Positions 1 through 64,000 of a stretch of DNA of 64,000 nucleotides are shown here, one piece after another. A model generated the notes under the pieces. The model was not told the DNA's origin and made no database searches. It saw only the letters and a program-made list of their open reading frames with translations. The DNA is taken from assembly GCA_028150825.1 (NCBI GenBank), contig JAOGIM010000004.1, positions 16,555-80,554 of the forward strand, written 5' to 3'. The DNA is from Paracoccaceae bacterium. Its GTDB lineage: Bacteria > Pseudomonadota > Alphaproteobacteria > Rhodobacterales > Rhodobacteraceae. The position numbers and the translations under genes are program-made. Within the stretch, counting starts at the first letter, position 1; each line of letters begins with the position of its first letter.

Positions 1-253
1 ACTTAGGTAAGCCTGACCTTGTCTTGAACCATTGAGCTGTGCAGCGCTATCATCTATTGAAATTATTAAGCGATATGTATTCTCCATACAATATCTGCCC
101 TGATTTTTGTTATGTTATCTGCTTTCAGATATCCAGACGTTTTTTTGATACTGTTTCTATGCCTGACCGTGTACTATTTAGATTAGGTTTTAGCTATACC
201 AATCGTGAGTTTCTGTGTACCTGTGAAGTATTATTTAAGAGATAGGCATACGA

Positions 254-1003
254 ATGAAAACCATACATTTATTTTACGTCTCAATATTGGCACTTATCAT
301 GCCGGTAAGCGCCATTTATGCTGAAGATGAGTCTAGTTTTTCGTTTGGTTTGGTGTACATAAGCAGCGAACCTATATATTTAAAAGCCAACGCAATATCC
401 CGGGTAATGCCGTTATTGAGATATGATCGTGAGAACGTCAGTGTCAGTTTTCAAGAGGGCGTATCTTACCAAATTCTAAATGGTTCAGCTTCAAGTTTCA
501 CTATTTCTGTTGCCCCCAAATTTAAGCCTTATGATAGCAGTGACTCTGTAGCTCTTAATGGCATGGATCGAAAAATGTACTTTGATGGTTCCGTGGCAGC
601 TTTCTATACAATCAGCAGGGGTCTAACAGCAAAATTCAAATATTCTAAGGAATTCACGAATGAATTTAATGGAGATGCTGTCGATCTATCCCTTAGTCAG
701 TTTATACCCTTCGCTGGCGTTCCGGTTATCGTAACGGCTGGTTCAAAGTGGTACGACAGAAACCGTTCAGAATACCTTTATGGCGTGTATTCAGCTGAAG
801 CCACTAGCCAACGATCTCAATATGCGCCCAGTGATGGTTTTGTGCATTACTTAGGTTTAAACGCATTCTACAAAATAACGGACAGCATTGGGATTTTCTC
901 AAATATAAATGTGAATTTTTTACCAGCGGCAGTAAAAAATAGCCCTATTATAAGCGACAAGAATACGATTAGCTTTGTTATTGGGCTTGGTTACAGATTC
1001 TGA
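254..1003 (+). CDS. MipA/OmpV-family outer-membrane beta-barrel protein
   Basis: 249-aa ORF with an N-terminal signal peptide (ALIMPVSAIYA/ED), an alternating beta-strand pattern and the C-terminal aromatic end GLGYRF typical of OM barrels. Confidence 0.7.
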   Translation: MKTIHLFYVSILALIMPVSAIYAEDESSFSFGLVYISSEPIYLKANAISRVMPLLRYDRENVSVSFQEGVSYQILNGSASSFTISVAPKFKPYDSSDSVALNGMDRKMYFDGSVAAFYTISRGLTAKFKYSKEFTNEFNGDAVDLSLSQFIPFAGVPVIVTAGSKWYDRNRSEYLYGVYSAEATSQRSQYAPSDGFVHYLGLNAFYKITDSIGIFSNINVNFLPAAVKNSPIISDKNTISFVIGLGYRF

Positions 1004-1203
1004 GAAAATTATTTTATTTGCTTATCTTTTGGCTACTTTGTGCGGTGGCCACTCTTCCCAATAAGATATTTCAATTTCTGTTGGGTAATAATAATAAGAT
1101 AAGGATACAGAGCGAGGGCAGTGATATTCGCAAGTCTGATAAAGCTCGCCAGTGGCAAACCCATCCAAGATTGCAAATCAATTTAATTTTGCTTTTCAAT
1201 TTT

Positions 1204-1232
1204 AAAAAAAAGGCGGTGCCAAAGGCACCGCC
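1204..1232 (-). terminator. Rho-independent terminator oriented for the minus strand
   Basis: Perfect 9-bp stem GGCGGTGCC/GGCACCGCC (1212-1220 / 1224-1232) with a 3-nt loop. The A8 run at 1204-1211 becomes U8 after the hairpin on the minus-strand transcript. Confidence 0.6.
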
Positions 1233-1920
1233 AGAGAACTTAAGAACATCAAGGGAGTTGAAAGTTCTAAGTAGCTAACACATCAGGGAGGAAATATTTG
1301 CTGTCCTCTTCATAGAACAAAATATCGAATGGTATCAATCATAAAGATTGCATTTCAGCTATGCAGAAAATGCAATGATCAGACTTTGAGATAGTTGGAA
1401 TTTATGGAGGCTAGACGATTGCGTGCTTGACATCAGTAACGGCGATTTGTCCGTGTGGAAGAATATGTATGAGACCCAAGATCATGTAAACTCATGACGT
1501 TTGCCGGGCTAGACGAAACAAGTGAACAAATGGCTGAAAGTGTTGTGGGGTCTCCCTGAGGAGCCTTTCCAACGGTGCATCAAATGCTCGCATAGTTACC
1601 AAAGTGGGGTCATTCAAAGAAATTAATGATAAAATTGGCATCTCTAATTGCTCTTAGGCCAATTCAATCCCCTCAAAAGAAAATGTGTTACAACGAAATA
1701 GAAGACGATTTATAGCTCTCAGGCAAGGACTTAATTCACTCGTTTTTCAGTAAATTTATGGGAAGCAGAATTTGATCTTAGTCTTGCTTTACAATTCAAT
1801 GCGACGGTTTGGTCAGAATTTGTTTACGCGCTTACCGATCCCTTATATTCGCCCTAGATTAAACACCCAGTCATTTCCTAGCCGGCCGAAAAACAAAACA
1901 TATTAACAAAACAGTTTTAT

Positions 1921-3327
1921 TTAATAAGATCTAGACGTCATTATTCCTGCTTTACTACCTGCAATTTGTCCTAAGCTTAATGCAGTCAGTAAACCATTAC
2001 CTGACAAATAACCTGAAACGTCTGGCCCAGATACGCCACAAGCGGCACCACCGCATGCAAAAATAGTGTCAAAAGGTACTCCATTAGGCCGGCAGATTTG
2101 AGCATTGCGGTTAACGCGTAGTCCACCTTGGGTATGAAACAAAGCGCCCGTGACTTTTACAGCATAATAAGGTGCTGTCAGCCGTTTTCTAGGCTCAAAA
2201 TTTCTCCCGAATGGGTCGACTTGATCGCCGCCAGCATATTGCTCGCATTTGGCCAGTGTTTTGCAAAAAGTAGCAGGCTCAACGCTGATCTTACTTGCCA
2301 GCTCTTCAATGCTGTTGGCTTTTATTAATGCACCACTCTCTTCGGCTTTGTTGAAATCATCGAAACCGCGGCCAAGAACGGCTAACCGTTCGTCAAAAAT
2401 ATTAAAGGCTATTTTTTCCTCTTGTCCAAGCACAGATACCGCTTGCTCAGAATAGCCATTATGTTCGTTTGAAAACCGTTCACCCTTGGCATTGACCTGA
2501 ATCCCACCCTCCATCATCAGGGCCCAAGTCACTAGGATCCCATGTGGATGTGCAACTGATCCATGACCCTGATAACCCGATAAATGTAAAAGCTCAGCAC
2601 CGAGAGCTTTCCCCCATAAAATTGCTTCACCTTGATTACCGGGGTGCCCAAAATAAAGTGCATCGTTCATTTCTGGGATATGTTCCGCGATAAGAGCTGG
2701 ATTGGCCCCATAGCCATTGCAGGCCAGAATGATGGCTGCGGCAGCGATGTGTTCGTGGGTACCATCAGGTCGCAAACATATTGCACCTAAAGCTTTATCA
2801 GTCTCATCGACTACAAGCTCGATTACTTGAACACCTGTTGCAACCGTCACGTCTTGCATAAGGATAGCTGTTTCAAGATGATGGATCAGGCCAACCCCAG
2901 TCTTTTCGGGTACGGTGTGCATGCGATGGTTTGTATGCCCTGGATATAGAAAATTATCCAACACATGAAACGCAATGTCGTATTTTTCACTAAGCCAATC
3001 TATAGTTCTAGGAATTTGGCTGACAATTATTTTTACATGGTCAACATCTGCAGTATTCTTGTTTTTTGCCATAATATCAGCAAAGAAGATGTCTTTACTA
3101 TCCACAATAGATTGGTTGTTTTGAGCTTTAGTCCCAGCGGCGGGAATGAGGCCAGATGACAATGCTGTTGACCCTGAAAGTCGTTTTTCACGTTCGGCAA
3201 TCAAGACAGTTGCGCCAGTTTCTGATGCAGCCAACGCAGCTGTCAGCCCTGCTGCGCCACCGCCAATAATCAGGCAATCAACTTCAATATCTGCATTAAA
3301 TTTCGAAGTACAAACGACGCCTGGCAC
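1921..3327 (-). CDS. FAD-binding oxidoreductase (fumarate reductase/KstD-like flavoprotein family)
   Basis: 468 aa. N-terminal dinucleotide-binding motif DCLIIGGGAAGLTAALAASETGATVLIAERE. C-terminal GLxAxGExA-like segment (FACGGAACGVSG). Last gene of a tightly packed minus-strand operon. Confidence 0.8.
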   Translation of the reverse strand: MPGVVCTSKFNADIEVDCLIIGGGAAGLTAALAASETGATVLIAEREKRLSGSTALSSGLIPAAGTKAQNNQSIVDSKDIFFADIMAKNKNTADVDHVKIIVSQIPRTIDWLSEKYDIAFHVLDNFLYPGHTNHRMHTVPEKTGVGLIHHLETAILMQDVTVATGVQVIELVVDETDKALGAICLRPDGTHEHIAAAAIILACNGYGANPALIAEHIPEMNDALYFGHPGNQGEAILWGKALGAELLHLSGYQGHGSVAHPHGILVTWALMMEGGIQVNAKGERFSNEHNGYSEQAVSVLGQEEKIAFNIFDERLAVLGRGFDDFNKAEESGALIKANSIEELASKISVEPATFCKTLAKCEQYAGGDQVDPFGRNFEPRKRLTAPYYAVKVTGALFHTQGGLRVNRNAQICRPNGVPFDTIFACGGAACGVSGPDVSGYLSGNGLLTALSLGQIAGSKAGIMTSRSY

Positions 3328-3330
3328 AGT

Positions 3331-3945
3331 TTATCCTCCCTCAAACAACTTGGTGGCATTAGTGATGGACATGACTTCACCAACAGTCGCCAGAGATGCT
3401 ATAGAAACGTCATGGGTTTTTTTGGAAAAGGCGGCACAGCCATCTTCTAAAGTGATTGTGTGAATATCGCGAACATGGGCATCACGAACAGTTGATGCGA
3501 CGCCACCATTGGTGACAATGCCACATACCATCAACGTTTTTATCCCCGCTCGGTTTATGGCGAAATCTAGTCGTGATTGGTAAAAAGCTGAATAGGCGAC
3601 CTTTTCAATTGTAATGTCAGCAGGTTGAAGCTCTTCAACAAGTGAATGGCCCCAGCCTGATGGCATGAAATCTCCTTTAGTCAAAAATGGCCGCAATTTC
3701 TTTAAATGGTCTGATATAAATGGTTCGCCCTTCTTACCTGGCAAAAGGGTAAATTGTGTTGAGATAATCCAACCTCCTGCCTTGCGCACAACATCAAGAA
3801 GGGGCGCAACTTTTGATGGCAGTGCAGCGATATCCTGGCTTGACGTTCCAGAGCGACCATACGCGCCTTTAGCGTGTAAGAAGTCATTCTGTAGGTCGAC
3901 AATCAGTATGGCAGTTGTTGACGGTTCAAAAGGCTGTTTAGACAT
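3331..3945 (-). CDS. Isochorismatase-family hydrolase
   Basis: 204 aa. The AILIVDLQNDF motif and the VTNGGVASTVRDA segment match the isochorismatase/cysteine-hydrolase fold. Abuts the hyuA stop. Confidence 0.8.
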   Translation of the reverse strand: MSKQPFEPSTTAILIVDLQNDFLHAKGAYGRSGTSSQDIAALPSKVAPLLDVVRKAGGWIISTQFTLLPGKKGEPFISDHLKKLRPFLTKGDFMPSGWGHSLVEELQPADITIEKVAYSAFYQSRLDFAINRAGIKTLMVCGIVTNGGVASTVRDAHVRDIHTITLEDGCAAFSKKTHDVSIASLATVGEVMSITNATKLFEGG

Positions 3946-6000
3946 TTAAGCCACCTCTTGTTTCATAATGATATTTCCAAAATCGTCAACCACGGCATAG
4001 ATACCCGGATCAATATATATGGTTGCATCTGGCTGAACCAGTAATGCTGGTCCAGATATTTTACCTCCTTGAGGTAATAACAGTCGGTCAAAAATAGCAG
4101 CGTTATGCCATTTGCCGTTAGAAAATATCTTTTGTCCTGTCAAGCGGCAGGCCTCGGCACTGTCAGCGCGGGGACCGCGGGCCAACATTTTGATGTCAAT
4201 TTGGGGCCGTTTCCCGATTATAGACAGCTTGAGGTTTAGGATGCGAATTGGGATTTCATTGAGCAGCCGGCTGTAGGCTTTGAGGTAACTTTCCTCAAAA
4301 GCATTTTGGATCGCATCAATTGTAACAGCTTTATTGCTTATGATTGGCACAGCAACGGCATGTGTTTGACCTGAGTAGAGCATATCAAGTTCAATAATGC
4401 GTTCGATACCATCAAGTTTGGCGTTTGACTGCTTAACAATCTCCTGAGCCGAGTTTGCCATCTCAGTGATTAGTTCATTCAAATAAACTTCATCAAGAGT
4501 TTCTAGCATGATGTTTAACGTCCGCACTTCATCATGCCGTAAGTCGGACATTACACAGCCAAGTGCGGAGGTAACGCCTGGGTAGCGGGGCACAATGGCC
4601 GCTGCCAAACCAATATCTTGAATTAGCGCCCCTGCATGAAGTGCGCCCCCGCCCCCAAACGGCATCGCTGCAAATAGTTTGGGGTCATGCCCACGTTCGA
4701 TAGAAATAAGGCGGATTGCGCCAGCCATCTTAGAATTTGCTACTTTTATGATTGCTTCAGCGGCATCTTCGACACTCAGATCAAGTGGGTTAGAAATATA
4801 TTTTTTGATTGCTGCTGCTGCCGCGTTTCTGTCAAGCGTGGTCAATTTATTACCGATAGGTTTACGAGAATCAATACGCCCTAAAACCAAATTGGCGTCC
4901 GTTACTGTGGGCCGTTCATTGCCAAGGCCATAGCAAACAGGTCCAGGATCTGATCCGGCACTGTCAGGGCCAATTTCAAGCAGCCCAGTCTCATCAATAT
5001 GAGCGATTGAGCCTCCTCCCGCCCCAATCGTGGACATTTCAATCATTGGTGTTCTGATGACCATGCCAAAATCAATACTGGCCTGAGCAGTAAGCATATT
5101 TTGACCAGCCGCCACCAGAGATACATCAAAGGATGTACCGCCCATATCGCCAGTAATGACATTGTCAAACCCAGCTGCCTTTGCAATTTGTCGTGCTGCT
5201 ACCACGCCGGCAGCAGGGCCAGAAAGAGCTGTGCGAACCGGTAACGATTTTGCCGTATCAACCGACATAATACCGCCGTTCGACTGTACTATTAGGATTT
5301 CAGAATTTGCATTTTCTTCTGCAATTTTAGTTTCAATCTGGGTTAGATATTCGGCCACCACTGGCTGAAGGTAAGCGTTTAAGCTAGCGGTGGAACAACG
5401 TTCAAATTCTCTAATTTCAGGCAGTATTTCTGTCGCAACGCTGACATATTCATTCGGCCAAACTTGCCGCAAGATTTTTGCAGCTTTTGCTTCGTTCTCT
5501 TTATTGGCATATCCATTGATAAAGAACAGGCAAATGGACAAACAACCTTGGTCTATCAAATCTTTGGCAGCCGCTTTGATGGATGCGGCATCAATATCTG
5601 TGATAATCGTGCCATCCGCCAATGTCCGCTCTGGGACCTCAAGGCGGCATTTCCGGTCAATGACAGGTTTAAATTGTCCCCATAACCCCCAAGTGGTTGG
5701 GCGGTCACGTCGGCGCATTTCTAGAACGTCTCGAAACCCCTGGGTAGTAATAATTCCAGCCTTTGCCCCTTTGCGTTCAAGTAGGGCGTTGGTTGCCACG
5801 GTTGTACCATGGATGATTGTTGAGACCGAATTTAAATCATTGCTGGTCACCGCCATAATGCCACTTAAGAATCCGCTGGATTGGTCCCCTTTTGTTGATG
5901 GAACTTTTTCAACACAAACTTCACCGGCTTCTTCATCAAGGGAAACTATGTCAGTGAAGGTACCGCCAACATCAACGCCAATTACGATTGATTTTTTCAT
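3946..6000 (-). CDS. hyuA: Hydantoinase/oxoprolinase A subunit (ATP-dependent, HyuA family)
   Basis: 684 aa. N-terminus IGVDVGGTFTDIV and the length are typical of N-methylhydantoinase A/5-oxoprolinase. The start overlaps the hyuB stop in an ATGA. Confidence 0.9.
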   Translation of the reverse strand: MKKSIVIGVDVGGTFTDIVSLDEEAGEVCVEKVPSTKGDQSSGFLSGIMAVTSNDLNSVSTIIHGTTVATNALLERKGAKAGIITTQGFRDVLEMRRRDRPTTWGLWGQFKPVIDRKCRLEVPERTLADGTIITDIDAASIKAAAKDLIDQGCLSICLFFINGYANKENEAKAAKILRQVWPNEYVSVATEILPEIREFERCSTASLNAYLQPVVAEYLTQIETKIAEENANSEILIVQSNGGIMSVDTAKSLPVRTALSGPAAGVVAARQIAKAAGFDNVITGDMGGTSFDVSLVAAGQNMLTAQASIDFGMVIRTPMIEMSTIGAGGGSIAHIDETGLLEIGPDSAGSDPGPVCYGLGNERPTVTDANLVLGRIDSRKPIGNKLTTLDRNAAAAAIKKYISNPLDLSVEDAAEAIIKVANSKMAGAIRLISIERGHDPKLFAAMPFGGGGALHAGALIQDIGLAAAIVPRYPGVTSALGCVMSDLRHDEVRTLNIMLETLDEVYLNELITEMANSAQEIVKQSNAKLDGIERIIELDMLYSGQTHAVAVPIISNKAVTIDAIQNAFEESYLKAYSRLLNEIPIRILNLKLSIIGKRPQIDIKMLARGPRADSAEACRLTGQKIFSNGKWHNAAIFDRLLLPQGGKISGPALLVQPDATIYIDPGIYAVVDDFGNIIMKQEVA

Positions 6001-7670
6001 GTACTTTTCCCTGAGACATAGCCTTGTTCTATATCATTATCTATGAGATTTTGTGGTCGACTGTTGGGGTTTCCATAACCACCACCACCAGGGGTTTCAA
6101 GTCGAACCCTTTGACCTTTTACGAGTTTTATGCCTGTCATTTTTGATACAAGTGCAGGCGATTTCTTTTTGTTTATGGCACCCTCATCATTACTGTCGTA
6201 ATAAAATCTGTTCATGGCTCCGGCACCGCCGCCCACGACCCCTGCTGGCGCGAATTTGCCGCGCTCACCAAATAGGAATGCGGTTGCACTCTCTTCTAAA
6301 AGTTCGATTTCATAAATTGCGCCCAGGCCACCACGATACTTGCCTGAGCCGCCAGAGTCAGGTCTTAGCGCCCATTGGGTGAACACAACTGGATAGGCGG
6401 CTTCTAGGATTTCTAATGGTGGGATTGTTGCCGTTGAAATTGGGGCATTACCGTGGTTGAGGCCATCGCCTTCAGGGTGACCTCCATGACCGCCGCCAAA
6501 GAATGAAAACATGACCCAGCGGCTACCATTTTTCCGATGGCCGGCAATGGAAAGTGCATTAATTGTTCCATATGCACAGCCATTTACTCGTTCAGGCGCA
6601 ATATTTTCGAAGGCTTGAAACAAGACATCGATCAAGCGCAGGATTGTTTCGGTATACCCTCCCACAGGTTTTGGTGCTTTGACACTTAAAAAGCTATCTT
6701 CGGGGATAATGAACTTAACTGGTTGTAGTACCCCAGCATTTGCCGGCACATCGGTAAAAATATGTTTAAGTGCTACATAGGTTGCTGCTATCGTGGTTGA
6801 TCTGGAAATATTTACAGGCCCGGCGCAGGCAGGACTGGACCTACTAAAATCAAAAATAAGCGTTTGATCCTGTATAGTCATGTCGACGGCCAATTTGAGC
6901 GCTGTGTCGTTAACACCGTCATTATCGAGAAAATCTTCTACTGAAATTGTCCCATCTGGCAACGCTGAAAGATGGTCACACATCATTTTTTCAGCCCGCG
7001 TTTTTAGAAGATTGAGGGCAGTTTTGATATTCTCCTCGCCATAATGGTCGAGCAGATCATCAAGCCGCTGATGACCCAGGTCAAGCGCATTAATTTGCCC
7101 ATTTAGGTCGCCATAGAGCGAGTTTGGTAAACGTGAGTTCGCAGATAATATATCAACAATATCACTATTCAAAATACCAGCTGAGAAAAGTTTAACTGGT
7201 GGGATCAACATCCCTTCTTGGAAGCTTTCAGTGGCTTCAGGATTATAATTGCCTGGCACATTACCACCGACATCATGCCAGTGACCAACTGAGGCAAGGT
7301 AGCAAAATACTTTATTATTCCTATATATCGGTTTGACTAGCCTAAAATCAGATAAATGTGTGCCCCCTTCATACGGATCATTAAAAATGAATACATCGCC
7401 ATCTTTAAGGCCACCATCACGCGCAATTTTATCAATCACCGCTTTTACTGCAAACGCCATCACACCAACAAATATCGGCAAGCCTGATTTGCCCTGAATA
7501 AGCGTGTCACCCGTCACAGCGTCGTAAATTCCATGGCTGGCATCATGGGCTTCGGCGATGATAGGATTAAATGCAGAACGGAAGAGTGTTGCATCCATTT
7601 CATCTGCGATTTGTTCAAGTCTACCCTTTAATATTGCAAGGGTCACGGGATCCATTTTAATTTTGCTCAT
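5997..7670 (-). CDS. hyuB: Hydantoinase B/oxoprolinase subunit (HyuB family)
   Basis: Start MDPVTLAILKGRLEQIADEM..., plus GGGGYGNP near the C-terminus. Start placed at MSKIKMDP (7670), which avoids overlap with the upstream gene; the ORF track allows 7709. Confidence 0.9.
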   Translation of the reverse strand: MSKIKMDPVTLAILKGRLEQIADEMDATLFRSAFNPIIAEAHDASHGIYDAVTGDTLIQGKSGLPIFVGVMAFAVKAVIDKIARDGGLKDGDVFIFNDPYEGGTHLSDFRLVKPIYRNNKVFCYLASVGHWHDVGGNVPGNYNPEATESFQEGMLIPPVKLFSAGILNSDIVDILSANSRLPNSLYGDLNGQINALDLGHQRLDDLLDHYGEENIKTALNLLKTRAEKMMCDHLSALPDGTISVEDFLDNDGVNDTALKLAVDMTIQDQTLIFDFSRSSPACAGPVNISRSTTIAATYVALKHIFTDVPANAGVLQPVKFIIPEDSFLSVKAPKPVGGYTETILRLIDVLFQAFENIAPERVNGCAYGTINALSIAGHRKNGSRWVMFSFFGGGHGGHPEGDGLNHGNAPISTATIPPLEILEAAYPVVFTQWALRPDSGGSGKYRGGLGAIYEIELLEESATAFLFGERGKFAPAGVVGGGAGAMNRFYYDSNDEGAINKKKSPALVSKMTGIKLVKGQRVRLETPGGGGYGNPNSRPQNLIDNDIEQGYVSGKST

Positions 7671-7677
7671 GTTGTTA

Positions 7678-8547
7678 CTATTCGTTTCCTTTATCTTCAT
7701 ATTCAGCACCTAGATCAATCAAAGCCTTGGTGCCAATGAGATCATTTAGCCCATTGAAATCATGCATTTTATCTGAAAATCTATCGTTGTTCCCATTTGC
7801 CAGTAACCCGCTGTAATACGCTTGCATATGATGCGAGATCGCTCGTACTGCACCACCTGGAAAGATTGCGATTTTATACCCTAGCTTGCCTAAGTCTTTG
7901 GCCGATGCGATAGGGGTCTTTCCACCCTCAACCATATTAGCCAGTAATGGAATTTCATGCGCAAATTCAGCACAAATTTTGTTCATTTCATTCATGGATT
8001 GCGGCGCTTCTATAAAAAGCACATCCGCACCAGCCTCTTTATAAGCTCTCGCCCGGTCGATAGCTTGAGAAAACCCTTCTACGGACCGGGCATCTGTACG
8101 TGCAATGATTAGTGTGTCTTGGCTATTGCGGGCATCTAGGGCAGCATGAATTTTGCCAACCATTTCATTTTTTGTGACCAGTTTTTTGCCATCTAAATGG
8201 CCGCATTTCTTGGGAAAAGATTGATCTTCAAGTTGGATCGCACTTGCACCTGATCGCTCAAAACTTCGCACGGTGCGCTGCACGTTAAGCGCATTACCGA
8301 ACCCATTATCTGCATCAACAATGATGGGCGTATTAATGCGATCAGTGATAGCTGCGATGGTGTCATTAACTTCAGAGACGCTGACCAGTCCAATGTCGGA
8401 CCGTCCAAATCTTGTGTAGGCAATGCTTGCACCAGATAAGTAGACCGCTTTTGTCCCTGACTGTGTTGCAATTAAGCCCGATAGCGCATCATAAATGCCT
8501 GGTGCAACCAGCAAGCCACCTTCGGATAGTAAATCACGTATGCTCAT
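7678..8547 (-). CDS. Isocitrate lyase/PEP mutase superfamily enzyme (methylisocitrate/dimethylmalate-lyase-like)
   Basis: 289 aa. Catalytic-loop motif LEDQSFPKKCGH, plus IARTDA and DxxFIEAP motifs as in the PrpB/carboxy-PEP mutase family. Confidence 0.85.
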   Translation of the reverse strand: MSIRDLLSEGGLLVAPGIYDALSGLIATQSGTKAVYLSGASIAYTRFGRSDIGLVSVSEVNDTIAAITDRINTPIIVDADNGFGNALNVQRTVRSFERSGASAIQLEDQSFPKKCGHLDGKKLVTKNEMVGKIHAALDARNSQDTLIIARTDARSVEGFSQAIDRARAYKEAGADVLFIEAPQSMNEMNKICAEFAHEIPLLANMVEGGKTPIASAKDLGKLGYKIAIFPGGAVRAISHHMQAYYSGLLANGNNDRFSDKMHDFNGLNDLIGTKALIDLGAEYEDKGNE

Positions 8548-9050
8548 GACTGCGTTTCTTCCTGTTCAAAACGTTTCTCAAGGTGGGGAACTAACCCTCC
8601 ATCTAAAATCAACTTTTTGAGAAAATTGGGGAGAGGGATCAGTTTAATACAGGTCGCGTTATCCAGAATTTGCAACTCTGCGTCATCGAAATTGAACTCT
8701 ATCTCAGCGCCGTCTGCTAACGCGGGTATGCTCATGAGCTTCTCATCAATTGTAAAAACTGGCAAACCGAGGTTGATTGCGTTTCGATAGAAAATTCCTG
8801 CAAAGCTTGGTGCGATGACGGCTGATATACCTAAATATTTCAAGACTTCAGCGGCTTGTTCGCGGGATGAACCAACCCCCATATTGGCATTGGCTAAAAG
8901 AACGTCGCCTTTTACTACAGAACGCGCAAAATCAGGCCTAACAGCCTCTAGGCAATGACGTGCAAGCTCATGTAATGGAGATTTCATATAAAATCCAGGC
9001 GCAAGAATGTCGGTATCGATGGTACCTTCAAACCTCCATAGTCGAGGCAT
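8544..9050 (-). CDS. Aconitase-family dehydratase small subunit (LeuD-like)
   Basis: 168 aa with swivel-domain pattern GxNxGxGSSREQA. 4-nt overlap with the downstream gene. Confidence 0.85.
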   Translation of the reverse strand: MPRLWRFEGTIDTDILAPGFYMKSPLHELARHCLEAVRPDFARSVVKGDVLLANANMGVGSSREQAAEVLKYLGISAVIAPSFAGIFYRNAINLGLPVFTIDEKLMSIPALADGAEIEFNFDDAELQILDNATCIKLIPLPNFLKKLILDGGLVPHLEKRFEQEETQS

Positions 9051-9053
9051 GCG

Positions 9054-10328
9054 TTACTCTCCCATGACTAGTCTGGGGTCAGTAAGCTTTCCCGTGACTG
9101 CAGATGCCGCGACAGTATAAGGCGAAGCTAAATAAACCGACGAGCTCTGCGCCCCCATCCTGCCTTTGAAATTACGGGCGGTAGATGAAATACAAACTTG
9201 CCCCTCGGCAAGGCGGTCTTCACCATAGCCTGCACAAATGCCACATGAATTTGCCAAGAATTCAGCACCAGCATCTTCAAGAACCTGCATAATGCCATCT
9301 TCTGTAGCGCGATGTTGGTCGCGTAAGCTGGCCGGTGCAACTTTCAATGTGACACCCTTAGCAATTCGCTTGCCTTTTAATACCTCGGCAGCAGCGAGTA
9401 GGTCGATATACTTTGCCCCTGTGCATGCACCGATATAAGCAACATCAAAAGCAGTATTTTGAAATTCGTCCGCATCATCAGAGTTTTCAGGTGAATGTGG
9501 TGCTGCAATTTGTGGCGATAGATTTGCGGCGTCGAACTGCATTCTATTTCTTGTATCTTCGACTGTTTCAATCTGAAAGTTACGCCAGTTATTCGGCACC
9601 TGTCCACCAGCAGCTTCAACATAAGCAATCGTTGTCTCATCAGGGGCGATAAGCCCTGCTTGCGCGCCAAGTTCAGCGGCCATGTTTGATAAAGTCATGC
9701 GTTCTTGCATGGGCAAGTTTCGGATAGTTTCACCCGCAAATTGTATTGCCTGATACCGGCCACCCCCCATCCCAATTTTTCGGCACATCGCCAGCATCAT
9801 GTCTTTTGCAGTCACGTATTTGTGCAATTGGTTTTTCCATGACATTAAGATGGTTTCTGGTGTTTTAATCCAAATGGACCCTGTGGCCAGAACACCAGCC
9901 ATTTCAGTAGCGCCAATGCCAAACATATAGGCACCAAAGGCCCCGCCAGTGGGTGAATGGCTGTCTCCACCAACGCAAAAAAGGCCTGGTGTCAGATGAC
10001 CGCGTTCAGGTAATACAACGTGACAGATACCTTGTTCATCATAAAAATTGTTAATTTGGTTATCTTTTACCCATTTTTTTGTCAGTGCTTGAATTGCGCG
10101 CGTTTCATCGCTTTTAGCAGGAACGTAATGGTCAGTAACAACAACAATCTTCTCATTATCCCACACATTACGGTTTAAACGTTCCAGAATAGGCTTTACT
10201 CTGCGCGGGCCGCCAGAGTCATGAATCATGGCAAGGTCAACATTGCAAATAATAATATCCCCCACGTCGAGGTTTGCTTTTCCAGAGGCATCTGAAAGTA
10301 GCTTTTTTGCCAGTGTAATCATAAGCAA
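9054..10328 (-). CDS. Aconitase-family dehydratase large subunit (LeuC/HacA-like)
   Basis: 424 aa. GGDSHSPTGGAFG motif; Fe-S ligand contexts IGACTG and NSCGICAG. First gene of the minus-strand operon. Confidence 0.85.
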   Translation of the reverse strand: MLMITLAKKLLSDASGKANLDVGDIIICNVDLAMIHDSGGPRRVKPILERLNRNVWDNEKIVVVTDHYVPAKSDETRAIQALTKKWVKDNQINNFYDEQGICHVVLPERGHLTPGLFCVGGDSHSPTGGAFGAYMFGIGATEMAGVLATGSIWIKTPETILMSWKNQLHKYVTAKDMMLAMCRKIGMGGGRYQAIQFAGETIRNLPMQERMTLSNMAAELGAQAGLIAPDETTIAYVEAAGGQVPNNWRNFQIETVEDTRNRMQFDAANLSPQIAAPHSPENSDDADEFQNTAFDVAYIGACTGAKYIDLLAAAEVLKGKRIAKGVTLKVAPASLRDQHRATEDGIMQVLEDAGAEFLANSCGICAGYGEDRLAEGQVCISSTARNFKGRMGAQSSSVYLASPYTVAASAVTGKLTDPRLVMGE

Positions 10329-10444
10329 AGCGTATCATATAACGGCAGCAATGCTATAAATATTTTTGTCTTAATGAGTCACATATATTAGTGTAATTTG
10401 ATAACAGTCCACACGTTTTTGTTTTGAGCTTGAGGAGAAAAAGA

Positions 10445-11020
10445 ATGCCGTTAATTGAATGCACGCTAATTGAAGGATACGATGCAGATACACGTCGTTT
10501 GGTATCAGAGCGTATTACTGATGCTGCATGTTCTGCGATTGGTGCATCGCCTGATTTTGTAATTGTTACCATAAAAGAAGTCGCGCCAGAAAATTATATG
10601 CGAGGTCGAAGCCAAAAAACGCCTGCTCCTGCTGCGTTGCAGCCTGATGAGATTGTGAAAAAGTTCCTTACCTCGATGCAGGATCAACAGCTTGACGATG
10701 CACAAAAGTGGCTTGCTGATGGAGCACAGATGATATTTCCAAATGGACAATGTTTTACAGATTTGTCTGATCTAATGGCATGGACGAAAACTCGTTATCA
10801 ATCCGTTTTGAAAACGTTTGAACGCATTGAGACCACATTCAAAAGTCAAGATGCGTCGGTCTATTGTTATGGAACATTGCAAGGTGTGTCGCTGGACGGA
10901 AGGCCGTTTGAAAACATTCGTTTTATTGATCGGTTTGCCATAAGCAATGGTAAGATAACTCAACAAGAAGTTTGGAACGACCTAGCGCAAGCAGAGGTAG
11001 TAAAAAATGAAATTATCTAA
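10445..11020 (+). CDS. 4-oxalocrotonate tautomerase-like domain fused to a SnoaL/NTF2-like domain
   Basis: GAGGAG is positioned before the ATG at 10445. The product starts MPLIECTL (Pro1 after Met, the tautomerase hallmark). After a PAPAALQP linker comes about 125 aa of NTF2-like sequence. Confidence 0.7.
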   Translation: MPLIECTLIEGYDADTRRLVSERITDAACSAIGASPDFVIVTIKEVAPENYMRGRSQKTPAPAALQPDEIVKKFLTSMQDQQLDDAQKWLADGAQMIFPNGQCFTDLSDLMAWTKTRYQSVLKTFERIETTFKSQDASVYCYGTLQGVSLDGRPFENIRFIDRFAISNGKITQQEVWNDLAQAEVVKNEII

Positions 11021-11399
11021 AATTAGATCAATGGTAAAAACTTATTTTCGCGGCGTTGACGACGAAGATTTGTCATTATTACTTGGGACGCTTTCTGAAG
11101 AGTGCGTGTTTTCCATTGAAACACATGGCATAAAATTAATTGGTCATGATGCGATTAGCGGAATGTTCCATCGTCTTTGGTCAAATCATAAATGGGTGCG
11201 CCATGATCAGTTTTCCTTTGTTGAAGATACACAAAATGATGCAATAGCGGTCCGGTTCATGGTAACGAACCAACTGCCTGATGATCAACTCGTCTATAAA
11301 TCAAACTGCAATTTTTTCACCCTCAAAGGTAATAAATTTAGTGAAGTTCGGGTTTATATGTCTGGTGAGAATACACTGGACCATGCCAATCAGTCTTAA
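11007..11399 (+). CDS. SnoaL/NTF2-like small protein
   Basis: 130 aa. The pattern YFRGVDDEDLSLLLGTLSEECVF is typical of SnoaL-like cyclase/NTF2 folds. The start is uncertain (11007 or 11031). Confidence 0.6.
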   Translation: MKLSKIRSMVKTYFRGVDDEDLSLLLGTLSEECVFSIETHGIKLIGHDAISGMFHRLWSNHKWVRHDQFSFVEDTQNDAIAVRFMVTNQLPDDQLVYKSNCNFFTLKGNKFSEVRVYMSGENTLDHANQS

Positions 11400-12160
11400 T
11401 GGTCAAAATCCCCAGCAGCCTTAAGCATTGCATGCAGCATCTTATCGCGTGGTACTGGCGACTTAGGATAGGCCACACTGCTATGGCTAAGCCCTAAACC
11501 AAGAAGTGATTCAACCATTTTATATGTCAATGGGCCAGGATTGATCACTGGTACTTCCAGAACGCTGGAAAGATAGGCATGGGCCTGATGCATTGTCGTT
11601 GAGCCCAAAAGAATAACATCTGCACCGTCTTCATCTATAGCTTGGCGCGCTGACTTTTCTAACAAAGGAAAAATATCATCTTCCTTTCCGCCAAGCAGGG
11701 CTTGGTTGTCGGGAGCAACATCAATGGACCGCATAGATGCTAAGTGTGCCTGCAAGCCAAGATCTTTTACTATCTTCTCATAAAGATGAAACCATTTGCG
11801 CCACATCGTGACGATTGAAAACCGCTGACCAAGCATCATCGCCGTAAGCATCGATGCACGACCAGGTCCAACAACGGGAATAGATAGGGTTGATCGTAAA
11901 GCGGCCACACCTGAATCGCTCATCGTATCGACACAGACAGCGTCAAAGCCTTCCAATTCTGCCGTTAATCCTGCTTCGAGGATAGTTATATCAGCCAACA
12001 CCATATCCGCTTCGGAGATATAGTTTTTTGGCCCAGCTTTCACAGGACGGAAGGTGAATTCCATATCATTAGAAAGCTGAACAGAGCCAAGCTGTTGTTT
12101 GCGCATAGCCAGATTTTCATTTGACATAGGGAAGGGGACTATCACTAAAATTTGCTTCAT
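11396..12160 (-). CDS. Asp/Glu/hydantoin racemase superfamily protein
   Basis: 254 aa. The overall pattern resembles HyuE/maleate-isomerase-like proteins (AVCVDTMSDSGV..., ILLGSTTMH...). Confidence 0.7.
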   Translation of the reverse strand: MKQILVIVPFPMSNENLAMRKQQLGSVQLSNDMEFTFRPVKAGPKNYISEADMVLADITILEAGLTAELEGFDAVCVDTMSDSGVAALRSTLSIPVVGPGRASMLTAMMLGQRFSIVTMWRKWFHLYEKIVKDLGLQAHLASMRSIDVAPDNQALLGGKEDDIFPLLEKSARQAIDEDGADVILLGSTTMHQAHAYLSSVLEVPVINPGPLTYKMVESLLGLGLSHSSVAYPKSPVPRDKMLHAMLKAAGDFDH

Positions 12161-12217
12161 CTTTTTAACCGCCTATGCAAGCATTGATAAATCTTCGTTA
12201 GTATAAGGACGCCACCA

Positions 12218-12958
12218 ATGATCACACTTGTCAATAGAAGCCTATTTATAAGTGGTGTTGGATCGGGGATCGGGCTTGCGACCGCGCGTCTTGCCCATAG
12301 CCTTGGAGCAATGGTGTCTGGTACCGTTTTAAGTGACGATCAGATCGGAAATTTGGAAGGCATCATCCCTGAAGAGCGCTGTTTTAAACTTGATGTGACG
12401 GATGGTGTTGCTTTGAAGGCTGCAGTCGATAAAGCGGCGTCTAGATGCGGTGGCCTTAATGGAGTTGTTACCTCAGCGGGCATTATAAAACTGCTTACCA
12501 GTGAAAACACTAAACCCGATGACTGGGCTCGTATTCTCGATGTCAATTTGAGCGCTAGCTTTAACCTTGCTCGATATTCAATCCCTTATTTGCGAAAAGG
12601 CACATCGGGCTCTATTATAATGATCTCTAGTCAGATTGGATTGGTTGGGCATCGCAATGCAGCTGCTTATGCAGCATCTAAATCAGCCATTAATGGATTG
12701 GCAAGATCTATGGCGCTTGAACTTGCAAGCGAAAATATTCGGGTAAATGCTATTGCTCCAGGGCCAGTCGCAACTGATATGACGGCTGAAACTCGGGCAA
12801 ATAAAGACAGGTCTGATACATTGCGAGATAGCATCCCTCTTGGACGATTTGGCACAGCCGAAGAGATCGCAAATCTCGCAGTTTTCTTACTATCTGAGGC
12901 GTCTTCTTTTATTACTGGACAGGTTGTCGTTGCCGATGGCGGCTTCACTGCACAATAA
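12218..12958 (+). CDS. Short-chain dehydrogenase/reductase (FabG-like)
   Basis: 246 aa with SGVGSGIG Rossmann motif, NAAAYAASK catalytic YxxxK and the PGPVATDM segment. Confidence 0.9.
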   Translation: MITLVNRSLFISGVGSGIGLATARLAHSLGAMVSGTVLSDDQIGNLEGIIPEERCFKLDVTDGVALKAAVDKAASRCGGLNGVVTSAGIIKLLTSENTKPDDWARILDVNLSASFNLARYSIPYLRKGTSGSIIMISSQIGLVGHRNAAAYAASKSAINGLARSMALELASENIRVNAIAPGPVATDMTAETRANKDRSDTLRDSIPLGRFGTAEEIANLAVFLLSEASSFITGQVVVADGGFTAQ

Positions 12959-13660
12959 TCACAAGCCCAGATACGATTTTTTCAAATCGCTATTTTCACG
13001 TAACTCATCGGCGCGGCCAGAAAGGCTCACAGTACCTTCTGAAATAACATAAGCACGGTCTGCGATTGAAAGAGATTGTATCACATTCTGCTCAACTAGA
13101 ATGACTGACAAACCGCCTTCATTTATCTGTTTAATCAAATTAAACATTTGCTCTACAAGTAATGGCGAAAGGCCGAGTGATGGTTCATCCAGCAAAAGAA
13201 TACGTGGTTCGCTCATCAGACCGCGACCTATAGCAACCATTTGTTGCTCTCCGCCCGACAGTGTTCCAGCAGTTTGGCTGATGCGGTCTCTAAGCTTTGG
13301 AAAAATTTCCAAAACGCGCTCAAGATTTTTGGCGCGATTGGGTTTACCACGTCGATAGCTGCCCAGCTCAAGGTTTTCCTTAACGGATAAGTTTGGGAAA
13401 AGCTTGCGTCCCTCTGGAACATGAATAAGGCCCATATCAACAATTTCTACTGGATCACGGCTCGAAATAAGTACATTCTCAAAATAGATTTCACCAGAGG
13501 TTGGCTTAATCAGCCCAGACAAAGTATTATTTAGCGTTGTTTTGCCAACTCCGTTGCTGCCTAATACAGCAACAATTTCTCCCTCGCCAACTTCAATATT
13601 TACATCCCGCAGAACATTAACCAAGTCATATCCAGCGTGTAATTCATGGATCTTAATCAT
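12959..13660 (-). CDS. livF: Branched-chain-amino-acid-type ABC transporter ATPase (LivF-like)
   Basis: Walker A GSNGVGKTT, signature LSGGEQQ, Walker B LLLDEPS. Start placed at MIKIHELHAGY, just after the livG stop. Confidence 0.9.
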   Translation of the reverse strand: MIKIHELHAGYDLVNVLRDVNIEVGEGEIVAVLGSNGVGKTTLNNTLSGLIKPTSGEIYFENVLISSRDPVEIVDMGLIHVPEGRKLFPNLSVKENLELGSYRRGKPNRAKNLERVLEIFPKLRDRISQTAGTLSGGEQQMVAIGRGLMSEPRILLLDEPSLGLSPLLVEQMFNLIKQINEGGLSVILVEQNVIQSLSIADRAYVISEGTVSLSGRADELRENSDLKKSYLGL

Positions 13661-13664
13661 TTTT

Positions 13665-14399
13665 TCACCCTCGCGCCATAGTTTTAGCGGCGCCATGCCC
13701 GAGGTATGCCTCGATAACGGCAGGATCAGAGGCGATAGAATTGGGTGTACCGTGTGCAATTAATTTACCATCGTTCAAAACATAGGTTCGATCGGAAAGG
13801 TTGACCACTGCCTTCATCACATGTTCGATCAAAAAAATCGTAATACCGGTGTCCCTAATACCTTTGATGACATCTACTATCTCATCAATTTCGGTTGGGT
13901 TTAGTCCGGCCATTACTTCGTCTAATAGCAGCAATTGCGGATCGGTAGCTAAGGCGCGCGCTAGCTCAAGGCGTTTTCTCGCAGCTACTGTTAATCCATC
14001 CGCTGTTTGATATAGAAGGGAGGTCATACCGACAATTTCAGCAACGCGTTCAGCGTTCGATTTTGCAAGAGGTTTGTTACTCGTGTTTGCGTAAGCACCG
14101 ATCATGATGTTCTCGAGTGTATTCAACGTCGCAAAAGGCTGTGTAATCTGGAACGTTCTCACCATACCCTGCTTGCAAATTTTATGTGGCTTCAACTTGG
14201 TTATCGATGTGCCATTTAAAATGACTTCACCCTCATCGGGCTTTAGAAATCCAGCAATACTTGCAAATAATGTTGTCTTACCAGCGCCGTTTGGTCCAAT
14301 GAGCGAGACAATCTCACCTTTCGCAACATCTAGGTCAACATCTGATACCGCAACCAGCCCGCCAAAGCGTTTTGTAAGGCTTTTTACCTCAAGCATCAT
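13665..14399 (-). CDS. livG: Branched-chain-amino-acid-type ABC transporter ATPase (LivG-like)
   Basis: Walker A GPNGAGKTT, Walker B LLLLDEVMAGL, C-terminal AYLG. Start placed at MMLEVKSL. Confidence 0.9.
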   Translation of the reverse strand: MMLEVKSLTKRFGGLVAVSDVDLDVAKGEIVSLIGPNGAGKTTLFASIAGFLKPDEGEVILNGTSITKLKPHKICKQGMVRTFQITQPFATLNTLENIMIGAYANTSNKPLAKSNAERVAEIVGMTSLLYQTADGLTVAARKRLELARALATDPQLLLLDEVMAGLNPTEIDEIVDVIKGIRDTGITIFLIEHVMKAVVNLSDRTYVLNDGKLIAHGTPNSIASDPAVIEAYLGHGAAKTMARG

Positions 14400-15357
14400 T
14401 GTCTTCCTTGTTCTTCTGGGTTTTGCGGAATAGTCCAATGAGCCCATTTGGTAGGTATGAGATAATCACAATCAGAATAAAGCCGTAAACAATCAAGCTG
14501 AGTCCAGGGGTACTAATAAAGTGGCGGGCAATCTCATTTACAGTATGAAGAACAAATGAGCCAATAAGTGGCCCAAAAACTGTGCCCATGCCACCAACAA
14601 TCGTGACCAAAAGCATTTCCACCGAAAGCGCTATTGAATATGAAATTGGTGGATCAATATATAGGTACTTCTGAGCATAAAACGTACCTGCTGCACCACC
14701 CATGCCGCCCATTATCATGATCGCATAGATCTTACATTTAAGTGTATCGACGCCAAGGGCCTCTGCCGCATCTTCGTTTTCACGGATCGCAACTAGTTGC
14801 GCTCCGAAACGAGAGTGTTCAAGCCACATTGCTATGGCAAGTGAAATCACTAGCAGAATGAGCGAGAAGTAATAAAACCCAGTTGGTGAAGTAAACTGAA
14901 GATTATACAAACCAGGCGCATAGCTTAAAAACAAGCCTACACCGCCGCCTGTAAATTCAACGGAATTGGCCAATACGCGCAATAATTCTGCAAAGGCGAG
15001 TGTAATAAGGGCAAAGTAAGACCCCCGTAATCCTGAGCGAAAGCTAAGATAGCCGACTACTAATCCCAACAGTGCTCCCATGAAAATAGCTGCAAAAATT
15101 CCTATGATCGGGGGCAATCCAAAACTGCTCAATAATATTGAGGAAGTATATGCACCTGTACCAAAAAACATTACTCCGCCGAAAGAAAACTGCCCTGCAT
15201 AACCACCTAGAATATTCCAAGATTGGCCAAGGTAGGCAGTAAAGAAGATCAAGGTTAGTACATCAAGCTGAAACTTACTTGAGATACCAAACGGAGCAAG
15301 TACTGCTACGAGCAAACCGAGAGCCATAAAAAAAGTTGATTGAAAGGGCAATTTCAT
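14389..15357 (-). CDS. livM: HAAT-family ABC permease (LivM-like)
   Basis: 322 aa, polytopic hydrophobic, in a livH-livM-livG-livF arrangement. Confidence 0.9.
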   Translation of the reverse strand: MKLPFQSTFFMALGLLVAVLAPFGISSKFQLDVLTLIFFTAYLGQSWNILGGYAGQFSFGGVMFFGTGAYTSSILLSSFGLPPIIGIFAAIFMGALLGLVVGYLSFRSGLRGSYFALITLAFAELLRVLANSVEFTGGGVGLFLSYAPGLYNLQFTSPTGFYYFSLILLVISLAIAMWLEHSRFGAQLVAIRENEDAAEALGVDTLKCKIYAIMIMGGMGGAAGTFYAQKYLYIDPPISYSIALSVEMLLVTIVGGMGTVFGPLIGSFVLHTVNEIARHFISTPGLSLIVYGFILIVIISYLPNGLIGLFRKTQKNKEDNDA

Positions 15358-16232
15358 ACTTTGCTTCCAAAGATGCCAGTCGGCTTAAAGATTAAAATTA
15401 GGATAAAGATTAGGGAAATGCCAATTTGGCCGAGACTTTCGCCTAACAGCAATCCCCCGACAGATTCGGTAACTCCGATAATAAAACCGCCCAATAAAGC
15501 GCCGACAATACTACCCATGCCGCCCAGTACAACAATCGTGAAGGCGATAATGACAAACATATTACCAGTGTACGGATCAACATAGAAAATTGGCAACAAC
15601 ATGCAGCCTGCGGCACCCAAACAGGCAACGCCGATCCCAAAGGTCACAGCAAACACATGTTCAACATCAATACCAACTAGTCGGGCGCCGTCACGCTCCT
15701 TTGCAACGGCACGAATGGCTTTGCCCAGATCAGTGAGTGTCATCAACATCCATAGTAAAACGCATATAACCAGGGACGCTACGAATGAGATCAGCTTGGG
15801 GTACGAAAGGTATAGAAAACCAAGATCAAAGGATTCGTAACTGTAAGGCAGACTTATAGTTTGCTGGTCTCCGGTGAAGAAGAAGAGTGCTGAGTTCTCG
15901 AGGATGATCGAAAGCCCTAAAGTAATCAACAGAATATTTTGATCGCGACCGCCTGATAGCCTACCAATTCCCCATCGATAGATTGTATAACCAAAAACGT
16001 AGCTTGCCGGAGTGACAATTAAAATCGAGATGTAAGGATCGATATTTAAGATTTTGAATAAAAAATATGCAGAATAAAGAGCCAACATTAGCATAGCTCC
16101 ATGGGCAAAATTTATAATATGTAGCACGCCGTAAATAAGTGTTAGGCCAAGTGCTACAAGCGCATAAATGGCCCCAAACATCAGTCCGTTTATGATACCG
16201 GCTGGAAGCAAGGAAAGCGTTACTGAGAACAT
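15354..16232 (-). CDS. livH: HAAT-family ABC permease (LivH-like)
   Basis: 292 aa, polytopic, with INFAHG motif. 4-nt overlap with livM. Confidence 0.9.
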   Translation of the reverse strand: MFSVTLSLLPAGIINGLMFGAIYALVALGLTLIYGVLHIINFAHGAMLMLALYSAYFLFKILNIDPYISILIVTPASYVFGYTIYRWGIGRLSGGRDQNILLITLGLSIILENSALFFFTGDQQTISLPYSYESFDLGFLYLSYPKLISFVASLVICVLLWMLMTLTDLGKAIRAVAKERDGARLVGIDVEHVFAVTFGIGVACLGAAGCMLLPIFYVDPYTGNMFVIIAFTIVVLGGMGSIVGALLGGFIIGVTESVGGLLLGESLGQIGISLIFILILIFKPTGIFGSKV

Positions 16233-16318
16233 TTTCTGACTTTTCTAAAAAATGAAAAAAGAAGTTTTGGCAGCTCTAAACAGCATTTAGAACTGCCAAA
16301 ATCAGCATAATTTTTACA

Positions 16319-17548
16319 TTAGCTGCGAGGGAATATAGCCTTTGCAGAAGCATAAGAAGAAGGTGCAATGATCTGCACGTCGCCTTTTTGCGCCTGAATA
16401 GCGACAGCACGTGAACCCATATTTTGACCGTTTACCATTTTCGTCGGGCCGTATGGCATAAAATCGACCTCAAGCGTTGAACTTGAAAGTGCAGAATTAA
16501 CTGCTTCTTTATCAGTTGTCCCTGCACGCTCAAAACCATCTACAAGAAACATTACAGACATATAAGCACAATAGACTTCAAATGTGAAATATTTGCCATC
16601 TGCCTCGGTACGTGTACGCATTGCCTGACCAGAAGCAGAGCTTGGGTTATACCAATGGTTTACATCAATCATGTTCTCAGCAATTTGTGGCATTTCTTCA
16701 ACAAACTTAAAGTTAAATCCACCGCCAAGGACAGAATAGCTAGCCATAAATTCTACACGCTGTTGGCGCAAAGTTTTCGCCAGTAAAACATATTCGCCCG
16801 GGTAGTTAATAGGCATGATTATATCAGGCTTGGCCGCCTTCAGCCTAAGGGCAATATTATCGAAGTTCCGAGTAGGATTGGCGTGTTTGATGGTTTCGAT
16901 GACGTCTAAGCCATGGCTTGTAAGTGCTTTAGTGACCATTTTGGCTGTACCAGTGCCAAACTCTGACTCTTCATGCACAATAGCAACTGTTTTCGCAGGA
17001 GACCCTGCTGCCTTGTTTATCTCTGCAAGGTTTACAGAAGCATCTGCCGCAATACGTCCGTAACCGTCAGCCATACGGAAGACATTTGGCAGTCCACGCT
17101 GAACCAGTTTGTCCGACACACCCACGTCAATTGAAAATGGAATGTTGTATTTTGCTGCGGCTGCTGATGCTGCAAGGCCAACTGCAGACTGGTAACAGCC
17201 TTGGATAGCATCAACACCTGCCTCATTCATTTTTTCAACTTCAGCGGCGCCAATTTCAGGTTTTGTTTGAGAATCTCCAAGAATTGCTTCCACAGGAGCG
17301 CCACCCAAGGATTTAATACCTCCTGCAGCGTTGACGTCTGCGATAGCCATTTGGGCACCGTAGCGAAGTTGTGCCGCTGGAAATGCTGCCCAGCCAGTCG
17401 CTGGATGGATTAATCCAATTTTTATTGCACTTGCTGCCTGTGCTAGGTGTGGGATGGTCAAACCGGCCGATGCCAGAGCAAATGTAGCCGAAGCTTGTCC
17501 CATAAACTGGCGCCGTGAGCCAGAAAGTAACTCTTTTGTTCTTTTCAT
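16319..17548 (-). CDS. Periplasmic substrate-binding protein of the Liv-type ABC transporter
   Basis: 409 aa. Twin-arginine-like signal SRRQFMGQASATFALASAG...AQAA. Type-I PBP pattern; sits upstream of livHMGF. Confidence 0.85.
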   Translation of the reverse strand: MKRTKELLSGSRRQFMGQASATFALASAGLTIPHLAQAASAIKIGLIHPATGWAAFPAAQLRYGAQMAIADVNAAGGIKSLGGAPVEAILGDSQTKPEIGAAEVEKMNEAGVDAIQGCYQSAVGLAASAAAAKYNIPFSIDVGVSDKLVQRGLPNVFRMADGYGRIAADASVNLAEINKAAGSPAKTVAIVHEESEFGTGTAKMVTKALTSHGLDVIETIKHANPTRNFDNIALRLKAAKPDIIMPINYPGEYVLLAKTLRQQRVEFMASYSVLGGGFNFKFVEEMPQIAENMIDVNHWYNPSSASGQAMRTRTEADGKYFTFEVYCAYMSVMFLVDGFERAGTTDKEAVNSALSSSTLEVDFMPYGPTKMVNGQNMGSRAVAIQAQKGDVQIIAPSSYASAKAIFPRS

Positions 17549-17681
17549 TTTAAACTCCCATTTTTTTATTTGGTACTTTTAAATTCTTATGACTTTATAG
17601 AACTGTAAAAGGTATCTTATGTCCAAAGAATAATATAAAAGATAGAACAATTGCATTAATTTCAATATTGGGGATGCTCAT

Positions 17682-19019
17682 ATGACTGAACACCTCAACG
17701 TGTTTTCAGCGTTTATTCGCCAAACTAACTTTGATCATATTCCCACTGACACTGTATCTAGGGCTAAGTTAATAATAGCAGATTGCATTGGTGCAATTGT
17801 TGGTGGGAGCGCTGAGCCCGAAATGTTGGCTTTTGCCAATTCTATAGCATCTTCTGGCAACGCGCGAATACTGGGCAGCTCGAACTTTGCTGACCCGCAG
17901 ATTGCGAGCCTGATAAATGGAACTGCTGGTACAGTATTAGAAATGGATGAAGGCCACCAATTTGCCCGTGGGCATCCTGGCATGCATGTCCTGCCAGCTT
18001 TGCTTTCTGCGTCAGAAAACGCCGTTGATCCAGTGTCAGGAAGAGACTTTTTAACGGCATTCATAGTTGGTTACGATATCGCTGCGCGGATTGGACTTTC
18101 AACGTCACTCAATCCAAACATGCATCCTCATGGGACATGGGGTGTGGTTGGCGCGGCCGCTGCATTAGGAGCCCTTAACAAACTTAATGAAATACAATTA
18201 TCAGAAATGATAAATATTGCATCGAGCTTAACATTAGCCACAAGCAGAAAAACCATGTTGGAGGGTGGAACGGTTCGCAACGCTTACACTGGAGTTGCTA
18301 ATCAAATGGCTCACTTAGCACATGGCTTGCTAATGGCTGGATTTAGCGGTGAAAAAGATGGCCTGCGCTCAGTATTTGATGGCGTCGTATCATCTTTTTT
18401 TGATGTTGAGGCCGCATTGGAGAAAATAGGAGAGAGATTTGAAGTCAACAGAAATTATTTTAAACTGCACGCGTGTTGTCGCTACAACCACGCGGCTTTG
18501 GATGCCATTTGGATAATGATTGAGCAACACTCTGAACTTCAGTGTCCAAAAGATATTGTACGCATTGATGTTGAGAGTTATTTTCTCGCGGCGGAACTTA
18601 ATAATCAAAAGCCACGCAACGCTCTGGCAGCACGGTTTTCTATACCTTTTGCAATCGCAACGACTTTGATCAACCGGTCCTCAAGTGTCCACAGCTTTAC
18701 AGGTTCTGTCTTGAGCAATCGTGAGATACTGGCTTTAGCGGCAAAAATCACGGTCACAGAAAACAGTGATATGTCAGCTAAGTTACCTGACCTGAGACCT
18801 GCATTGGTTAACATTACTATGAGGAATGGTTTTATTTTTAGCCAAGAAGTTGAGACCAATCGCGGTGATTGGCAGGATCCGTACGATAATGCGCAATTAA
18901 AAGACAAATTTATGAGCTTAACTGCTAGACGTTGGAGTACTAAGATGAGTGAGGCAGTTTATAAAAACCTTATGGTGTTAGATGAACTTCCAGATGTTAG
19001 TAAAGTTTTTGATACTTAA
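17682..19019 (+). CDS. MmgE/PrpD-family protein (2-methylcitrate-dehydratase-like)
   Basis: 445 aa. The pattern ...DCIGAIVGGS...GHPGMHV...HACCRYNHAALDA... is typical of the PrpD family. Confidence 0.85.
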   Translation: MTEHLNVFSAFIRQTNFDHIPTDTVSRAKLIIADCIGAIVGGSAEPEMLAFANSIASSGNARILGSSNFADPQIASLINGTAGTVLEMDEGHQFARGHPGMHVLPALLSASENAVDPVSGRDFLTAFIVGYDIAARIGLSTSLNPNMHPHGTWGVVGAAAALGALNKLNEIQLSEMINIASSLTLATSRKTMLEGGTVRNAYTGVANQMAHLAHGLLMAGFSGEKDGLRSVFDGVVSSFFDVEAALEKIGERFEVNRNYFKLHACCRYNHAALDAIWIMIEQHSELQCPKDIVRIDVESYFLAAELNNQKPRNALAARFSIPFAIATTLINRSSSVHSFTGSVLSNREILALAAKITVTENSDMSAKLPDLRPALVNITMRNGFIFSQEVETNRGDWQDPYDNAQLKDKFMSLTARRWSTKMSEAVYKNLMVLDELPDVSKVFDT

Positions 19020-19240
19020 AATTTATGCAATTCTTTAACAGATCTATGAGCGTTCATACGGTGAAACGATTTATTGTCTGAACTAGTCTATAACACGGTG
19101 ATAGCTGCTGAAATTCAGTCATAAATATTCCACCGCAACACGATGTCAGATCTTTTGGATGCTGCATCAGATATTTTTTGTTAAGTGTATGCGTTATAAA
19201 GGAATTATCTAACCCTCTATATTATAGACTTATAAATAGA

Positions 19241-20038
19241 TTAAGACGGTTTTCTCCAAACTGACCCTATAGTGGTGAAGATGGCAAAAAAGGTTGAAGC
19301 AACGCATACAATGGATGGCCCGGCGGGTGTATCAAAAACATAAGCCGCCTTTAGGCCTGCTACGGCTGAAATAATACCTATCACAGCACCCATGACCGCC
19401 ATCGCTTCTGGTGTGCGGGCCAGATTGCGCGCTGCAGCAGTAGGTATGATCAACATTGCTGCAATTAGCAGGACGCCCACGACCTTAATTGCAACTGCAA
19501 CAGTAATCCCCAATGAAAGAGTGAGGATAAGCTTTTCACGGTTTGGATTTAGGCCGCTTGCATGGGCCAATTCCTCATTTAATGTTGTGATCAAGAGAGG
19601 GGACCATCTCCAAGAGATGAGTGCAATAACTAGCGCAGCACCACCCCAGATTATTGCAAGATCAGCATGCGAAACAGCAAGAATATCTCCAAACAGATAC
19701 GCCATGAGGTCAATTCTTATGCCAGATAGGAACGATACGACCACTAAACCAACAGCTAGTGTTGAATGTGCTAAAACACCTAAAAGCGTGTCTATCGCAT
19801 AGCCTCGCGCAGAAAGCTGCGTAACTGTCCATGCCATCAAGAGAGATACTGATAGCGCGCCTGCAAAAATCGAAATTTCCATAGCTAACGATAAAGCTAT
19901 GCCCAAGATTGCTGCATGCGCAGTGGCATCTCCAAAATAGGCCATCCGGCGCCACACAACGAAACACCCTAACGGAGCTGCTGCTAAGGCAACTCCAATG
20001 CCAGCTAATGCAGCGCGCATCATGAAATCGTCTAGCAT
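19241..20038 (-). CDS. znuB: Zinc ABC transporter permease
   Basis: 265 aa, polytopic. Located in the zur-znuC-znuB operon; its ATG overlaps the znuC stop. Confidence 0.9.
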   Translation of the reverse strand: MLDDFMMRAALAGIGVALAAAPLGCFVVWRRMAYFGDATAHAAILGIALSLAMEISIFAGALSVSLLMAWTVTQLSARGYAIDTLLGVLAHSTLAVGLVVVSFLSGIRIDLMAYLFGDILAVSHADLAIIWGGAALVIALISWRWSPLLITTLNEELAHASGLNPNREKLILTLSLGITVAVAIKVVGVLLIAAMLIIPTAAARNLARTPEAMAVMGAVIGIISAVAGLKAAYVFDTPAGPSIVCVASTFFAIFTTIGSVWRKPS

Positions 20039-20790
20039 TATTCAGCCGTCTCATGGGTCTTTAAATTATGATCATGGTTATGATCATGGTTATGGTCATG
20101 ATCGTGTCGATATAAGGCTAGTGCTCCGTCCGTTCCATCTCCGAATAAGGCCTTATACTCTGGTGCAGAAGCAACAACGGCTGGAGTTCCAGCGCAACAG
20201 ACATGGCCATTCAGGCATATGACGCGATCAGAAGCACTCATTACCACATGCAGGTCATGACTAATCATCATAATAGCACAACCTGTTTCACGTCGCACGG
20301 CCTCAATCTGACGATAGAATGCTGCAGAACCTGGTTGATCAAGGCCCTGGGTTGCCTCATCTAAAAGTAGAATTTCTGGACGGCCCAGCAAAGCGCCGGC
20401 AAGGAGAACGCGTTGAAATTGCCCGCCAGAGAGGCCCGACATTTGCTCCTTAAGTACCTTGGGCACTCCTGCCGTCTCTAAAGCTGCTATGCAAGATCTT
20501 GTGTCAGCTTTGGCAGTAAGCCGCATAAAGCGCTCTACGGTGATCGGTAATGTTGGATTAAAATTCAACCGCTGTGGCACATATCCGATTTTCAAACCTG
20601 GTTTCAGCGTTACACAGCCTTTAGCAGGTTCAACCGCTCCAATTATAGCTTTTAAAAGACTGGTTTTTCCTGAACCGTTGGGACCAACAATCGTCACAAT
20701 CTCGCCCTTTTCAATGTCAAGATCAACCCGTTGCAGTATTGTATTGCCGCCGTACCTTACAGAAAGGTTCTCAACAGAAACTAGCTTCAT
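20038..20790 (-). CDS. znuC: Zinc ABC transporter ATPase with His-rich C-terminal tail
   Basis: Walker A GPNGSGKTS, signature LSGGQFQR, Walker B LLLDEATQGLD. The C-terminus is RHDHDHNHDHNHDHNLKTHETAE. Confidence 0.9.
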   Translation of the reverse strand: MKLVSVENLSVRYGGNTILQRVDLDIEKGEIVTIVGPNGSGKTSLLKAIIGAVEPAKGCVTLKPGLKIGYVPQRLNFNPTLPITVERFMRLTAKADTRSCIAALETAGVPKVLKEQMSGLSGGQFQRVLLAGALLGRPEILLLDEATQGLDQPGSAAFYRQIEAVRRETGCAIMMISHDLHVVMSASDRVICLNGHVCCAGTPAVVASAPEYKALFGDGTDGALALYRHDHDHNHDHNHDHNLKTHETAE

Positions 20791-21284
20791 AATTGCTCTA
20801 TTTCAGCACAGGAATTACACACGCCTTTGGCTTCAATAATCGTTTGTTCAATTCGAAACGCCGATACGTCTGCGGTTGCTGACAAATTTAAGTTAGACAT
20901 CGGCGATTGTGTCTCTGCCACGATTTCACATTGCCGGCAAATCATAAAGGCTGGTGAATGTTTAGTGCCGGGAAGGCTGCAAGCCACAAAAGCATTCAAT
21001 CTTTCTATTTTATGAGCAAAGCCATTCTCGACAAGGAAATCTAGTGCGCGGTAAGCGATTGGTGGTTGCGATTTAAATCCCGCTTCTCGCAATAAATCGA
21101 GGATCGTATAGGCTCCGAGCGCACGATGTTCCTGAAGAAGCAATTCAAGAACTTTTCGCCTTGCAGGAGTCAGTTGGAGCTTGTGTTCTTTGCAATAGTC
21201 TTGCGCACTTTGCATTCCTCTCCCAGAACATTCGTTATGATCATGTTGTTTAAAGGCAATCGAAATGGGTTTTCCGTCTGACAA
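20787..21284 (-). CDS. zur: Fur-family zinc uptake regulator
   Basis: 165 aa. Winged-helix segment LTPARRKVLELLLQEHRALGAYTILDLL, with CxxC pairs (CRQCE, CNSCA). The annotated start is TTG. ATGA overlap with znuC. Confidence 0.85.
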   Translation of the reverse strand: MSDGKPISIAFKQHDHNECSGRGMQSAQDYCKEHKLQLTPARRKVLELLLQEHRALGAYTILDLLREAGFKSQPPIAYRALDFLVENGFAHKIERLNAFVACSLPGTKHSPAFMICRQCEIVAETQSPMSNLNLSATADVSAFRIEQTIIEAKGVCNSCAEIEQL

Positions 21285-21300
21285 GCCTAACTCCCCTATT

Positions 21301-21348
21301 GCAATGCTATAACATAATAATATAAGTAACGTTATGTAATATTATATC
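21301..21348. promoter_or_regulatory. Divergent zur/znuA promoter with candidate Zur operator
   Basis: AT-rich 64-bp intergenic region. Palindromic core TAACGTTA (21327-21334) and inverted ATAAC...GTTAT arms. The position fits Zur autoregulation and znuA control. Confidence 0.4.
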
Positions 21349-21360
21349 ATGGAGAAGATA

Positions 21361-22398
21361 ATGTCCAGAAAGCTTGTTTCATTTGCTACGATTGCCGCTC
21401 TTGTAGGAAGTACAGGTATGGCAGATACGCCAAATGTTGCAGTTGATATAGCACCGTTATATTCACTAGTTTCGCGCGTAATGGCTGGTATAGAGGGACC
21501 AAAACTCATAATCCAAGCTGGTGCTTCACCTCATGAATATCAGCTTCGCCCGTCCGAAGCTAAAGCGCTGCAAGATGCAAGTTTAGTGTTTTGGATGGGA
21601 GAAGGTCTCACCCCTTGGATGAAAAATGCAGTGGAAACTCTCTCTAAAAATGCTAAAAAAGTAATACTTTTGGAAGTGCGCGAAACAAACCTGCTAAAGT
21701 TTAGAGAAAACGCTCTTTTTGAAAAACATGATCATGACGACCATGATAAAAAAGATGATCATGATGACCATGACAAAAAAGACGATCACGATGACCACGA
21801 TGACCACGATGACCATGACGACCATGACGACCATGATGACCATGATGACCATGATAAAAAAGATGATCACGATGATCATGGACACGGTGCGCATGATCCG
21901 CATGCATGGTTGTCACTCGAAAATGCTAAAACTTGGTTGAATTTAATTGCTGCGGAACTCTCAACGGCTGATCCAGAAAATGCGGGAACTTACTTTGCAA
22001 ATGCTGCTTCTGGGCGAATGGAGATCGATAGTCTGGCTATAGAGATAAATGAAATTCTTGATCCGGTTAGGGGCAAAAGTTTTGTCGTGTTTCACGATGC
22101 ATATCAATACTTTGAGAAAAGCTTTGATTTCCCTTCAGCAGGAGCAATTTCACTGAGTGATGCTTCTGATCCGAGCCCGTCTCGAGTAGCCAAAATCCAA
22201 GCGCGGGTCAAAAATGAGAAGGTGAGCTGTGTTCTTGCAGAGCCCCAGTTTAATCCCGGAATTGTTGATACTGTGCTATCTGGAACTGATGCTAAAACTG
22301 GCATAATTGACCCGTTAGGTTCTGAACTAGAGCTTGGTCCAGAATTATATTCCCATCTTATGCGTAACATAGCTAAGACTTTAGCTGGCTGCTTATAA
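21361..22398 (+). CDS. znuA: Periplasmic zinc-binding protein with very long His/Asp-rich loop
   Basis: GGAGAAG lies 5 nt before the ATG at 21361 (the ORF track starts at 21349). Has a signal peptide and conserved SPHEYQLRPSE and DPHAWLS motifs of cluster A-I SBPs. Confidence 0.9.
   Translation: MSRKLVSFATIAALVGSTGMADTPNVAVDIAPLYSLVSRVMAGIEGPKLIIQAGASPHEYQLRPSEAKALQDASLVFWMGEGLTPWMKNAVETLSKNAKKVILLEVRETNLLKFRENALFEKHDHDDHDKKDDHDDHDKKDDHDDHDDHDDHDDHDDHDDHDDHDKKDDHDDHGHGAHDPHAWLSLENAKTWLNLIAAELSTADPENAGTYFANAASGRMEIDSLAIEINEILDPVRGKSFVVFHDAYQYFEKSFDFPSAGAISLSDASDPSPSRVAKIQARVKNEKVSCVLAEPQFNPGIVDTVLSGTDAKTGIIDPLGSELELGPELYSHLMRNIAKTLAGCL
21727..21903 (+). repeat. In-frame tandem codon repeat (GAT-GAC-CAY units) encoding a (DHD)n/KKDD loop in ZnuA
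   Basis: The directly visible sequence reads HDHDDHDKKDDHDDHDKKDDHDDHDDHDDHDDHDDHDDHDKKDDHDDHGHGAHDPH. The same repeat produces spurious ORFs in other frames. Confidence 0.85.
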
Positions 22399-22512
22399 AA
22401 ATTTTATAAACTAATCGGCGTAATCTGGCGCCGGTTGGTTTTGAAAATTACTGTAACGTGTTAAGCATGGGTTAAAAATTAGTGTTTTTGTTTTTATAAA
22501 TTGGTAAAAGTG

Positions 22513-22803
22513 ATGAGACGAAACTTAGGCGAAACAAAACTGCGCAAGCGCCGTCGAAATTCTAGTTCTATGGTGGAGTTTGACCAAATGCCAAGAATAC
22601 TGCGAAATTGGTTAAACGAAGCGGCTTTGCCTTGGCGACCCAAGTCTGTTCACCGTGCTTATAAAAAAGCTTTTTTACGCACTGGAGATCCGGCTCTTGC
22701 CTTGATCGACTTGGATAGAGTACAGCAGCTACGACTGTCTAAGGATCTTAGATATAATATAGAAAATGAGATAGGGGCAATCGAAGGAAAAACTATCGTC
22801 TAA
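22513..22803 (+). CDS. Small conserved-looking hypothetical protein
   Basis: About 96 aa from the ATG at 22513. Basic N-terminus, then the segment MPRILRNWLNEAALPWRPKSVHRAYKKA. No function recognised. Confidence 0.5.
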   Translation: MRRNLGETKLRKRRRNSSSMVEFDQMPRILRNWLNEAALPWRPKSVHRAYKKAFLRTGDPALALIDLDRVQQLRLSKDLRYNIENEIGAIEGKTIV

Positions 22804-22819
22804 TAGGGTAAAGCTAGAT

Positions 22820-23062
22820 ATGTTGATAGAAGAAAAGCAAGTTGAAGACTTTATTAAAAACTTAAAAGGCCGGATAAACTACGAAGCTAAAAAAGCCACT
22901 AAGTTGGGATTTTCCTCACTTGATCAATATGTGCGTGATAAACTCTCAAAAAAGCCTGAGAAAACTGAGATTAAATCTAAATGTATGAGAGCGCCAAAAG
23001 CTTCAAATATAGTTGTGAAGAAATCAAAAATGAAAAAAAATAAGACTTGCGGATGTTGCTAG
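22820..23062 (+). CDS. Lys-rich small hypothetical protein ending in CGCC
   Basis: 80-aa ORF with C-terminus KKSKMKKNKTCGCC. Weak RBS, no recognisable family. Confidence 0.4.
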   Translation: MLIEEKQVEDFIKNLKGRINYEAKKATKLGFSSLDQYVRDKLSKKPEKTEIKSKCMRAPKASNIVVKKSKMKKNKTCGCC

Positions 23063-23707
23063 CTTACAGTCTGTATTTCCATTATCATAATATAACTTAA
23101 ATTTAGACTAAAGCTCGTTTATGCTCCCCTCCAATTCCGCAATGAGGTTATCCTCCCAACGTAGGAATGTTTTTCCAAAAGCATCGGCGCAACTGTGCGA
23201 GCTTTTGCAACCAGGACTAAAATCGTATTTTCATAGGTTATGCGCCACAGCTGTACAGATCTGGCATAAGGCAAAAAAGCATCGCGGTATGATCGGACAA
23301 TTTATTGTATCATCGAGGAAAAGCCACTTTTTTCCTGTTGGACAAGTTGCATTGGCCAATATGGCAGCCGAACAGACTTAAATTATGATGTTAGTATGAA
23401 ATAAATTTATAAGCAGTATTTGCCTTCAGTCTGGATCTTGTAAGGAATGACACTGAGATATTAATACTATGCCTCAAAACTAGCATCAACTCTGAAAGCT
23501 TTTGAGCCAAGCTGTGCGCGCTTAGGTCTTAAAAAACTCTGCAGCCCTTCACTAAAGGCGCGAGAAAACATACTACTTTGATAAAAGAAATCCTTTGAAA
23601 TAAGGGTCAAAGCACAAGAAACAGATCTGCCTACTCTTAACAAAAGTGGGAAAAATTTATGATTAAACGTTGCGCTATGTGTAAATTTGGAAAGCTTTCT
23701 TTAGTGG

Positions 23708-24253
23708 TCACAAGTCCACCCAAACAGGCTCCACTTTAATTTTATCAAAAAAGATCTGTAATCGTTCTACGGTTATCCCTAAAGTACGATCATTTACCAA
23801 AGGATGTACGTAGATCTGCTTGCAGTTTTTTAATTCGCTGTCGAAGAACAGCTCAACTCCCATTTTGGCACCATTGATCATTGAAAGTGGTGTTACAGCA
23901 CCAGGCCGAACGCCGAGATATTCCATCAATCTTTCTGCAGAGCCAAAAGAAAGCCGCCCAGTCCCTAGTTTTGTGTTGAGCGTTTTGAGGTCTATCAGTT
24001 TATCTTGCTCGGTAACCAAGAGCAAGTTGCGCTTTTTATGATCTCGTAGATAAAGGTTTTTGATATGACCACCGCCTTCTTTTGAAGACAGAAACTGACC
24101 TTGGACTTTCTTGGAGTCTTTAACAGTTTTCAAAGGCACATGATCGGACCGCGAGTATACAATCCCCCAATTATCCAGTTTTTCTAACATAGAATCTGAC
24201 GAGATTGGGAGACTGTCTTGGTATTCAGACGAGGCGTCCATGGTATTGTTCAT
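23708..24253 (-). CDS. YbaK/ProX-type aminoacyl-tRNA editing (deacylase) domain protein
   Basis: 181 aa. HIKNLYLRD...LLVTEQDKLIDLKTL...LSFGSAERLMEYLGVRPGAVTPLSMIN matches the YbaK/prolyl-tRNA-synthetase-associated domain. Confidence 0.8.
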   Translation of the reverse strand: MNNTMDASSEYQDSLPISSDSMLEKLDNWGIVYSRSDHVPLKTVKDSKKVQGQFLSSKEGGGHIKNLYLRDHKKRNLLLVTEQDKLIDLKTLNTKLGTGRLSFGSAERLMEYLGVRPGAVTPLSMINGAKMGVELFFDSELKNCKQIYVHPLVNDRTLGITVERLQIFFDKIKVEPVWVDL

Positions 24254-24755
24254 TATAAACCCTTTTCTTAAACGCTGCTCTACTTAGCTCATACTGTTTA
24301 CCAGTGAGCATTTTCTTTGGCAAAAGTGCTGTAAGATGTCTGCATTTGGTGCTCGCGCCCATCCAGCGTGCGTTTACTTTGAAAGTTGCATACCAAGTAT
24401 GACTGAGAAGAATTTCGACAGCACGCATGTCCCCAATTAACACTATCACGGTTTAGAGGTCAGTTCAGGCCTTGAACTTTTGTAAAATATAACCGAACTT
24501 GTAACAGTATATCATTGTACAAAAAAGTCTAACAATACACAAACACTGCGCTCGAAGACTAGCTTACGAATACTGTGTCTGACTAAGTAGCAGAAATTTA
24601 CTTGATTTTACCAGATCTAGTTAAAGTCTGGATCCTAATACCTATACAGTTGAAAATAATTTCTTGCGAGATTAAACAAAAAATTTAAATATTGGAGATG
24701 AAATCAAAACCCTATATGGCCATCGGTAAACGGTATTAATTTCTAGGAGTCACCC

Positions 24756-26138
24756 TTGATTAATCGTCGTAAATTTTTATTAAATTTTAGCTCGACCTTT
24801 GTCTTAACGCAGCTACCCAGAAGTGCTCACGCTAAAAACGGTATAATTCATTACAAACTGGTGGCTGAAGCTGCAGACCATACATTTTATCCGAATGCGC
24901 AGAAGTCGAAACTGTCTCTATACAACCAACAATGCCCTGGCCCCACAATTCATGCTTTAAAAGGCGATATTCTTGAAGTTGACTTCCTCAATTTACTTGA
25001 CGAGCCGACCACAATTCATTGGCATGGGATCCGTAATCTGAATGATATGGATGGAGTTCCTGGTTTAACTCAAAAAGCCGTGGAACCGGGAGAAACTTAT
25101 ACATATCGATTTCCTCTAAGGGACACGGGTTTATTCTGGTATCACTCTCACGCTCAAGCCTGGAAACAAGTAGCAAAAGGTCTCTACGGTCCTCTTTTAG
25201 TTAGAAATGTAAATGATGAGGGCCACCACAGAGATGTACTTCTAGTCATTGACGACTGGTTATTAGATGAGAATGAGCAACTACAGTTGGACAGCTTGGG
25301 TAGTTTACATGACTGGTCACACGGCGGCCGCCATGGAAATTTTTTTACCTTAAATGGAAGCTCCAATCCAGAAATTGTCGTCCCCACAAGTGGTCAATGT
25401 AAATTACGATTTTTGAGTGCAGCAAATGCTCGGATTATGAAATTTGAATTGAACAAAAAGACACCAATGAAAATTGTTGCAATTGATGGCTCACCTTGTG
25501 CACCGTTCATTATTGATGAGCTCACTGTAGCGCCTGCTCAAAGGTACGATGTTATAATTGAAGATAGCTCCCAATTGGCAGAATTGACAGAGATTAGTAC
25601 GGGCCAGAGTTTAATGGCTGCAAGGTTTTTGACCACTAAAAATATACAAACAAACTATAATATAAGTTTCTCACATAAACCTTGGTATCCGCCTCCTAAA
25701 ATAGCCCAAGCAAAAATCATTGATATTCATATGCAAGGGGGTGCAATGGGTAACCTTGCATCTGCCGTGTTTGCGGGGGAAAGCCGAAGCCTACGCTACC
25801 TCGCCCAAAACGAAGCTAAATTATGGGCGTTTAACGGTGAAATTGGTGGTTATGGTTTAACATTGGCTGATATTACACGTGGGGACACTGCGATTCTTAG
25901 AGTTTGGAATGATACTCGCTGGAGGCATGCAATGCATCTTCATGGGCAACATTTCTGGGTTAACTCTAAAGAGTTTGGTGAGCAAGGTCGACAAGTCTTA
26001 CGTGATACTTATCTAATGCAACCCTCCGAAAAAGCCGACTTGATATTTGTGGCAGACAACCCGGGGCTATGGTTGTTTCATTGTCACATGCTGGAACATC
26101 ACGCGTCTGGAATGGGTGGTATTATTTTAGTTACATAA
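24756..26138 (+). CDS. Tat-exported multicopper oxidase
   Basis: TTG start after GGAG. Twin-arginine signal MINRRKFLL...AHA. All four copper motifs are present: HWHG, WYHSH, HAMHLHG and HCHMLEHHASGM. Confidence 0.9.
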   Translation: MINRRKFLLNFSSTFVLTQLPRSAHAKNGIIHYKLVAEAADHTFYPNAQKSKLSLYNQQCPGPTIHALKGDILEVDFLNLLDEPTTIHWHGIRNLNDMDGVPGLTQKAVEPGETYTYRFPLRDTGLFWYHSHAQAWKQVAKGLYGPLLVRNVNDEGHHRDVLLVIDDWLLDENEQLQLDSLGSLHDWSHGGRHGNFFTLNGSSNPEIVVPTSGQCKLRFLSAANARIMKFELNKKTPMKIVAIDGSPCAPFIIDELTVAPAQRYDVIIEDSSQLAELTEISTGQSLMAARFLTTKNIQTNYNISFSHKPWYPPPKIAQAKIIDIHMQGGAMGNLASAVFAGESRSLRYLAQNEAKLWAFNGEIGGYGLTLADITRGDTAILRVWNDTRWRHAMHLHGQHFWVNSKEFGEQGRQVLRDTYLMQPSEKADLIFVADNPGLWLFHCHMLEHHASGMGGIILVT

Positions 26139-26557
26139 TGTGTGGTTCCTTAGGGATACTACCACTTAAAATTTAAGATTTAGAAACAAGAAAATAAATA
26201 GATGCGTGGCTTCTCCTCTCAGTTAAGATGCGCATTTAGGTATTCGTTATATTTACTACGGTACGCCTTACAGGCAGCAGAAATTTGCATCAGAGCTGGC
26301 CTTAAATCATCAAAAATCGATATCGAATTTGCCATCGTGCTGTTGGCTAGGTGGTTTGCAACTCCATGACATCATCAAATTGATCTTGAATACTCGATTT
26401 GGCCTAAGACTTTGGATCACCTGCATTTATTATAAATGCCGCTACGCAACCTTTGTACCCTCTCGGATCAAATGGAAAAGCTCAATAATTGGATAAATCT
26501 TCTCGCTATGGATTATTTTTATGCTAACCTTTCTAGGCACAAAAGAGGAGAAAAAGC

Positions 26558-26842
26558 ATGTCATATTACACAATTTCACATTGGGAAGCGGACGAATGGA
26601 CTGAAGAGATGGAAGCTATCGCAAAGGACAAGTTCGGGCCAATGATTATGGCAGTGGGCGCAAGCTCAGTCGATTTTGTTCAAACAGGAGACAAAATGAT
26701 GTGTGTTGTCACAAAGTACAAAGACGAAGCGACTGGAACAGAAGCTCTTGCGAAAATTGCTGAGATTCGTAGTCAAGCAGCTTCCACAATGCCAATTAAG
26801 ATGGTTTCTGACGTTAAAGGACTGGCATTCGTAAGTATGTAA
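26558..26842 (+). CDS. Small hypothetical protein (possibly dimeric alpha/beta-barrel, ABM-like)
   Basis: 94 aa. Strong RBS AGAGGAGAAAAAGC before the ATG. Acidic, no signal peptide. Confidence 0.6.
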   Translation: MSYYTISHWEADEWTEEMEAIAKDKFGPMIMAVGASSVDFVQTGDKMMCVVTKYKDEATGTEALAKIAEIRSQAASTMPIKMVSDVKGLAFVSM

Positions 26843-26927
26843 AACAATCAAAGCTTTCCCCTTTCTTGATGTAATCTTTGATATTCTAGTGAAGACTATG
26901 CCTAATTAGAGCAGCAGGAGAGGTGTT

Positions 26928-27095
26928 ATAAAAGTAATAGCAGTGTGCACCTTTGTCATGATCTTGACTGCGGCCAGCGCGTTTGCACGGGGTGAAGGTC
27001 GGTGTCCTTATCAGGAAGAAACAGCGAGTTCATGTGAGGCAGGTTATACTTGGGATGAACAAATGGAAGAGTGCGTTTCAATGCCCATGTCCTAA
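26928..27095 (+). CDS. Candidate small secreted Cys-containing peptide (start uncertain: ATA 26928 or GTG 26943)
   Basis: Below the 60-aa cut-off, so absent from the ORF track. Frame reads (I)KVIAVCTFVMILTAASAFA/RGEGRCPYQEETASSCEAGYTWDEQMEECVSMPMS*. AGGAGAGG at 26916-26923 is positioned for codon 26928. Confidence 0.35.
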   Translation: MKVIAVCTFVMILTAASAFARGEGRCPYQEETASSCEAGYTWDEQMEECVSMPMS

Positions 27096-27385
27096 CCAGT
27101 GGCGCGGCGTAGCTTTACAAACATTTTTCCAACATACCGTATCCTTAATCTTCTAGTACTATCCTGTATTTGGGATAACCAGTCGGTGAGCTCTTAAGCT
27201 GCATCTTTATGAAATTGCGCAACCCTATTAGGCAAGATCGTTGTTAAGGAGACATCTACTGATTGTAATTAAACTGATGAAATAAAATATTTATAATTTT
27301 TATTAAAATCAGAGTTTTTGTGATATAATTTGTAACTAATTCAATAATTCATATTTCAAACGCCACCATCTTATGGAGTAAGAAT

Positions 27386-27649
27386 ATGACTGCAAAGGAA
27401 TTTAGTGAATTACTGGCCGATTTCCAGAAACTCGCCAGCGACAATACTAACAACACAATAGAACATCACCTTTCCGCTAGGTTTTCTTGGATTAAAGTAC
27501 AAATGTTTGACGTTTTAAATCTTTCTGAGAGCAATGGTGGACTGCCGGCTGTAGACCGAATTGAAATGGCAAACGCTACGCTTAAAGGTTTAGAAGAATT
27601 TATGGTTAATCTCGAAAGATCGAGCGGAGGTAGCAATAAACTTTACTAA
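27386..27649 (+). CDS. Hypothetical protein
   Basis: 87 aa. GGAG lies 8 nt upstream, with an extended -10-like TGaTATAAT at 27321-27329. A terminator follows. Confidence 0.5.
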   Translation: MTAKEFSELLADFQKLASDNTNNTIEHHLSARFSWIKVQMFDVLNLSESNGGLPAVDRIEMANATLKGLEEFMVNLERSSGGSNKLY

Positions 27650-27652
27650 GTT

Positions 27653-27692
27653 TTCTCAATTCAAGGCATTCATTTGAGAATTGAGAATTTTC
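27653..27692 (+). terminator. Rho-independent terminator
   Basis: Perfect 10-bp stem TTCTCAATTC/GAATTGAGAA (27653-27662 / 27678-27687) followed by TTTT. Confidence 0.55.
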
Positions 27693-27872
27693 TGACTGGA
27701 ACTGGGGTAGCTGAAATCTGTTGAACAATTACTTGGGCGGATCGTTAGCGTGGATTATTTTAGCTAAAGCTTTGCATTCAAATCATATTTGACCATGTGG
27801 ATGTCGCAAATGAGATATATAAACCGTCTCTAAAAATCTATTCTATAAATTACATTTATTGAATGGCCTAGT

Positions 27873-28790
27873 ATGACCCCTTTGCCTCCTACTATTTTGG
27901 CTGTAGAAACCCACAAGCATGGTTTGATCTTTGTCATCTCTGCAGGTTTCCTTTGGTCTACGGTTGGTCTTGGGATTCGTATGATTGAAGATGCTGTAGT
28001 TTGGCAAATTTTGCTCTACCGATCAGTCAGCATGTCGTTATTTCTTTACATAGTTATTCGGTTGCGGTCAGGCGAAAATCCTTTCTTGCAGATACGTCGC
28101 ACTGGCTTTCCCGTTGTCGTCGCGGGACTTGCGCTGGTAGCAGCTTATTCTGGCGGGATCTATGCAATCCAGAATACCTCAGTTGCAAATGCCATGCTAC
28201 TGTTTGCAACCGCGCCGTTCATGGCGGCAGTTCTAGGCTGGTTGGTGTTGCGCGAGCATGTCCGTCTAGCCACATGGATCGCAATTATCGTGGCCTTAGG
28301 CGGCATCTTAATTATGGTATCTGACAAGACAGGTGACGTGGCAGTGCAAGGCAGCCTGGCTGCGCTTGGCTCAGCTCTCGGGTTCGCCGTTTTTACGGTT
28401 GCTTTGCGTTGGGGACGAAGTGGCGATATGCTCCCGTCTGTATTCCTCTCTGGTCTTTTTGCTATCGTGATCACTTTTGCCATTTGTCAGTTCCTGGAAT
28501 TATCGGTTGTCCTAAATTTGCAGGATGGCAGTGTTGCAATGGGAATGGGAGTCTTCCAGGTAGGGGCAGGTTTGATACTTTACACCCTTGGGTCACGCAG
28601 CCTACCAGCTGCCGAACTGGCCATACTTTCCCTTGCTGAGGTTCTACTTGGCCCACTCTGGGTCTGGCTCTTCCTTAATGAGACAGCAAGTCTCAATACG
28701 TTGCTCGGTGGCGCTATTCTGCTTATATCGATTGCTGGAAACGCAGTTTCTGGTAAACGGCGCAAACCACCGCCGATAACTGCACCTTAA
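27873..28790 (+). CDS. DMT-superfamily (EamA) transporter
   Basis: 305 aa, about 10 TM segments arranged as two EamA halves. Confidence 0.85.
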   Translation: MTPLPPTILAVETHKHGLIFVISAGFLWSTVGLGIRMIEDAVVWQILLYRSVSMSLFLYIVIRLRSGENPFLQIRRTGFPVVVAGLALVAAYSGGIYAIQNTSVANAMLLFATAPFMAAVLGWLVLREHVRLATWIAIIVALGGILIMVSDKTGDVAVQGSLAALGSALGFAVFTVALRWGRSGDMLPSVFLSGLFAIVITFAICQFLELSVVLNLQDGSVAMGMGVFQVGAGLILYTLGSRSLPAAELAILSLAEVLLGPLWVWLFLNETASLNTLLGGAILLISIAGNAVSGKRRKPPPITAP

Positions 28791-28995
28791 AGTGCACTTT
28801 GCCCTTAAATGCTCATTTGCACCCTTTTGTGCATTAGATAATTTTAGTAACCTTTGAACCTTGCATTGTGGTGCCCGTCTTCATCGCAATAATAGCAACT
28901 TCCAGATTAGAAATCATCAGAAGTTTGCAAGTTGTTGAAAACTATGGTCTGACCAGAAACATAGAGAATTAGAAGCTCATATAAAGAGATGATTA

Positions 28996-29892
28996 TTGGA
29001 AAAAAAGGACCACATCGACCTTTTTGGAACCACAGCTTTGATAGGCCTTTCAGCATTATTGGGAATAAATCATGTAGTTATCAAAGTTGTCAACTCTGGA
29101 CTTAATCCAGTCTTTTTCGCAGGATTGCGATCGGTGATAGCTTTTGTTTTTCTGGTAATTTACTTTAAATTAACGAATAAAAAGATGCTTTTCTCAAGAG
29201 ATACTATAGCTATATCGATCTTAGCCGGAGTAGTGTTTGCCTTAGAGTTTCTTTTTTTGTTTCTGGCTCTGGACTTTACAACCGTAACACGCAACTCAAT
29301 ACTTTATTATTCCATGCCAATTTGGATCACAGCCTTTGGCCATTTTTTCCTCCCAAACGAAAAGTTGAGCTTTTTCAAAGCTCTCGGATTAATTTTTGCT
29401 TTTGCAGGTGTGGCTCTTGCCCTGTCAGATAATGCGGAGGCACTATCTATTCATAACTTGCAACTAATTGGCGATTTTCTAGCTATAATGGCAGCAATTC
29501 TGTGGGCAATGATAATCTATCTTGCAAAGGGCACTAAATTCAAAGAAGTGACCCCAGAAATGCAGCTCGTCTGGATGTTACTGGTCTCGGGCCCAATTTT
29601 ACTAATAGCCTCACTGTTTTTTGGTGAATTGGTTAGAGATTTTCAAATGGTCCACCTTTGGGGGTTATTGTTTCAAAGCATAGTTGTCGCAGCGGGTGGC
29701 TTTTTATTCTGGCTGTGGCTGGTATCGGTTTACCCGGCATCCAGTGTTGCAAGCTTTTCTTTTTTAAGTCCAATTTTTACAATATTTTTTGGGTGGCTAT
29801 TATTAGATGAAACTTTAGACCTATCTTTTATTCTAGCAGCACTTTTAGTGATTATTGGATTGGTCTGTATCAATAGAAAAATCCAAAAATAA
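28996..29892 (+). CDS. DMT-superfamily (EamA) transporter
   Basis: 298 aa, TTG start, about 10 TM segments with the two-EamA-repeat layout. Confidence 0.8.
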   Translation: MEKKDHIDLFGTTALIGLSALLGINHVVIKVVNSGLNPVFFAGLRSVIAFVFLVIYFKLTNKKMLFSRDTIAISILAGVVFALEFLFLFLALDFTTVTRNSILYYSMPIWITAFGHFFLPNEKLSFFKALGLIFAFAGVALALSDNAEALSIHNLQLIGDFLAIMAAILWAMIIYLAKGTKFKEVTPEMQLVWMLLVSGPILLIASLFFGELVRDFQMVHLWGLLFQSIVVAAGGFLFWLWLVSVYPASSVASFSFLSPIFTIFFGWLLLDETLDLSFILAALLVIIGLVCINRKIQK

Positions 29893-30003
29893 TGCTCACT
29901 GGACTAAAAAATTGGGCATGTGCGGATAAAAAACAGATATCTAGTTTATTTGCAGTTTCGTCTAGCTAAAAATAGACAAAAATTATAACAACAGGTATAG
30001 ATT

Positions 30004-30245
30004 TTATGGATCAACCCAAACAGGCTGCGCTTCAATTTCATCAAAACATGCCTCCGGCCCCTCCATCGTGATGTTTAATGAATGATCATTTATAAGTGAT
30101 TGAACATAGATCTGCTTACAGTTTTTTAATTCACTTTCTACTAACAGTCGTAGTCTAGTCTTTAAACCATTGGTAATGTAGCGCAGTGTTACAAAACCGG
30201 GCTAACCACCCTAGTTTCCCATCAATCTTAAAAGTAACTTGCCTA
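30004..30245 (-). pseudogene. 3' fragment of a YbaK/ProX-like paralog
   Basis: The minus-strand frame reads PGFVTLRYITNGLKTRLRLLVESELKNCKQIYVQSLINDHSLNITMEGPEACFDEIEAQPVWVDP*. It is colinear with the C-terminus of the gene at 23708-24253 (...ELKNCKQIYVHPLVNDRTLGITVE...EPVWVDL*). An upstream TAG and indels are present and the 5' half is missing. Confidence 0.75.
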
Positions 30246-30545
30246 ACACGAGTAAGAGTATGTTTGAAAACAAGTAAATCTTCGTCAAAAAATGTCACAG
30301 TCGCTGAGCTTTGTTTAAGCATTGAACTTCAACATAATATTGTTTCGGTTCCATAATATGTTTTGGTATAAAAATGTCGTCTATTACACAAGCACTATGT
30401 TCAAAATAGCGTTTCAAATTCATTTTGATAAAAAAGCGCTACAATTCAACAGTTCATTATTCGAAACCGACTAAAATTTAAGTTATCGTTTTATATTTAT
30501 TATTGGTAGCAGAGGAGTAGCTTGGAGCCCTGACACGAAGTTTTA

Positions 30546-31424
30546 TTATATTTTTCGACTAATCATTTGTTCTCGATGAAAAGTATAAATGCCTGTACTA
30601 ACTATAATAAGGGTTCCAACTAAAGTTGGTTGATCGGGCCAATCGCCAAACATTAAAATGCCCAGCCCAATTGCTCCGAGCATGGAGGTATATCTAAAAG
30701 GAGAAACAAAGCTAATCTCTCCAGTTCGCATAGCCATTACACTCAATAAAGTAGCGATCAAAACTGCAACAGCCGCACCGATAAGTAGCAACCATGATGC
30801 TGCACTGACAGCATACCATTCTGTACCAATCATCATAATTCCAGCAAACAAAGCACTACCAATAGCTGTCGATAGAACCACGGTGATGGTTGGCACTTCG
30901 TTTGTTAACTTACGAGTAGCAATTTCCCTTACAGTAATGAAAATAATTGCTACCAAAGCTGAAAGCGAATAAACATTAAAACCTTCTAAGCCGGGTCGGA
31001 CAACTATCAGAACACCGAAGAAGCCTACGAGTATGGCACTCCAGCGTCGCCACCCAACGGGTTCTGCTAGAAAAAGTGCAGCAGCCAATGTTACAGCAAG
31101 CGGTAAAGCCTGTAGAATTGCAGTAACATTGGCTAGCGGCATGTACTTAAGGGCTGTCAAAAAAGCGATTGTAGTGCAAATCTCAGCAACTACCCGCACA
31201 AATATAAGGCGTTTGTCTTGATTTGATAGATTGCGGATCGTCACTTTAGAAATCCAACCTATAACCAAAATTGGTGGAACTGTGATTATACTACGCAGGA
31301 ATACTGCCTGGAATAGAGCGATATCAGAAAACAGAAGTTTCATAAAAGCGTCATTAATGACATATGCAAATACGCAACCAGTCATCAGAGCAGCGCCTGT
31401 CATATTGTTGCTAAGACGCATCAA
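30546..31424 (-). CDS. DMT-superfamily (EamA) transporter
   Basis: 292 aa, about 10 TM segments. Confidence 0.85.
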   Translation of the reverse strand: MMRLSNNMTGAALMTGCVFAYVINDAFMKLLFSDIALFQAVFLRSIITVPPILVIGWISKVTIRNLSNQDKRLIFVRVVAEICTTIAFLTALKYMPLANVTAILQALPLAVTLAAALFLAEPVGWRRWSAILVGFFGVLIVVRPGLEGFNVYSLSALVAIIFITVREIATRKLTNEVPTITVVLSTAIGSALFAGIMMIGTEWYAVSAASWLLLIGAAVAVLIATLLSVMAMRTGEISFVSPFRYTSMLGAIGLGILMFGDWPDQPTLVGTLIIVSTGIYTFHREQMISRKI

Positions 31425-31738
31425 AAACCTCTAATTATTTTTGCTTAAAAAGGTAATAGTTAGATTAAGGCTTAACCTACGAAAGTTTTAATCCAAGCGT
31501 ACAAATTATCAGAAATATAATGAGCTTACCAGTTCTATAAAGCAGTAAAGGCTAAAATACACTAATTTGGAAGATAGATGCCGAAATGAATTTCTTTTAA
31601 ACTGCGAATATTTTTAAAAATTAGAAGACGAAATAGGTTTTTCTCTCATCATATAGGTTGTTCAGTTATATTTTTATTTGATGATATCAACTCAAAGTAA
31701 CACTGTGTTGAAAGCAGTTTAAATTTCCAAAAATAAAA

Positions 31739-32650
31739 TCATGTTTTCTTCATGTTCTGATATTCAAATAGACCAATGCCACCAAATACAAAAATCATTG
31801 CAGAAAAGTGGTAAATGCTAAAAACCTCACTTAACATTACCACTGCAATAATAGCAGAAAATATAGGTACCAAATTGGCATATAATCCAGCTGATCCAGA
31901 GCCTATCAGATCAACACCGCGCATAAAAAATATCTGCGAAATAAATGATGGAACGATAGCGATGTAAATAATGATCAACCAGCCCTTAGGCCCGGGCATG
32001 ATTGTTTCGTATACGACACTTTCAATCGCCATTAATGGTATAGTCATCAAGAAAGCAGCTACTGAAAAATACCCCAGCATTACCAGGCCCGATACCTTAG
32101 GTCTGTTTTTCAGTCCAATCGCATAGGCTGCATAAAACAAGCATCCAAAAAACATCAAAAAGTCACCTGTATTAAAGGTTAACAGCATCAGATTTTCAAT
32201 TGAACCTTTAGAAACCATTACAACCACACCGATGAGCGTAAGTATAAGTCCTGTAATTTGCAGCTTATTGACGCGAGAACCAAATATCAAGAATGAGCCC
32301 AGTAGGATCATCCCAGGCATCGTACTCTGCATTATACCCAAGTTCACTGCAGTTGTGCTGTGGGCTGCAGTATAGAAGAGCGCATTAAACATGCTCAGCC
32401 CAAAGCCACCCATTAGAAGGACCCATTTAAGTCTTTTACGAATCACTGGCCATCCCTTGGCCATCTCTTTGCTGTGCAGCGTAAAGATGATGATAACAAC
32501 TATACCCCATCGCAAAAAAATCAGCATCATTGGAGATACTTCATCAACGGCTAGACGACTGGCAACGGCATTGCTGCCCCAACCAAGTGTGGCAAGACAC
32601 AGCAATATGGGAGCATTGGCATAAATCCGAGAAAAGAGAAGAAAATTCAT
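31739..32650 (-). CDS. DMT-superfamily (EamA) transporter
   Basis: 303 aa, about 10 TM segments. Confidence 0.85.
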   Translation of the reverse strand: MNFLLFSRIYANAPILLCLATLGWGSNAVASRLAVDEVSPMMLIFLRWGIVVIIIFTLHSKEMAKGWPVIRKRLKWVLLMGGFGLSMFNALFYTAAHSTTAVNLGIMQSTMPGMILLGSFLIFGSRVNKLQITGLILTLIGVVVMVSKGSIENLMLLTFNTGDFLMFFGCLFYAAYAIGLKNRPKVSGLVMLGYFSVAAFLMTIPLMAIESVVYETIMPGPKGWLIIIYIAIVPSFISQIFFMRGVDLIGSGSAGLYANLVPIFSAIIAVVMLSEVFSIYHFSAMIFVFGGIGLFEYQNMKKT

Positions 32651-32940
32651 AGTTTGTTCTTAGATCATATATTAGCTTGAGAAAATTACTTTATGCACGA
32701 GTATTAATTAAAAATTTCAGCTTCATAGTTCAGCCGCTGCAAAAATGGTGGAAGCAGGCACGGATTTTAAATGAGCATCTAACGCAAAACAGCAAACACA
32801 CAACGAAACGCTTTTTCAATCACATCACAATCATAATTATAAGCTTTTAACATTTTATCTCTAATGTTTTAATTGTTCTTCCTGAGAGATAAATACTAGG
32901 AAGATTTTTTTTGCCCCAAACTGTAGAATGAATGAAATTG

Positions 32941-33849
32941 TCAGACACATTTCTTTACAGATGCCGTCCTTATTTCTTGGGAAAATAATCTCATGCGTCG
33001 ATTAAGTCTTCGTTTATCTGAATGTGCTAAATAGATCAGAAACTCTGGTATTTGGATTTTAGGTAATATGGGAATTAATTCACCTTTTTCAAAAGCATCT
33101 CGTAATATGAAGTCTGGTAACTTGGCGATGCCCTGACCACTAATAGCTGATTTCAATAAAAAATGTCCACTATTGCTATTAAGCGAGGGTGAAAAATCAA
33201 TCACATCGCTTTTTTTAGTATTTTCAGAAATAAACGTCCATCTTCCGCGTTTTGCTGGTCCATAATGGATTAATTTATGTGATTTTAATTGCTTTAAGTT
33301 TTCCGGGTTTCCGTTTTCTTTGATGTACGACTGGGACGCGCAAAGGCAGTGTTTTACGATGCCCAAATCTTTAGTAATTACGCCTTCTCGGATTTTAGGA
33401 CTAATTCCTATCGCAAAGTCATAATTATCAATTTCAAGATCAATAAATCGATCATCAAAATCAACATTAAGCTGAATTTTTGGGTACTTTTTCTGAAAAT
33501 CAACCAATGTAGCACTCAAAAATGAGAGCCCAAAATCGCGAGGGACGGAAATAGCTAGTGGACCAGAAATAGCACTTTGCGTACTTTTAAAGTCTGCGTC
33601 TATTTCTTCGAAGTCTTCTACAGTCGTGATAGCTCGTTGGTATAACTCTCGTCCAATTTCAGTAACGTTCCAATTCCCAGGTGATCGGTTTATCAACTTG
33701 GCTGAATAGCGGTCTTCCAACAATTGCAGTCTTCTACTAACTGCTGATTTTGCAATATTAAGCTTTTCTGCAGCCTTCGAAATACTTCGATATTCTACCA
33801 CAAGTGCAAACAATTTTAAGTCTTCTAGTTGCCCCACAGTGTTCTCCAA
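32941..33849 (-). CDS. LysR-family transcriptional regulator
   Basis: 302 aa. N-terminal HTH LKLFALVVEYRSISKAAEKLNIAKSAVSRRLQLLE. TTG start. Divergent from the pirin-yqjG genes. Confidence 0.9.
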   Translation of the reverse strand: MENTVGQLEDLKLFALVVEYRSISKAAEKLNIAKSAVSRRLQLLEDRYSAKLINRSPGNWNVTEIGRELYQRAITTVEDFEEIDADFKSTQSAISGPLAISVPRDFGLSFLSATLVDFQKKYPKIQLNVDFDDRFIDLEIDNYDFAIGISPKIREGVITKDLGIVKHCLCASQSYIKENGNPENLKQLKSHKLIHYGPAKRGRWTFISENTKKSDVIDFSPSLNSNSGHFLLKSAISGQGIAKLPDFILRDAFEKGELIPILPKIQIPEFLIYLAHSDKRRLNRRMRLFSQEIRTASVKKCV

Positions 33850-34226
33850 TTTAGAACAATATTCATTGGTGATATAGGATGTTTCTAAGAATAAAGCACT
33901 TATTGATCAAGCTCAGGCACTTTGGTGTGATTGAATTTGATAATTAAGTAAATTTTTTGATTTAAATTTGGCAAAAATAAATACTACCTTTATGCTTGTT
34001 GTTTTATTTAGAACGTCATGTACTCTTTTAAATGTATTGTTATCGTAACAAAAATAGACAAATAGGTTCAAACTTCTTAGTTTCTTTAGGTAGCCTATGC
34101 TTCTTAATTGGATCTGCGCGATGGCTGTAAAATGTTTTCTTAGGAACAATTTTTGTTTGATTTATGTTCTCCACATGAACCTAAATATTAACTCATTATA
34201 ACCAAAGGCTGCTCAGTTTCGATTGA

Positions 34227-34254
34227 ATAGAACAGCGGTTCTTATTTTTAGAAC
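34227..34254. promoter_or_regulatory. Candidate LysR operator upstream of the pirin gene
   Basis: Imperfect dyad ATAGAAC-AGCG-GTTCTTAT followed by TTAGAAC. The TTAGAAC word recurs at 33851 and 34008 in the same intergenic region. Confidence 0.3.
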
Positions 34255-34313
34255 TGCTAATCTACAAAAAAACTACTAACTGCGCGATATGATAACCAGA
34301 AAGGAAATTTAAC

Positions 34314-35228
34314 TTGTCTATTCGGCCAGCTATTTCGACCAGTCTCGCAAGTCCAACATTAGAAGGGGCTGGCGTGCATCTACACCGCGCATTTGGCTTT
34401 AACCAACCTGAACTTTTCGATCCATTTCTACTGTTTGATGATTTTCGGAATGATGATCCTGATGCTTTTGCAGGTGGTTTTCCATGGCATCCGCATAGGG
34501 GAATTGAAACGATCACCTACGTGTTAAATGGCTCTGTTGACCATAGCGATAGTCTCGGTAACAGTGGAAAGCTTAACTCGGGTGATATCCAATGGATGAC
34601 TGCTGGAGCTGGAATAATGCATCAAGAGATGCCAACCGGAAATGTCAAAGGCCAGATGCATGGATTTCAACTCTGGGCAAACCTGCCTGGTAGTCTCAAA
34701 ATGACGTCGCCGCGCTATCAGGATGTTGAGGGTAAAGAAATACCAGAAATAACAGATGATGACGGAACGATAGTCAAGGTGATTACTGGAGAGTTTTGGG
34801 GCCAGAGAGGGCCAGTAGACGGAATAGCTGCAGATCCCTTATACTTAGATATTACGATTCCAACGGGTTGCCAAAAATCCTTTAAGGTAGACACTTACAG
34901 AAATACCTTTGCTTATATTTTCGAAGGAGCAGGTAAATTTGTGGATGCGTCGTCACCAAAAGGTATTTTATTAGAAAAAGAAGTCTTAGGAAAAGAACTA
35001 AATATAAGGGATATGTCTGGCAATCGTACTTTAGTGCAATTTGGCACTGGTGAAGAGATTGTAGTTAGAGCTGGTCCAAAAGGACTGCGTTTTTTGTTAG
35101 TCGCAGGGACTCCCATACAAGAACCTGTAGCGTGGCATGGTCCGATAGTCATGAACACCAAAGAAGAACTACAGCAAGCGTTTTCTGATTTGAGGAACAA
35201 CCGTTTCATCAAACCGAACGATCATTAA
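34314..35228 (+). CDS. Pirin-family protein
   Basis: 304 aa. HPHRGIETITYVLNG..HSDSLGN...GDIQWMTAGAGIMHQE is the canonical pirin cupin motif. TTG start. Confidence 0.9.
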   Translation: MSIRPAISTSLASPTLEGAGVHLHRAFGFNQPELFDPFLLFDDFRNDDPDAFAGGFPWHPHRGIETITYVLNGSVDHSDSLGNSGKLNSGDIQWMTAGAGIMHQEMPTGNVKGQMHGFQLWANLPGSLKMTSPRYQDVEGKEIPEITDDDGTIVKVITGEFWGQRGPVDGIAADPLYLDITIPTGCQKSFKVDTYRNTFAYIFEGAGKFVDASSPKGILLEKEVLGKELNIRDMSGNRTLVQFGTGEEIVVRAGPKGLRFLLVAGTPIQEPVAWHGPIVMNTKEELQQAFSDLRNNRFIKPNDH

Positions 35229-35243
35229 TATAAGGACAAACAT

Positions 35244-36227
35244 ATGGGTTTACTGCAAAACGGGAAATGGGTTGATCAGTGGTACGACACCAAAGCAACT
35301 GGTGGGCATTTTGTACGAAAAACACCTCAATTTAGAAATTGGGTTACCATCGATGGTGCTGCGGGACCAAGTGGAGAGGGTGGGTTCAAGGCAGAATCAG
35401 GACGCTATCACCTTTATGTTTCGCTCGCCTGTCCGTGGGCACATCGTACTTTGATATTTCGCGCTCTGAAGGGCTTGGAAGATATGATTTCCGTCTCGAT
35501 AGTTCATTGGTACATGGCTGAGAATGGATGGACGTTTGACGTTGGTAAGGACGTAGCACCCGACACAGTTAATGGTGCACAGTTTATGTATCAAATCTAC
35601 ACCAATGGGAAACCCGACTATTCAGGCCGCGTCACTGTCCCAGTTTTGTGGGATAAAAAAACAAAAGCAATTGTCTCAAATGAATCATCCGAAATTATCC
35701 GGATGTTAAATTCAGCATTTGATGAAATTGGTGCGTTGCATGGTGACTACTACCCTGAACATCTAAGATCCGAAATTGATACGCTTAATGACCGTATATA
35801 CACGACACTAAACAATGGCGTATATCGTTGTGGTTTTGCCACCACACAAGAAGCCTATGAGGCAGCCGTGACCCCGCTATTTGATACGTTGGACTGGCTC
35901 GAAGGTATTCTTTCCTCGAAACGCTTCTTGACAGGCAATAAAATCACAGAAGCAGATTGGCGTCTGTTCACTACGCTGGTTCGGTTTGATGCAGTGTATG
36001 TGGGACATTTTAAATGTAATGTCCGCCGCGTCGCTGACTACCCAAACCTTTCTGGATATTTGTGCGAACTTTACCAGCAACCCGGTATCGCCCAAACGGT
36101 CAATATGGAGCACATAAAAAGGCATTATTACGAAAGCCACGATAGCATAAACCCGTCTAGGGTGGTGCCTAAAGGTCCAGTAATTGATTTCACGGTACTG
36201 CATGGGCGGGAAAAAATCAGGAATTAA
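35244..36227 (+). CDS. yqjG: Xi-class glutathione transferase / glutathionyl-hydroquinone reductase
   Basis: 327 aa. RYHLYVSLACPWAHRT catalytic motif and VPVLWDKKTKAIVSNESSEIIRMLN as in YqjG/ECM4. Confidence 0.9.
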   Translation: MGLLQNGKWVDQWYDTKATGGHFVRKTPQFRNWVTIDGAAGPSGEGGFKAESGRYHLYVSLACPWAHRTLIFRALKGLEDMISVSIVHWYMAENGWTFDVGKDVAPDTVNGAQFMYQIYTNGKPDYSGRVTVPVLWDKKTKAIVSNESSEIIRMLNSAFDEIGALHGDYYPEHLRSEIDTLNDRIYTTLNNGVYRCGFATTQEAYEAAVTPLFDTLDWLEGILSSKRFLTGNKITEADWRLFTTLVRFDAVYVGHFKCNVRRVADYPNLSGYLCELYQQPGIAQTVNMEHIKRHYYESHDSINPSRVVPKGPVIDFTVLHGREKIRN

Positions 36228-36232
36228 GGTTC

Positions 36233-37159
36233 ATGGATTTGGCGCGCACTGGTATATATTCTGGAGAAGGGAGTATGCTCGCCGAGGAACAGGCTGAAAA
36301 CTCGTGCTACTTTTATGAGCTAGCCTCCGCGCAATTTGGCTGGAACCTGAATTTGGTTGAAAAGGTGTGGGCCTTAAATTTCAAGGGTGGGCAAGATGCC
36401 AATGCAGGCGCTGGCGGCCATTTACCCAGAGAAAAAGTCGAAAGTAAAATCGCAGAGGCCCGCAGGCTCACACCTGATCAATCTGTAATTTCCCCAGCAG
36501 TTTTTATAGACTTGCAAACACCATCTGACTTTCAAAAACTTGACGATGCGTTGCGCGAGCATCCTGTCGTTATTCCCATCGGGTTTATACTGTTTGCGAA
36601 CCATATTGAACACGATATAGACATTGCATTGGAGGCTGGCGCAGATTACATCATTCTTGATGGACGGGGTGGTGGTACGGGTGGGGTGCCGTTAATTTTC
36701 TGCGATCACATATCTGTACCAGCGATCTCTGCGCTTGCTCCTGCGCGCAAGAATCTTCATGCAAAAACTGGGCGTAAGATTTCGCTCGTGATTACTGGTG
36801 GGCTTTGGGTTGCAGAAGATTTTTTAAAAGCCAAAGTCTTGGGGGCAGATGCCATTGCAGTTTCAAATTCTGCGATGCAGGCGGTGGGGTGTGTTGCCGC
36901 GAGGATGTGTAATTCAAATAATTGTCCTCTTGATGTTGCGACGCAGAAATTCGAGTTTCGCAAGCGCCTGAATGTTCAGGTTGGCGCAGAACTTTTGGCG
37001 CAATATTTTTTGGTAAGTGTCGCTTTGATGCTGGTTTTGGCTCGCGCCTTTGGCCACGATTCTCTCAATCAACTCGCATCGCGTGATATTACAACTTGGC
37101 ATCGCGAAATGGCGGACCTTAGCGGTGTCAGCTTTCCTGGTTTCGTCAAAGCCCCCTGA
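36233..37159 (+). CDS. N-terminally truncated, divergent glutamate-synthase-FMN-domain-like protein (possible pseudogene)
   Basis: 308 aa. Recognisable DGRGGGTGG, ITGGL and CNSNNCP..ATQ segments. The first ~100-150 aa of the family are absent and conserved blocks are altered (KGGQDANAGAGGHLP instead of a GQGAKPGxGGxLP-type block). Confidence 0.5.
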   Translation: MDLARTGIYSGEGSMLAEEQAENSCYFYELASAQFGWNLNLVEKVWALNFKGGQDANAGAGGHLPREKVESKIAEARRLTPDQSVISPAVFIDLQTPSDFQKLDDALREHPVVIPIGFILFANHIEHDIDIALEAGADYIILDGRGGGTGGVPLIFCDHISVPAISALAPARKNLHAKTGRKISLVITGGLWVAEDFLKAKVLGADAIAVSNSAMQAVGCVAARMCNSNNCPLDVATQKFEFRKRLNVQVGAELLAQYFLVSVALMLVLARAFGHDSLNQLASRDITTWHREMADLSGVSFPGFVKAP

Positions 37160-37224
37160 GCCTTATATCAGGCTTATTTTAGACTACCTGTGTTAAAGAT
37201 CCGTTTGATTGAAAAGAATATAAG

Positions 37225-37980
37225 ATGCCCAACTCGTCCTATCCTACTTATACGCCCAGCCATGGGTACATGACTGAGAGTATTCAGCAGAAGTATATTG
37301 CCACCTCAATCAAAGATAAAACGCTTCCCGACAATGCCCATCGAATGCCAGATATTGTGGCCCTTAATGCCTCTAAAGATCAGTCTAAACCGATTCAGTT
37401 TTGGCAGTTATATTCGGTTCTGGGTCAAAAGCGCATTGTGAGAATCGTCCAAAATTTTTACCACAGGGTCTATCGAGATGAACCTTGGTTTAGCTCTATC
37501 TTTGCGAGGATTGGCGATACGTCTCATCATGTCAGGACCCAGTCTGCGATGTGGCTCGATGTCATGGGTGGTGGTTTTAAGTATCATGGTGCTGAGTTTA
37601 GGTTGAATTTTCACCATCAACATAATGCTATTGAGCTTATGAACAAAAAGGGGGCGGAACGTTGGATAAGGCTTATGGTCCAGACGCTTGATGACACCGC
37701 AGATTATATGACTGACGATCCTCGGGTAAGGATCAGTCTAAACACTTTTCTAGCCTATTTTATGACAAAGTACACAGCAGACTTTGGCTTTCAAACCAAT
37801 ACGATGTTTGGGCCAACAAACTCCAAAATAATGCAAAAAATCAACCTTCGCAACATGTCGGATGCAGAAATTGAAGCCTTATCTGAGCTTGAACTGCGCG
37901 CGGCTCTCACTGGGCGGGGCTTCAGTTTAGATGAAAATACCCCCCTGCAAGAGCTCGTCCAAAAAGCTCAGCGTTTATAG
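37225..37980 (+). CDS. Truncated-hemoglobin-like (globin-fold) domain protein with N- and C-terminal extensions
   Basis: 251 aa. The core FWQLYSVLGQKRIVRIVQNFYHRVYRDEPWFSSIF...MGGGFKYHG...FHHQH..I......AERWIRLM follows the trHb group-II pattern. The C-terminal segment is LSELELRAALTGRGFSL. Confidence 0.5.
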   Translation: MPNSSYPTYTPSHGYMTESIQQKYIATSIKDKTLPDNAHRMPDIVALNASKDQSKPIQFWQLYSVLGQKRIVRIVQNFYHRVYRDEPWFSSIFARIGDTSHHVRTQSAMWLDVMGGGFKYHGAEFRLNFHHQHNAIELMNKKGAERWIRLMVQTLDDTADYMTDDPRVRISLNTFLAYFMTKYTADFGFQTNTMFGPTNSKIMQKINLRNMSDAEIEALSELELRAALTGRGFSLDENTPLQELVQKAQRL

Positions 37981-38034
37981 CCTGGATGAACAGCTGGTGC
38001 GTTATTTGGAAAAGAAAATTGTAGGAGATATTTC

Positions 38035-39071
38035 ATGACTGGATCGAAAGATAATGCAGTGGAAGAAAACAAATTTCTCGCAACGGCGCTGCGCGCTAAA
38101 GGTGAGTTTGTGCGCGGTGTCAGTGGCTTTCATGGCACTTTGGGTTTGGGTGATTTTCCCGCAGTGCCAGGCCGATATCATCTTTATGTTGCCCTTAATT
38201 GCCCTTGGTACCATTGAATTACCTTGGCTCAAAATATCTTTGGTTTGCAAAAGAGTATTTCAATGGATGTGGTATTTCCAAACAGAGCCCAAGAGCATAA
38301 CCCAGAAGGGCCAAACAATTGGCAATTTGCCCCAGAACGCATTGCAATGTTGACTGGCGCGCCTTTGCCTGAATGTGCGACTGAAACGGCAACTAGGCAA
38401 GCTTTTCGCTTTGTACGCAACATTCATGATGCGGAGGGCTCCAAAGAGCGTTCAGTGCCAATTTTGTACGATAGACTGTCTCGCTGGATCGTCTCTAATG
38501 AAAGTGCTGAGATTGTACGCATGTTAAACAGGTCGGCTGGCCCGCTCGGGATCCAATATTCAAATAAAATGCGTCACAATCTCTATCCTGCGGACAATAA
38601 TCTCAGAGAAGACATCAACGCTCTAAACAAGCTTATTTACATTGCCATTAATAATGGAGCGTATAAAGCTGGGTTTTCTTCAGACAAGGCGATTTACGAA
38701 ACGGCTTATCGAAAATATTTTGATGCGCTTGCCAAACTCGAGTCTCTTTTGACCGATGGGCTTCTTTTTTAACTGGTGATAAATTTACAGAAGCTGATTT
38801 AAGGCTATTTCCAACGCTTTATCGGCTTGATCCTGTCTGCTAAGTTCGGATGAAACTCAATGACGCAAAAACATTTGATTATCTTCATTTATGGCAATGG
38901 ATTTGCCGAGTTTATGAATTGCCTGGCGTACCCGAAAGCGGATCGCTTGATCACTGTCGACAGGAATATTTTGGCTGGTTCTGGAATAATGTTATTCCAC
39001 TTGGTCCAAGCCTTCCAATGCCCTACCCACAGGCCTATAAGCATCCAGATTTAGCTAAAAATGTGAAGTAA
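38035..39071 (+). pseudogene. Inactivated yqjG paralog (Xi-class GST)
   Basis: Good RBS (AGGAG). RYHLYVALNCPWYH is followed by TGA at 38215-38217, where the paralog has Arg. The same frame resumes (...SVPILYDRLSRWIVSNESAEIVRMLN...). A frameshift occurs in the T-run near 38765-38772. An in-frame TAA (38840-38842) lies inside the RLDPVC*VRMKLN segment. Confidence 0.85.
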
Positions 39072-39358
39072 GCAGTTAAATTCCGTATCTAAGCCCCCGC
39101 TCCTTAAACAGTGAGCTGGAGCAATTTAAAGGTGGAGGCTCATAGCCTTGGACATTAAAGCGTCCCGTTCTAGGGTTCTTATTTTTAGAAGGAAAGTCCT
39201 ATTTTTCCTGTCTTATAAATCTATCTTGCAATACCTATCTAAAACTTAGTATTCGGAAATGTAGCGCGCCTGATGGAAGAAACTATAAAGCATTTTAGTT
39301 AAGGCCGCCTGCGAGCTATAAGAAGTTTAATTATATAATAGCTAAAGTAAATCAAATT

Positions 39359-39396
39359 GGCGCGAAATTTCCCAAAATCGCGCCAGACTTTTTTTT
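39359..39396. terminator. Hairpin terminator between convergent units
   Basis: 7-bp GC stem GGCGCGA/TCGCGCC (39359-39365 / 39378-39384). A T8 run at 39389-39396 overlaps the stop of the minus-strand binding-protein gene. Confidence 0.5.
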
Positions 39397-40444
39397 ATCG
39401 TGCAGGCAAAGGCATCCAATCAGTCATTGCAACATCAGCATGTTGGAACTGGGGCATCTTGGCGCCCAAATCACCCATATTTTTAATACCTTGCTCACTC
39501 AAAAAAGATTGAGTGATCAGTGTTGGTGGCACTATAACGCTTGCACCAGGATCTCCTCCTGCCAGCATTATGGCAAGTGAGCGAACAGAAACTTCACCTA
39601 CAACTGCTGGATTTGTTGCGACTGTTGCAACCCAAGCGGAACCCGGCTCTAGCATTGCAGAAATATCTGCAGTTGAAACGTCGGCAGAATAAATATCAAC
39701 TTGATCTGTCAATCCCGCCTCATCCACAGCAATTTTGACGCCTTTTGCAAATTCATCGTAAGGTGCAAACATAACTGTGATGTCCGGGTTTGCCTGCAAA
39801 ACCGAACGAGCTTGGTTCGCAATACTATTTGCAATAGGGTTATCTAGAGTACCAAATACTGCAGCCTCTTCAATACCAGAATTGGCGGCTAAGGTTTCTT
39901 CCCAAGCGACATTTCTGCGATCTAGTGGGGCAATACCTGGAACATAAACATATCCCGCTTTAAAAGTATTTCCATTATCTTTAAGAGCCTGCTCAAGTGC
40001 TAGCTTGCCAAGAAGATAGTCAGATTGCTCTACCTGTGGGATTGATGTATTTTCAACGTTTACATCAAAAGCTACCACTTTGATTCCTGCTTCAACGGCT
40101 CTCTGCGCTGCGTCTTTCATAGACTCCGTCAAGCCGTGTTGAATTATAATTCCATCGACGCCAAGAGTAATTGCTTGGTCAACCATATCGGCCTGCAAGG
40201 CTGCGTCTTGTCTACTGTCAAAAACGCGCAAATCTACCCCGAGGGCTTCAGCTTGCGACTCAACACCGCCCAAATATGCCTGGAAGAAGTCACCGGTAGA
40301 TAGAAAGCGAACTAATGCAATTTTAACATCCCCTGCGTTATCGAACGGAGCGGGCATGTCAGCTGCAAAACTGGTTGTTGCCAGCCCAAAGGCTGACAGT
40401 GTAAAGCCAATTAGGCTTATTACTTTAACTTTAATTTGTTTCAT
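39395..40444 (-). CDS. Periplasmic sugar-binding protein (RbsB-like, CUT2 family)
   Basis: 349 aa with a signal peptide ending SFAADMP. Type-I PBP pattern: VALVRF...DGIIIQHG.... Confidence 0.85.
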   Translation of the reverse strand: MKQIKVKVISLIGFTLSAFGLATTSFAADMPAPFDNAGDVKIALVRFLSTGDFFQAYLGGVESQAEALGVDLRVFDSRQDAALQADMVDQAITLGVDGIIIQHGLTESMKDAAQRAVEAGIKVVAFDVNVENTSIPQVEQSDYLLGKLALEQALKDNGNTFKAGYVYVPGIAPLDRRNVAWEETLAANSGIEEAAVFGTLDNPIANSIANQARSVLQANPDITVMFAPYDEFAKGVKIAVDEAGLTDQVDIYSADVSTADISAMLEPGSAWVATVATNPAVVGEVSVRSLAIMLAGGDPGASVIVPPTLITQSFLSEQGIKNMGDLGAKMPQFQHADVAMTDWMPLPAR

Positions 40445-40475
40445 TTTTTTCTCCTTTGAAGATTGTGGTGATTAT

Positions 40476-41489
40476 TTAATGATTGCCCCCTCGGACACGG
40501 GACGATAAAGCAAAAGTGAAGATAAGAGCGACAACCAAAACAGCGCCCTTTACAAAATCTTGAGTATAATAAGGTGCATTCATCATTGTTAATCCCTGCA
40601 GTAGAATTCCAACAAACAATGCACCAATTGCAGTTCCAAAAGCATTTGGTTTAGCAGCGCCTAAAACAGCAAAACCTATAAGCGCAGCAGCCACGCTATC
40701 AAGAAGCAAATTATTGCCAGACGCAATATCTCCTCTCCCTAATCGCGCAGCTAACAAAATTCCGCCAATAGAAGCTGTTATACCAGATATCATATAAGCT
40801 AAGATCTTATACCCAAATACATTTGTTCCAGCTAATGCTGCAGCCCGCTCATTTGAACCAATAGCATACATAAGCCTCCCATGCCGGGTTTTTTCTAGAA
40901 AAACCCAAATTAAAACAGAAATGAACAAAAATATTATGACTGGTACTGGAATTAGTTTTTCTAAAAACAGATCAATCCTATGCCTGCCCAACCATAAAAA
41001 ACCTTCCGCAAAGGTACCGTCAGCAACTTGCCCCCCCGGCAATCGCATACCCGTTGAAATTGAACGACCTTCGGTTGGGATTCTTTGCAATCCTATAAGT
41101 AAAAACATCATCCCTAGAGTTGCTAGCAGATCTGGCACCCGCATTTTGACAATTAATAAACCATTCACCAGACCAACTACCGCCCCCATCAGCAAACAGG
41201 CCATCACTGCAACAAAAGCGCTCTGCTCTAATACAACCATCATGTAAGCGGAAAGCATTAATGCTGAAGTTGCAACAGAACCAATGGAGAGGTCAAAACC
41301 ATCCACGACTAACGTGCAGGTGACGCCTAAGGCTAAAATGCCCGTTATGGCAACGGATTGAAAAATAAACACAGCAGAGCGAGGTCCTGCAAAACCACTA
41401 GCAAAAAAACTAAAAAATAAGACTAATAATCCAGCAAGAAGTATGAACCCAAAACGAATGGCGAACTCTCTTAGAATGTCTTTGTTCAT
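40476..41489 (-). CDS. Sugar ABC transporter permease (RbsC-like)
   Basis: 337 aa, polytopic, with the CUT2 permease pattern. Confidence 0.85.
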   Translation of the reverse strand: MNKDILREFAIRFGFILLAGLLVLFFSFFASGFAGPRSAVFIFQSVAITGILALGVTCTLVVDGFDLSIGSVATSALMLSAYMMVVLEQSAFVAVMACLLMGAVVGLVNGLLIVKMRVPDLLATLGMMFLLIGLQRIPTEGRSISTGMRLPGGQVADGTFAEGFLWLGRHRIDLFLEKLIPVPVIIFLFISVLIWVFLEKTRHGRLMYAIGSNERAAALAGTNVFGYKILAYMISGITASIGGILLAARLGRGDIASGNNLLLDSVAAALIGFAVLGAAKPNAFGTAIGALFVGILLQGLTMMNAPYYTQDFVKGAVLVVALIFTFALSSRVRGGNH

Positions 41490-43009
41490 TGTAAACTTTC
41501 AGCCTGTTTGAGAGTGTTTGAATTTCCAGAAACTTGTGACAATAATTCTGGAAGATCTATATTTTTGTTCACATGCTCCCCGACAACCGCCTTTTCGTGC
41601 AAAACGATTATTCGATCTGCTATTTCGACCGCCTCATCGATCTCAGAAACAAATACCAATGTCGCACGGTTGTTTGAAGTGGCCCTGATATGTGTACCGA
41701 TATCACGGCGTGCTTTTATATCTACACCTTGAAAAGGTTCGTCTAGTATCAGCAACTTACAGGTTTTTAAAAGCCAGCGACCAACAATGACTTTTTGTTG
41801 ATTTCCGCCCGATAAGGTTCCAATAGAATCTTTACCGCCCTGGCAAACTATTCCCATCGTATCTATCATGTCACTGCAATCGACGCGCTGCCTTTTCTTG
41901 TCTATAAATCCAAAGTTAGAAAAAAACTTTGTAAAGGGTAAGGTCAAATTAGCCTCGATATCAAAATCGCCCACTATGGCATTATTTGCTCGATCTTTAG
42001 GGCTCATATGGACGCCGCTAGCTATTGCATTGGCAGGGCTATTAGGCTCAAAATTCAGGCCTTCTAACAGTATCTGCCCATAGGCCGGTTTTTCCAGTCC
42101 AAATAAAATTGAAGACAGCAAGCTTTTGCCGCTGCCTAGTAACCCAGTAATGACCAAAACTTCACCACGCGAAACAGTAATATCTAGGGGCTTACTATCT
42201 TTTGATAGACGTAGATCGCATAATTGCAATACTGGAGAAGACACTTCAGAAATGTCGACATTAAAATCGCTCATTTTCTTGCCTAACATTGCAGTAACTG
42301 CGCCTTCGTAGTCTAAATCCTCTCCCTCAAACTCTCCAGATATTCGGCCATCTCTCATAGCCAATATACGGTCCGCAATGGCTCTGATGTCGGACATGCG
42401 ATGAGAGATGTAAAGAATGGCGACCCCTTCACGCTTCAGCTTTTCAATCACCTCAAAAAGTCTTTTTGCTTCAATGGCAGATAATGACGAAGTGGGTTCA
42501 TCTAAAATTAAAAGCTTTGGGTTGCAAGCAACAGCGCGCGCGATCGCAATCATTTGTCGATCAGCTATGCCAAGGCGCGCGACAACGGTATCTAAATCAC
42601 CCTTAAAACCAATAGATTTTGCTATTTCTGTAGCACGTGCTTTCATTTCTGATCGTTTTAAAAGGAACTGTTTCCCGGGCTGCGCTAAACTGTCTAAAAG
42701 AAGGTTTGAAGTGACATCAAGATCTGGAATAACGCCATCATTGATTGATTGATGTACTGTTATGACCCCATATTTATACGCCTCAATTGGCGATTTAGGT
42801 TTGAAAGGTGATCCAAAAAGTTTGACATCTCCCGAGTCTGACTTCTGTACTCCACAGAGTACTTTAACCAAAGTGGATTTCCCAGCGCCGTTTGCACCCA
42901 TCAAAACGCTAACTTGGCCTGATGGCAGCTTCATGCTGATACCGCGCAGTACTTGGTTTGGCCCAAATGACTTTTTTAGATCGCTTATTTCACAAGCTAT
43001 ATCCGACAT
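41486..43009 (-). CDS. Sugar ABC transporter ATPase, duplicated ABC domains (RbsA-like)
   Basis: 507 aa. Walker A GANGAGKST, Walker B LLILDEPTSSL, second signature LSGGNQQK, second Walker B LLILDEP. Confidence 0.9.
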   Translation of the reverse strand: MSDIACEISDLKKSFGPNQVLRGISMKLPSGQVSVLMGANGAGKSTLVKVLCGVQKSDSGDVKLFGSPFKPKSPIEAYKYGVITVHQSINDGVIPDLDVTSNLLLDSLAQPGKQFLLKRSEMKARATEIAKSIGFKGDLDTVVARLGIADRQMIAIARAVACNPKLLILDEPTSSLSAIEAKRLFEVIEKLKREGVAILYISHRMSDIRAIADRILAMRDGRISGEFEGEDLDYEGAVTAMLGKKMSDFNVDISEVSSPVLQLCDLRLSKDSKPLDITVSRGEVLVITGLLGSGKSLLSSILFGLEKPAYGQILLEGLNFEPNSPANAIASGVHMSPKDRANNAIVGDFDIEANLTLPFTKFFSNFGFIDKKRQRVDCSDMIDTMGIVCQGGKDSIGTLSGGNQQKVIVGRWLLKTCKLLILDEPFQGVDIKARRDIGTHIRATSNNRATLVFVSEIDEAVEIADRIIVLHEKAVVGEHVNKNIDLPELLSQVSGNSNTLKQAESLQ

Positions 43010-43041
43010 AATGCCTCCCCAACAAAATAATCTTGGTCACC

Positions 43042-43080
43042 TTTTTATCAAATGTCAAGAATATTGACATTTGATAAAAA
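43042..43080. promoter_or_regulatory. Perfect 17-bp inverted repeat operator in the divergent promoter
   Basis: TTTTTATCAAATGTCAA-gaata-TTGACATTTGATAAAAA, with every one of the 17 arm positions complementary. Each arm carries a consensus -35 hexamer TTGACA facing outward. Confidence 0.7.
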
Positions 43081-43118
43081 GGGTTGAATGATTTATATTA
43101 GCTTGCAGGGAGTTTGTA

Positions 43119-44375
43119 ATGATTGATGATAAATATGAGCCTTTAACGATACAGAGTTTACCGCAGCGCTTGAAAACTATTTCTGAATTAACTGCGCTGG
43201 TGGGAACAGACACTAATTCTTGGAAAGTCGAAGAGGTTGGCGACGGAAATCTAAACCTTGTATTTATTGTAAAAAGCCCTGCTGGATCTGCTATTGTAAA
43301 GCAGGCACTCCCCTATGTCCGATTAGTTGGGGATAGCTGGCCGCTGCCGCTTTATCGCGCTTATTTTGAATATCATGCACTAACGCGGCAAGCCTCAAGA
43401 GCAAAAGGCACTGTTCCCAAGATTTACTATTTTAACAATGATCAGGCCATGATCATAATGGAATACCTAGCACCTCACAAAATACTTAGAGAAAAGTTAA
43501 TTTTGGGAGAAAAAGTTGAAAACCTGACAGACACTTTAGGGGAGTTTTGCGCGAACACAGCATTTCGTGGGTCTGATTTATCGCTTGATACTGCAGAAGT
43601 CAAAAGTGACCGCGCATTATTCTCGGGCAATGTCGCAATCCCTGCTATTACGGAAGGTCTGGTCTTCTGTGACCCATATTTCGATGCTGAAATGAACAGC
43701 CATACACCAGGGCTGGAACCAGTTATCAAAATTTTACGCAACGATATAGATATGAAGTCGCGCGTGCAGCACTTTTTTAGGCTATATTCTGCGCAACAAG
43801 ACACGATGTGCCACGGTGACCTTCATTCTGGATCCATTATGTGCACTTCCTCTGAAAGCAAGGTGATTGATCCAGAGTTCGTAACATATGCACCCTTTGG
43901 ATTTGATTTGGGCATGTTATTTGCAAATTTTTTCATGGCGTTTTTCTCACAACCAGAACACCGCACCAAAGATCTAGAAACTTACCAAAGTTGGATATTA
44001 GGCGTTGTCTCAGGTACTTGGTCAAGCTTTGAGAAAGAATTTACTAAGCTTTGGAATACGGAACGTACTGGAATGTTATATCCAAAAACAATGTTTGAGA
44101 ATCAAGGCCATAGTTCTGGCAAAGCATTACAGCATTTGTTAAACGACATTTGGAGAAATAGTTTGGGATTTTGTGGAATAGAAATGCACCGTCGATGCCT
44201 ATCTCTTGCCCATAATGCAGATTTTGAACGTATCGAAGATGCAAAACGGCGCGCGCCTCTGGAGGCACGGAATTTAATGATGGGCCGAGAGCTTATCCTA
44301 AACAGCGAAAAAATCACAAACACAGCCAGTCTTTTAAAATTAGCTCACAAATTTAACAGGGAAAATTTTTTATGA
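43119..44375 (+). CDS. mtnK: 5-methylthioribose (or 5-deoxyribose) kinase
   Basis: 418 aa. [14 protein letters not shown] motif and [10 protein letters not shown] catalytic segment as in MtnK. Confidence 0.85.
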
Positions 44376-45472
44376 GAGTCAACGGTGTTTCCTTCAGGTC
44401 TATTTGGTACGACAAAGAAGAGAAAAGTGTAAGGATTATTGACCAACGCTGGCTTCCGTACGAGTTCCGTACAGTGCCCCTTAAAACAAGAAAAGACTTT
44501 GCAATTGCCATATCTGATATGTGGGTGCGAGGTGCACCATTAATCGGAGCCACGGCCGCATATGCGATAGCTGAAGAAATGGCGTTTGATCCTAGCAATA
44601 AAAATTTAGAGTCAGCCTGGATCCAACTGAATGAAACTAGGCCAACTGCCATAAATTTGCGCTGGGCCTTAACGCGCTGCAAAAATGCATTGGAAATTTT
44701 ACCCGAAAACGCCCGAGCAGTTGCTGCAATGAATTTGGCGCATGATATTGCTGAAGAAGATGTAGCGATGAACCAGAAAATTGGGATGTATACATTAGAC
44801 TTGATTAAAAAATTAGTGGTGAAAAAACCCAATGGCGCTCCAGTAAACATCCTTACCCACTGCAATGCAGGTTGGCTGGCAACAGTTGATTGGGGTACTG
44901 CAACCAGCGGCATGTACCAAGCCCATGATGCAGGAATACCCATTCATATATGGGTGGACGAAACCAGACCAAGAAATCAAGGTGGTCTAACAAGTTGGGA
45001 GTTAGGCAGCCATGGCATTCCCCACACCTATATAACAGACAATGCCGGGGGGCACCTTATGCAACATGGGAAAGTTGATATGGTTATTGTTGGAACGGAT
45101 AGAACCACAGCAAGTGGTGATGTTTGCAACAAGATAGGAACATATCTTAAAGCATTAGCTGCCTTTGATAATGATGTTCCATTTTATGTCGCCCTGCCAT
45201 CACCAACAATCGACTGGACAGTAACTGATGGGGTGAAAGAGATTCCAATCGAAGAGAGACCAGCGCTAGAGGTGAGCCAAATAATGGGAATTAGCCCAAA
45301 TAAAAAACTGGAAACAGTACAGATAACGCCGCTTGGAACAGAGACTGGAAACCCAGCTTTTGACGTTACTCCAAATCGTTTAATTACTGGTTTAATCACC
45401 GAACGCGGCATTGCAAAAGCATCTTCCAACGGTTTGATGAGCTTGTTTCCTGAATTTAAAGGTAAAAAATAA
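44372..45472 (+). CDS. mtnA: Methylthioribose-1-phosphate isomerase family
   Basis: 366 aa. [39 protein letters not shown] and [20 protein letters not shown] motifs. 4-nt overlap with mtnK. Confidence 0.9.
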
Positions 45473-47509
45473 ATGATCGAAAATAGATTTTCTGAAATTG
45501 AGGCAAAAAGTTGGCGCGCTTCTGCTGGTAGTGATGCGGCAGATCAAGAGCTAGCAGAGCGAGTCTACACCTCTCGCTTGATCGGATTTGATCGGGATTT
45601 ACTCATGCATGGGGGTGGGAATACATCCGTCAAGCTCCAACGCAAAAACCTTTTTGGCGAACAAAAAGACGTACTTCACGTTAAGGGATCCGGATGGGAT
45701 CTTGATACTATTCAAGCAGCTGGATTACCGGGTGTATGGCTGGATGCTCTGCTTAAATTAAGACAGCTTAATGCATTAAGTGATGAAGATATGGTCAATT
45801 TTCAGCGTGCAAATTTATTAGACTGCGTCTCTCCAAACCCGAGTGTAGAAACTCTTCTTCATGCGTTTTTACCTCATCGATATGTAGACCATACTCATGC
45901 TACGCCATTTTTGATTTTAGCAAACCTTCCCAATGCGGAAGCCATTTGTCACGAAATTTTTGGCAATCGGCTAGGAATTGTTCCATATATTATGCCAGGA
46001 TTTAATCTCGCAAAAAAGGCGGCAGAGGTTTATGATAGTAACCCTAAAGTTGAAGGTCTGTTGTTATTAAATCATGGCCATTTTGCTTTTGGTAACACGG
46101 CCATGGCTAGCTACAATTTAATTGTCTCTCATACCAATGAAGTTGCTGATTATTTGAAGATGACAAAACCAACATCAATTGGGGTTCGTCGGAAAATAGA
46201 AAAAAGAGATGTTCTGCCGGTTTTGCGTGGCGCAATTGCAGAGGTTCACAAAGATATAGGCATAGAAATGCCTATATTGGATGTCAGGAATTCCGCTGAC
46301 GTATTGTCGTTTTTCGAACGTCCTGATGTAGAGGCCTTAGCCAAAAGAGGAATGGCATCTCCAGACCATGTTCTGCGCACAAAAGGTCAACCTCTGATTT
46401 TAACAAAGCATGATCTGGATGGTGGCAAAGAAAATATAATTGGCAAGGTTAAAAGATTTGCGTCAGATTATCGCGATTACTTTGACAGACAGGTCCAAAA
46501 TGCCTCTGAACCTAAAAAGTTAATTTCTCCAGACCCGAAACATGCGTGGATCGAGGGGGTTGGAGTAGTTGGTTTCGGTACAAGTTCAGCGTCAGCTTCT
46601 GCTGCAGCAGACCTAGCAGAACAAAATTTACGTGTAAGATCTGTTGGGGAAGATGCAGGGGGTTTTTATCCTCTTGGTGAAAAGGACATGTTTGATTGTG
46701 AGTATTGGTCGCTGGAACAGGCTAAGCTTGGCAAAGGGGCCGCCCTTCCTTTACAAGGAAAAATTGCTCTTTTAACTGGTGGTGCAGGCGCTATCGGACT
46801 TGCTACCGCGCAAGCTTTAGCTGCCAAAGGGGCTAGTATAATGCTGGTAGATCAATCACGGGATAATCTAGAAAACGCGATAGGGATTTTAGGGCATTGG
46901 CATGGATTTTATGAAACAAATGTAACCAAGGATGGCTCTGCAAAGTTGGCTATGAATGCATGCATCGAAAAATTTGGTGGCATAGACATATTAATTTCTA
47001 ATGCAGGTTCCGCACAAGATGGTGGATTATTAGATTTACAGGATGAATCGATCAGAGCAGCATTTGAGCTAAACTTTTTTTCCCATTATAAATTCGCGAC
47101 AGAAGCCGCTCGAATAATGAACATTCAGGGGCATGGTGGACAGATACTTTTCAACATATCAAAACAGGCTGTAAACCCTGGTAAGAATATGGGTGCATAT
47201 GGAATGCCAAAAGCAACCACAATGTTTTTAATGCGCCAATTGGCTTTAGAGCTTGGATCAGTTGGAATTAGAGTGAACGGTATAAATGCAGATCGTATAA
47301 GGTCAGGTTTACTGACTGACAGCTTTATAAAAAATCGTTCAAATGCCCGTGGCGTTAGTGAAGATGTTTATATGAGTGGTAACCTGCTTCAAAAAGAAGT
47401 TGAAGCAAGCCATGTTGCGGATGCGTTTGTGGCCTTGGCATTAATGTCAAGAACTACGGGTCATGTTCTTACTGTTGACGGTGGAAATACTGCTGCAGAA
47501 TTAAGGTGA
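45473..47509 (+). CDS. Bifunctional class II aldolase/adducin-domain + short-chain dehydrogenase
   Basis: 678 aa. The N-terminal half has HGGGNTSVK and VDHTHA motifs of class II aldolases. The C-terminal half has TGGAGAIG Rossmann, NAGS and YGMPK (YxxxK) SDR motifs. Starts 1 nt after the mtnA stop. Confidence 0.85.
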   Translation: MIENRFSEIEAKSWRASAGSDAADQELAERVYTSRLIGFDRDLLMHGGGNTSVKLQRKNLFGEQKDVLHVKGSGWDLDTIQAAGLPGVWLDALLKLRQLNALSDEDMVNFQRANLLDCVSPNPSVETLLHAFLPHRYVDHTHATPFLILANLPNAEAICHEIFGNRLGIVPYIMPGFNLAKKAAEVYDSNPKVEGLLLLNHGHFAFGNTAMASYNLIVSHTNEVADYLKMTKPTSIGVRRKIEKRDVLPVLRGAIAEVHKDIGIEMPILDVRNSADVLSFFERPDVEALAKRGMASPDHVLRTKGQPLILTKHDLDGGKENIIGKVKRFASDYRDYFDRQVQNASEPKKLISPDPKHAWIEGVGVVGFGTSSASASAAADLAEQNLRVRSVGEDAGGFYPLGEKDMFDCEYWSLEQAKLGKGAALPLQGKIALLTGGAGAIGLATAQALAAKGASIMLVDQSRDNLENAIGILGHWHGFYETNVTKDGSAKLAMNACIEKFGGIDILISNAGSAQDGGLLDLQDESIRAAFELNFFSHYKFATEAARIMNIQGHGGQILFNISKQAVNPGKNMGAYGMPKATTMFLMRQLALELGSVGIRVNGINADRIRSGLLTDSFIKNRSNARGVSEDVYMSGNLLQKEVEASHVADAFVALALMSRTTGHVLTVDGGNTAAELR

Positions 47510-47513
47510 TTTA

Positions 47514-48467
47514 TTGAAAAAAAACAAATCAAAACCTTATCATGACACAAAATCAGATGTTCTGGTTACTGTATCTGAGCTTTATTACAAGGATGGGCGC
47601 ACGCAACAAGACATTGCTGAAAGATTGGGAATTTCGCGGGCCACTGTAATTAATTATTTAAAGCGAAGCCGTGATCAGGGCCTTGTTGAAATAAAAATAA
47701 AAGGTTCTGCTTATCAAGGATCAAAATTAGTTACTGAACTACGACAAAAATATTCCTTAAAAGAGGTATATATTACAAATACTGATCATAAACGAACTTC
47801 ACACGAAGCACATCTATCAACGGCAAGATTAGCGGCAAAAGCATTAGAGGGATTACTCAAGAATAGAGATATAATAGGAGTCGCATGGGGACGAACCATC
47901 CAGCTTGTATCGCAAGAAATTTCGCAGCAAGGATTTCAATCCCTAACCATTTGTCAAATAACAGGCAGTGTGATTTCTGACGATCTCATTAGTGCAGAAG
48001 CAAGTGCGATTAGGTTTGCCGAAAACCTAAACGGACGCTGTTACACTCTGCATGCTCCTGCAATCATGTCTGAAGTAGATTTAGCTCAGCGGCTTCGGCA
48101 AGAGCCAGTTGTTTATGATCAACTTGAAAGATTGAAAAAGTTAAATAAAGTTATCTTTTCTGTTGGGGGTATCGATTTAGCTGATCCAGTTAGAATTAAA
48201 ATGGCTACAGATAAAGAGCTCACCCGGTTTCGTAATCATGGGGCAAAAGCAGTTTTATGTGGGCATATATTGGATACAAATGGTGAACATATTGAGCATG
48301 ACTTTAGCAAGAGAATAATTGGAATGAGACCAAATGAAATACGTTCAGTTCCATACAGAATATGTGTGGCTTCACAGCATCATGATGCTAGTGCCGTACG
48401 GGCCGCACTCACTGGAGGTTATGCAACACATCTAGTGATAGATAAGTCTTTAGCTAGATTACTCTAA
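47514..48467 (+). CDS. SorC/DeoR-type sugar-responsive transcriptional regulator
   Basis: 317 aa. HTH segment RTQQDIAERLGISRATVINYLKRSRDQGLVEI followed by a sugar-phosphate-binding domain pattern. TTG start. Confidence 0.85.
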   Translation: MKKNKSKPYHDTKSDVLVTVSELYYKDGRTQQDIAERLGISRATVINYLKRSRDQGLVEIKIKGSAYQGSKLVTELRQKYSLKEVYITNTDHKRTSHEAHLSTARLAAKALEGLLKNRDIIGVAWGRTIQLVSQEISQQGFQSLTICQITGSVISDDLISAEASAIRFAENLNGRCYTLHAPAIMSEVDLAQRLRQEPVVYDQLERLKKLNKVIFSVGGIDLADPVRIKMATDKELTRFRNHGAKAVLCGHILDTNGEHIEHDFSKRIIGMRPNEIRSVPYRICVASQHHDASAVRAALTGGYATHLVIDKSLARLL

Positions 48468-48506
48468 AATGGTAAAAGTGGTACTGGGAAAAGGTGATTA
48501 TTTTGT

Positions 48507-49763
48507 ATGGCAACTCGAAGCCACATTTTGGGTGTCGACTTTGGGACATCTAACTCTAGCGCAGGTTTTTTTCATGATGGTAAACCTAGGTTAATCGAAG
48601 TAGTCCCTGGAAAATATACATTGCCTACAACCTTCTTTTTCGATTTTGAGACCCGGCAGACGTTGATTGGTGAACTGGCTAATCAAGCACTGTTTGAAGG
48701 GTATGATGGGCGCTTTATGCGAACACTTAAACGCGTGCTTGGTACACCCTTGATGCATGAAAAACGTCAAATCCTTGATAAGCGCGTTACATTCGTCGAA
48801 ATTGTTGCTGATTTTCTACGTCACATTAAAACTCGAGCAGAGGCTACAACCGGTTTGGTATTTGACGACGCCATTTCAGGACGTCCTGTATTCTTTCACA
48901 GTTTAAACGACCCTCGCGAGAAACAAGCTGAGCTAGATCTACGTACTTGCTATTTAGCTGCAGGTTTCAACAAAGTTGAATTCATGGCAGAACCTGAGGC
49001 GGCAGCTATCGCCAGTAGAGCGCAGGGGCAGTCGGCGGAGATTAGTTTAATTGTTGATATTGGAGGAGGGACTTCAGACTTTTCACTTTTTCAGTCGGAC
49101 CATGAGAGCATGAAAATCTTAGCCAGCCATGGCGTTCGTGTTGGTGGCACAGATTTTGATCGCACAATTAGTTTCAGTCAAGTTATGCCGTTCCTAGGAA
49201 AGGGAACCCAGCTCCGAAACGTTCTGGGTTCGGGAACTTCAATGCTACCTAATGCGATTTTCAACGATCTCGCAACTTGGGAAAAGATTCCTTTTCTCTA
49301 CACCCCTCAAAATAGTCGATTGGCCCAAGAAATGTCACGGATAGCCATTGAACCAGATAAACTCAGGCGCCTGTCAAACGTAATAGATAATCGGCTGGGT
49401 CATGACCTAGCCTTTGCCGTTGAGAACGGTAAAATTATGGCAAATGCAGGACATAGAAAATCTCTCATTCGATTAGATCAGATTGAACGAGGGCTCACTG
49501 TTCCGTTGCCAAGTGAAGCATTGGCCAAAATCTTGGTATCGCATACTAATATTTTGCAGTCTACAGTGCATGAGACCGTCCAAAAGGCTAATTTGGATCT
49601 ACAACAAATAGATCGCGTTATCTACGTGGGCGGATCCAGTGTGATGACGGTAGTTGTCGAGACAATCAAAATGCTCTTCCCCGCCGCCCAACATTCATTT
49701 TCTGACGCTTTTACAGCTGTCGCTAAAGGGTTAGCGATCGCTTCCACTCGCATCACTCAGTAA
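48507..49763 (+). CDS. Hsp70-family ATPase-domain protein (YegD-like)
   Basis: 418 aa with ILGVDFGTSNS, VDIGGGTSDFS and VGGSS motifs. It has no substrate-binding domain. Confidence 0.8.
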   Translation: MATRSHILGVDFGTSNSSAGFFHDGKPRLIEVVPGKYTLPTTFFFDFETRQTLIGELANQALFEGYDGRFMRTLKRVLGTPLMHEKRQILDKRVTFVEIVADFLRHIKTRAEATTGLVFDDAISGRPVFFHSLNDPREKQAELDLRTCYLAAGFNKVEFMAEPEAAAIASRAQGQSAEISLIVDIGGGTSDFSLFQSDHESMKILASHGVRVGGTDFDRTISFSQVMPFLGKGTQLRNVLGSGTSMLPNAIFNDLATWEKIPFLYTPQNSRLAQEMSRIAIEPDKLRRLSNVIDNRLGHDLAFAVENGKIMANAGHRKSLIRLDQIERGLTVPLPSEALAKILVSHTNILQSTVHETVQKANLDLQQIDRVIYVGGSSVMTVVVETIKMLFPAAQHSFSDAFTAVAKGLAIASTRITQ

Positions 49764-49847
49764 CTTCTTAAGCGTGAACTAAGGTAACTCTTACCACCAA
49801 GTCTATAATTTTACCGTTTCTAAAACAGTTTGGACCAGTACGAAACA

Positions 49848-49875
49848 GCAAACACTATGTTGCAAACACTATGTT
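49848..49875. repeat. Perfect tandem duplication of a 14-mer
   Basis: GCAAACACTATGTT occurs twice back to back, about 75 nt upstream of the DMT gene at 49951. Confidence 0.8.
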
Positions 49876-49950
49876 CAATACAGCGCTTCCAGCATACTTA
49901 AAGCTCAAAGGTTACAATATTATGAATTTAACAGGCGCGATACGGAAGAT

Positions 49951-50850
49951 ATGAAAACTTCACCAAATCAAAACCTTTTTCTTGGTGCCAGCTTACTTAC
50001 AGGCGAGCTTGTTCTAACCATCTTAATAGCAAGCGTTGTTAAACTACTAGAACCGCAAATACCGATCTTTCAAATACTATTATGCCGTTATCTGTTTTGT
50101 CTTCCATTATTAGTGATTTACGGCCGTATGTCGCTTGGCCGACAATTCCTGAAGATCACTAATACTCGGATCCTTTTTCTAAGAACGTTTTGTGGATTTA
50201 TTGGGTTATTATTTTGGTATCTAGCCGTAGCAAAAATTGACATAAGCTTAGCTACCGTTTTGCTTAACACCATGCCCCTTTTTATAACACTATTATCCGC
50301 CCTAATAGCACATGAGAGCATAGGAATTCGTCGCACATTAGCGGTCATATTTGGCTTTGCCGGCGTACTATTAATTCTTCTACCAATTAGGGCAGACTTT
50401 AGCTTAATTGGAGCGTCTTATGCTTTATTAGGCGCACTTTTCGCAGGTCTAATGTTTGTATTTATACGCATGCTGGGAAAAAGTGATGCATCTATTTCAA
50501 CGGCCATCTGGTATAACGCTTTCGGTTTATTGGCCTCGGGTATTATTTGTATAATTTCTACTGACTTTCAATTTGTGGACTATACAAAAACTGATGCATT
50601 GCATCCTTGGGCTCTACTTATCGCGCTAGGCATTATGGCAAGTTTCCAACAGTTTTGTTTGGCCGAAAGCCATCGGTATGCAGACGCGTCAGCACTTGCG
50701 CCACTTCATTATTTATCTATTCCAGTTAGCGTTATTATTGGAATAATTTTGTTTGGAGATATCATCACTTTGAAGTTTATAATTGGTGCGTTAGTAATTG
50801 TGATATCAAGCTGCTACGTTTTGTTTAGAGAACGTTCCCAAGGTATTTAA
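49951..50850 (+). CDS. DMT-superfamily (EamA) transporter
   Basis: 299 aa, about 10 TM segments. Confidence 0.85.
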   Translation: MKTSPNQNLFLGASLLTGELVLTILIASVVKLLEPQIPIFQILLCRYLFCLPLLVIYGRMSLGRQFLKITNTRILFLRTFCGFIGLLFWYLAVAKIDISLATVLLNTMPLFITLLSALIAHESIGIRRTLAVIFGFAGVLLILLPIRADFSLIGASYALLGALFAGLMFVFIRMLGKSDASISTAIWYNAFGLLASGIICIISTDFQFVDYTKTDALHPWALLIALGIMASFQQFCLAESHRYADASALAPLHYLSIPVSVIIGIILFGDIITLKFIIGALVIVISSCYVLFRERSQGI

Positions 50851-50942
50851 TTCACATGTTGAAGATACTGCCGCAAACTGTTGCACCTTTGATATGACTG
50901 CCGTCCCTAATTTTTAGCTATTCGATATTTGATAACGGTCGG

Positions 50943-52073
50943 TTATTTTTTTCCTGGAACAGGGGGGTTTCCCGGGATTGGCAGCCCACGCATGGCTTTA
51001 CTCGAGCGCATATATTGTGGCGCATAAGCAGCTTCCTCATTTAATGCTTCAGCTGCGTGCCATGCCCAGCGAGGATTATGTAGCATACCTCTTGCTAAGG
51101 ACACCATATCTGCTTGGCCTGAACGTAAAACAGCTTCAGCTTGCTTTGGTTCTGTGATTTGCCCAACTGCCATGGTTGGTAGTCCAGTTTCGCGCCGAAT
51201 TTCAGCTGCAAATCCGGTCTGATAGCCTGGGCCTACATCAATTTTTTGGTCTGGTGAGTTTCCACCACTCGAAACATCGATGAAGTTGCAACCTCTTTTT
51301 TTCAATTCAAATGAAAACTGAGTGGATTCTTTCAAATCCCAACTCGATCTTTCAACCCAATCCGTTGCAGAGAAGCGAACACCAAGAGCTTTGTACTTAG
51401 GCCAAACTGATGCAATTGCGTCGAATACTTGTAGCGGAAAACGCATTCTGTTTTCCAGGCTCCCACCATATTGATCGCTACGTAGATTACTCAATGGAGA
51501 CAAAAACTGGTGCAAAAGATATCCATGAGCCGCATGTAGTTCTAAAACTTCGAATCCAACCCTATCTGCTCTTATGGTTGAGTCTACAAAAGCTTGCCTT
51601 ATACGAGCCAGGCCTGCCTCATCCAAAGCTGTTGGAGCCTCCCAACCTTCTGAAGCGTAGGGCATTGATGAAGGAGCTTCTGTTAGCCACCCTCTTGGGT
51701 CAGAGGCTGTGATTGGCTTTCCTCCAGACCATGGAAGGTCGGTTGATGCTTTGCGTCCGGCATGCCCAAGCTGGATTCCCATTTTTGCATTACCAAAACC
51801 ATAGCAAAAATCTACAATCCGTTTCAAACTAGCTTCGTGCTGATCCGAACAAAGGCTTAAACAACCGGGAGTAATACGGCCGTTCATTTCAACACCAACC
51901 ACCTCTGTGATAATCAGACCAACACCAGAAACCGCAAATTGACCTAAGTGCATAAGATGCCAATCAGCCGCATTTCCTTCGTTAGCACTATACTGACACA
52001 TTGGAGCAACAATAATTCTATTCCCAAGCTCTATATCCGCTAACATTATTGTTGAGAATAAGTGACTACCCAT
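50943..52073 (-). CDS. Old-Yellow-Enzyme-family NADH:flavin oxidoreductase
   Basis: 376 aa. IVAPMCQYS, LGHAGRK and ELHAAHGYLLHQFLSPLSN motifs, YqjM/NamA-like. Confidence 0.9.
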   Translation of the reverse strand: MGSHLFSTIMLADIELGNRIIVAPMCQYSANEGNAADWHLMHLGQFAVSGVGLIITEVVGVEMNGRITPGCLSLCSDQHEASLKRIVDFCYGFGNAKMGIQLGHAGRKASTDLPWSGGKPITASDPRGWLTEAPSSMPYASEGWEAPTALDEAGLARIRQAFVDSTIRADRVGFEVLELHAAHGYLLHQFLSPLSNLRSDQYGGSLENRMRFPLQVFDAIASVWPKYKALGVRFSATDWVERSSWDLKESTQFSFELKKRGCNFIDVSSGGNSPDQKIDVGPGYQTGFAAEIRRETGLPTMAVGQITEPKQAEAVLRSGQADMVSLARGMLHNPRWAWHAAEALNEEAAYAPQYMRSSKAMRGLPIPGNPPVPGKK

Positions 52074-52470
52074 TAATTTAATGCCTCAAAAGTTATAGTT
52101 AATTCTCTGTAATCTAGAAAACTCATCACCTATAATAGGTCTCATATTACTCTAGCAAACGCAACTCGTCGGCACTTGGCAGTTTTAGAGCTTAGTTTGG
52201 GCATGGACATTTTATAATATATTGTTTCACTTCAGCAATATGATCTCGCACAAAAATCCTGCCAACACGCAGACACTGTGTGCAACGCAGGTATCGCAGG
52301 GTACTCTGAGTATAAAAAGTGCGATAAGCATAAGACACCATGCGTCAAATTCACCTGCTAATCCTTCAGCTAAACTGAATTTACAGTTCAATAGATTTTA
52401 TTTGCTGTATCTGGGTAGATGGTTCATTATTAGACTAATAATTTAACTGTTCTAGTTTAGGCCTCATTAG

Positions 52471-53706
52471 ATGACCAAGATATCCGAAATGCCCGCTGTC
52501 GCCCGACACTTTATATCTAACCTTGACCTAACAGTCACAAGCCATCCTTCATGGACACAGCCAGTTCCAGCCAATGAGCGACGGGTATCCATTGTTTCGA
52601 CAGCCGCTGTGTCACGACGCGGAGACAAACCATTTTCTTGGCTTGCAAAGGACTCTCGCACCTTTCACAAAACTGACCGTGACTTGGTGATGACACATGT
52701 CGCTGTTGAGTTTGACCGATCTGCATGGCAGCAAGACCTAAACACAATTATACCACTAGACCGGCTTGAAGAAATGGCTGCAGACAGCGAAATCGACTCA
52801 GTTGCGGAAGAGCACTATTCTTTCATGGGCGCAGCAGATCCTGTGACGATGGAAAAATCAGCACGGGCAGTCGCAGCGAACATGAAGCGGGAAGGTGTTA
52901 ATACGGTTTTCCTCATACCTATATGACCGTTTTGCACGCGCGCCGTGTGCGGGCTGGCTCATTTCTTTGAATCAGAAGGTTTATCGACGGTTCTCGTGGG
53001 CTTTGTGCGTGAGCATTTGGAAGCAATGCGTCCTCCTCGTTCCTTGTTTTTAGATTTCCCAATGGGTCGGGGCATGGGCAAGCCAAACAACCCAAGATTT
53101 CAGAAAAAGGTAATCCGTGCAGCGTTTGAACTGCTCGACACAAACGGTGGTCCCGTAATCGATGATTTTCCCGAAATCATCCCAGTAAGGGCAGGGCGCA
53201 TGGGCTATGCTCTGCCACCTGAGCTAGTTTTGAGTGTCGATGACGTCGGCAATTTGGATGTTGTTCTGGCTGAGGTTAGGAGCGAAATGGAGGCTCTGCG
53301 ACCAGATTATGACGTGGCGGTTGCAGCGCGAGGGCGCACCACGGTTGGCGCCAGCGGGCTTGCGGTTGAAGAGTTGGCACCCTTCGTGGCTGGATTTTTA
53401 GGTGGTGAGATCCCCCAAAGCCCCAGAAAGGGCATGGCTGCGATTCCGCTGCTGAAACTCGTGGTTGAAGATCTTGAGGCCTACTACACTGAGACGCGCA
53501 CCCATCGTGACAGAATTGACGACCTGGAGCTGATGGGCGAATGGTTCTGGGAAGAAAGTAAAGTCGGAAGACTTCTGTTGTTGCTCGAAGCTGTCTCTGT
53601 CGCTTCTGATAACAAAGTGATGCTTCAGATTGTCGAGATGTCTCTAATGGCGCCGCGTTTCTGGTCCGAGGGTCCATTGCCGGGAACCTCGGCGGCCGGT
53701 TGGTGA
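52471..53706 (+). CDS. GrdB-like selenoprotein (Sec encoded by TGA at 52924-52926)
   Basis: Track ORFs 52471-52926 and 52945-53706 share a frame and are separated only by TGA plus six sense codons. The joined product reads ...REGVNTVFLIPI-U-PFCTRAVCGLAHFFESEG.... A hairpin follows the TGA, and selD, tRNA-Sec, selB and selA are adjacent. Confidence 0.8.
52931..52953 (+). promoter_or_regulatory. Candidate bacterial SECIS hairpin
   Basis: Stem GCACGC (52934-52939) pairs with GUGUGC (52945-52950), including one G.U pair, around loop GCGCC. Three flanking U.G pairs can extend it. The stem starts 8 nt after the TGA. Confidence 0.55.
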
Positions 53707-53931
53707 CGTGGGTAGCGGCTGCATCAAAAGGGAGCAGCGGTGCAATAAAGACCGGGCTCAAAATATCCAACGGTTGTATTGGCAGGCGATATTTTGACGA
53801 TAGCCCATTTCTGCAACATAATATCGAAATGACTACGCGCCCGTGATACAAGATTTCAAAGATAGATGATTGCATCGGTTGTGATGCAGGTTTAGGGCTG
53901 GTTTTCAAGCACTATTAAAGGTTTATAGACA

Positions 53932-54999
53932 ATGTCCTCCATACCTTCTCTGACCAGTCTGGCAAAATCGGCGGGCTGCGCTGCTAAGATTGCGCAAGGT
54001 GATCTCACCAAAGCTTTGGCCCATTTACCCAAGTCGGATGATCCTGATTTGATGGTGGATCACGCAGGATCTGATGATGCTGCGGTTTACCGCCTTTCAG
54101 CTGAGCTAGCACTAGTAGAAACTGTCGATATTTTCCCACCGATTGTTGATGACCCATTTGATTATGGACGGATCGCGGCCACCAATGCGCTTAGTGATAT
54201 CTATGCTATGGGTGCAAAGCCAATTAGTGCGCTCAGCTTTGTTGGTTGGCCGGTCGAAGTGTTAGGCGTGGATCGGCTTGGTGCCGTTTTAAAAGGTGCG
54301 GCCAGCATTTGTAACCAAGCTGGAATTGCGATTGCCGGTGGCCATTCAATTGTCGATAGTGAGCCAAAATTTGGTCTGTTTGTGACCGGCTTGGTGCATC
54401 CAGATAAAATCATCGATAACAGTGGCGCGAGGGCGGGTGATTATTTGGTCTTAACCAAAAAAATTGGTACAGGCGTGTTAACTACGGCAGCCAAACGTGG
54501 ACACTTGCCAGCTAGTAGATTGGACGAAGCCGTTGCGTCGATGACCACTCTCAATAGCGCAGCAGCGTTGGTGATGACGGCGCAGAATGTACACGCTGCG
54601 ACAGATGTGACCGGTTTCGGATTACTTGGTCATCTTGGTAATATGCTGAAAGCTTCTTCAATGGCCGCTCAAAAACCACTTGGAGCCAATCTGTCCTACT
54701 CAAAAATACCCCTCTTTGAGGGTGTAGAGACGCTCCTAGATCAAGGTCTTTGCCCTCTAGGCACTAAGCGGAATCTCGAAACTGCAGCGTCGCTAACAAC
54801 ATTTTCTGCCGATATCAGTTATAACCATCAATTGTTATTGGCAGATGCGCAGACCTCTGGCGGCTTACTAATGGCAGTACCCAAAGCTCGTCTTGAAGAC
54901 CTTTTGACCGAGCTTAAAGTGAATATGGTTACATCCTGTGCCGTGATTGGCCAAGTCGTACAGTCTAACCAATCATCTCACATTCAAGTCGAACTCTAG
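53932..54999 (+). CDS. selD: Selenide, water dikinase (selenophosphate synthetase), Cys form
   Basis: 355 aa. N-terminal SAGCAAKI corresponds to the GAGCGCKI active-site loop. AIR-synthase-like fold pattern. Confidence 0.9.
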   Translation: MSSIPSLTSLAKSAGCAAKIAQGDLTKALAHLPKSDDPDLMVDHAGSDDAAVYRLSAELALVETVDIFPPIVDDPFDYGRIAATNALSDIYAMGAKPISALSFVGWPVEVLGVDRLGAVLKGAASICNQAGIAIAGGHSIVDSEPKFGLFVTGLVHPDKIIDNSGARAGDYLVLTKKIGTGVLTTAAKRGHLPASRLDEAVASMTTLNSAAALVMTAQNVHAATDVTGFGLLGHLGNMLKASSMAAQKPLGANLSYSKIPLFEGVETLLDQGLCPLGTKRNLETAASLTTFSADISYNHQLLLADAQTSGGLLMAVPKARLEDLLTELKVNMVTSCAVIGQVVQSNQSSHIQVEL

Positions 55000-55077
55000 A
55001 GGATCAAGAACGCTTAAAAGCTTGAGGCCCACTTGCTGCTTAAGCTTAATTTCTTGGTGCAACTCAGTACAAATATT

Positions 55078-55173
55078 TGGCGAAAGAGCGTGGGAGTCGA
55101 ACCCACCAGAGACGTGGTACGCCCCTCACTAGATTTGAAGTCTAGGCGCCCCACCAGGGTGCGATCCTCTTCC
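55078..55173 (-). tRNA. selC: tRNA-Sec (anticodon UCA)
   Basis: The reverse complement reads GGAAGAGG-AU-CGCACCCUGGUGGGGCG-C-CUAGA-CUUCAAA-UCUAG-[long variable arm UGAGGGGCGUACCACGUCUCUG]-GUGGGUUCGACUCCCAC-GCUCUUUC-G-CCA. It has an extended acceptor stem, the UCA anticodon in a CUUCAAA loop, a long extra arm and an encoded CCA. Confidence 0.9.
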
Positions 55174-55191
55174 CTACTTTTAACTTTCTAA

Positions 55192-57108
55192 TCACAAAAT
55201 ATTTGAGATGGGCCGCTGTACGCGACGAAATTCACCCACACGTGTAGTAAAGCCCACCTGGTCAAAATATTCCAGCACAGCTATAACAAAATTTCTGCCC
55301 ATGTTTACCTCGTCTCGGAAATCGATTGTTGTGAACAGCCCATCTGTCGACTTGGCCGCCAATTTCTGTGCACTGGCTTTAAGTTTGGCCACTAGAATTG
55401 AAGGTACATAGCGGTTTTTCTTTACCAAAACAATATCGCCAAGCTTTACACCAATTTTTAATGTCTTTTCGAGTATCGAAGCTTCAATCCCAATTTTCTG
55501 GGCTGCCTGATAAAGACCAGGAGGAGCGCCGCAATCTGGGGCTAGAACCAGTGTTGCCTGTGCCAGAATGAATTTTTCTTGCTCTGAAATATAGATATTG
55601 TGCGAGGGTAAATGGAACCGGTTTCTACGCGCGCACAATCGCTTTTCAGAAATCAATATTGTTAGTGCTAGGTTCAGGGTGCCTTCGTCAAAAAAGATAT
55701 CAAGTAGAGCTTGTAGGTCTTTAATACTTGCTCCAAAAAATTTTGGGCTACTTTTATGGAAAGTGGCAAGACTGGTTAGAATTAGGTTCATTAAACCGCG
55801 CCACCTAGCTTCACAGAAAATTCGTTCGTTTGGAGGCTCTCCCACCCGCCGCAACCCCAGCGAAACGATGAGTGCATCGATTTGCTCGGCCAGGAGGTTG
55901 TGCGATATTGAAAACGGCTTTAAAGGCACGCCAGTTTCACTCTGCGTTGCCAATGCTTGAAGTACGTCTGCTGTAGTTTCTCCACGCATGGCTTTTAAGA
56001 TCGCAATCCGGCTGGGTCTTGCGCGACCACGTTTTGGCGAGAAAGGATCGATTACGTACCCACCTGCAATTGTACGTTGTGCGGATTGATCACGAAGAAC
56101 AAAACGGTCTCCGCTCAGGGCGAATGTATCACGAGGTAGGACCAGTTGGGCCAAGCCGCTTGCGCCTGGTAAAATGTTTCCACCTGACAAAACTGCAACC
56201 CTTGCTGGCAGATGATCGGATCCAATATGAAAATGTGTTGGAGACCAGTGTTTCAAAGAACTAGTTTCAGTTTTTAATACATGTAAATTAACATCTATGC
56301 GTCTTGTCGGAGCGCAGAGATCGGAATGCGTGAGCCATGTGCCACGCCTTATAGATTTCTCACTTACGCCCCGCCCGACGATATTCAGGGCGCAGCGTTC
56401 ACCAGCCTTTGCTTTGGCACGTATTTGGTTGTGAACTCTAATCTCACGCACACGGAGAGTTGATCCGTCGGATAAAAGTGTCAAACTTTCAGCATTATAA
56501 ACGGTTCCCGAAACTACCATTCCAGTCACTACTAAACCGACCCCTTTCAGAGTGAACGCCCGATCGATGGTCATTCGGAAATGACCACTTGCCACCGTAG
56601 GTTTGATAGTCTTTGCACGTAGATTCAGCGCTTCTCTAAGCGCTTCCATGCCGATGCTTTTAGGGGCGCAAACAGGGTACAGAGCGTGTTCCTGATACCC
56701 TTCTTTTTCAAGGAAATTTGTGACCTGTATATACACCTCTGAGAGGTCATTTGATGCTACACGATCAATCTTAGTCAGTGCTACCAGAATGTTTTTAATG
56801 CCAAGCAGGCCAAGTATAGCAAGATGTTCCCGTGTTTGTGGCATCACACCATCATCAGCGGCTATTACCAATAGGCCCAGATCAATCCCGGCTAGACCTG
56901 CCACCATATTGCGAATAAATTTCTCATGCCCAGGGACATCTACAAACCCAAGAATCTCACCGTCGGGCAGAGTGTTATAAGCAAACCCGAGATCCACTGT
57001 CAGCCCACGCGCTTTTTCTTCTGGCAGGCGATCCGTATTGATACCAGTCAATGCTTTTATTAGTTCGGTCTTGCCGTGGTCCACATGTCCTGCTGTTGCA
57101 ACGATCAT
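55192..57108 (-). CDS. selB: Selenocysteine-specific elongation factor
   Basis: 638 aa. [30 protein letters not shown] and a long C-terminal winged-helix extension. Its stop lies 18 nt before tRNA-Sec. Confidence 0.9.
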
Positions 57109-58499
57109 GCGACTTTTAAGCTATGCAGATTTTCAACAAAGCCCTTTTCGTCTTCGAGGCATCTTAGATCAAACCACAGCGCATCATCAGAAATGCGCCC
57201 AATCACGGGAATTGGTAGTTCCCGAAAGGCCTTAGAAAGCCTGTTCAGACTATTACCGGAGCGACGAAGATCAGGCCGTGTTATCTTCAGCGCAGCGCTT
57301 TGTAATCTGTTGATTGGTAATGCCCCACTGCCCACCTGGCTATGGGTTTGCGCAACTGAAACCTCACATTGATTTAAGCGGTCTTTAAGTATTGTGACAA
57401 GTCGGTTTGCCAACTGTTCAATTTCTGCCAGGTCGCGGGTAAGCAAGCGTAACGTAGGTAGCTCCTCAACCAAGCGCTTGCTGTCAGTATACAAACGCAG
57501 AACGGCCTGAAGAGCGGCTAAGGTGACTTTGTCAGGCCGCATGGCTCGTGTCATAGGGTTGCGTTTAAGTTTTTCGATCAAATCGCGGCGACCCGCAATT
57601 ATGCCTGCCTGTGGTCCGCCAAGAAGCTTGTCACCGCTAAAAGTCACCAGATCAGCACCAAATTCCAATGCATCCATGACGGTTGTTTCATAAGGCAGAT
57701 TATAAGGCTGCAGGTCAATTAGAGTACCGCTGCCCAGATCCGTGACAAAGGGTAAATTGTGACGATGCGCAATCCTAGAAAGTTCTCTTTCTAAAACACT
57801 TTTGGTGAACCCTTTGATCTCAAAATTACTGGTGTGAACCTTCATTATTAATGCAGTTCTAGGGCTAATTGCTGTCTCAAAATCTGCTTCGTTTGTCCGG
57901 TTGGTTGTGCCAACCTCCACCAGTTTGCAACTTGCGCGGGCCATGATGTCCGGCATACGGAAGGCTCCACCAATCTCGATAAGCTCACCCCGTGAAACAA
58001 GGACTTCCTTGCGCCGCGCCAAACTGTTGAGCGTCAGCAACACCGCTGCCGCGTTATTATTAACAACGAGCGCACCCTCGGCCCCTGTAAGCTGACACAA
58101 CAAAGCCTCGGCATGTTTATGTCGATCACCACGCTTGCCTGTTTCCAAATTGAATTCCACGGTACTCGCGCCACGCGCAACATCCACCATCGCCTGTATG
58201 GCAGATTCGGGTAAGGTGGCGCGGCCGAGATTTGTATGCAGCACGGTACCGGTTAGATTGTAAACTGGTCGGATCGATGGCAGCGAAATGCGTTCTATCT
58301 CTTGTAAAACTGATTGAACCAGCGCAGCCATATTAGTAGCTTTGCCAGCCACCACACTCTGGCGTACATTCATAAAGACATTCTGTGCGCAGTGTGTGAC
58401 CAACGCCAAACCATACTTACGCACCAGTTCCTGCACAAATGGCGTATTCACAAGACGGTCCACTGAAGGAAGTTGTTTGGGTGTATCGATGATTGTCAT
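57105..58499 (-). CDS. selA: L-seryl-tRNA(Sec) selenium transferase
   Basis: LPSVDRLV near the N-terminus and the PLP-lysine motif [15 protein letters not shown]. Start placed at MTIIDTPKQ (58499); the ORF track allows TTG at 58541. ATGA-type overlap with selB. Confidence 0.9.
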
Positions 58500-58537
58500 C
58501 TCTATTCCATTGGGCAAGCTGCGATTCAAATTTATTT

Positions 58538-58897
58538 TCAAGCTATCATATCTTGATAAGCCGCTTCGCTCATCAAGCTGTCCAGAACTGTCATATCATC
58601 CAGTTTGATCTTAAAAAATCAGCACCGACCAGTTGGATCTTTGTCCACCTGATTTGACCCATCAACAAACGCTTCGTTGACCGCGACAATCTCTCCATCG
58701 TACATGGCCGAAATCTCACTAGCAGCCTTAACGCACTAGATCTCAACAATTTTGTCTCCCCGAGTTAAAAGGGTTCCTGGTTCTGTAAGTTCTAAAAATA
58801 CGACATCGCCCAACTGTTCAGTTGCAAATTCCGTAATGCCTAAAAAAACGCCATTTCCATCGACCCTTAGCCAGTCATGTTCTTTGGTGTATCTCAT
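58538..58897 (-). pseudogene. Glycine-cleavage H-protein-like gene with two in-frame stops
   Basis: MRYTKEHDWLRV...GITEFATEQLGDVVFLELTEPG...GDKIVEI-TAG-CVKAASEISAMYDGEIVAVNEAF...DPTGRC-TGA-FFKIKLDD...*. It is colinear with GcvH (119 codons) and keeps the lipoyl-lysine context VKAAS. TAG (58736-58738) replaces the conserved Glu; TGA (58619-58621) replaces the conserved Trp. Confidence 0.75.
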
Positions 58898-59060
58898 GAG
58901 CTTCTTTTTCCTTTGGCCGCAAATTCGTTGTACAAGTCCGGACACTTTCTTCAGCAACTTAAAGGTGCGGAATTCAAGAATCGTATCCCAAGCTTAATTC
59001 AACTCTTATAATTTAGTAAATCGAAATATATTGACAAACAGATTTTATATTTCTTAATGT

Positions 59061-59954
59061 ATGAAGATGAATTTACCTTTGCTATCCAACTCGATGAGAT
59101 TTGATATTGACGTGTTGAAAACATTTATCGCTGTTGCCGACACCGGTTCAGTAAAATTGGCGTCAGAGCGTGTTGCGCGTTCATCTGCGGCCGTATCTAT
59201 GCAGATGAAGAAACTTGAACAGCTCCTTGGCGCCCCAGTCTTTCAACGCTCTGCAGGTGCTATGCGCATATCGGATGCAGGCGAACGTTTGATGCCTCAT
59301 GCGCACCTAATAATCCAAGCGCACGATACCGCCATTGTAGAGCTGCAAAGCCTAAATATTGAGGGTCTAGTGCGGGTGGGTTTATGTCTGGAAAATGCCG
59401 AAACATGCATGCCTGAGATATTGTCCGGCTTTGCCAAGGTTCACAAACGTGTGACTGTTGAAGTAGTGTCAGGCGACGCTCAGGATTTGGCTGTGATGCT
59501 GGCGAACGATGAATTGGATCTAGCAATTCTAACAATTGGCGGCGGTGCGCCCCCTGAAGAGAGAGATAGACTTCTCCACGAGCAACCTCTGGTTTGGGCC
59601 ACGCATAAAAACGGACAACGCACTAAGGAGCGTCCATTGCGCTTAGCAGTTGCTCCTGTTGGTTGCCCATGGCGTCTTGCAGCGCTTGATGCTTTAAAAC
59701 GCTCAGGGATTCCCTACCAAATCGCCTATCTTTCGAATGTCTCAGAATCACAGCTTGCCGCTGTTCGAGCAGATCTGGCAGTCGCAGCTTTACCACTCAG
59801 TCGCATTACCAGTGCTACCCAGCCCATATGCATAAATAAGGATCTACCCAAACTTCCTTACACACAGATAGTGCTTAGAACCTCGGTAAATCCAAGCAAA
59901 AAAGCCAAAACGCTTGCAGCACAAGTGTTATCGGCTTTTAATCGACCTTCTTAA
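59061..59954 (+). CDS. LysR-family transcriptional regulator
   Basis: 297 aa. HTH segment LKTFIAVADTGSVKLASERVARSSAAVSMQMKKLE. Divergent from the gcvH-like/sel operon. Confidence 0.85.
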   Translation: MKMNLPLLSNSMRFDIDVLKTFIAVADTGSVKLASERVARSSAAVSMQMKKLEQLLGAPVFQRSAGAMRISDAGERLMPHAHLIIQAHDTAIVELQSLNIEGLVRVGLCLENAETCMPEILSGFAKVHKRVTVEVVSGDAQDLAVMLANDELDLAILTIGGGAPPEERDRLLHEQPLVWATHKNGQRTKERPLRLAVAPVGCPWRLAALDALKRSGIPYQIAYLSNVSESQLAAVRADLAVAALPLSRITSATQPICINKDLPKLPYTQIVLRTSVNPSKKAKTLAAQVLSAFNRPS

Positions 59955-60156
59955 AGTAATGAAGATGGTTAAGCTCAAAGTCAAAACTTGAAGCTGATTG
60001 ACGCAATTTTGCAAGTCAGGCGCAGAGAAAAGCATTGATATTACATTCTAGGTATCAAAAAGACTTTACATGGCCATATTCCACCAACCGCGTTAAAGAA
60101 TCACAGAAAGTATTAGCACGGTCGATTTCAAATTTAACGATCTGACACAACTGTTT

Positions 60157-60438
60157 ATGAAAGCAAAGTTAAGAGATTTCAAATACCCTAGGTTCATTCA
60201 GAAAATAGCATATAGACGCAAGAGGCTGTACACTCGTGGTCAAATAGGAGATGGCGTTTTTGGGATCGAGGATTTGAGATTGCATAATCTTCAACATGAA
60301 GCCTTGTCAAGGATATTTGAGGCGGGTCTCAGCGTTCCAGAGGTGGCTTTAATAAGCCGACATAGGGACTATCGTGTGCTCGCCAGATATACGTATCTCA
60401 AAGAAGATACTCTGGCAATGCATTCGAGTTTCGATTAA
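60157..60438 (+). pseudogene. C-terminal remnant of a tyrosine recombinase (phage integrase family)
   Basis: Only 93 codons. LRLHNLQHEALSRIFEAGLSVPEVALISRHRDYRVLARYTYLK matches the HxLRH...GH...RY catalytic box, but the box Arg is replaced (HNLQH) and the whole N-terminal part is missing. Confidence 0.65.
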
Positions 60439-60512
60439 AATTGAAAAGACGAGACAACAGCCTTTTTTTTGAATTACAACGCTGAACTCACTTCAACCTA
60501 AAAACTTTATTT

Positions 60513-61301
60513 TTAGCGTTGTATTAATAACACCTTCAAACAGGGCAGACCAAGTTTCCCCTGAATATATTGGCTTGGCATCTGTAAGTGTCCAGTTGTG
60601 ACTATATCTCCATCGCTCAAACGACTTTCGTTTAACTCTTTCTTTATCCCGCGCAGTAAATACTGTATCGCTGAAATAGGCCCGTTGAGTACCTTGTCAC
60701 CAATACCTTTTTCAATGATCTCACTATTTTTTGATAGGCATACTCTCTGATTTATAAGTAACTCATTGAGGTTTTTAGTTGGTTTAACTTTCTGTCCAAT
60801 GATTAATTTTCCATGCAAGCCCCCTGCCGCAATCGTGTCAGGAACAGAAAACTTCCAGTTTGGGTAAATTGAATCAACAATTTCAAAGCCGGAAGCAACC
60901 CAATCTAAACATTTGACGACCTGCTCAATGCTTGGATCATTTTGTGGGCATTCTTTTAGCCCAATCACAATTTCTGGTTCTATGCGCGGTTCACAAAATT
61001 CACCTAAGTTAACTACCGCATTATTGTTTTCAGCGTAAACTACAGATGAATTGCTGAAAGCACCCCACATTGGTTCGCTCACTGAATAAATCGGCCAAAT
61101 GAATTGATTAGTGAAACCTATTTTACGCCCAACGTTTTCCCAACCACGCAATCGAAACAATTCCCGTGCTACTTGGTAAGCATCGGAATTTGATAGATTA
61201 ATACCCCTCTCTGAAAAGGGCTGGATTTGATTTGCCGATTTAATAGCCCCAAAAACTTCCAAAGCTACATCATCAACATTCATGGAATTTCTCACCAGCA
61301 T
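60513..61301 (-). CDS. 2-keto-4-pentenoate hydratase/decarboxylase-family (MhpD/HpcG-like) protein
   Basis: 262 aa. AYQV...VGRKIGFTN...PRIEPEIV...EIVDS...DTIA...GDIVTTG is colinear with the MhpD-type fumarylacetoacetase-fold hydratases. Confidence 0.65.
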   Translation of the reverse strand: MLVRNSMNVDDVALEVFGAIKSANQIQPFSERGINLSNSDAYQVARELFRLRGWENVGRKIGFTNQFIWPIYSVSEPMWGAFSNSSVVYAENNNAVVNLGEFCEPRIEPEIVIGLKECPQNDPSIEQVVKCLDWVASGFEIVDSIYPNWKFSVPDTIAAGGLHGKLIIGQKVKPTKNLNELLINQRVCLSKNSEIIEKGIGDKVLNGPISAIQYLLRGIKKELNESRLSDGDIVTTGHLQMPSQYIQGKLGLPCLKVLLIQR

Positions 61302-61384
61302 CGTATATTTTTAGTAGATTAAGGCGAAAAAGTACTGATAAACAGGTCGCTTTGATTATCAGTAACGTTGGACTTTTCATCAGT

Positions 61385-61927
61385 TTAAGAAGGTGGCTTA
61401 TTAGCAGGGATGCATCTGTAATTAGACAAACTATTTTTTGACATAAATAATATTCTGACATTTTCACATGCCTCCCAATCGTTTTGAAAACCCATAATAA
61501 CGATAACATTTTCCCAGCCAGTGGCTAATTTTTTTTGAAGAAAATAATCTTCTGCGTTACCAACCCTATTTTCAAAGATAAACTTCTCCCACCGATTTTT
61601 AGTATAGCTATATGGATCATTAATATTATTTTCCAGAATCTTAGAAAATTGGAAGCCTTTCTCAATGGAATATACAACTTTTTTTCCATGTTGATTTGAC
61701 AAACACTCAATTGCGCTTTCAATAATTTGAGTGTCTTCAAGTCCAGACCAGTCCATTATTCTTTGTGCAACATGCTGAGCGGTCATTGTATCTTTCGTCA
61801 GCATCGCTGTCTCACAAATGTTTGTAAGCGCCCTTTGTTCAGCCATATTAGGTGTTTTCGATAGTGCAGCTGTTATTGAGAGACATGTAATAAGTCCGAA
61901 GATAATAGAAAGATAGGGATGTTTCAC
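61385..61927 (-). CDS. Secreted hypothetical protein
   Basis: 180 aa with signal peptide MKHPYLSIIFGLITCLSITAALS. AT-rich, no recognised family. Confidence 0.5.
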   Translation of the reverse strand: MKHPYLSIIFGLITCLSITAALSKTPNMAEQRALTNICETAMLTKDTMTAQHVAQRIMDWSGLEDTQIIESAIECLSNQHGKKVVYSIEKGFQFSKILENNINDPYSYTKNRWEKFIFENRVGNAEDYFLQKKLATGWENVIVIMGFQNDWEACENVRILFMSKNSLSNYRCIPANKPPS

Positions 61928-62118
61928 TTCAACGTCTCATTTAGTATCTTCATATTGTTATCTGAACTTATGCATACCGCCACTGCTTGAGCAGGAGGCT
62001 CCCAATATTCCCCCTTACTATCCATATCTTCCAAACGGTGCATATCTTTCAATGCTCCAACGAGTTTCTGTGTAATACTAAAGTTTAATCCGTCCAAAGC
62101 CTGCTCCTCACAATACAA
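61924..62118 (-). CDS. Small hypothetical protein
   Basis: 64 aa. 4-nt overlap with the downstream secreted protein suggests co-translation. No family recognised. Confidence 0.3.
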   Translation of the reverse strand: MYCEEQALDGLNFSITQKLVGALKDMHRLEDMDSKGEYWEPPAQAVAVCISSDNNMKILNETLK

Positions 62119-62148
62119 GAATACCTAATACTTTTCATGTGAACAGGC

Positions 62149-62570
62149 CTAATCAATTAAAGCTGCCAACTTTAGTTCAACAGAACTTTTTATATCCTTC
62201 GCAGACCTCGCCACTTCAGGCACTTCCTTTGGTTTGAAAAGCCCTACTTTTTTGCCAAGTAATTTTAACGCGCTTAGATGTGCCACAGCGTAAGTTTGCT
62301 ACCGAATGCGATGTCCTCAAGTTCATTTAATATTCTATCCTCTCATAAGAGCGCATGCACGCGCCGCCTTACCTCTTTTTTGACCTCCAGTTCAAACTAT
62401 CCTTGCGTCAACCTTGGGATGCGGTTTGAGCGCCGCCAGGAGGGTTCCTCCCACACAGTCTTTGGTGCCATCTGTGAAGTCGTCATAAGCCTTTCTATAG
62501 GCATTCGACTGAAAGCCACCTTCACTGACCTCCTCGACAAACTTTGTATGTTTAGCAGTAAGTATAAGAC
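62149..62570 (-). pseudogene. Degraded phage terminase small-subunit gene
   Basis: Minus-strand frames read LTAKHTKFVEEVSEGGFQSNAYRKAYDDFTDGTKDCVGGTLLAALKPHPKVDARIV*, then ...ELEDIAFGSKLTLWHI* and ...LAKKVGLFKPKEV.... These are colinear with the TerS (LTxKQxxFVxEY...AGYS...) pattern but are broken by stops and frameshifts, and there is no start codon. Confidence 0.6.
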
Positions 62571-62672
62571 CTAAGTATCCGATAGTTTGAGTGCTGGCTG
62601 ATGATGGCAGAGGCCATTGGCATGTTTTTAATCTTACAACACATTAGCAAAATAGCTAAATTATATTTTATA

Positions 62673-64000
62673 TTAGCTTACCAGTTGTAGATTAGGTTGA
62701 AGCTTTGCAATGTGGTCAAGATAGACTTCTCTTAATGTGCTTTGAACAACAACGTCATATTTGCCCATTTCTTCGATAGCTGCCTCAAGTCCCTGAAAAT
62801 TCGATTTTTTTAGGTCGTTGACTAGCCATGTGTATGGTTCCAGTGATCCATGTTTTGCCACCGATAATGCAGCGGAAAAAAGAAGTGTATTTTCTGCACA
62901 AGCCTCGATTTCTTCAGCTATTTCCAACCCCAGCTCTACACGATCATCCATAAGGCATCCAAAAACAGCGTCGCTCTTGCGCTTATCACTATTTATTTGA
63001 CCTTGCGCCACGGGATCATATTCAAGCGCAAGCAATGTTAAATCACAACCCTGCCTTGTCTTACCCGTTTTCAAGAGAATTTCGCCATATTGTTGCAAAA
63101 TCCTTGGATCGTTAGGCACCATATCATATGCTTTTTTCCCATGCTCTAAAGCTACTTTCAATTTTCCCGTCATTGTGCTTATGCCGCACAAGAGCCTGTG
63201 TAGCTCGAAGTCATTTGGATCAGCTTTCAAAGCGTGATCCATCAACTTATTAAATTCTGGCATAACCTCTTCAAGCGGTTTTTGGATCCATCCACGTCCA
63301 AATGCCTGCCCCATAGTACAAGCCTTCCATGCATAGGCTTGAGCATTATTCGGATCGGAGTCTATAGCTTTATCAAACATTTCAAGCGCATTTGCATTGG
63401 CTTCTTTGTCTATTGCGTGGTGGCCCTCTTTGCCCCTAAGTAGGAATTCGTAAGAACTCATATTTTGGGTAGGCTTACGTTTTGCACGGTTCAGGCTAGC
63501 CAATTCGATTTCGCCCAATATCGCTTGGGTCACACTGCGCACGATTTCATCCTGAACCTCAAATATATCATCTAAATTTCGGTCAAACCTTTTGCTCCAA
63601 ACAATCTCTTTAGTTTCAGCCTCCAATAATGAAACTGTTACGCGAACCTTTGACCCTGAAGACCTAATCGAACCCTGAATAAGATAATTCACCTTAAATT
63701 GAGAGATGAAGTCATCAAGCTCATTATCGCTATCAGCAAAGTTCACGCTAGATTGACGTGAAACAATTGAAAGTTGTCTCACCATAGAAAGCTCAGTAAC
63801 GATATCTTCATACACTCCATCGATCAAGAAAGAACTGTCTTCGTTTTCATTCAGGTTCTTGAATGGCAGGATGGATAGAGTTGGCTTTTGCGTTCGGTCC
63901 GTATCTTCTTGTTCTTCTGCGTTCGCAGCTGTTTCAATATTGTTTGTTTTATCAGTGGAGATTGTGAAAACTTCAAATTCATTTGATATATTTTTCAGTT
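62673..64000 (-). CDS. TolB-N-like + TPR-repeat signalling/regulatory protein (5' end outside the window)
   Basis: The frame stays open to position 63998. It reads ...LSILPFKNLNENEDSSFLIDGVYEDIVTELS...YLIQGSIRSSGSKVRVTVSLLEAETKEIVWSKRFD, the pattern seen in cyclase/CadC-type proteins, followed by TPR-like helices. Confidence 0.75.
   Translation of the reverse strand, partial: LKNISNEFEVFTISTDKTNNIETAANAEEQEDTDRTQKPTLSILPFKNLNENEDSSFLIDGVYEDIVTELSMVRQLSIVSRQSSVNFADSDNELDDFISQFKVNYLIQGSIRSSGSKVRVTVSLLEAETKEIVWSKRFDRNLDDIFEVQDEIVRSVTQAILGEIELASLNRAKRKPTQNMSSYEFLLRGKEGHHAIDKEANANALEMFDKAIDSDPNNAQAYAWKACTMGQAFGRGWIQKPLEEVMPEFNKLMDHALKADPNDFELHRLLCGISTMTGKLKVALEHGKKAYDMVPNDPRILQQYGEILLKTGKTRQGCDLTLLALEYDPVAQGQINSDKRKSDAVFGCLMDDRVELGLEIAEEIEACAENTLLFSAALSVAKHGSLEPYTWLVNDLKKSNFQGLEAAIEEMGKYDVVVQSTLREVYLDHIAKLQPNLQLVS

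What the first reader, a model, noticed from the sequence alone, without database searches (positions are those of the whole stretch)
1921..19019. 17-kb catabolic island combining lactam/hydantoin ring-opening with methylcitrate-type C-C chemistry; substrate unknown
One uninterrupted minus-strand operon runs from 10328 to 1921, with overlapping or abutting stops and starts. It encodes a LeuC/LeuD-like dehydratase, a PrpB-like lyase (KKCGH loop), HyuB/HyuA, an isochorismatase-like protein and an FAD oxidoreductase. Around it are a tautomerase-NTF2 fusion, an NTF2-like protein, a racemase-superfamily protein, an SDR, a full Liv-type ABC importer with a Tat-signal binding protein, and a PrpD/MmgE protein. 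PrpD, an aconitase-family dehydratase and an ICL-family lyase are the three steps that turn a substituted citrate or malate into pyruvate plus an acid. This happens in the 2-methylcitrate cycle, and the dimethylmalate dehydratase/lyase pair in nicotinate fermentation works the same way. HyuAB enzymes open 5-membered cyclic amides using ATP. I know of no characterised pathway with this combination. My hypothesis is import of an amino-acid-like N-heterocyclic carboxylate, ATP-dependent ring opening, and then funnelling of a branched di- or tricarboxylate into central metabolism. No regulator gene is visible in the island.
Basis: partly seen in the sequence, partly recalled or inferred. Interest (0 to 1): 0.65.

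Follow-up and report, generated by a model that had tools for sequence, protein, structure and literature searches.

The report
Conserved cyclic-amide breakdown operon, substrate unknown
This is a real, widely conserved but uncharacterised gene cluster that lets abundant ocean bacteria (and some soil bacteria) import a ring-shaped amide acid, open it using ATP and cut the product into small central metabolites; several of its enzymes lack the residues their families normally need, so the chemistry and the nutrient are probably new.

Summary
The gene content and coordinates are confirmed. The window comes from a low-GC pelagic Roseobacter (Paracoccaceae). The island is collinear with Planktomarina, SAR116 and Rhodobiaceae contigs. 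Its core also occurs as a single operon in freshwater and soil MAGs and in isolates (Sulfitobacter pontiacus, Azospirillum, Paraburkholderia, Neorhizobium, Tistrella). In 21 loci carrying the marker protein, HyuB and HyuA are present in 21, the ICL-type lyase in 20, LeuC in 19 and the FAD enzyme in 13. Its details need revision. The isochorismatase-like protein lacks the catalytic Cys (Gly instead). The "racemase" lacks both Cys (Thr/Ser). The FAD enzyme has Tyr where fumarate reductases have Arg402 and Arg545. The lyase is not a PrpB equivalog. The PrpD-like protein is an accessory IDS-epimerase/IRG1-like member. The binding protein's closest solved relative binds L-pyroglutamate. The best model is: a carboxylated cyclic amide is converted to a substituted succinate/maleate, then a substituted malate, then a 2-oxoacid plus a carboxylic acid. 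The substrate is unknown; tetrapyrrole-derived maleimides and oxindole-type auxin catabolites are speculative candidates. No characterised pathway was found in the literature searched.

The parts
1921..3327 (-). FAD_binding_2 oxidoreductase (haem-less, soluble fumarate-reductase/TcuA/KstD superfamily). Non-canonical: Fcc3 Arg402->Tyr, Arg545->Tyr, Glu378->Trp, Arg381->Met. His365, Thr377 and His504 are kept. Inferred role: desaturase (or reductase) acting next to a neutral carbonyl, or on a substituted succinate.
   Evidence: present in 13/21 marker loci. No FADox is detected where an acyl-CoA dehydrogenase + CoA-transferase is present, adjacent to Iso in Tistrella and ~4 kb away in L039.
3331..3945 (-). 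Isochorismatase-fold protein that keeps Asp and Lys but has Gly in place of the nucleophilic Cys ('TNGGVAST'). It always lies immediately after hyuA. It is the marker of the pathway.
3946..6000 (-). HyuA-type subunit of an ATP-dependent hydantoinase/oxoprolinase/lactamase (684 aa).
   Evidence: CapA model 504 bits, cut-off 1000; 21/21 loci
5997..7709 (-). HyuB-type subunit. The true start is probably the ATG near 7670, giving 557 aa.
   Evidence: 21/21 loci. The length is typical of the hydrolase (Hyd) branch, not of ketone carboxylases (PMC5214803).
7678..8547 (-). ICL/PEP-mutase-superfamily C-C lyase. The catalytic set is conserved (D58, D85, D87, E115, K121, C123, H125, R158, E188 in E. coli PrpB numbering), but T212->V, R270->F and 'IFPGG' replaces 'LYPLS'.
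   Evidence: 20/21 loci
8544..9050 (-). Small subunit of an aconitase-family dehydratase; passes the LeuD/DmdB family model.
   Evidence: (TIGR02087, 149.5 bits > 108.95)
9054..10328 (-). Large subunit of an aconitase-family dehydratase (archaeal-type LeuC/HacA). The three Fe-S ligand Cys residues are conserved.
   Evidence: 19/21 loci. A different (bacterial-type) LeuCD lineage fills the role in Azospirillum and Sulfitobacter.
10445..11020 (+). 4-OT tautomerase - SnoaL/NTF2 fusion with catalytic Pro1 ('MPLIEC'). Full-length homologue of PDB 9MUA '4OT-SnoaL from P. atlanticus'.
11007..11399 (+). Stand-alone SnoaL/NTF2-like protein, co-transcribed with the fusion.
11396..12160 (-). Hydantoin/allantoin-racemase-family protein in which both catalytic Cys are replaced ('VDTMSDSG', 'LGSTTM').
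12218..12958 (+). Short-chain dehydrogenase/reductase; accessory.
12959..16232 (-). LivF, LivG, LivM, LivH: ATPase and permease components of the ABC importer.
16265..16301 (-). 17-bp stem hairpin followed by a T-run between the binding-protein gene and livH. It is likely a partial terminator or stabiliser that gives excess binding-protein mRNA (inference).
16319..17548 (-). Tat-exported Peripla_BP_6 solute-binding protein. Its closest solved relative is SAR11_0655, the L-pyroglutamate binder.
17682..19019 (+). MmgE/PrpD-family protein. It is not a PrpD equivalog and is closest to B. subtilis IRG1, IDS-epimerase and cis-aconitate decarboxylase. Accessory member.

Best explanation
The island is a catabolic gene cluster for a carboxylated cyclic amide (a lactam- or imide-type N-heterocycle) of unknown identity. 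The proposed steps are listed below and marked as shown or inferred.

1. A Tat-exported Liv-type binding protein, from the subfamily that includes an L-pyroglutamate binder, and its ABC permease import the compound. This is inferred from homology. Other lineages use TRAP, EamA or TctC components instead, which points to a carboxylate.
2. HyuAB opens the ring amide bond using ATP. The family assignment is shown; the reaction is inferred.
3. The Cys-less isochorismatase-fold protein, which always follows hyuA, carries out a coupled non-covalent acid/base step. This could be hydrolysis of an enamine or enamide, or substrate-assisted hydrolysis of a maleamate-type half-amide. Inferred.
4. The product has a 2,3-substituted succinate or maleate skeleton. 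The FAD enzyme, with Tyr in place of two Arg, inserts or removes the C=C, either on the ring or on the open acid. Inferred. In Tistrella, and perhaps in L039, this step may instead be done by a dicarboxylate CoA-transferase plus an acyl-CoA dehydrogenase.
5. The LeuCD-type Fe-S dehydratase hydrates or isomerises the substituted maleate/malate.
6. The ICL-family lyase cleaves the substituted malate into a 2-oxoacid (pyruvate or glyoxylate) and a carboxylic acid.

The tautomerase-SnoaL fusion, SnoaL protein, Cys-less racemase-like protein, SDR and PrpD-like protein are lineage-specific helpers. They probably handle double-bond or tautomer shifts, epimers and a tertiary-alcohol variant of the substrate.
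For: Co-conservation:
- In 21 loci with the Cys-less marker, HyuB is present in 21, HyuA 21, lyase 20, LeuC 19, FADox 13 and LivF 15.
- Single same-strand operons that include the importer occur in L029, L031, L040 and L042 and in Azospirillum, Paraburkholderia and Neorhizobium.
- The island is collinear across Paracoccaceae, SAR116 and Rhodobiaceae.

Non-orthologous replacements that support each step:
- Ring opener: in two LeuCD-lyase loci where no HyuAB is detected, an AllB-like amidohydrolase (L015) or a Cys-containing isochorismatase plus a PuuE-like deacetylase-family protein (L013) lie directly downstream.
- Dehydratase: two different LeuCD lineages were recruited.
- Desaturation: in Tistrella an acyl-CoA dehydrogenase plus a succinate-glutarate/mesaconate-type CoA-transferase lies between Iso and LeuCD and no FADox is present; in L039, which also lacks FADox, the same pair lies about 4 kb downstream on the opposite strand.
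- Transporter: ABC, TRAP, EamA or TctC.

Family assignments and residues:
- HyuA and HyuB score best against caprolactamase models and have Hyd-type subunit length.
- LeuD passes the LeuD/DmdB model, and LeuC keeps its Fe-S Cys ligands.
- The lyase keeps all catalytic residues.
- The binding protein is 29% identical (114 bits) to the L-pyroglutamate binder 8WCH, against 59 bits or less for Leu/Ile/Val binders.
- No aminotransferase or deaminase gene lies in the core, and the two 'nitrogen' enzymes lack their nucleophiles. This fits nitrogen leaving by enamine or assisted hydrolysis, or staying on the substituent.
Against: - No step has been tested experimentally. The order of the steps and the direction of the FAD enzyme are unknown.
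- ATP-independent hydrolases normally open imides and hydantoins (PMC11033972), so if the ring is an imide the need for HyuAB is unexplained.
- The Cys-less Iso-like and racemase-like proteins could have non-catalytic roles.
- The Tistrella and L039 CoA genes could instead degrade a product such as glutarate rather than replace the FAD enzyme.
- The roles I attach to PrpB T212 and R270 rest on my recollection of the PrpB structural literature and were not verified here.
- The binding protein is only 29% identical to the pyroglutamate binder, and its ligand contacts could not be compared.
Confidence: 0.6

Rival explanations
1. Classical 5-substituted hydantoin (or other cyclic ureide) utilisation. 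A hydantoin racemase interconverts enantiomers, ATP-dependent HyuAB gives an N-carbamoyl amino acid, an isochorismatase-type carbamoylase (like N-carbamoylsarcosine amidase or RutB) releases the amino acid, and the C-C enzymes then degrade that amino acid.
For: - The racemase-like protein's only PDB relatives are hydantoin and allantoin racemases.
- The Iso-like protein's closest PDB relatives are ureide-cleaving cysteine hydrolases (6xj4, RutB, BiuH).
- Allantoinase-like (AllB-like, PuuE-like) enzymes, a true dihydropyrimidinase and a CN-hydrolase occur next to LeuCD-lyase in L013, L015 and L018.
- The HyuAB + racemase + carbamoylase layout echoes the Pseudomonas NS671 hyu genes (from memory; listed in PMC8453981).
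Against: - Both racemase Cys residues and the amidase Cys are replaced in every orthologue.
- There is no deaminase or aminotransferase to convert the resulting amino acid into a LeuCD or lyase substrate.
- The racemase-like gene is present in only 7 of 21 loci.
Confidence: 0.1
2. Substrate-specific version A. The cluster degrades tetrapyrrole-derived monopyrroles, that is 3,4-disubstituted maleimides and succinimides such as hematinic acid, methylethyl- or methylvinyl-maleimide and methylethylidene-succinimide.
- The FAD enzyme and the tautomerase-SnoaL protein interconvert succinimide, ethylidene and maleimide forms.
- HyuAB opens the imide.
- The Cys-less Iso-like protein assists the intrinsically fast, carboxylate-assisted hydrolysis of the dialkylmaleamate.
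- LeuCD (DmdAB-like) hydrates the dialkylmaleate.
- The lyase gives pyruvate plus R-CH2-COOH, which is glutarate in the case of hematinic acid.
For: All indirect.
- LeuD is in the LeuD/DmdB family, and LeuCD scores slightly higher against homoaconitase models.
- The lyase keeps F186 and P236, which I recall as PrpB's methyl pocket, but loses T212 and R270.
- The FAD enzyme has Tyr at both Arg positions, which fits neutral imide carbonyls.
- An OYE/N-ethylmaleimide-reductase-like gene lies in the Neorhizobium cluster, and a glutarate-type CoA-transferase plus acyl-CoA dehydrogenase lie in Tistrella.
- The binding-protein relative binds a 5-membered ring amide acid.
- The host range is sunlit-ocean and plant- or alga-associated bacteria.
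- No bacterial catabolic route for these compounds was found in the literature search.
Against: - Imides usually do not need ATP for hydrolysis.
- The concentrations of free maleimides in seawater are unknown to me.
- The assisted-hydrolysis role for the Iso-like protein is pure chemical analogy.
- Nothing in the sequences points specifically to tetrapyrrole products.
Confidence: 0.13
3. Substrate-specific version B. The cluster degrades oxindole-type lactams such as 2-oxindole-3-acetate or dioxindole-3-acetate, which are auxin catabolites. HyuAB opens the gamma-lactam to (2-aminophenyl)succinate or (2-aminophenyl)malate, and the nitrogen stays on the aryl group. The FAD enzyme, LeuCD and lyase then give glyoxylate plus 2-aminophenylacetate, or isatinate plus acetate.
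For: [quoted passage not shown]
- No nitrogen-removing enzyme is needed, which matches the missing nucleophiles.
- The hydrophobic replacements in the lyase could fit an aryl group.
- Aromatic-type accessory genes lie near the core in soil and freshwater loci: Amdase family, FAD_binding_3 hydroxylase, a TPP-dependent decarboxylase and GST.
- Hosts include auxin-linked genera (Azospirillum, Sulfitobacter, Variovorax, Paraburkholderia).
Against: - The scheme gives the always-linked Iso-like protein no role.
- The Tyr-for-Arg changes in the FAD enzyme are not explained by an aryl-succinate.
- The binding protein resembles a pyroglutamate binder rather than known aromatic-acid binders.
- HyuAB could not be placed phylogenetically against IaaCE with the tools available.
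Confidence: 0.1
4. HyuAB is a ketone or 2-oxoacid carboxylase, like acetone or acetophenone carboxylase. On this view the cluster elongates or rearranges a keto acid and does not open a ring.
For: Acetone and acetophenone carboxylases belong to the same protein family. Several 'nitrogen' enzymes in the cluster lack their nucleophiles. A keto-enol tautomerase is present.
Against: - HyuA and HyuB score far higher against caprolactamase models than against acetophenone-carboxylase models (504 vs 299 bits and 299 vs 114 bits).
- HyuB has Hyd-type length with no extra subunits.
- In some lineages hydrolytic ring openers lie where HyuAB would be.
- The binding-protein relative binds a lactam.
Confidence: 0.04
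5. Ordinary L-pyroglutamate (5-oxoproline) uptake and hydrolysis, with the LeuCD, lyase and other genes being unrelated neighbours.
For: The closest solved relative of the binding protein binds L-pyroglutamate at nanomolar affinity. HyuAB-type enzymes include 5-oxoprolinases.
Against: - LeuCD and the lyase are co-operonic with HyuBA in about 20 independent lineages.
- The binding protein is only 29% identical to 8WCH.
- Glutamate would not need these enzymes.
Confidence: 0.03

Closest known systems
Dimethylmalate dehydratase (DmdAB) + 2,3-dimethylmalate lyase (Dml) of nicotinate fermentation in Eubacterium barkeri (pathway details from my own knowledge)
   Same: An aconitase-family two-subunit dehydratase is paired with an ICL/PEP-mutase-family lyase at the end of an N-heterocycle catabolic route. 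The heterocycle is opened at a cyclic amide. LeuD-like passes the LeuD/DmdB family model.
   Different: Here the ring opener is ATP-dependent HyuAB, not enamidase. There is no B12 mutase, no molybdenum hydroxylase and none of the other nicotinate-fermentation genes. The hosts are aerobic marine and soil Proteobacteria. The lyase is about equally similar to PrpB, petal death protein and Dml.
2-Methylcitrate cycle lower half (PrpD, aconitase, PrpB)
   Same: The same three protein families are present, and the lyase keeps the full catalytic apparatus, including the K-x-C-G-H loop.
   Different: There is no PrpC-type synthase. The lyase scores below the PrpB cut-off and differs at T212 and R270. 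The PrpD-like protein matches no PrpD model and is accessory, present in 6 of 21 loci.
ATP-dependent lactamases and hydantoinases: caprolactamase CapAB, 5-oxoprolinase, N-methylhydantoinase, Pseudomonas NS671 HyuAB, and the IaaCE oxoindoleacetyl gamma-lactamase
   Same: Two-subunit HyuA/HyuB architecture with Hyd-type subunit lengths; the best family scores are to CapA and CapB.
   Different: Scores are far below the equivalog cut-offs (504 and 299 vs 1000). The enzyme is always followed by a Cys-less isochorismatase-fold protein and is linked to LeuCD and a lyase, a context not described for any characterised member.
Creatinine/N-methylhydantoin route (HyuAB-type hydantoinase + isochorismatase-fold N-carbamoylsarcosine amidase) and the Rut pathway RutB
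   Same: An ATP-dependent ring opener is followed by an isochorismatase-fold protein. RutB-like proteins are the closest characterised relatives of the latter.
   Different: The nucleophilic Cys is Gly in all orthologues, so covalent amidase chemistry is excluded.
SAR11_0655, the L-pyroglutamate-binding protein (PDB 8WCH; Nature 2024, PMC11485210)
   Same: Same Peripla_BP_6 subfamily, and by far the closest solved relative of the island's binding protein (114 bits). The ligand is a 5-membered ring amide carboxylate. Both come from marine oligotroph settings.
   Different: Only 29% identity. SAR11_0655 sits next to pxpABC-type 5-oxoprolinase genes, not HyuAB/LeuCD/lyase. Ligand contacts could not be compared.
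4OT-SnoaL fusion protein from 'P. atlanticus' (PDB 9MUA and 9MUP, released 2025-04-09)
   Same: Full-length homologue (42% identity, E 4e-46) with the same two-domain architecture and Pro1.
   Different: I could not read the associated paper, so its assigned function, if any, is unknown to me. The PDB titles give only an apo form and a 3-bromopropiolate-treated form.

Membership tests
2-methylisocitrate lyase PrpB (equivalog) | Score at or above the curated equivalog cut-off of TIGR02317 / NF008455 | tested here: not met
   289.0 bits vs cut-off 354.4; 243.6 vs 353
2-methylisocitrate lyase PrpB (equivalog) | Catalytic and metal residues of the ICL/PEP-mutase lyases (D58, D85, D87, E115, K121, C123, H125, R158, E188) | tested here: met
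   Invariant in 9 aligned sequences and in the isolates. This defines the superfamily lyases, not PrpB specifically.
2-methylisocitrate lyase PrpB (equivalog) | Residues T212 and R270 (recalled, not verified, as contacts of the succinate-moiety carboxylate) | tested here: not met
   T212->V and R270->F in all cluster-linked lyases
2-methylcitrate cycle | PrpC-type 2-methylcitrate synthase and a PrpD equivalog in the locus | tested here: not met
   No citrate-synthase-family gene among the 17 genes. The PrpD-like protein has no NCBIfam hit and is closest to IRG1 and IDS-epimerase.
LeuD/DmdB small-subunit family with LeuC/HacA large subunit (aconitase superfamily) | Family-model scores above cut-off, and three Cys ligands of the 4Fe-4S cluster | tested here: met
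   TIGR02087 149.5 > 108.95; NF001614 504 > 385; TIGR01343 435 > 385.7. Cys at E. coli LeuC positions 347, 407 and 410 are conserved.
Biosynthetic isopropylmalate isomerase LeuCD / homoaconitase (equivalogs) | Equivalog cut-offs (TIGR02083, TIGR02084, NF040615, NF040625) | tested here: not met
   353.6 < 610.65; 119.7 < 245.85; 390 < 550; 141 < 230
ATP-dependent hydantoinase/oxoprolinase (HyuA/HyuB) | Hydant_A_N + Hydantoinase_A + Hydant_A_C domains in one subunit and Hydantoinase_B in the other, with Hyd-type subunit length | tested here: met
   HyuB 557-570 aa against about 720 aa or more in acetone carboxylase (PMC5214803)
Caprolactamase CapAB (equivalog) | Equivalog cut-off of 1000 bits for each subunit | tested here: not met
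   503.9 and 299 bits
Isochorismatase-like cysteine hydrolases (RutB, N-carbamoylsarcosine amidase, nicotinamidase, NicF, BiuH) | Asp-Lys-Cys catalytic triad | tested here: not met
   Asp and Lys are present. Cys (RutB C166) is Gly in the window, in 8 metagenomic and 5 isolate orthologues, and in 118 of 120 database homologues.
Hydantoin/allantoin racemase | Two catalytic cysteines ('ACFGDPG' and 'LGCGG' motifs) | tested here: not met
   Thr and Ser at these positions when aligned to wild-type 3qvj. This is conserved in 7 orthologues and in Neorhizobium.
Soluble fumarate reductase / urocanate reductase (flavocytochrome c flavin domain) | Active-site Arg402 (acid/base) and Arg545, with His365 and His504 (Fcc3 numbering) | tested here: not met
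   His365, Thr377 and His504 are conserved, but Arg402->Tyr and Arg545->Tyr in 9 orthologues. TIGR01813 scores 243.6 < 285.45. The Arg545 region has a 3-residue gap, so that position is less certain.
Tautomerase superfamily (4-OT-like) fused to SnoaL | N-terminal Pro1 after Met removal, a beta-alpha-beta domain followed by an NTF2/SnoaL domain, and homology to 9MUA | tested here: met
   'MPLIEC' in all orthologues. Pfam Tautomerase + SnoaL_2. 9MUA at E 3.6e-46 by sequence and as the top Foldseek hit. The 4-OT Arg11 and Arg39 positions are not conserved (by eye).
L-pyroglutamate-binding SBP subfamily (SAR11_0655) | Conservation of the ligand-contacting residues of 8WCH | not testable with these tools
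   Only overall similarity could be measured (29% identity, 114 bits). The paper text held lists no contact residues.
Anaerobic indoleacetate (iaa) pathway | IaaCE-clade lactamase together with a CoA ligase/transferase and a B12-dependent mutase | tested here: inconclusive
   There is no mutase or CoA ligase in the island. A CoA-transferase appears only in Tistrella and L039.

The most novel reading that the evidence does not exclude
The cluster encodes a previously unrecognised, globally distributed route by which surface-ocean and plant- or alga-associated bacteria mineralise the monopyrrole end products of chlorophyll, haem and phycobilin breakdown (hematinic acid and alkyl-maleimides or -succinimides). 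It would work through ATP-driven imide opening, nucleophile-free (substrate-assisted) deamidation, hydration and lyase cleavage to pyruvate plus glutarate or short acids. That would fill the missing last step in the fate of tetrapyrroles.
Probability: 0.12. Interest if true: 0.9.

Novelty: new variant of a known kind. Interest (0 to 1): 0.64.

Why it matters
The cluster is carried by some of the most abundant coastal and open-ocean heterotrophs (Planktomarina/RCA-type Roseobacters and SAR116). Near-identical copies are frequent in marine metagenomes: all 120 listed HyuB hits are at least 88% identical, and some tautomerase-SnoaL clusters hold more than 600 member sequences. It therefore probably marks an unrecognised but significant dissolved organic carbon and nitrogen compound.

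At least four of its enzymes are nucleophile- or Arg-deficient variants of well-known families that automatic annotation mislabels as 'cysteine hydrolase', 'hydantoin racemase', 'flavocytochrome c' and 'methylisocitrate lyase'. Working out the pathway would give new enzyme chemistry and correct thousands of annotations.

The pathway is testable now. The same cluster, with a linked GntR regulator, is present in culturable strains (Sulfitobacter pontiacus DSM 110277, Azospirillum spp., Paraburkholderia caribensis, Neorhizobium petrolearium, Tistrella mobilis). One accessory protein already has a crystal structure (9MUA).

Tried and rejected
- **NicF/NicE-like maleamate amidase + maleate isomerase.** I first read the isochorismatase + racemase pair this way. 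Rejected: the PDB relatives are ureide hydrolases and hydantoin racemases, not NicF or maleate isomerase.
- **Standard hydantoinase process.** Downgraded once the catalytic Cys residues turned out to be missing.
- **Burkholderia cenocepacia paper.** It contained 'hydantoin racemase', 'isochorismatase' and 'isopropylmalate', but these came from an ordinary nic-type cluster and the biosynthetic leu genes.
- **Literature.** Ten full-text searches found no characterised pathway for this gene set. One further query was rejected for syntax.
- **Shared operator.** I looked for a common operator in the three divergent promoter regions and found no shared 8-mer or clear palindrome. The promoter and terminator scans were at or below shuffle expectation apart from the hairpin after the binding-protein gene.
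- **Rfam.** No riboswitch or other RNA element in the island.
- **LeuD-like specificity loop.** I tried to read substrate specificity from 'DTDxLAPGxYMK' and could not interpret it.
- **8WCH ligand contacts.** Not listed in the main text, and no supplements are held.
- **Ebenau-Jehle 2012 (iaa cluster).** Not held.
- **GC content.** The island (0.44-0.48) lies within the range seen elsewhere in the window (0.37-0.48), so composition alone does not show recent transfer.

Full report
**1. What is there**

The minus-strand operon runs from 10328 down to 1921. It encodes, in order:
- an archaeal-type LeuC/HacA-like large subunit (504 bits to NF001614);
- a LeuD/DmdB-family small subunit (above its family cut-off);
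- an ICL/PEP-mutase-family lyase with a 'PKKCGH' loop;
- HyuB and HyuA;
- an isochorismatase-fold protein;
- a haem-less FAD_binding_2 oxidoreductase.

Junctions between these genes are 0-4 nt. The listed GTG start of HyuB overlaps the lyase, but database homologues are 552-557 aa, so the true start is probably the ATG near 7670.

Upstream lie:
- a tautomerase-SnoaL fusion, whose true start at 10445 gives an N-terminal Pro after Met removal;
- a SnoaL-like protein;
- a racemase-family protein;
- an SDR;
- LivFGMH;
- a binding protein with a twin-arginine signal 'SRRQFM';
- a divergently transcribed MmgE/PrpD-family gene.

A strong hairpin followed by a T-run sits just after the binding-protein gene. 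Rfam finds no RNA element in the island. The flanks are an OmpV/MipA-like gene and a znuA-zur-znuCB cluster.

**2. Whose genome, and is the cluster conserved**

HyuB is 89-94% identical to proteins from Paracoccaceae and Planktomarina MAGs, and all 120 listed hits are near-identical marine metagenome sequences of at least 88% identity.

The closest species-level genome is a Paracoccaceae MAG (JAQWKM010000173). It is 81-97% identical protein by protein across the island genes and has the same ZnuB and OmpV-like flanks. Planktomarina-like contigs are collinear over 15.7 kb at 77.5% nucleotide identity but have different flanks (PhyH, eda/edd). The island therefore behaves as a unit.

The full 17-gene set is kept in SAR116 (Puniceispirillaceae) at 54-84% identity. 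Most of it is also kept in Rhodobiaceae and in a 489-kb metagenomic contig.

Searching with a distant orthologue of the isochorismatase-fold protein reached freshwater and soil lineages. There the genes form one same-strand operon: SBP-LivHMGF-LeuC-LeuD-lyase-HyuB-HyuA-Iso-FADox.

Plasmid and chromid records show the cluster in isolates:
- Sulfitobacter pontiacus and other Sulfitobacter species;
- Azospirillum brasilense, A. oryzae and A. lipoferum;
- Paraburkholderia caribensis and P. largidicola;
- Neorhizobium petrolearium;
- Tistrella mobilis;
- Variovorax, Roseomonas and Allorhizobium.

The five isolate loci whose annotation I examined (S. pontiacus, A. oryzae, P. largidicola, T. mobilis, N. 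petrolearium) all carry a linked GntR/HutC-type regulator, and these regulators are mutually orthologous. Neither the window nor the pelagic relatives checked (L001, L004, L022) have one nearby. SAR116 has a LysR gene next to the PrpD-like gene.

Presence/absence over the 21 loci that carry the marker:

| Gene | Loci (of 21) |
|---|---|
| HyuB | 21 |
| HyuA | 21 |
| Lyase | 20 |
| LeuC | 19 |
| LivF | 15 |
| FAD enzyme | 13 |
| Tautomerase fusion | 9 |
| Racemase-like | 7 |
| PrpD-like | 6 |
| SnoaL | 6 |
| SDR | 5 |

**3. Replacements that show what each step does**

- **Ring opener.** Next to LeuCD-lyase, L015 has an AllB-like cyclic amidohydrolase and no detectable HyuAB. L013 has a Cys-containing isochorismatase plus a PuuE-allantoinase-like protein. 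Rhodobiaceae loci add a true dihydropyrimidinase (709 bits, above its cut-off), a CN-hydrolase and a second lyase paralogue. So the step before LeuCD-lyase is the opening of a cyclic amide.
- **Dehydratase.** The LeuC proteins in the Azospirillum and Sulfitobacter clusters are only about 34% identical to the window's, which is no closer than E. coli LeuC. The Paraburkholderia LeuC is 59% identical. Two LeuCD lineages were recruited independently, so the step appears to be indispensable.
- **Desaturation.** Tistrella lacks the FAD enzyme and the lyase in its cluster. Between the Iso-like gene and LeuCD it has an acyl-CoA dehydrogenase and a family-III CoA-transferase, which scores best against succinate-glutarate and succinyl-CoA:mesaconate CoA-transferase models. 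L039, which also lacks the FAD enzyme, has the same pair about 4 kb downstream on the opposite strand, together with a PrpD-like gene and a mesaconyl-CoA-hydratase-like gene. This indicates a dicarboxylate intermediate that is desaturated. Alternatively, these genes may degrade a dicarboxylate product.
- **Transporter.** Liv-type ABC, TRAP, TctC or EamA. This is consistent with a carboxylated solute.

**4. Non-canonical active sites**

These are the most surprising results.

(a) *Isochorismatase-fold protein.* Its closest solved relatives are cysteine hydrolases that cleave ureides (6xj4, RutB, biuret hydrolase). Aligned to E. coli RutB, it keeps Asp24 and Lys133 but has Gly at Cys166 ('TNGGVAST' against 'TNVCVEST'). 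This holds in the window, in all metagenomic and isolate orthologues, and in 118 of 120 homologues. Paralogues outside the core keep the Cys. In the exhaustive representative search only the closest clusters have 'GG', and the Cys returns at about 30-36% identity. From memory, true isochorismatases such as PhzD also have Gly at this position and use acid/base catalysis on a vinyl ether.

(b) *Racemase-family protein.* Its only relatives in the PDB are hydantoin and allantoin racemases. Aligned to wild-type 3qvj, the two catalytic Cys positions are Thr and Ser, within motifs that are almost invariant among orthologues.

(c) *FAD enzyme.* It is most similar to the flavin domain of soluble fumarate reductases and to urocanate reductase. 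It keeps His365, Thr377 and His504 (Fcc3 numbering). The catalytic Arg402 is Tyr, Arg545 is Tyr (this region contains a small gap), and the Glu378/Arg381 proton relay is Trp/Met. All nine orthologues compared share these changes. I infer a KstD-like Tyr-based desaturase acting next to a neutral carbonyl, but this is not shown.

(d) *Lyase.* It keeps all catalytic residues but scores below the PrpB equivalog cut-off. It has Val and Phe at PrpB positions T212 and R270, and 'IFPGG' replaces 'LYPLS'. It is about equally similar to 2-methylisocitrate lyases, petal death protein and 2,3-dimethylmalate lyase.

(e) *PrpD-like protein.* It matches no PrpD model and is closest to B. subtilis IRG1, IDS-epimerase and cis-aconitate decarboxylase. 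In Neorhizobium it lies inside the operon, so it is a genuine but accessory member.

**5. The transporter clue**

The closest solved relative of the binding protein, by a wide margin (114 bits, with the next at 59 bits), is 8WCH. This is SAR11_0655 with bound L-pyroglutamate, Kd < 5 nM (PMC11485210). Identity is 29% over 378 residues. The two proteins share a subfamily, but the ligand need not be the same. The contact residues could not be compared.

**6. The tautomerase-SnoaL fusion**

The family is small (217 clusters at E <= 1e-10 among 5.8 billion sequences) but abundant in marine data. Pro1 and about 40 other positions are invariant.

A full-length homologue has a solved structure: 9MUA and 9MUP, '4OT-SnoaL from P. 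atlanticus', in an apo form and a 3-bromopropiolate-treated form, released 2025-04-09. It is 42% identical to the window protein. I could not read the associated paper.

In one lineage (L044) the fusion and its SnoaL partner sit with an amidase-signature enzyme and two MaoC hydratases instead of HyuAB and LeuCD.

**7. Most likely mechanism**

The proposed sequence is: import of a carboxylated cyclic amide; ATP-dependent ring opening by HyuAB; a tightly coupled acid/base step by the Cys-less Iso-like protein; a 2,3-substituted succinate/maleate intermediate, with its C=C set by the FAD enzyme (or, perhaps, a CoA-transferase plus acyl-CoA dehydrogenase); hydration or isomerisation by LeuCD; and Calpha-Cbeta cleavage by the lyase to a 2-oxoacid plus a carboxylic acid.

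The following are shown: gene content, co-conservation, family membership, and which catalytic residues are present or absent. The following are inferred: every reaction, the order of steps, and the substrate.

There is no deaminase or aminotransferase in the core, and the usual nucleophiles are missing. Together these suggest that nitrogen leaves through hydrolysis of an enamine, enamide or assisted half-amide, or that it stays on the substituent.

Two speculative substrate classes fit many details:
- *Tetrapyrrole-derived maleimides and succinimides such as hematinic acid.* In favour are DmdB-family LeuD, the lyase changes, the Tyr-for-Arg FAD enzyme, an OYE gene in Neorhizobium and glutarate-type CoA genes in Tistrella. 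Against is the fact that imides seldom need ATP for hydrolysis.
- *Oxindole-type auxin catabolites.* In favour are the precedent of IaaCE lactamases and the aromatic-type accessory genes in soil lineages. Against is the lack of any role for the Iso-like protein.

The sequence evidence does not decide between these two classes.

**8. Comparison with known systems and novelty**

The closest analogies are:
- the DmdAB/Dml pair of nicotinate fermentation;
- the lower half of the methylcitrate cycle;
- ATP-dependent lactamases and hydantoinases;
- the N-methylhydantoinase / carbamoylsarcosine-amidase pair.

The membership tests show that the cluster belongs to the broad enzyme families but fails every equivalog-level or catalytic-residue test for the specific characterised enzymes. 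Ten full-text literature searches found no description of this gene set. I classify it as a new variant of a known kind: a catabolic operon built from known folds, in a new combination and with altered active sites.

**9. Verdict**

Interest is 0.64. The cluster is real, conserved, environmentally abundant, uncharacterised and experimentally tractable, and it shows several unexpected active-site losses. The substrate and the chemistry remain hypotheses.

Noticed in passing
window 53932-58541: A complete selenocysteine-incorporation set: selD-like AIR-synthase-family gene (53932-54999, +), tRNA-Sec (55082-55173, -; Rfam 69 bits), selB (55192-57108, -) and selA (57105-58541, -). No selenoprotein gene was looked for.
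   Followed up: partly
window 19241-22398: A znuB-znuC-zur(FUR-family)/znuA zinc-uptake cluster lies directly next to the PrpD-like gene. The same flank is present in the closest MAG (L004) but not in the Planktomarina-like contigs, where PhyH and eda/edd flank the island.
   Followed up: partly
window 16265-16301 (- strand): A perfect 17-bp stem with a 3-nt loop, followed by a T-run, between the binding-protein gene and livH. It is the only strong terminator-like hairpin in the island and is probably an intra-operon attenuator or mRNA stabiliser.
   Followed up: no
window 10445-11020; PDB 9MUA/9MUP: The tautomerase-SnoaL fusion has a recently solved full-length homologue ('4OT-SnoaL from P. 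atlanticus', released 2025-04-09, 42% identity). The family has only about 217 clusters in 5.8 billion sequences, yet some clusters hold more than 600 metagenomic members.
   Followed up: partly
L044 7521-12084: A different module built around the same tautomerase-SnoaL + SnoaL pair: an amidase-signature enzyme, two MaoC-type hydratase subunits and an EamA permease, with no HyuAB or LeuCD. It may be an alternative route for a related unsaturated amide.
   Followed up: no
L039 7011-7746; L017 14416-15264: In L039 a FitA/PIN toxin-antitoxin pair is inserted between hyuB and hyuA. In L017 an unannotated 282-aa ORF sits in the same position.
   Followed up: no
L033 (Sulfitobacter pontiacus plasmid NZ_CP084961) 19612-25564: Directly downstream of the cluster lie an SDR, a histidinol-dehydrogenase-family gene (above the hisD domain cut-off), an HpcH/HpaI-type aldolase and a TAXI-TRAP transporter. 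These may be further steps or a separate pathway.
   Followed up: no
L018 192-5048 and L008 1-4634 (Rhodobiaceae): Next to the PrpD-like gene lie a bona fide dihydropyrimidinase, a CN-hydrolase (carbamoylase-like), an AllB-like amidohydrolase and a second ICL-family lyase paralogue (43% identity). This looks like a second, ATP-independent ring-opening set alongside HyuAB.
   Followed up: partly
window 24756-26138 and 50943-52073: A three-domain multicopper oxidase and an Old-Yellow-Enzyme-family flavin oxidoreductase lie elsewhere in the window. No link to the island was established.
   Followed up: no
window 1-2000 vs 2001-10000: GC content rises from 0.39 in the left flank to 0.45-0.48 in the operon. 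Similar values occur elsewhere in the window (0.47-0.48 at 52-60 kb), so this alone is not evidence of recent transfer.
   Followed up: partly

Follow-up and report, generated by a model that had tools for sequence, protein, structure and literature searches.

A candidate DHAP-shunt variant with an aldolase–SDR fusion and a methylthioribose-type importer in a marine alphaproteobacterium

Results

Two divergent operons form a discrete module

Positions 39395–48467 of the window (the whole 64,000-nucleotide stretch of DNA analysed, from a marine alphaproteobacterium) hold two divergent operons: a CUT2 ABC importer on the minus strand (ATPase, permease, and binding protein), and mtnK, mtnA, a class II aldolase gene, and a SorC regulator gene on the plus strand. 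The plus-strand genes follow one another with a 4-nt overlap, a 0-nt gap, and a 4-nt gap, in that order, and this tight packing makes the four a single operon. Every gene lies where an earlier note on this DNA had placed it, and both the divergently transcribed transporter and the SorC gene closing the operon were seen as that note described them. The 9.1-kb module is a discrete unit: positions 39375–48503 align contiguously to a related MAG (L003) at 86.8% identity, and the flanks are rearranged relative to it. The source genome is itself a MAG, 62.7% complete.

The kinase and isomerase calls made previously hold, as both proteins exceed their equivalog cut-offs. MtnK (43119–44375, plus strand), a 5-methylthioribose (MTR)/5-deoxyribose 1-kinase, scores 444 bits against TIGR01767 (cut-off 275), and MtnA (44372–45472, plus strand, overlapping mtnK by 4 nt), a (methylthio/deoxy)ribose-1-phosphate isomerase, scores 403 bits against TIGR00512 (cut-off 279). 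MtnK matches the Arabidopsis MTR kinase (2PYW) at 276 bits and B. subtilis MtnK (2OLC) at 209 bits, with its GDGNLN, HGDLH, and DPEF motifs aligned to both, and is 38% identical to MtnK of E. coli ATCC 25922; MtnA shares 60% identity over 365 aa with its E. coli DHAP-shunt counterpart. The DrdK that has been characterised acts on MTR as well as on 5-deoxyribose (PMC6079011), and in E. coli the MtnK-containing shunt takes substrates derived from MTA and from 5'-deoxyadenosine alike (PMC10986504).

A binding protein of the MTR-binding family

The transporter operon begins with a 507-aa CUT2-type ATPase (41486–43009, minus strand) in which PF00005 matches two stretches, i.e., two fused ABC domains. 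Its best NCBIfam matches are sugar CUT2 ATPases, every one of them under its equivalog cut-off, and its synteny is kept in about 12 related loci. A single permease gene (40476–41489, minus strand; PF02653 [BPD_transp_2], 1.4e-40) overlaps it by 4 nt; the product is RbsC-like (161 bits vs. a cut-off of 398) and 77–96% identical among related loci.

The periplasmic solute-binding protein (39395–40444, minus strand; Peripla_BP_4) falls in the 4RY8/MtrB-like MTR-binding family. It matches 4RY8, a structure entitled “5-methylthioribose transporter solute binding protein,” over residues 28–344 (phmmer, E 2.9e-61), and its AlphaFold model (pLDDT 85.6) has 4RY8 as its closest solved relative in VIA-align (35% identity over 314 aligned residues, Z 38.6), followed by Yersinia 5ULB (Z 34.9), whereas ribose binders reach Z ≤31 and ≤24% identity. 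Homologues occur in 4 of 300 alphaproteobacterial genomes sampled, in all four within 4 kb of mtnK, and one of these mtnK-linked operons carries an aldolase of the classical Ald2 kind, with 41% identity to the E. coli enzyme. The CUT2 assignment proposed earlier thus stands but its generic ribose type does not, given a 4RY8 match above those to ribose binders; judged by sequence and modelled fold, this is a transporter of a specific MTR-type family.

An aldolase–SDR fusion follows mtnA

The class II aldolase reported after mtnA is present, though only as the N-terminal part of a 678-aa protein (45473–47509, plus strand) that joins it (PF00596; residues 31–218 or, more broadly, ~23–226) through a linker region to a C-terminal NAD-type SDR (PF00106/PF13561; 430–672 or, more broadly, ~425–675). 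The earlier expectation of an Ald2/DrdA (FucA-like) aldolase gave way to a RhaE-type domain. Full-length alignment to the RhaEW model TIGR02632 yields 415 bits, below its cut-off of 568, and the protein exceeds the cut-off of a generically named equivalog (NF006192; 781 bits vs. 639). Across 62 homologues the aldolase Glu/His3 set (E126, H140, H142, and H201), the SDR N-S-Y-K tetrad (N510, S563, Y576, and K580), and D460 at the end of strand beta-2 are invariant; the last of these indicates NAD rather than NADP. Because pairwise similarity between the aldolase domain and E. coli Ald2 was not detectable, we infer the aldolase substrate from gene context only.

That context recurs. The window's fusion gene begins at the base following the mtnA stop codon, and mtnA lies directly upstream of the fusion in most of 80 related alphaproteobacterial loci with identities as low as 45%, where the pair is accompanied by mtnK and the same ABC importer or by mtnP (NF006492, 496 bits vs. 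437) and apt. In an evenly drawn sample of 300 genomes of the class, 51 encode the fusion; 47 of these also have MtnA, and in 22 of the 51 the two genes lie <3 kb apart on the same strand. Close paralogues of the fusion (62–69% identity), nested in the same clade, are found in unrelated sugar clusters alongside an FGGY kinase, so similarity within the family does not fix the substrate. We propose that the fusion is a (methylthio/deoxy)ribulose-1-phosphate aldolase plus aldehyde dehydrogenase or reductase. We found no paper linking an aldolase–dehydrogenase fusion to an MTR or 5-deoxyribose pathway, nor one describing the mtnA–fusion pairing.

An MtnR-like regulator and a candidate operator

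The last operon gene (47514–48467, plus strand) encodes a SorC/DeoR(Bacillus)-type repressor, predicted to sense a sugar phosphate (PF04198, 3.2e-52, with an N-terminal HTH), that resembles YjhU/MtnR, which represses the DHAP shunt in E. coli (31% identity over 308 aa, E 1e-57). Its best match in the ATCC 25922 chromosome is YjhU itself (173 bits; next paralogue, 93 bits). At several loci the cluster is complete except that no SorC gene adjoins it, which weighs against a general regulatory link.

The 109-nt divergent intergenic region contains a perfect 19+5+19 inverted repeat (43040–43082), the sole inverted repeat of at least 14 nt in 9.4 kb and a candidate operator. It covers the divergent promoters: each arm holds an outward-reading TTGACA, and the −35 TTGACA at 43064 is followed, after a 17-nt spacer, by a −10-like hexamer. 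The palindrome core, TGTCAA-N5-TTGACA, is kept in three related loci (L003, L089, and L008). No SAM riboswitch is present.

Methionine-salvage genes in the source and related genomes

The source MAG was searched for ARD/MtnD, a RuBisCO-like protein, and a further class II aldolase, and none was found. As this genome is 62.7% complete, such absence is weak evidence alone, and the part not recovered could hold MtnB/C/D, MtnN, or MtnP. In five cluster-bearing genomes (one of 5.0 Mb) MtnD was not found and no MtnB scored above cut-off, in line with the absence of mtnB/C/D noted earlier, and ARD was not found in a 100% complete, 2.0-Mb genome carrying the full cluster (G019). MtnD is rare in the class sample, with strong matches (E <1e-14) in 16 of 300 genomes; among the 22 genomes that have an adjacent mtnA–fusion pair, 3 show such a match. 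In the source genome and its closest relative (G003), MtnP was not found and no MtnN scored above cut-off, which fits an exogenous supply of substrate. Excretion has been described for free 5-deoxyribose in Synechococcus and for MTR in E. coli (PMC8102628).

Discussion

A proposed pathway and its alternatives

We propose, at a probability of roughly 0.7, that the module is an inducible DHAP-shunt variant that uses exogenous MTR and/or 5-deoxyribose—sugars excreted by other organisms in the wake of S-adenosylmethionine use—as a carbon source, with the fusion both cleaving the phosphorylated intermediate and processing the resulting aldehyde. The periplasmic binding protein would capture the sugar and the CUT2 importer take it in; MtnK would phosphorylate C1, and MtnA would isomerise the product to the ribulose-1-phosphate. 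The aldolase domain would then release DHAP and a reactive aldehyde, which would be acetaldehyde for 5-deoxyribose and 2-(methylthio)acetaldehyde for MTR; the fused NAD-type SDR would convert this aldehyde immediately. The analogy to RhaEW makes an acid (acetate or methylthioacetate) the most likely product, an alcohol being less likely. The SorC-type repressor may bind the palindrome over both −35 boxes until a phosphorylated intermediate frees it, switching on both operons. The kinase–isomerase–aldolase logic without MtnB/C/D and the uptake of exogenous 5-deoxyribose or MTR, both put forward in the earlier note, gain support from the MtnR-like regulator, from the missing MtnD and above-cut-off MtnB in five cluster genomes, from the 4RY8-type binding protein, and from the proximity of its homologues to mtnK in four of four genomes.

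The direction of the SDR reaction is where the pathway could most credibly differ. The SDR may instead use NADH to turn the aldehyde into an alcohol, either ethanol or 2-(methylthio)ethanol, which would make it the “unknown alcohol dehydrogenase” belonging to the classical shunt, a reading that we hold to be unlikely though a serious contender. In R. rubrum, R. palustris, and E. coli the shunt was seen to yield alcohols rather than acids in vivo (PMC5893883, PMC10986504), which weighs against an oxidative SDR; these alcohols are 2-(methylthio)ethanol and ethanol, formed by a dehydrogenase not yet identified (PMC5893883, PMC10986504, PMC13474568), and the PDB matches show alcohol/carbonyl pairs to be the substrates of most SDRs. 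Against this reading, the RhaEW enzymes of C. aurantiacus and B. subtilis, the sole relatives to have been characterised, made acid with NAD+, and the C. aurantiacus enzyme was inactive with NADH (PMC3870299). Asp460 likewise points to NAD, and an acid would presumably be more useful to an aerobic carbon-catabolic operon.

Alternatives that give the fusion another role fare worse. Dehydratases (MtnB) and epimerases belong to the class II aldolase superfamily, and with no pairwise similarity to Ald2 the fusion might dehydrate (MtnB-like) or epimerise the ribulose-1-phosphate and then reduce it, yielding a product other than DHAP; we consider this improbable, as the closest characterised enzyme, the RhaE domain, is an aldolase (PMC3870299), the metal-binding His triad and catalytic Glu are intact, and MtnB-model scores in cluster genomes fall far under the cut-off. 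MtnK and MtnA could also be the front end of canonical methionine salvage, with MtnB, MtnC, and MtnD elsewhere and the fusion serving another sugar, a role in which its paralogues' other sugar clusters and the incompleteness of the source genome would fit. The cluster genomes lacking ARD (G019 included) and above-cut-off MtnB, the recurrence across the class of a fusion placed right after mtnA, and regulation by a sugar-type repressor in place of a SAM riboswitch make this very improbable. Utilisation of rhamnose or another 6-deoxyhexose, as suggested by JGI names of homologues (e.g., “rhamnose utilization protein RhaD”) and by the domain architecture common to the fusion and RhaEW, is the least probable reading: the TIGR02632 score falls short, rhaA, rhaB, and rhaM are all missing from the module, and the partners are MtnK, MtnA, and an MTR-type binding protein.

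Relation to known systems

The bifunctional L-rhamnulose-1-phosphate aldolase/L-lactaldehyde dehydrogenase RhaEW (B. subtilis YuxG, Chloroflexus aurantiacus Caur_2283) shares with the fusion its two-domain architecture, length, and the catalytic residues of both domains. It splits a ketose-1-phosphate, giving DHAP, and uses NAD+ to oxidise the aldehyde (PMC3870299), and this processing on the same polypeptide is the logic proposed here. The fusion differs in matching another equivalog, and in having mtnK/mtnA or mtnP/apt as genomic partners instead of rha genes.

For the importer, the binding protein of the Thermotoga lettingae MTR ABC transporter (TLET_1677; 4RY8) aligns end to end with the window's binding protein, and the predicted MtrACB systems of Bacillus cereus and enterobacteria likewise place a CUT2 ATPase, permease, and binding protein beside mtnK (PMC3228920). 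Those enterobacterial and Bacillus importers go together with a complete methionine-salvage pathway controlled by MetJ or an S-box (PMC3228920), whereas the window's, with its sugar-type repressor and no riboswitch, would feed a DHAP-shunt-type route.

In extraintestinal E. coli, the DHAP-shunt locus (mtnK-mtnA-ald2-GRP transporter, with MtnR/YjhU as repressor) has the gene order of the module, with kinase, isomerase, and aldolase in succession and a dedicated transporter and a SorC-type regulator next to them (PMC12632272, PMC10986504). Both lack MtnB/C/D, as does the equivalent 5-deoxyribose pathway of Bacillus thuringiensis (DrdK/DrdI/DrdA), some clusters of which also carry sugar transporters (PMC6079011). 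They differ in the aldolase (FucA-like Ald2/DrdA of ~215 aa vs. a RhaE-type domain fused to an SDR), in the importer (a GRP permease in E. coli vs. an ABC system with an MTR-type binding protein), and in the regulator gene (convergent to the operon in E. coli vs. inside it). The MtnP-MtnA-Ald2 shunt of R. rubrum and R. palustris is, like the window, alphaproteobacterial; it pairs a small Ald2 with a separate, not yet identified alcohol dehydrogenase (PMC5893883, PMC13474568) and has MtnP where the window has MtnK and an importer. Many of the fusion's relatives are encoded downstream of mtnP-(apt)-mtnA, as in the R. rubrum/R. palustris type.

Module Layout and Genomic Setting

Two divergent operons, 109 nt apart in the ORF listing, make up the module at 39395–48467. 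On the minus strand lie genes for a periplasmic binding protein (SBP; 39395–40444), a single permease (40476–41489) and an ATPase with two ABC domains (41486–43009), as identified by ORF listing and profile scans; on the plus strand lie mtnK (43119–44375; TIGR01767), mtnA (44372–45472; TIGR00512), a gene for a 678-aa protein in which a class II aldolase is fused to a short-chain dehydrogenase (SDR; 45473–47509; profile scans, NF006192) and a SorC-type regulator gene (47514–48467; PF04198 plus HTH). The gene list of the earlier note is borne out by these ORF calls and profile scans. Since no more than 4 nt separates any two neighbours among the four plus-strand genes (a 4-nt overlap between mtnK and mtnA, then a 0-nt gap, then a 4-nt gap), they constitute one operon, and the SorC gene does close it, as that note had proposed.

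The module stands as a unit of its own: window 39375–48503 forms one contiguous alignment, at 86.8% identity, with the corresponding locus of a Tara Oceans MAG (L003, the closest MAG), and both flanks are rearranged. Relative to that MAG (window 21754–39375 compared), ∼15 kb of DNA directly upstream is additional or rearranged, and an Hsp70-like gene (48507–49763) is present there only in part (window 48503–49772 compared), i.e., module integrity is kept while the surroundings shuffle. We considered this Hsp70-like gene (YegD-like, below cut-off) as a module member and rejected it, because its counterpart in the closest relative is truncated and because it falls outside the contiguous homology block. 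Elsewhere in the window, a tRNA-Sec gene occupies 55082–55173 (minus strand; RF01852, 69 bits). The genome itself is a 2.34-Mb MAG (110 contigs, 62.7% complete), and related loci come from Rhodobacterales, Rhizobiaceae and unclassified marine Alphaproteobacteria. Synteny counts below were taken from tblastn and genome-search coordinates, with ORF calls in high-GC loci (e.g., L086) being partly antisense.

Kinase, Isomerase and Fused Aldolase

The earlier note had set the locus beside known pathways that combine a kinase, an isomerase and a class II aldolase; these precedents were rightly chosen, and the pathway logic is thus already known. MtnK, which we compared with MTR (5-methylthioribose) kinases in the PDB and with E. 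coli MtnK, scores 444 bits against a TIGR01767 cut-off of 275, and its kinase motifs align to 2PYW; it is the MtnK/DrdK-family kinase that the DHAP shunt (the E. coli and R. rubrum salvage route with aldolase Ald2) and the 5-deoxyribose pathway (EC 2.7.1.100, 5.3.1.23, 4.1.2.62) call for. MtnA, the MtnA/DrdI isomerase encoded in the kinase operon, scores 403 bits against a TIGR00512 cut-off of 279 and is 60% identical to the MtnA of the E. coli DHAP shunt. Separating MtnK from DrdK clades would decide little, because characterised DrdK accepts both 5-deoxyribose and MTR (PMC6079011).

The third enzyme is of another kind. The aldolase had been placed directly after mtnA, and there it is, its gene beginning at the base after the mtnA stop; as to type, it is not of the Ald2/DrdA sort (FucA-like, ∼215 aa), BLASTP against E. 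coli Ald2 giving no significant alignment (best E 3.1), and it is fused to an SDR. Profile scans place the aldolase domain N-terminally and the SDR C-terminally, and the whole protein passes the NF006192 equivalog cut-off (781 bits against 639, with residues 3–678 covering profile positions 2–685 of 685), a model named only “bifunctional aldolase/short-chain dehydrogenase,” with no specific function. Public annotations call the protein “RhaD” or give it a generic name. The aldolase domain, which is RhaE-type and the sole class II aldolase found in this 62.7% complete genome, matches an uncharacterised structure (3M4R, E 3e-41) in a PDB sequence search.

Such names raise the reading that the fusion serves rhamnose utilisation. 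RhaEW cleaves rhamnulose-1-phosphate to yield DHAP and converts lactaldehyde to lactate with NAD+ (PMC3870299). The fusion falls short of both RhaEW equivalogs (TIGR02632, 415 against 568; NF006189, 392 against 634), and its neighbours are mtnK, mtnA, an MTR-type ABC importer and SorC rather than those of a rhamnose locus (rhaA, rhaB, rhaM, rhamnose transporter). We therefore reject rhamnose utilisation on profile scores and neighbour families.

Glu126 and His140/His142/His201 (aldolase metal and acid–base residues) are invariant in 62 homologues, as are Asn510, Ser563, Tyr576 and Lys580 of the SDR; because of this invariance both domains look active from sequence. Asp460, at the end of strand β2, is likewise invariant in the 62 and indicates NAD. 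A class II aldolase with intact catalytic residues thus stands immediately 3′ of the isomerase gene, as in the DHAP shunt.

Linkage of mtnA and the Fusion Across Alphaproteobacteria

In most of the 80 related loci the gene immediately before the fusion is mtnA, and this holds down to 45% identity. The tree of fusion proteins has two halves. One is marine, mainly Rhodobacterales, with importer, mtnK, mtnA and fusion together in about a dozen loci; the other spans many other Alphaproteobacteria, in which mtnP (NF006492, 496 bits against 437), apt and sometimes GST precede mtnA and the fusion. In L067, L073, L057, L041 and further clade II loci, this second string recurs in a housekeeping arrangement headed, ∼5 kb upstream of the fusion, by cytochrome bc1 genes (Rieske, cytochrome b, c1), with adenine salvage built into it.

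In a class sample of 300 evenly drawn alphaproteobacterial genomes, MtnA occurs in 135 and the fusion in 51, and 47 of these 51 also carry MtnA. The two genes lie ≤3 kb apart on the same strand in 22 of the 51 fusion genomes, directly adjacent in 19 of those 22; adjacency was counted by hand from coordinate tables, and the 29 non-adjacent cases include an unpublished genome (G245) without which the count is 22/50.

Paralogues 62–69% identical nest within the marine half, yet their gene clusters encode an FGGY kinase, a 2-hydroxyacid dehydrogenase and a small aldolase; the substrate is therefore not fixed by family membership alone. In Hoeflea and related genomes (L012:4742-13500, L016:4101-13415, L017:8225-13500), a 62% identical paralogue follows a cluster of SBP, ABC ATPase, FGGY kinase, SorC, 2-hydroxyacid dehydrogenase and small class II aldolase genes and is followed by an SBP56 homologue (PF05694, 694 bits). 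The SBP56 family includes methanethiol oxidase. Possibly this cluster serves as a second route for a methylthio sugar, with the kinase exchanged.

Importer and Binding Protein

The divergent transporter had been called a ribose-type CUT2 importer. ABC importer genes do occupy the opposite strand; the ribose label gives way, as the SBP is closest to an MTR type rather than to ribose binders. Among PDB entries its strongest sequence match is 4RY8 (E 2.9e-61, residues 28–344), titled [quoted passage not shown] followed by 5ULB from Yersinia. The AlphaFold model (pLDDT 85.6) aligns to 4RY8 over 314 residues with Z 38.6 and 35% identity, clearly above the ribose-binding proteins (Z ≤ 31, identity ≤24%). 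Judged by sequence and modelled fold, the importer is of the methylthioribose type.

Homologues of the SBP are rare, found in only 4 of the 300 class-sample genomes (73–74% and 47% identity), and in 4/4 of these mtnK lies ≤4 kb away; about 12 loci are syntenic overall. The closed 2.0-Mb genome G019 carries the complete cluster, fusion included. In G222, GntR-mtnK-ATPase-permease-SBP-mtnA is followed by a small aldolase of the classical kind (41% identity to E. coli Ald2); G088 shares the G222-like arrangement without an adjacent aldolase; and in G275 the SBP, mtnK and mtnA genes neighbour a SorC gene, no aldolase lying next to them and the fusion being absent from that contig. As the aldolases of these four genomes differ, the importer family travels with MtnK whichever aldolase is used. 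The G222 locus (L087:6097-13555, closed 3.9-Mb genome; its GntR carries UTRA) places the MTR-type importer family inside a classical DHAP-shunt operon, and a stand-alone SDR lies 0.8 kb beyond the Ald2-like gene, past an opposite-strand alternative oxidase gene.

Between lineages (window 39395–47509 against L008, L009, L011, L015, L018 and L021), SBP and permease are 82–85% identical, whereas MtnK (54–61%), the fusion (60–66%) and the ATPase (57–59%) are far less conserved. A ribose-like “MtrACB” importer beside mtnK is an earlier, uncharacterised prediction for Bacillus cereus and enterobacteria (PMC3228920). In E. coli ATCC 25922, the DHAP-shunt locus has a GRP-family sugar transporter gene between ald2 and mtnR (L085:8942-9946).

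Regulator and Candidate Operator

The regulator combines an HTH with a SorC sugar-binding domain (PF04198, 3.2e-52); over 308 residues it shares 31% identity with E. coli YjhU (E 1e-57), its best match on the ATCC 25922 chromosome (173 bits; next paralogue 93 bits). YjhU represses the DHAP shunt and has been renamed MtnR (PMC12632272). Between the operons, a perfect 19+5+19 inverted repeat (43040–43082), the only inverted repeat ≥14 nt within 9.4 kb, is a candidate operator. Each arm contains TTGACA reading outward, and the core TGTCAA-N5-TTGACA recurs in three related loci (L003, L089, L008). A promoter and terminator consensus scan gave counts (25 and 12) that do not stand above those expected from shuffling (23 and 10.8, respectively), and from it we used only hexamer positions inside the palindrome. 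No SAM riboswitch or other Rfam element was found in window 39000–49000 at E up to 1, and control therefore looks sugar-responsive rather than methionine-responsive.

Substrate Source and Proposed Pathway

As to canonical methionine salvage, ARD (MtnD), a RuBisCO-like protein and a second class II aldolase were not found in the window's own genome, weak evidence at 62.7% completeness; in five other cluster-bearing genomes (one of 5.0 Mb) ARD was not found and MtnB did not exceed cut-off, and G019 (100% complete) has no ARD. Strong ARD matches (E < 1e-14) occur in 16 of the 300 class-sample genomes; 3 of the 22 genomes whose mtnA and fusion are adjacent have such a match. In the own genome (62.7% complete) and its closest relative (G003), MtnP was not found and MtnN was not above cut-off; the sole PNP-family gene found in the former encodes an inosine/guanosine phosphorylase. 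A free-sugar kinase without a nucleosidase to make the sugar fits external supply, within the limits of genome completeness. MTA and 5′-deoxyadenosine are made by every SAM-using cell, and the derived sugars are excreted by many organisms. Specifically, Synechococcus elongatus excretes free 5-deoxyribose and E. coli excretes MTR (PMC8102628).

On top of the gene identities, synteny, conserved residues and transporter–kinase linkage shown above, we infer that the module would import free methylthioribose and/or 5-deoxyribose, which MtnK would phosphorylate and MtnA isomerise; the fusion would then split the MtnA product into DHAP and an aldehyde that its SDR domain would convert at once. The MtnR-like repressor probably shuts both promoters via the palindrome until a phosphorylated intermediate, its presumed effector, appears. 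As to SDR direction, we favour oxidation to acetate or methylthioacetate over reduction at about 60:40, because of the RhaEW homology and the NAD-type cofactor site. C. aurantiacus RhaEW showed no activity with NADH (PMC3870299); arguing against oxidation, bacteria that run the classical shunt form alcohols in vivo (PMC5893883, PMC10986504). A further step, which we rate a long shot, is that the fusion oxidises 2-(methylthio)acetaldehyde to methylthioacetate and so opens an undescribed aerobic route that would let marine Alphaproteobacteria draw on dissolved MTR for carbon (as DHAP) and reduced sulfur (as methanethiol released downstream). The SBP56 homologue directly after the close fusion paralogue in the Hoeflea-type loci (L012, L016, L017) is a hint in that direction.

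If the proposed pathway is true, the fusion (51/300 sampled alphaproteobacterial species genomes) would be the missing DHAP-shunt aldolase in these bacteria and would also supply the aldehyde-processing step, for which the enzyme is still given as unknown in a 2026 review (PMC13474568). It would also become possible to assign a defined ABC importer family to methylthioribose/5-deoxyribose, and some marine heterotrophs would be equipped to feed on excreted SAM by-products, a cross-feeding link absent from current annotation.

Comparison With Known Systems

The fusion goes unmentioned in the DHAP-shunt literature covered here (PMC6079011, PMC6302742, PMC5893883, PMC10986504, PMC12632272, PMC13474568), a set that stops short of the two founding papers and their supplements. 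Against that literature, three features are new: a RhaEW-type fusion as putative shunt aldolase, an MTR-type ABC importer paired with it and, in marine Alphaproteobacteria, a regulator resembling MtnR.

RhaEW is a two-domain aldolase/SDR relative; the fusion differs in scoring below the RhaEW models and in partnering mtnK and mtnA rather than rha genes. The mtnP/apt/mtnA loci of the second half of the tree correspond to the R. rubrum version of the DHAP shunt, the fusion replacing Ald2. In E. coli the locus reads mtnK-mtnA-ald2-GRP transporter-yjhU, the same logic as in the module described here, with the GRP transporter as the functional counterpart of the ABC importer.

What the first reader, a model, noticed from the sequence alone, without database searches (positions are those of the whole stretch)
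52471..53706. A GrdB-like selenoprotein hidden by an in-frame UGA, outside any glycine-reductase context
The two track ORFs are one reading frame interrupted only by TGA (52924-52926). The read-through product of 411 aa has U in the context FLIPI-U-PFCTRAVC. The flanking blocks (IPLDRLEEMAA...HYSFMGAADP...REGVNTVFL-x3-U-xx-CTR) parallel what I recall around the Sec of clostridial glycine/sarcosine/betaine reductase protein B, which has Sec in a UxxCxxC-type motif after ...GVDAVIL.... A GC-rich hairpin starts 8 nt after the UGA, as expected for a bacterial SECIS. The complete Sec-insertion machinery lies immediately downstream. The architecture nevertheless differs from GrdB: about 150 aa precede the Sec and about 260 aa follow it. 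No grdA, grdC/D/E, prd or thioredoxin-system genes are present, and the neighbours are an OYE flavoenzyme and aerobic-type genes. The protein may therefore be a reductase of unknown substrate that uses a selenol/thiol pair independently of the Stickland-type complexes. The gene also looks more GC-rich than its surroundings.
Basis: partly seen in the sequence, partly recalled or inferred. Interest (0 to 1): 0.85.

Follow-up and report, generated by a model that had tools for sequence, protein, structure and literature searches.

The report
Marine PrdB-like selenoprotein beside Sec machinery
This is a real selenocysteine-containing enzyme gene of a family common in ocean bacteria, already catalogued since 2005 as "proline reductase PrdB", although that name probably does not describe what it does.

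Summary
Bases 52471-53706 are one 411-codon gene whose only interruption is TGA 52924-26. The TGA is kept in all 72 related genome loci and in six distant relatives. The 18 bases after Cys155 are almost invariant even at synonymous sites, which fits a SECIS. selD, tRNA-Sec, selB and selA follow directly.

The protein is closer to PrdB than to GrdB. It has a PrdB-type core with Sec152-x-x-Cys155, followed by a roughly 175-residue helical C-terminal domain with no Pfam family and no significant PDB fold match.

It is not new as a selenoprotein. The same sequences, with U at this position, appear in the supplements of the Sargasso Sea (2005) and GOS (2008) selenoproteome papers as "Proline reductase PrdB".

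The label looks wrong. The protein scores 90 bits against a 300-bit cut-off. No PrdA/GrdE, GrdA, GrdC/D or thioredoxin genes occur in the window, and no conserved partner appears in about 80 loci.

Two features appear undescribed. The gene sits next to selA/selB in 48 of 72 loci, and a lipoyl-carrier (GcvH-like) gene recurs nearby (16 of 72 loci); in this window it is a pseudogene.

Substrate and mechanism are inferred only. This is a new member of a known predicted family, of moderate interest.

The parts
52471..53706 (+). PrdB-like selenoprotein gene: 411 codons including UGA152, then the stop codon
   Evidence: One frame, conserved length, and the same codon-position diversity on both sides of the TGA.
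52924..52926 (+). In-frame TGA read as selenocysteine (U152)
   Evidence: TGA in 72 of 72 genome loci and 6 of 6 distant relatives. The only Cys form seen (TGC) is on a frameshifted long-read contig.
52933..52935 (+). Cys155 codon, the invariant partner in the U-x-x-C motif (inferred resolving cysteine)
   Evidence: Invariant in all sequences. Its role is inferred from PrdB/GrdB chemistry.
52931..52958 (+). SECIS-like element inside the coding sequence. The core ACGCGCGCCGUG lies at 52936-52947. The best-supported register is a 17-nt hairpin at 52938-52954 with loop CGUGU.
   Evidence: Near-zero synonymous variation at codons 156-161. The same core occurs in relatives at 35-40% identity. One compensatory G-C to U-A change; 15 of 500 shuffles reach the observed values. 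The rival MFE register shows only pair-breaking variants.
53176..53703 (+). Family-specific C-terminal domain (about residues 236-411), with a confidently modelled helical part at about residues 250-395; conserved RGRTTVGAS, KLVVEDLxAYYTE and WFWEE motifs
   Evidence: No Pfam or NCBIfam match. Conserved in 966 representative clusters. AF2 pLDDT mostly above 90 for about residues 250-390. No PDB fold match with E below 0.001.
53932..54999 (+). selD, selenophosphate synthetase, Cys type (SAGCAAK)
   Evidence: TIGR00476 at 373 bits. N-terminal sequence read.
55078..55173 (-). tRNA-Sec (selC), anticodon UCA
   Evidence: ARAGORN. Rfam RF01852 at 69.1 bits.
55192..57108 (-). selB, the Sec-specific elongation factor
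   Evidence: Pfam GTP_EFTU, Beta-barrel_SelB and SelB-wing_3.
57105..58541 (-). selA, selenocysteine synthase
   Evidence: Pfam SelA at 521 bits.
58538..58897 (-). gcvH-like (lipoyl carrier) pseudogene at the head of the selA operon. TAG 58736-58738 replaces Glu of ESVK; TGA 58619-58621 replaces Trp.
   Evidence: Intact, with the lipoyl-lysine motif, in Roseovarius-type and SAR116 loci.
59061..59954 (+). LysR-type regulator, divergent from the selA operon
   Evidence: Pfam HTH_1 plus LysR_substrate. Homologues at 62-83% identity lie in the same position in 20 loci.

Best explanation
What it is (shown). Bases 52471-53706 encode one 411-residue selenoprotein of the PrdB/GrdB superfamily. It belongs to the abundant marine family that selenoproteome surveys list as 'proline reductase PrdB'. 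UGA152 is conserved and is followed by a nucleotide-invariant element within 52931-52958. selD, tRNA-Sec, selB and selA are adjacent, so all the parts needed for Sec insertion are present.

How Sec is inserted (inferred). SelB bound to Sec-tRNA(Sec) recognises that element as a bacterial SECIS and inserts Sec at UGA152.

How the enzyme works (inferred from homology). In the model, Sec152 and Cys155 lie between a beta-strand (143-148) and the following helix (154-168) of a PrdB-type alpha/beta core. As in PrdB and GrdB, the selenolate is the nucleophile. Cys155 resolves the selenium adduct into a selenenylsulfide. A dithiol then re-reduces that bond; candidates are thioredoxin or the lipoyl arm of the GcvH-like protein found in the same gene module in other genomes.

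Partners and substrate (inferred, weakest step). No PrdA/GrdE-type pyruvoyl subunit, GrdA or GrdC/D is linked in any locus, and distant relatives are solitary genes. It therefore most likely acts without a dedicated Stickland partner, with its own helical C-terminal domain contributing to substrate binding or oligomerisation. The substrate is not D-proline in a PrdAB complex. A small marine metabolite with a good leaving group next to a carboxylate, such as a betaine-type compound, is a guess.

Gene module. The gene and the sel genes appear to move and persist together as a unit.
For: Single gene and Sec codon.

SECIS: synonymous-site invariance; the same core in relatives at 35-40% identity; one compensatory pair.

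Sec machinery.

Superfamily and layout: PrdB model over residues 11-222 at E = 1.4e-25; Pfam GRDB at 27.1 bits against a threshold of 22.

Same family as the published marine 'PrdB': with abundance figures.

Almost always Sec: 966 representative clusters and 2248 hits are almost all fragments that start just after the TGA.

No Stickland partners: window scan; Pfam-annotated loci; clustering of neighbours in 72 loci, where only sel genes, LysR and the GcvH-like gene recur.

Linkage to sel genes: 48 of 72 loci, in at least four arrangements.

Structure: beta-strand, then U-x-x-C, then helix; confident helical C-terminal domain.

Higher GC than the surrounding genes, compatible with lateral acquisition.
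Against: There is no experimental evidence of selenium incorporation or of any activity.

The hairpin is not more stable than shuffled sequence. Covariation rests on one compensatory change, and the register is ambiguous.

Absence of PrdA was tested only within about 10 kb of each gene and within this 64-kb window, not genome-wide.

The N-terminal 120 residues were modelled poorly, because fragments from the two halves could not be aligned together. Active-site geometry is therefore unknown.

The GcvH-like gene is a pseudogene here and in three other loci, so it cannot be an obligatory partner.

Neighbouring genes differ between lineages and give no consistent clue to the substrate.
Confidence: 0.7

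Rival explanations
1. It is the true PrdB subunit of a D-proline reductase, as the literature and JGI annotation call it. PrdA and the accessory genes would be encoded elsewhere in the genome.
For: PrdB is the best-scoring curated model, and it covers almost the whole profile. The Sec position and U-x-x-C motif match PrdB. Public names say PrdB.
Against: The score is 90 bits against an equivalog cut-off of 300. There is an extra C-terminal domain of about 175 aa. No Gly_reductase (PrdA/GrdE) or PrdC-type gene was found in the window or in any Pfam-annotated locus, whereas the selenoprotein review describes prdB-prdC as a typical operon. The hosts are aerobic marine roseobacters, SAR116 and gammaproteobacteria.
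Confidence: 0.07
2. It serves selenium metabolism itself rather than being an ordinary client of the Sec machinery. For example, it might release or reduce a selenium compound to feed SelD. That would explain why it stays beside selD, selA, selB and selC.
For: It is adjacent to sel genes in 48 of 72 loci despite rearrangements. In roseobacter loci it sits directly beside selD or an oxidoreductase-SelD fusion.
Against: All six distant relatives sampled (Desulfarculus and unnamed metagenome contigs) are solitary genes with no sel genes nearby. Four loci with at least 5 kb on both sides lack sel genes. Linkage of a Sec trait with one client gene is equally explained by co-transfer. Requiring Sec in order to supply Sec is circular, although Sec-type SelD enzymes do exist.
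Confidence: 0.12
3. It is a general thiol/selenol-disulfide oxidoreductase in which U-x-x-C acts like a thioredoxin-type redox motif, with no carbon-heteroatom bond cleavage.
For: The selenoproteome papers class the U-x-x-C motif among thiol-dependent redox motifs (their Table 3). The gene is solitary in most lineages.
Against: Homology is to the PrdB/GrdB catalytic subunits, not to the thioredoxin fold. The large, conserved, family-specific domain and many invariant polar residues suggest a defined substrate.
Confidence: 0.1
4. The TGA is a true stop. On this reading there are two separate genes, or a pseudogene.
For: Gene callers split the gene in nearly every public record.
Against: The TGA, frame and length are conserved down to 35% identity. 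Selection is identical on both sides of the TGA. There is a nucleotide-invariant element after the TGA and a full Sec machinery adjacent. The downstream 'ORF' starts at a GTG inside a conserved helix.
Confidence: 0.01

Closest known systems
Marine 'Proline reductase PrdB' predicted selenoprotein family (Zhang, Fomenko & Gladyshev 2005, Sargasso Sea; Zhang & Gladyshev 2008, GOS)
   Same: It is the same family. The supplements hold sequences such as ...NTVFLIPIuPFCTRAVCGLAHYFESEGL... running through to ...PRFWSEGPLPGTSGSGW, with U at the TGA. It has the UxxC motif, is marine, and is far more often Sec than Cys: 42 Sec to 1 Cys in the Sargasso Sea and 235 to 110 in GOS.
   Different: Nothing differs in sequence. 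Those papers only count it and call it proline reductase. In the passages I retrieved by term search, they do not mention the extra domain, the lack of PrdA, the linkage to sel genes or the GcvH-like neighbour.
PrdB, the 26-kDa selenoprotein subunit of clostridial D-proline reductase (TIGR04483; Kabisch et al. 1999)
   Same: Homologous over almost the whole PrdB profile (3-218 of 238). Sec lies at about residue 152 in U-x-x-C (motif).
   Different: It scores 90 bits against a 300-bit cut-off. It has about 175 extra C-terminal residues. No PrdA or PrdC-type genes are nearby. The hosts are aerobic marine proteobacteria.
GrdB / GrdF / GrdH, substrate-specific selenoprotein B of the glycine, sarcosine and betaine reductases (PF07355, TIGR01917/8, NF040794/5)
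   Same: The region around the Sec is homologous (residues ~76-179). Pfam GRDB is above its threshold. From my memory, the C-T-R after U-x-x also occurs in GrdB (UGTCTRC).
   Different: It lacks the ~270-residue N-terminal part of GrdB. It scores 38 bits or less against cut-offs of 65-800. The third Cys is not conserved. There are no grdA, grdC, grdD or grdE genes and no trx genes.

Membership tests
Marine 'PrdB' predicted selenoprotein family (Sargasso/GOS) | Sequence identity with the published members, including U at the TGA | tested here: met
   The motif FCTRAV and the full C-terminal sequence were found in the supplements of PMC1088965 and PMC2398784.
Marine 'PrdB' predicted selenoprotein family (Sargasso/GOS) | UxxC motif with Sec predominant over Cys | tested here: met
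   TGA in 72 of 72 genome loci and 6 of 6 distant relatives. One doubtful Cys form.
D-proline reductase PrdB (TIGR04483 equivalog) | HMM score at or above the curated cut-off of 300 bits | tested here: not met
   90.1 bits, E = 1.4e-25.
D-proline reductase PrdB (TIGR04483 equivalog) | Sec/Cys in U-x-x-C at about residue 151 | tested here: met
   U152-P-F-C155.
D-proline reductase PrdB (TIGR04483 equivalog) | Encoded with PrdA (pyruvoyl proprotein, PF09338) and PrdC/D/E/F | tested here: not met
   None in the 64-kb window, in the Pfam-annotated loci, or among recurrent neighbours in 72 loci. The rest of each genome was not searched.
D-proline reductase PrdB (TIGR04483 equivalog) | Size of about 240 aa with no further domain | tested here: not met
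   411 aa. Residues ~223-411 lie outside the profile.
D-proline reductase PrdB (TIGR04483 equivalog) | D-proline reductase activity | not testable with these tools
   Needs an enzyme assay.
Glycine/sarcosine/betaine reductase selenoprotein B (PF07355; TIGR01918 subfamily) | Pfam GRDB domain above the gathering score | tested here: met
   27.1 bits against 22, but only profile positions 275-344 of 347.
Glycine/sarcosine/betaine reductase selenoprotein B (PF07355; TIGR01918 subfamily) | NCBIfam subfamily cut-off of 65.45 bits and full-length architecture of about 430 aa with Sec near residue 350 | tested here: not met
   29.2 bits. Only residues 77-174 align to profile positions 270-368. Sec is at residue 152 of 411.
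Glycine/sarcosine/betaine reductase selenoprotein B (PF07355; TIGR01918 subfamily) | Genomic association with grdA, grdC/D, grdE and trxA/B | tested here: not met
   None in the window or the related loci (same calls as for PrdA).
Bacterial selenoprotein gene (Sec decoding) | In-frame UGA conserved among homologues, or aligned with Cys | tested here: met
Bacterial selenoprotein gene (Sec decoding) | SECIS hairpin shortly downstream of the UGA, with a conserved G in the apical loop | tested here: inconclusive
   There is strong nucleotide conservation and a 17-nt hairpin starting 11 nt after the UGA with loop CGUGN. Only one compensatory change supports it, and its stability is not above shuffles. 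No dedicated bSECIS predictor or Rfam model was available.
Bacterial selenoprotein gene (Sec decoding) | selA, selB, selC and selD present in the genome | tested here: met
   All four lie within 5 kb downstream.
Bacterial selenoprotein gene (Sec decoding) | Selenium incorporated into the protein | not testable with these tools
   Needs 75Se labelling or mass spectrometry.

The most novel reading that the evidence does not exclude
The marine 'PrdB' is not a proline reductase subunit. It would be a self-sufficient selenoenzyme whose own C-terminal domain replaces the PrdA/GrdE partner. It would reductively cleave an abundant marine metabolite, for example a betaine-type osmolyte, using a lipoyl-protein or thioredoxin dithiol. 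It would also be the client that keeps the whole Sec-insertion apparatus, carried with it as a transferable module, in aerobic roseobacters, SAR116 and marine gammaproteobacteria.
Probability: 0.2. Interest if true: 0.75.

Novelty: new member of a known kind. Interest (0 to 1): 0.45.

Why it matters
Surveys put this family at about 6% of all selenoprotein genes in the surface ocean, and it was the third most abundant selenoprotein family in the Sargasso Sea. Its biochemical label nevertheless rests only on distant homology to a clostridial fermentation enzyme whose obligatory partner is missing here.

If the label is wrong, one of the main uses of selenium by marine bacteria has an unknown function.

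The tight linkage to selA, selB, selC and selD suggests that this one enzyme may explain why these aerobes keep the Sec machinery at all.

Public annotation splits the gene into a truncated 'PrdB/selenoprotein B' fragment and a 'hypothetical protein', so the full protein is missing from most protein databases. Cultured carriers exist, such as Roseovarius aestuarii KCTC 22174 and strain EL129, so the question can be tested.

Tried and rejected
Cys-containing full-length homologues. Three word-index searches and one exhaustive HMMER search returned almost only post-TGA or pre-TGA fragments. The one Cys form (P0252/L078) is on a frameshifted long-read contig and is unreliable. A 368-aa hit (P0267) lacks the residues around the Sec site and seems to be a gene call that skips the TGA. 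P0171 reads TGA as W.

Sequence search of the PDB gave no relative.

Single-sequence AlphaFold gave pLDDT 34 and was unusable.

A joint alignment of N-terminal and C-terminal fragments was misaligned by MAFFT in every combination tried, including X-padding. The second model therefore has alignment depth only for residues 159-411.

Foldseek against the PDB gave a best E-value of 0.16, so there is no usable match.

Rfam has no bacterial SECIS model and nothing matched.

RNAalifold and pair counts found no covariation within the close family, because the core is invariant.

Hairpin stability against shuffles was not significant.

The promoter and terminator scan gave nothing above the shuffle expectation.

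A conserved partner gene was sought by clustering all neighbouring ORFs. Beyond the sel genes, LysR and the GcvH-like gene, nothing recurs in more than about 18 of 72 loci.

Full report
**Observation.** The two ORFs 52471-52926 and 52945-53706 share one frame and are separated only by TGA 52924-52926. Read-through gives 411 residues with U152 in FLIPI-U-PFCTRAVC. An in-frame TAG directly precedes the ATG, so 52471 is the first possible start. ARAGORN and Rfam both find a tRNA-Sec at 55078-55173(-). Pfam and NCBIfam identify selD (53932-54999), selB (55192-57108, -) and selA (57105-58541, -). SelD is the Cys type.

**Is it one gene with a conserved Sec codon?** A scan of one genome per species returned 72 loci. 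They come from Rhodobacteraceae (including the cultured Roseovarius aestuarii KCTC 22174 and strain EL129), SAR116/Puniceispirillales, Granulosicoccaceae and other Gammaproteobacteria, and one Chloroflexota MAG, at 55-91% identity. Every locus has TGA at the aligned codon, and almost all keep the 411-codon length. In 48 unique full-length genes, diversity at codon positions 1, 2 and 3 is 0.20, 0.12 and 0.58 both upstream and downstream of the TGA. Both halves are therefore coding, in the same frame, under the same constraint.

An exhaustive HMMER search with the downstream ORF found 966 representative clusters. Nearly all are fragments of 240-255 aa that begin at query residues 1-3, which means gene callers were stopped by the same TGA even at 30-40% identity. 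Six such distant relatives read at the DNA level all have TGA followed by P-x-C-T-R-A-V-G. The single Cys form (TGC) lies on a long-read contig full of frameshifts.

**SECIS.** The hairpin after the UGA folds at -20.1 kcal/mol, but GC-rich shuffles do nearly as well (z = -1.6 and -0.7). The real evidence is conservation. Codons 156-161 (ACG CGC GCC GTG TGC GGG) have essentially zero synonymous entropy in 48 genes, against a gene-wide mean of 1.46 bits. Codons 154-161 form the lowest 8-codon window in the gene. The same core, ACGCGYGCCGTG, is present in the relatives at 35-40% identity.

The GC-repeat allows several pairing registers.
- In the MFE register (positions 11-17 with 21-27, counting from the U of UGA), every observed variant breaks a pair.
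- In the RNAalifold register (15-20 with 26-31, loop CGUGN; window 52938-52954), variation falls in the loop or gives G-U pairs. There is one compensatory G-C to U-A change, and 15 of 500 shuffles reach the observed values.
- This second hairpin is 17 nt long and starts 11 nt after the UGA. From my memory, that is the geometry of the minimal E. coli fdhF SECIS.

I treat a SECIS as strongly indicated and its exact structure as unsettled. Rfam has no matching model.

**What protein is it?** Pfam GRDB matches only residues 80-148 (27 bits). The best curated model is PrdB (TIGR04483). It aligns residues 11-222 to profile positions 3-218 of 238, at 90 bits and E = 1.4e-25, far below the 300-bit equivalog cut-off. 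The GrdH, GrdF, GrdB and 'various_sel_PB' models match only residues ~76-179 at 38 bits or less. The layout is therefore PrdB-like, with Sec near residue 152 and U-x-x-C, plus an extra region of about 175-190 residues that matches no family.

Only U152 and C155 are invariant. C160 is Ser or Gly elsewhere. The C-terminal region is conserved across the whole family, with invariant or near-invariant E272, Y280, R289, T290, T291, G293, S295, D334, Y339, E341, W358, F359 and W360.

AlphaFold with 142 aligned C-terminal fragments gives several results.
- A confident helical domain (pLDDT mostly above 90 for about residues 250-390).
- A moderately confident alternating beta/alpha core for residues 123-235, with U152 lying between strand 143-148 and helix 154-168.
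- A poor N-terminus, which had no alignment depth.

Foldseek against the PDB found nothing below E = 0.16, and sequence search of the PDB found nothing.

**Already known?** Yes, as a predicted selenoprotein. The supplement of the Sargasso Sea selenoproteome paper lists 'Proline reductase PrdB' entries that read ...NTVFLIPIuPFCTRAVCGLAHYFESEGL... and ...VFLVPVuPFCTRAVSVLAHFFESYGF...PRFWSEGPLPGTSGSGW. The GOS supplement holds dozens more. The surveys report the following figures.

| Survey | Figure for 'PrdB' / proline reductase |
|---|---|
| Sargasso Sea | Third most abundant selenoprotein family; 42 Sec, 1 Cys |
| GOS | 235 Sec, 110 Cys |
| Tara Oceans | 6.4% of marine selenoprotein genes |

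In the passages I retrieved by term search, these papers and later reviews simply equate it with clostridial D-proline reductase. Public annotation calls the 151-aa fragment 'D-proline reductase (dithiol) PrdB' or 'glycine/sarcosine/betaine reductase selenoprotein B family protein', and calls the 253-aa fragment hypothetical. A text search for PrdB-like or GrdB-like proteins found nothing on this family.

**Context.**
- The window holds no PrdA/GrdE, GrdA, GrdC/D or thioredoxin-system gene among the ORFs scanned. Its other genes are ordinary aerobic heterotroph functions: a multicopper oxidase, a globin, ABC transporters, and sugar and organic-acid enzymes.
- No Gly_reductase family appears in any Pfam-annotated locus.
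- Clustering all neighbouring ORFs in the 72 loci shows that only selB, selA, selD (or an oxidoreductase-SelD fusion), a LysR regulator and a GcvH-like protein recur.
- selA or selB lies within the flanks in 48 of 72 loci. Only four loci with at least 5 kb on both sides lack them. tRNA-Sec was found in 37 of 51 loci scanned.
- The arrangement differs between lineages (downstream convergent, upstream same strand, upstream opposite strand), so the linkage has been kept through rearrangements.
- Other flanking genes differ between lineages. SAR116 loci have Rieske oxygenases, MR_MLE enzymes and a DAO-GCV_T enzyme. A Granulosicoccaceae locus has, judged from their sequences, a choline-dehydrogenase-like GMC oxidoreductase and a betaine-type ABC transporter. 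This window has sugar-catabolic genes. Those genes do not define the function.
- All six distant relatives sampled are solitary genes.
- The gene has the highest GC in its neighbourhood (0.524, against 0.442 +/- 0.027), and the sel genes are also above the mean (0.47-0.49). This fits acquisition as a module.

**GcvH-like gene.** A lipoyl-carrier paralogue with the ESVKAAS lipoylation motif lies directly downstream of the selenoprotein gene in SAR116 loci, and at the head of the selA operon in Roseovarius-type loci. In this window the orthologous position (58538-58897, -) carries TAG in place of the Glu of ESVK and TGA in place of a conserved Trp, so it is a pseudogene. It is also decayed in L027, L033 and L040.

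NCBI names PrdB's enzyme 'D-proline reductase (dithiol)', and from memory the EC reaction for that enzyme is written with dihydrolipoate. A lipoyl protein is therefore an attractive reductant for the selenenylsulfide. It is evidently dispensable.

**Mechanism, with status of each step.**
- Shown: a single conserved reading frame, a conserved UGA, a nucleotide-constrained element after it, complete adjacent Sec machinery, PrdB/GrdB-superfamily homology, an invariant U-x-x-C, an extra conserved helical domain, and no linked Stickland partners.
- Inferred from established PrdB/GrdB chemistry (Kabisch et al. 1999, as summarised): Sec152 acts as the nucleophile, Cys155 forms a Se-S bond, and a dithiol regenerates the enzyme.
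- Speculative: the enzyme is self-sufficient, the C-terminal domain supplies what PrdA/GrdE supplies elsewhere, and the substrate is a marine small molecule with a good leaving group.

**Rivals.** I considered four other readings: a true PrdB with an unlinked PrdA, a role in selenium supply to SelD, a generic redox protein, and two genes or a pseudogene. They are weighed in the rival section. The last is effectively excluded.

**Verdict.** This is a new member of a known predicted family. What remains interesting is that the accepted functional label fails its own membership tests, and that the gene is the near-constant companion of the Sec machinery in abundant marine aerobes. Both points can be tested in cultured strains.

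Noticed in passing
window 58538-58897 (-): A gcvH-like lipoyl-carrier gene at the head of the selA-selB-tRNA-Sec operon is a pseudogene here. TAG 58736-58738 replaces the Glu of ESVK, and TGA 58619-58621 replaces a conserved Trp. Its stop overlaps the selA start (TTGA). It is intact in Roseovarius-type loci (e.g. L066 17023-17382) and lies directly after the selenoprotein gene in SAR116 loci (L001 10831-11193). It is also decayed in L027, L033 and L040.
   Followed up: partly
window 37990-38772 (+), TGA at 38215-38217: A second ORF pair is joined by an in-frame TGA (...LNCPWYH-TGA-ITLAQNIFGLQ...). From memory it resembles the CPWxHR motif of glutathionyl-hydroquinone reductase (YqjG/GST Xi), with the TGA where Arg (CGA) is expected. 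It is more likely a nonsense-mutated paralogue of the GST-like gene at 35244-36227 than a selenoprotein. No homologue comparison was run.
   Followed up: partly
window 52921-52923 and the aligned codon in 48 related genes: The codon just before the UGA is ATA in all 34 sequences that have Ile there, while Ile149 uses all three Ile codons. The other sequences have Val (GTC, GTT or GTA). This suggests a constraint on the context 5' of the Sec codon.
   Followed up: no
L010, L011, L014-L016, L020, L066 (e.g. L020 1770-4004, -): In Roseovarius- and Yoonia-type loci the plain selD is replaced by a protein of about 744 aa. It has an N-terminal pyridine-nucleotide-disulfide-oxidoreductase-like part and a SelD-like C-terminal part (36-40% identical to the window SelD), convergent with the selenoprotein gene.
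   Followed up: no
L004 6558-7823; L081 and L084 flanks: IS605 OrfB/TnpB-type and DDE transposase genes lie within a few kb of the selenoprotein gene in several loci. This is compatible with mobility of the gene or module.
   Followed up: no
L061, L062, L070: Some MAG copies are damaged. L061 has an internal duplication or frameshift. L062 has an additional in-frame stop (DRTAW*QDL). L070 is truncated after about residue 280. These could be assembly errors or decaying copies.
   Followed up: no
window 27873-32650: Four EamA-family transporter genes lie in a row (two on each strand), next to a LysR regulator (32941-33849). This is an unusual local concentration of one transporter family.
   Followed up: no
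supplement of PMC1088965 (AACY01424071): The published marine 'PrdB' set is mixed. A second, shorter type (…LLVPSuGLCNQTVG…) has a different motif and a different C-terminus from the family studied here.
   Followed up: no
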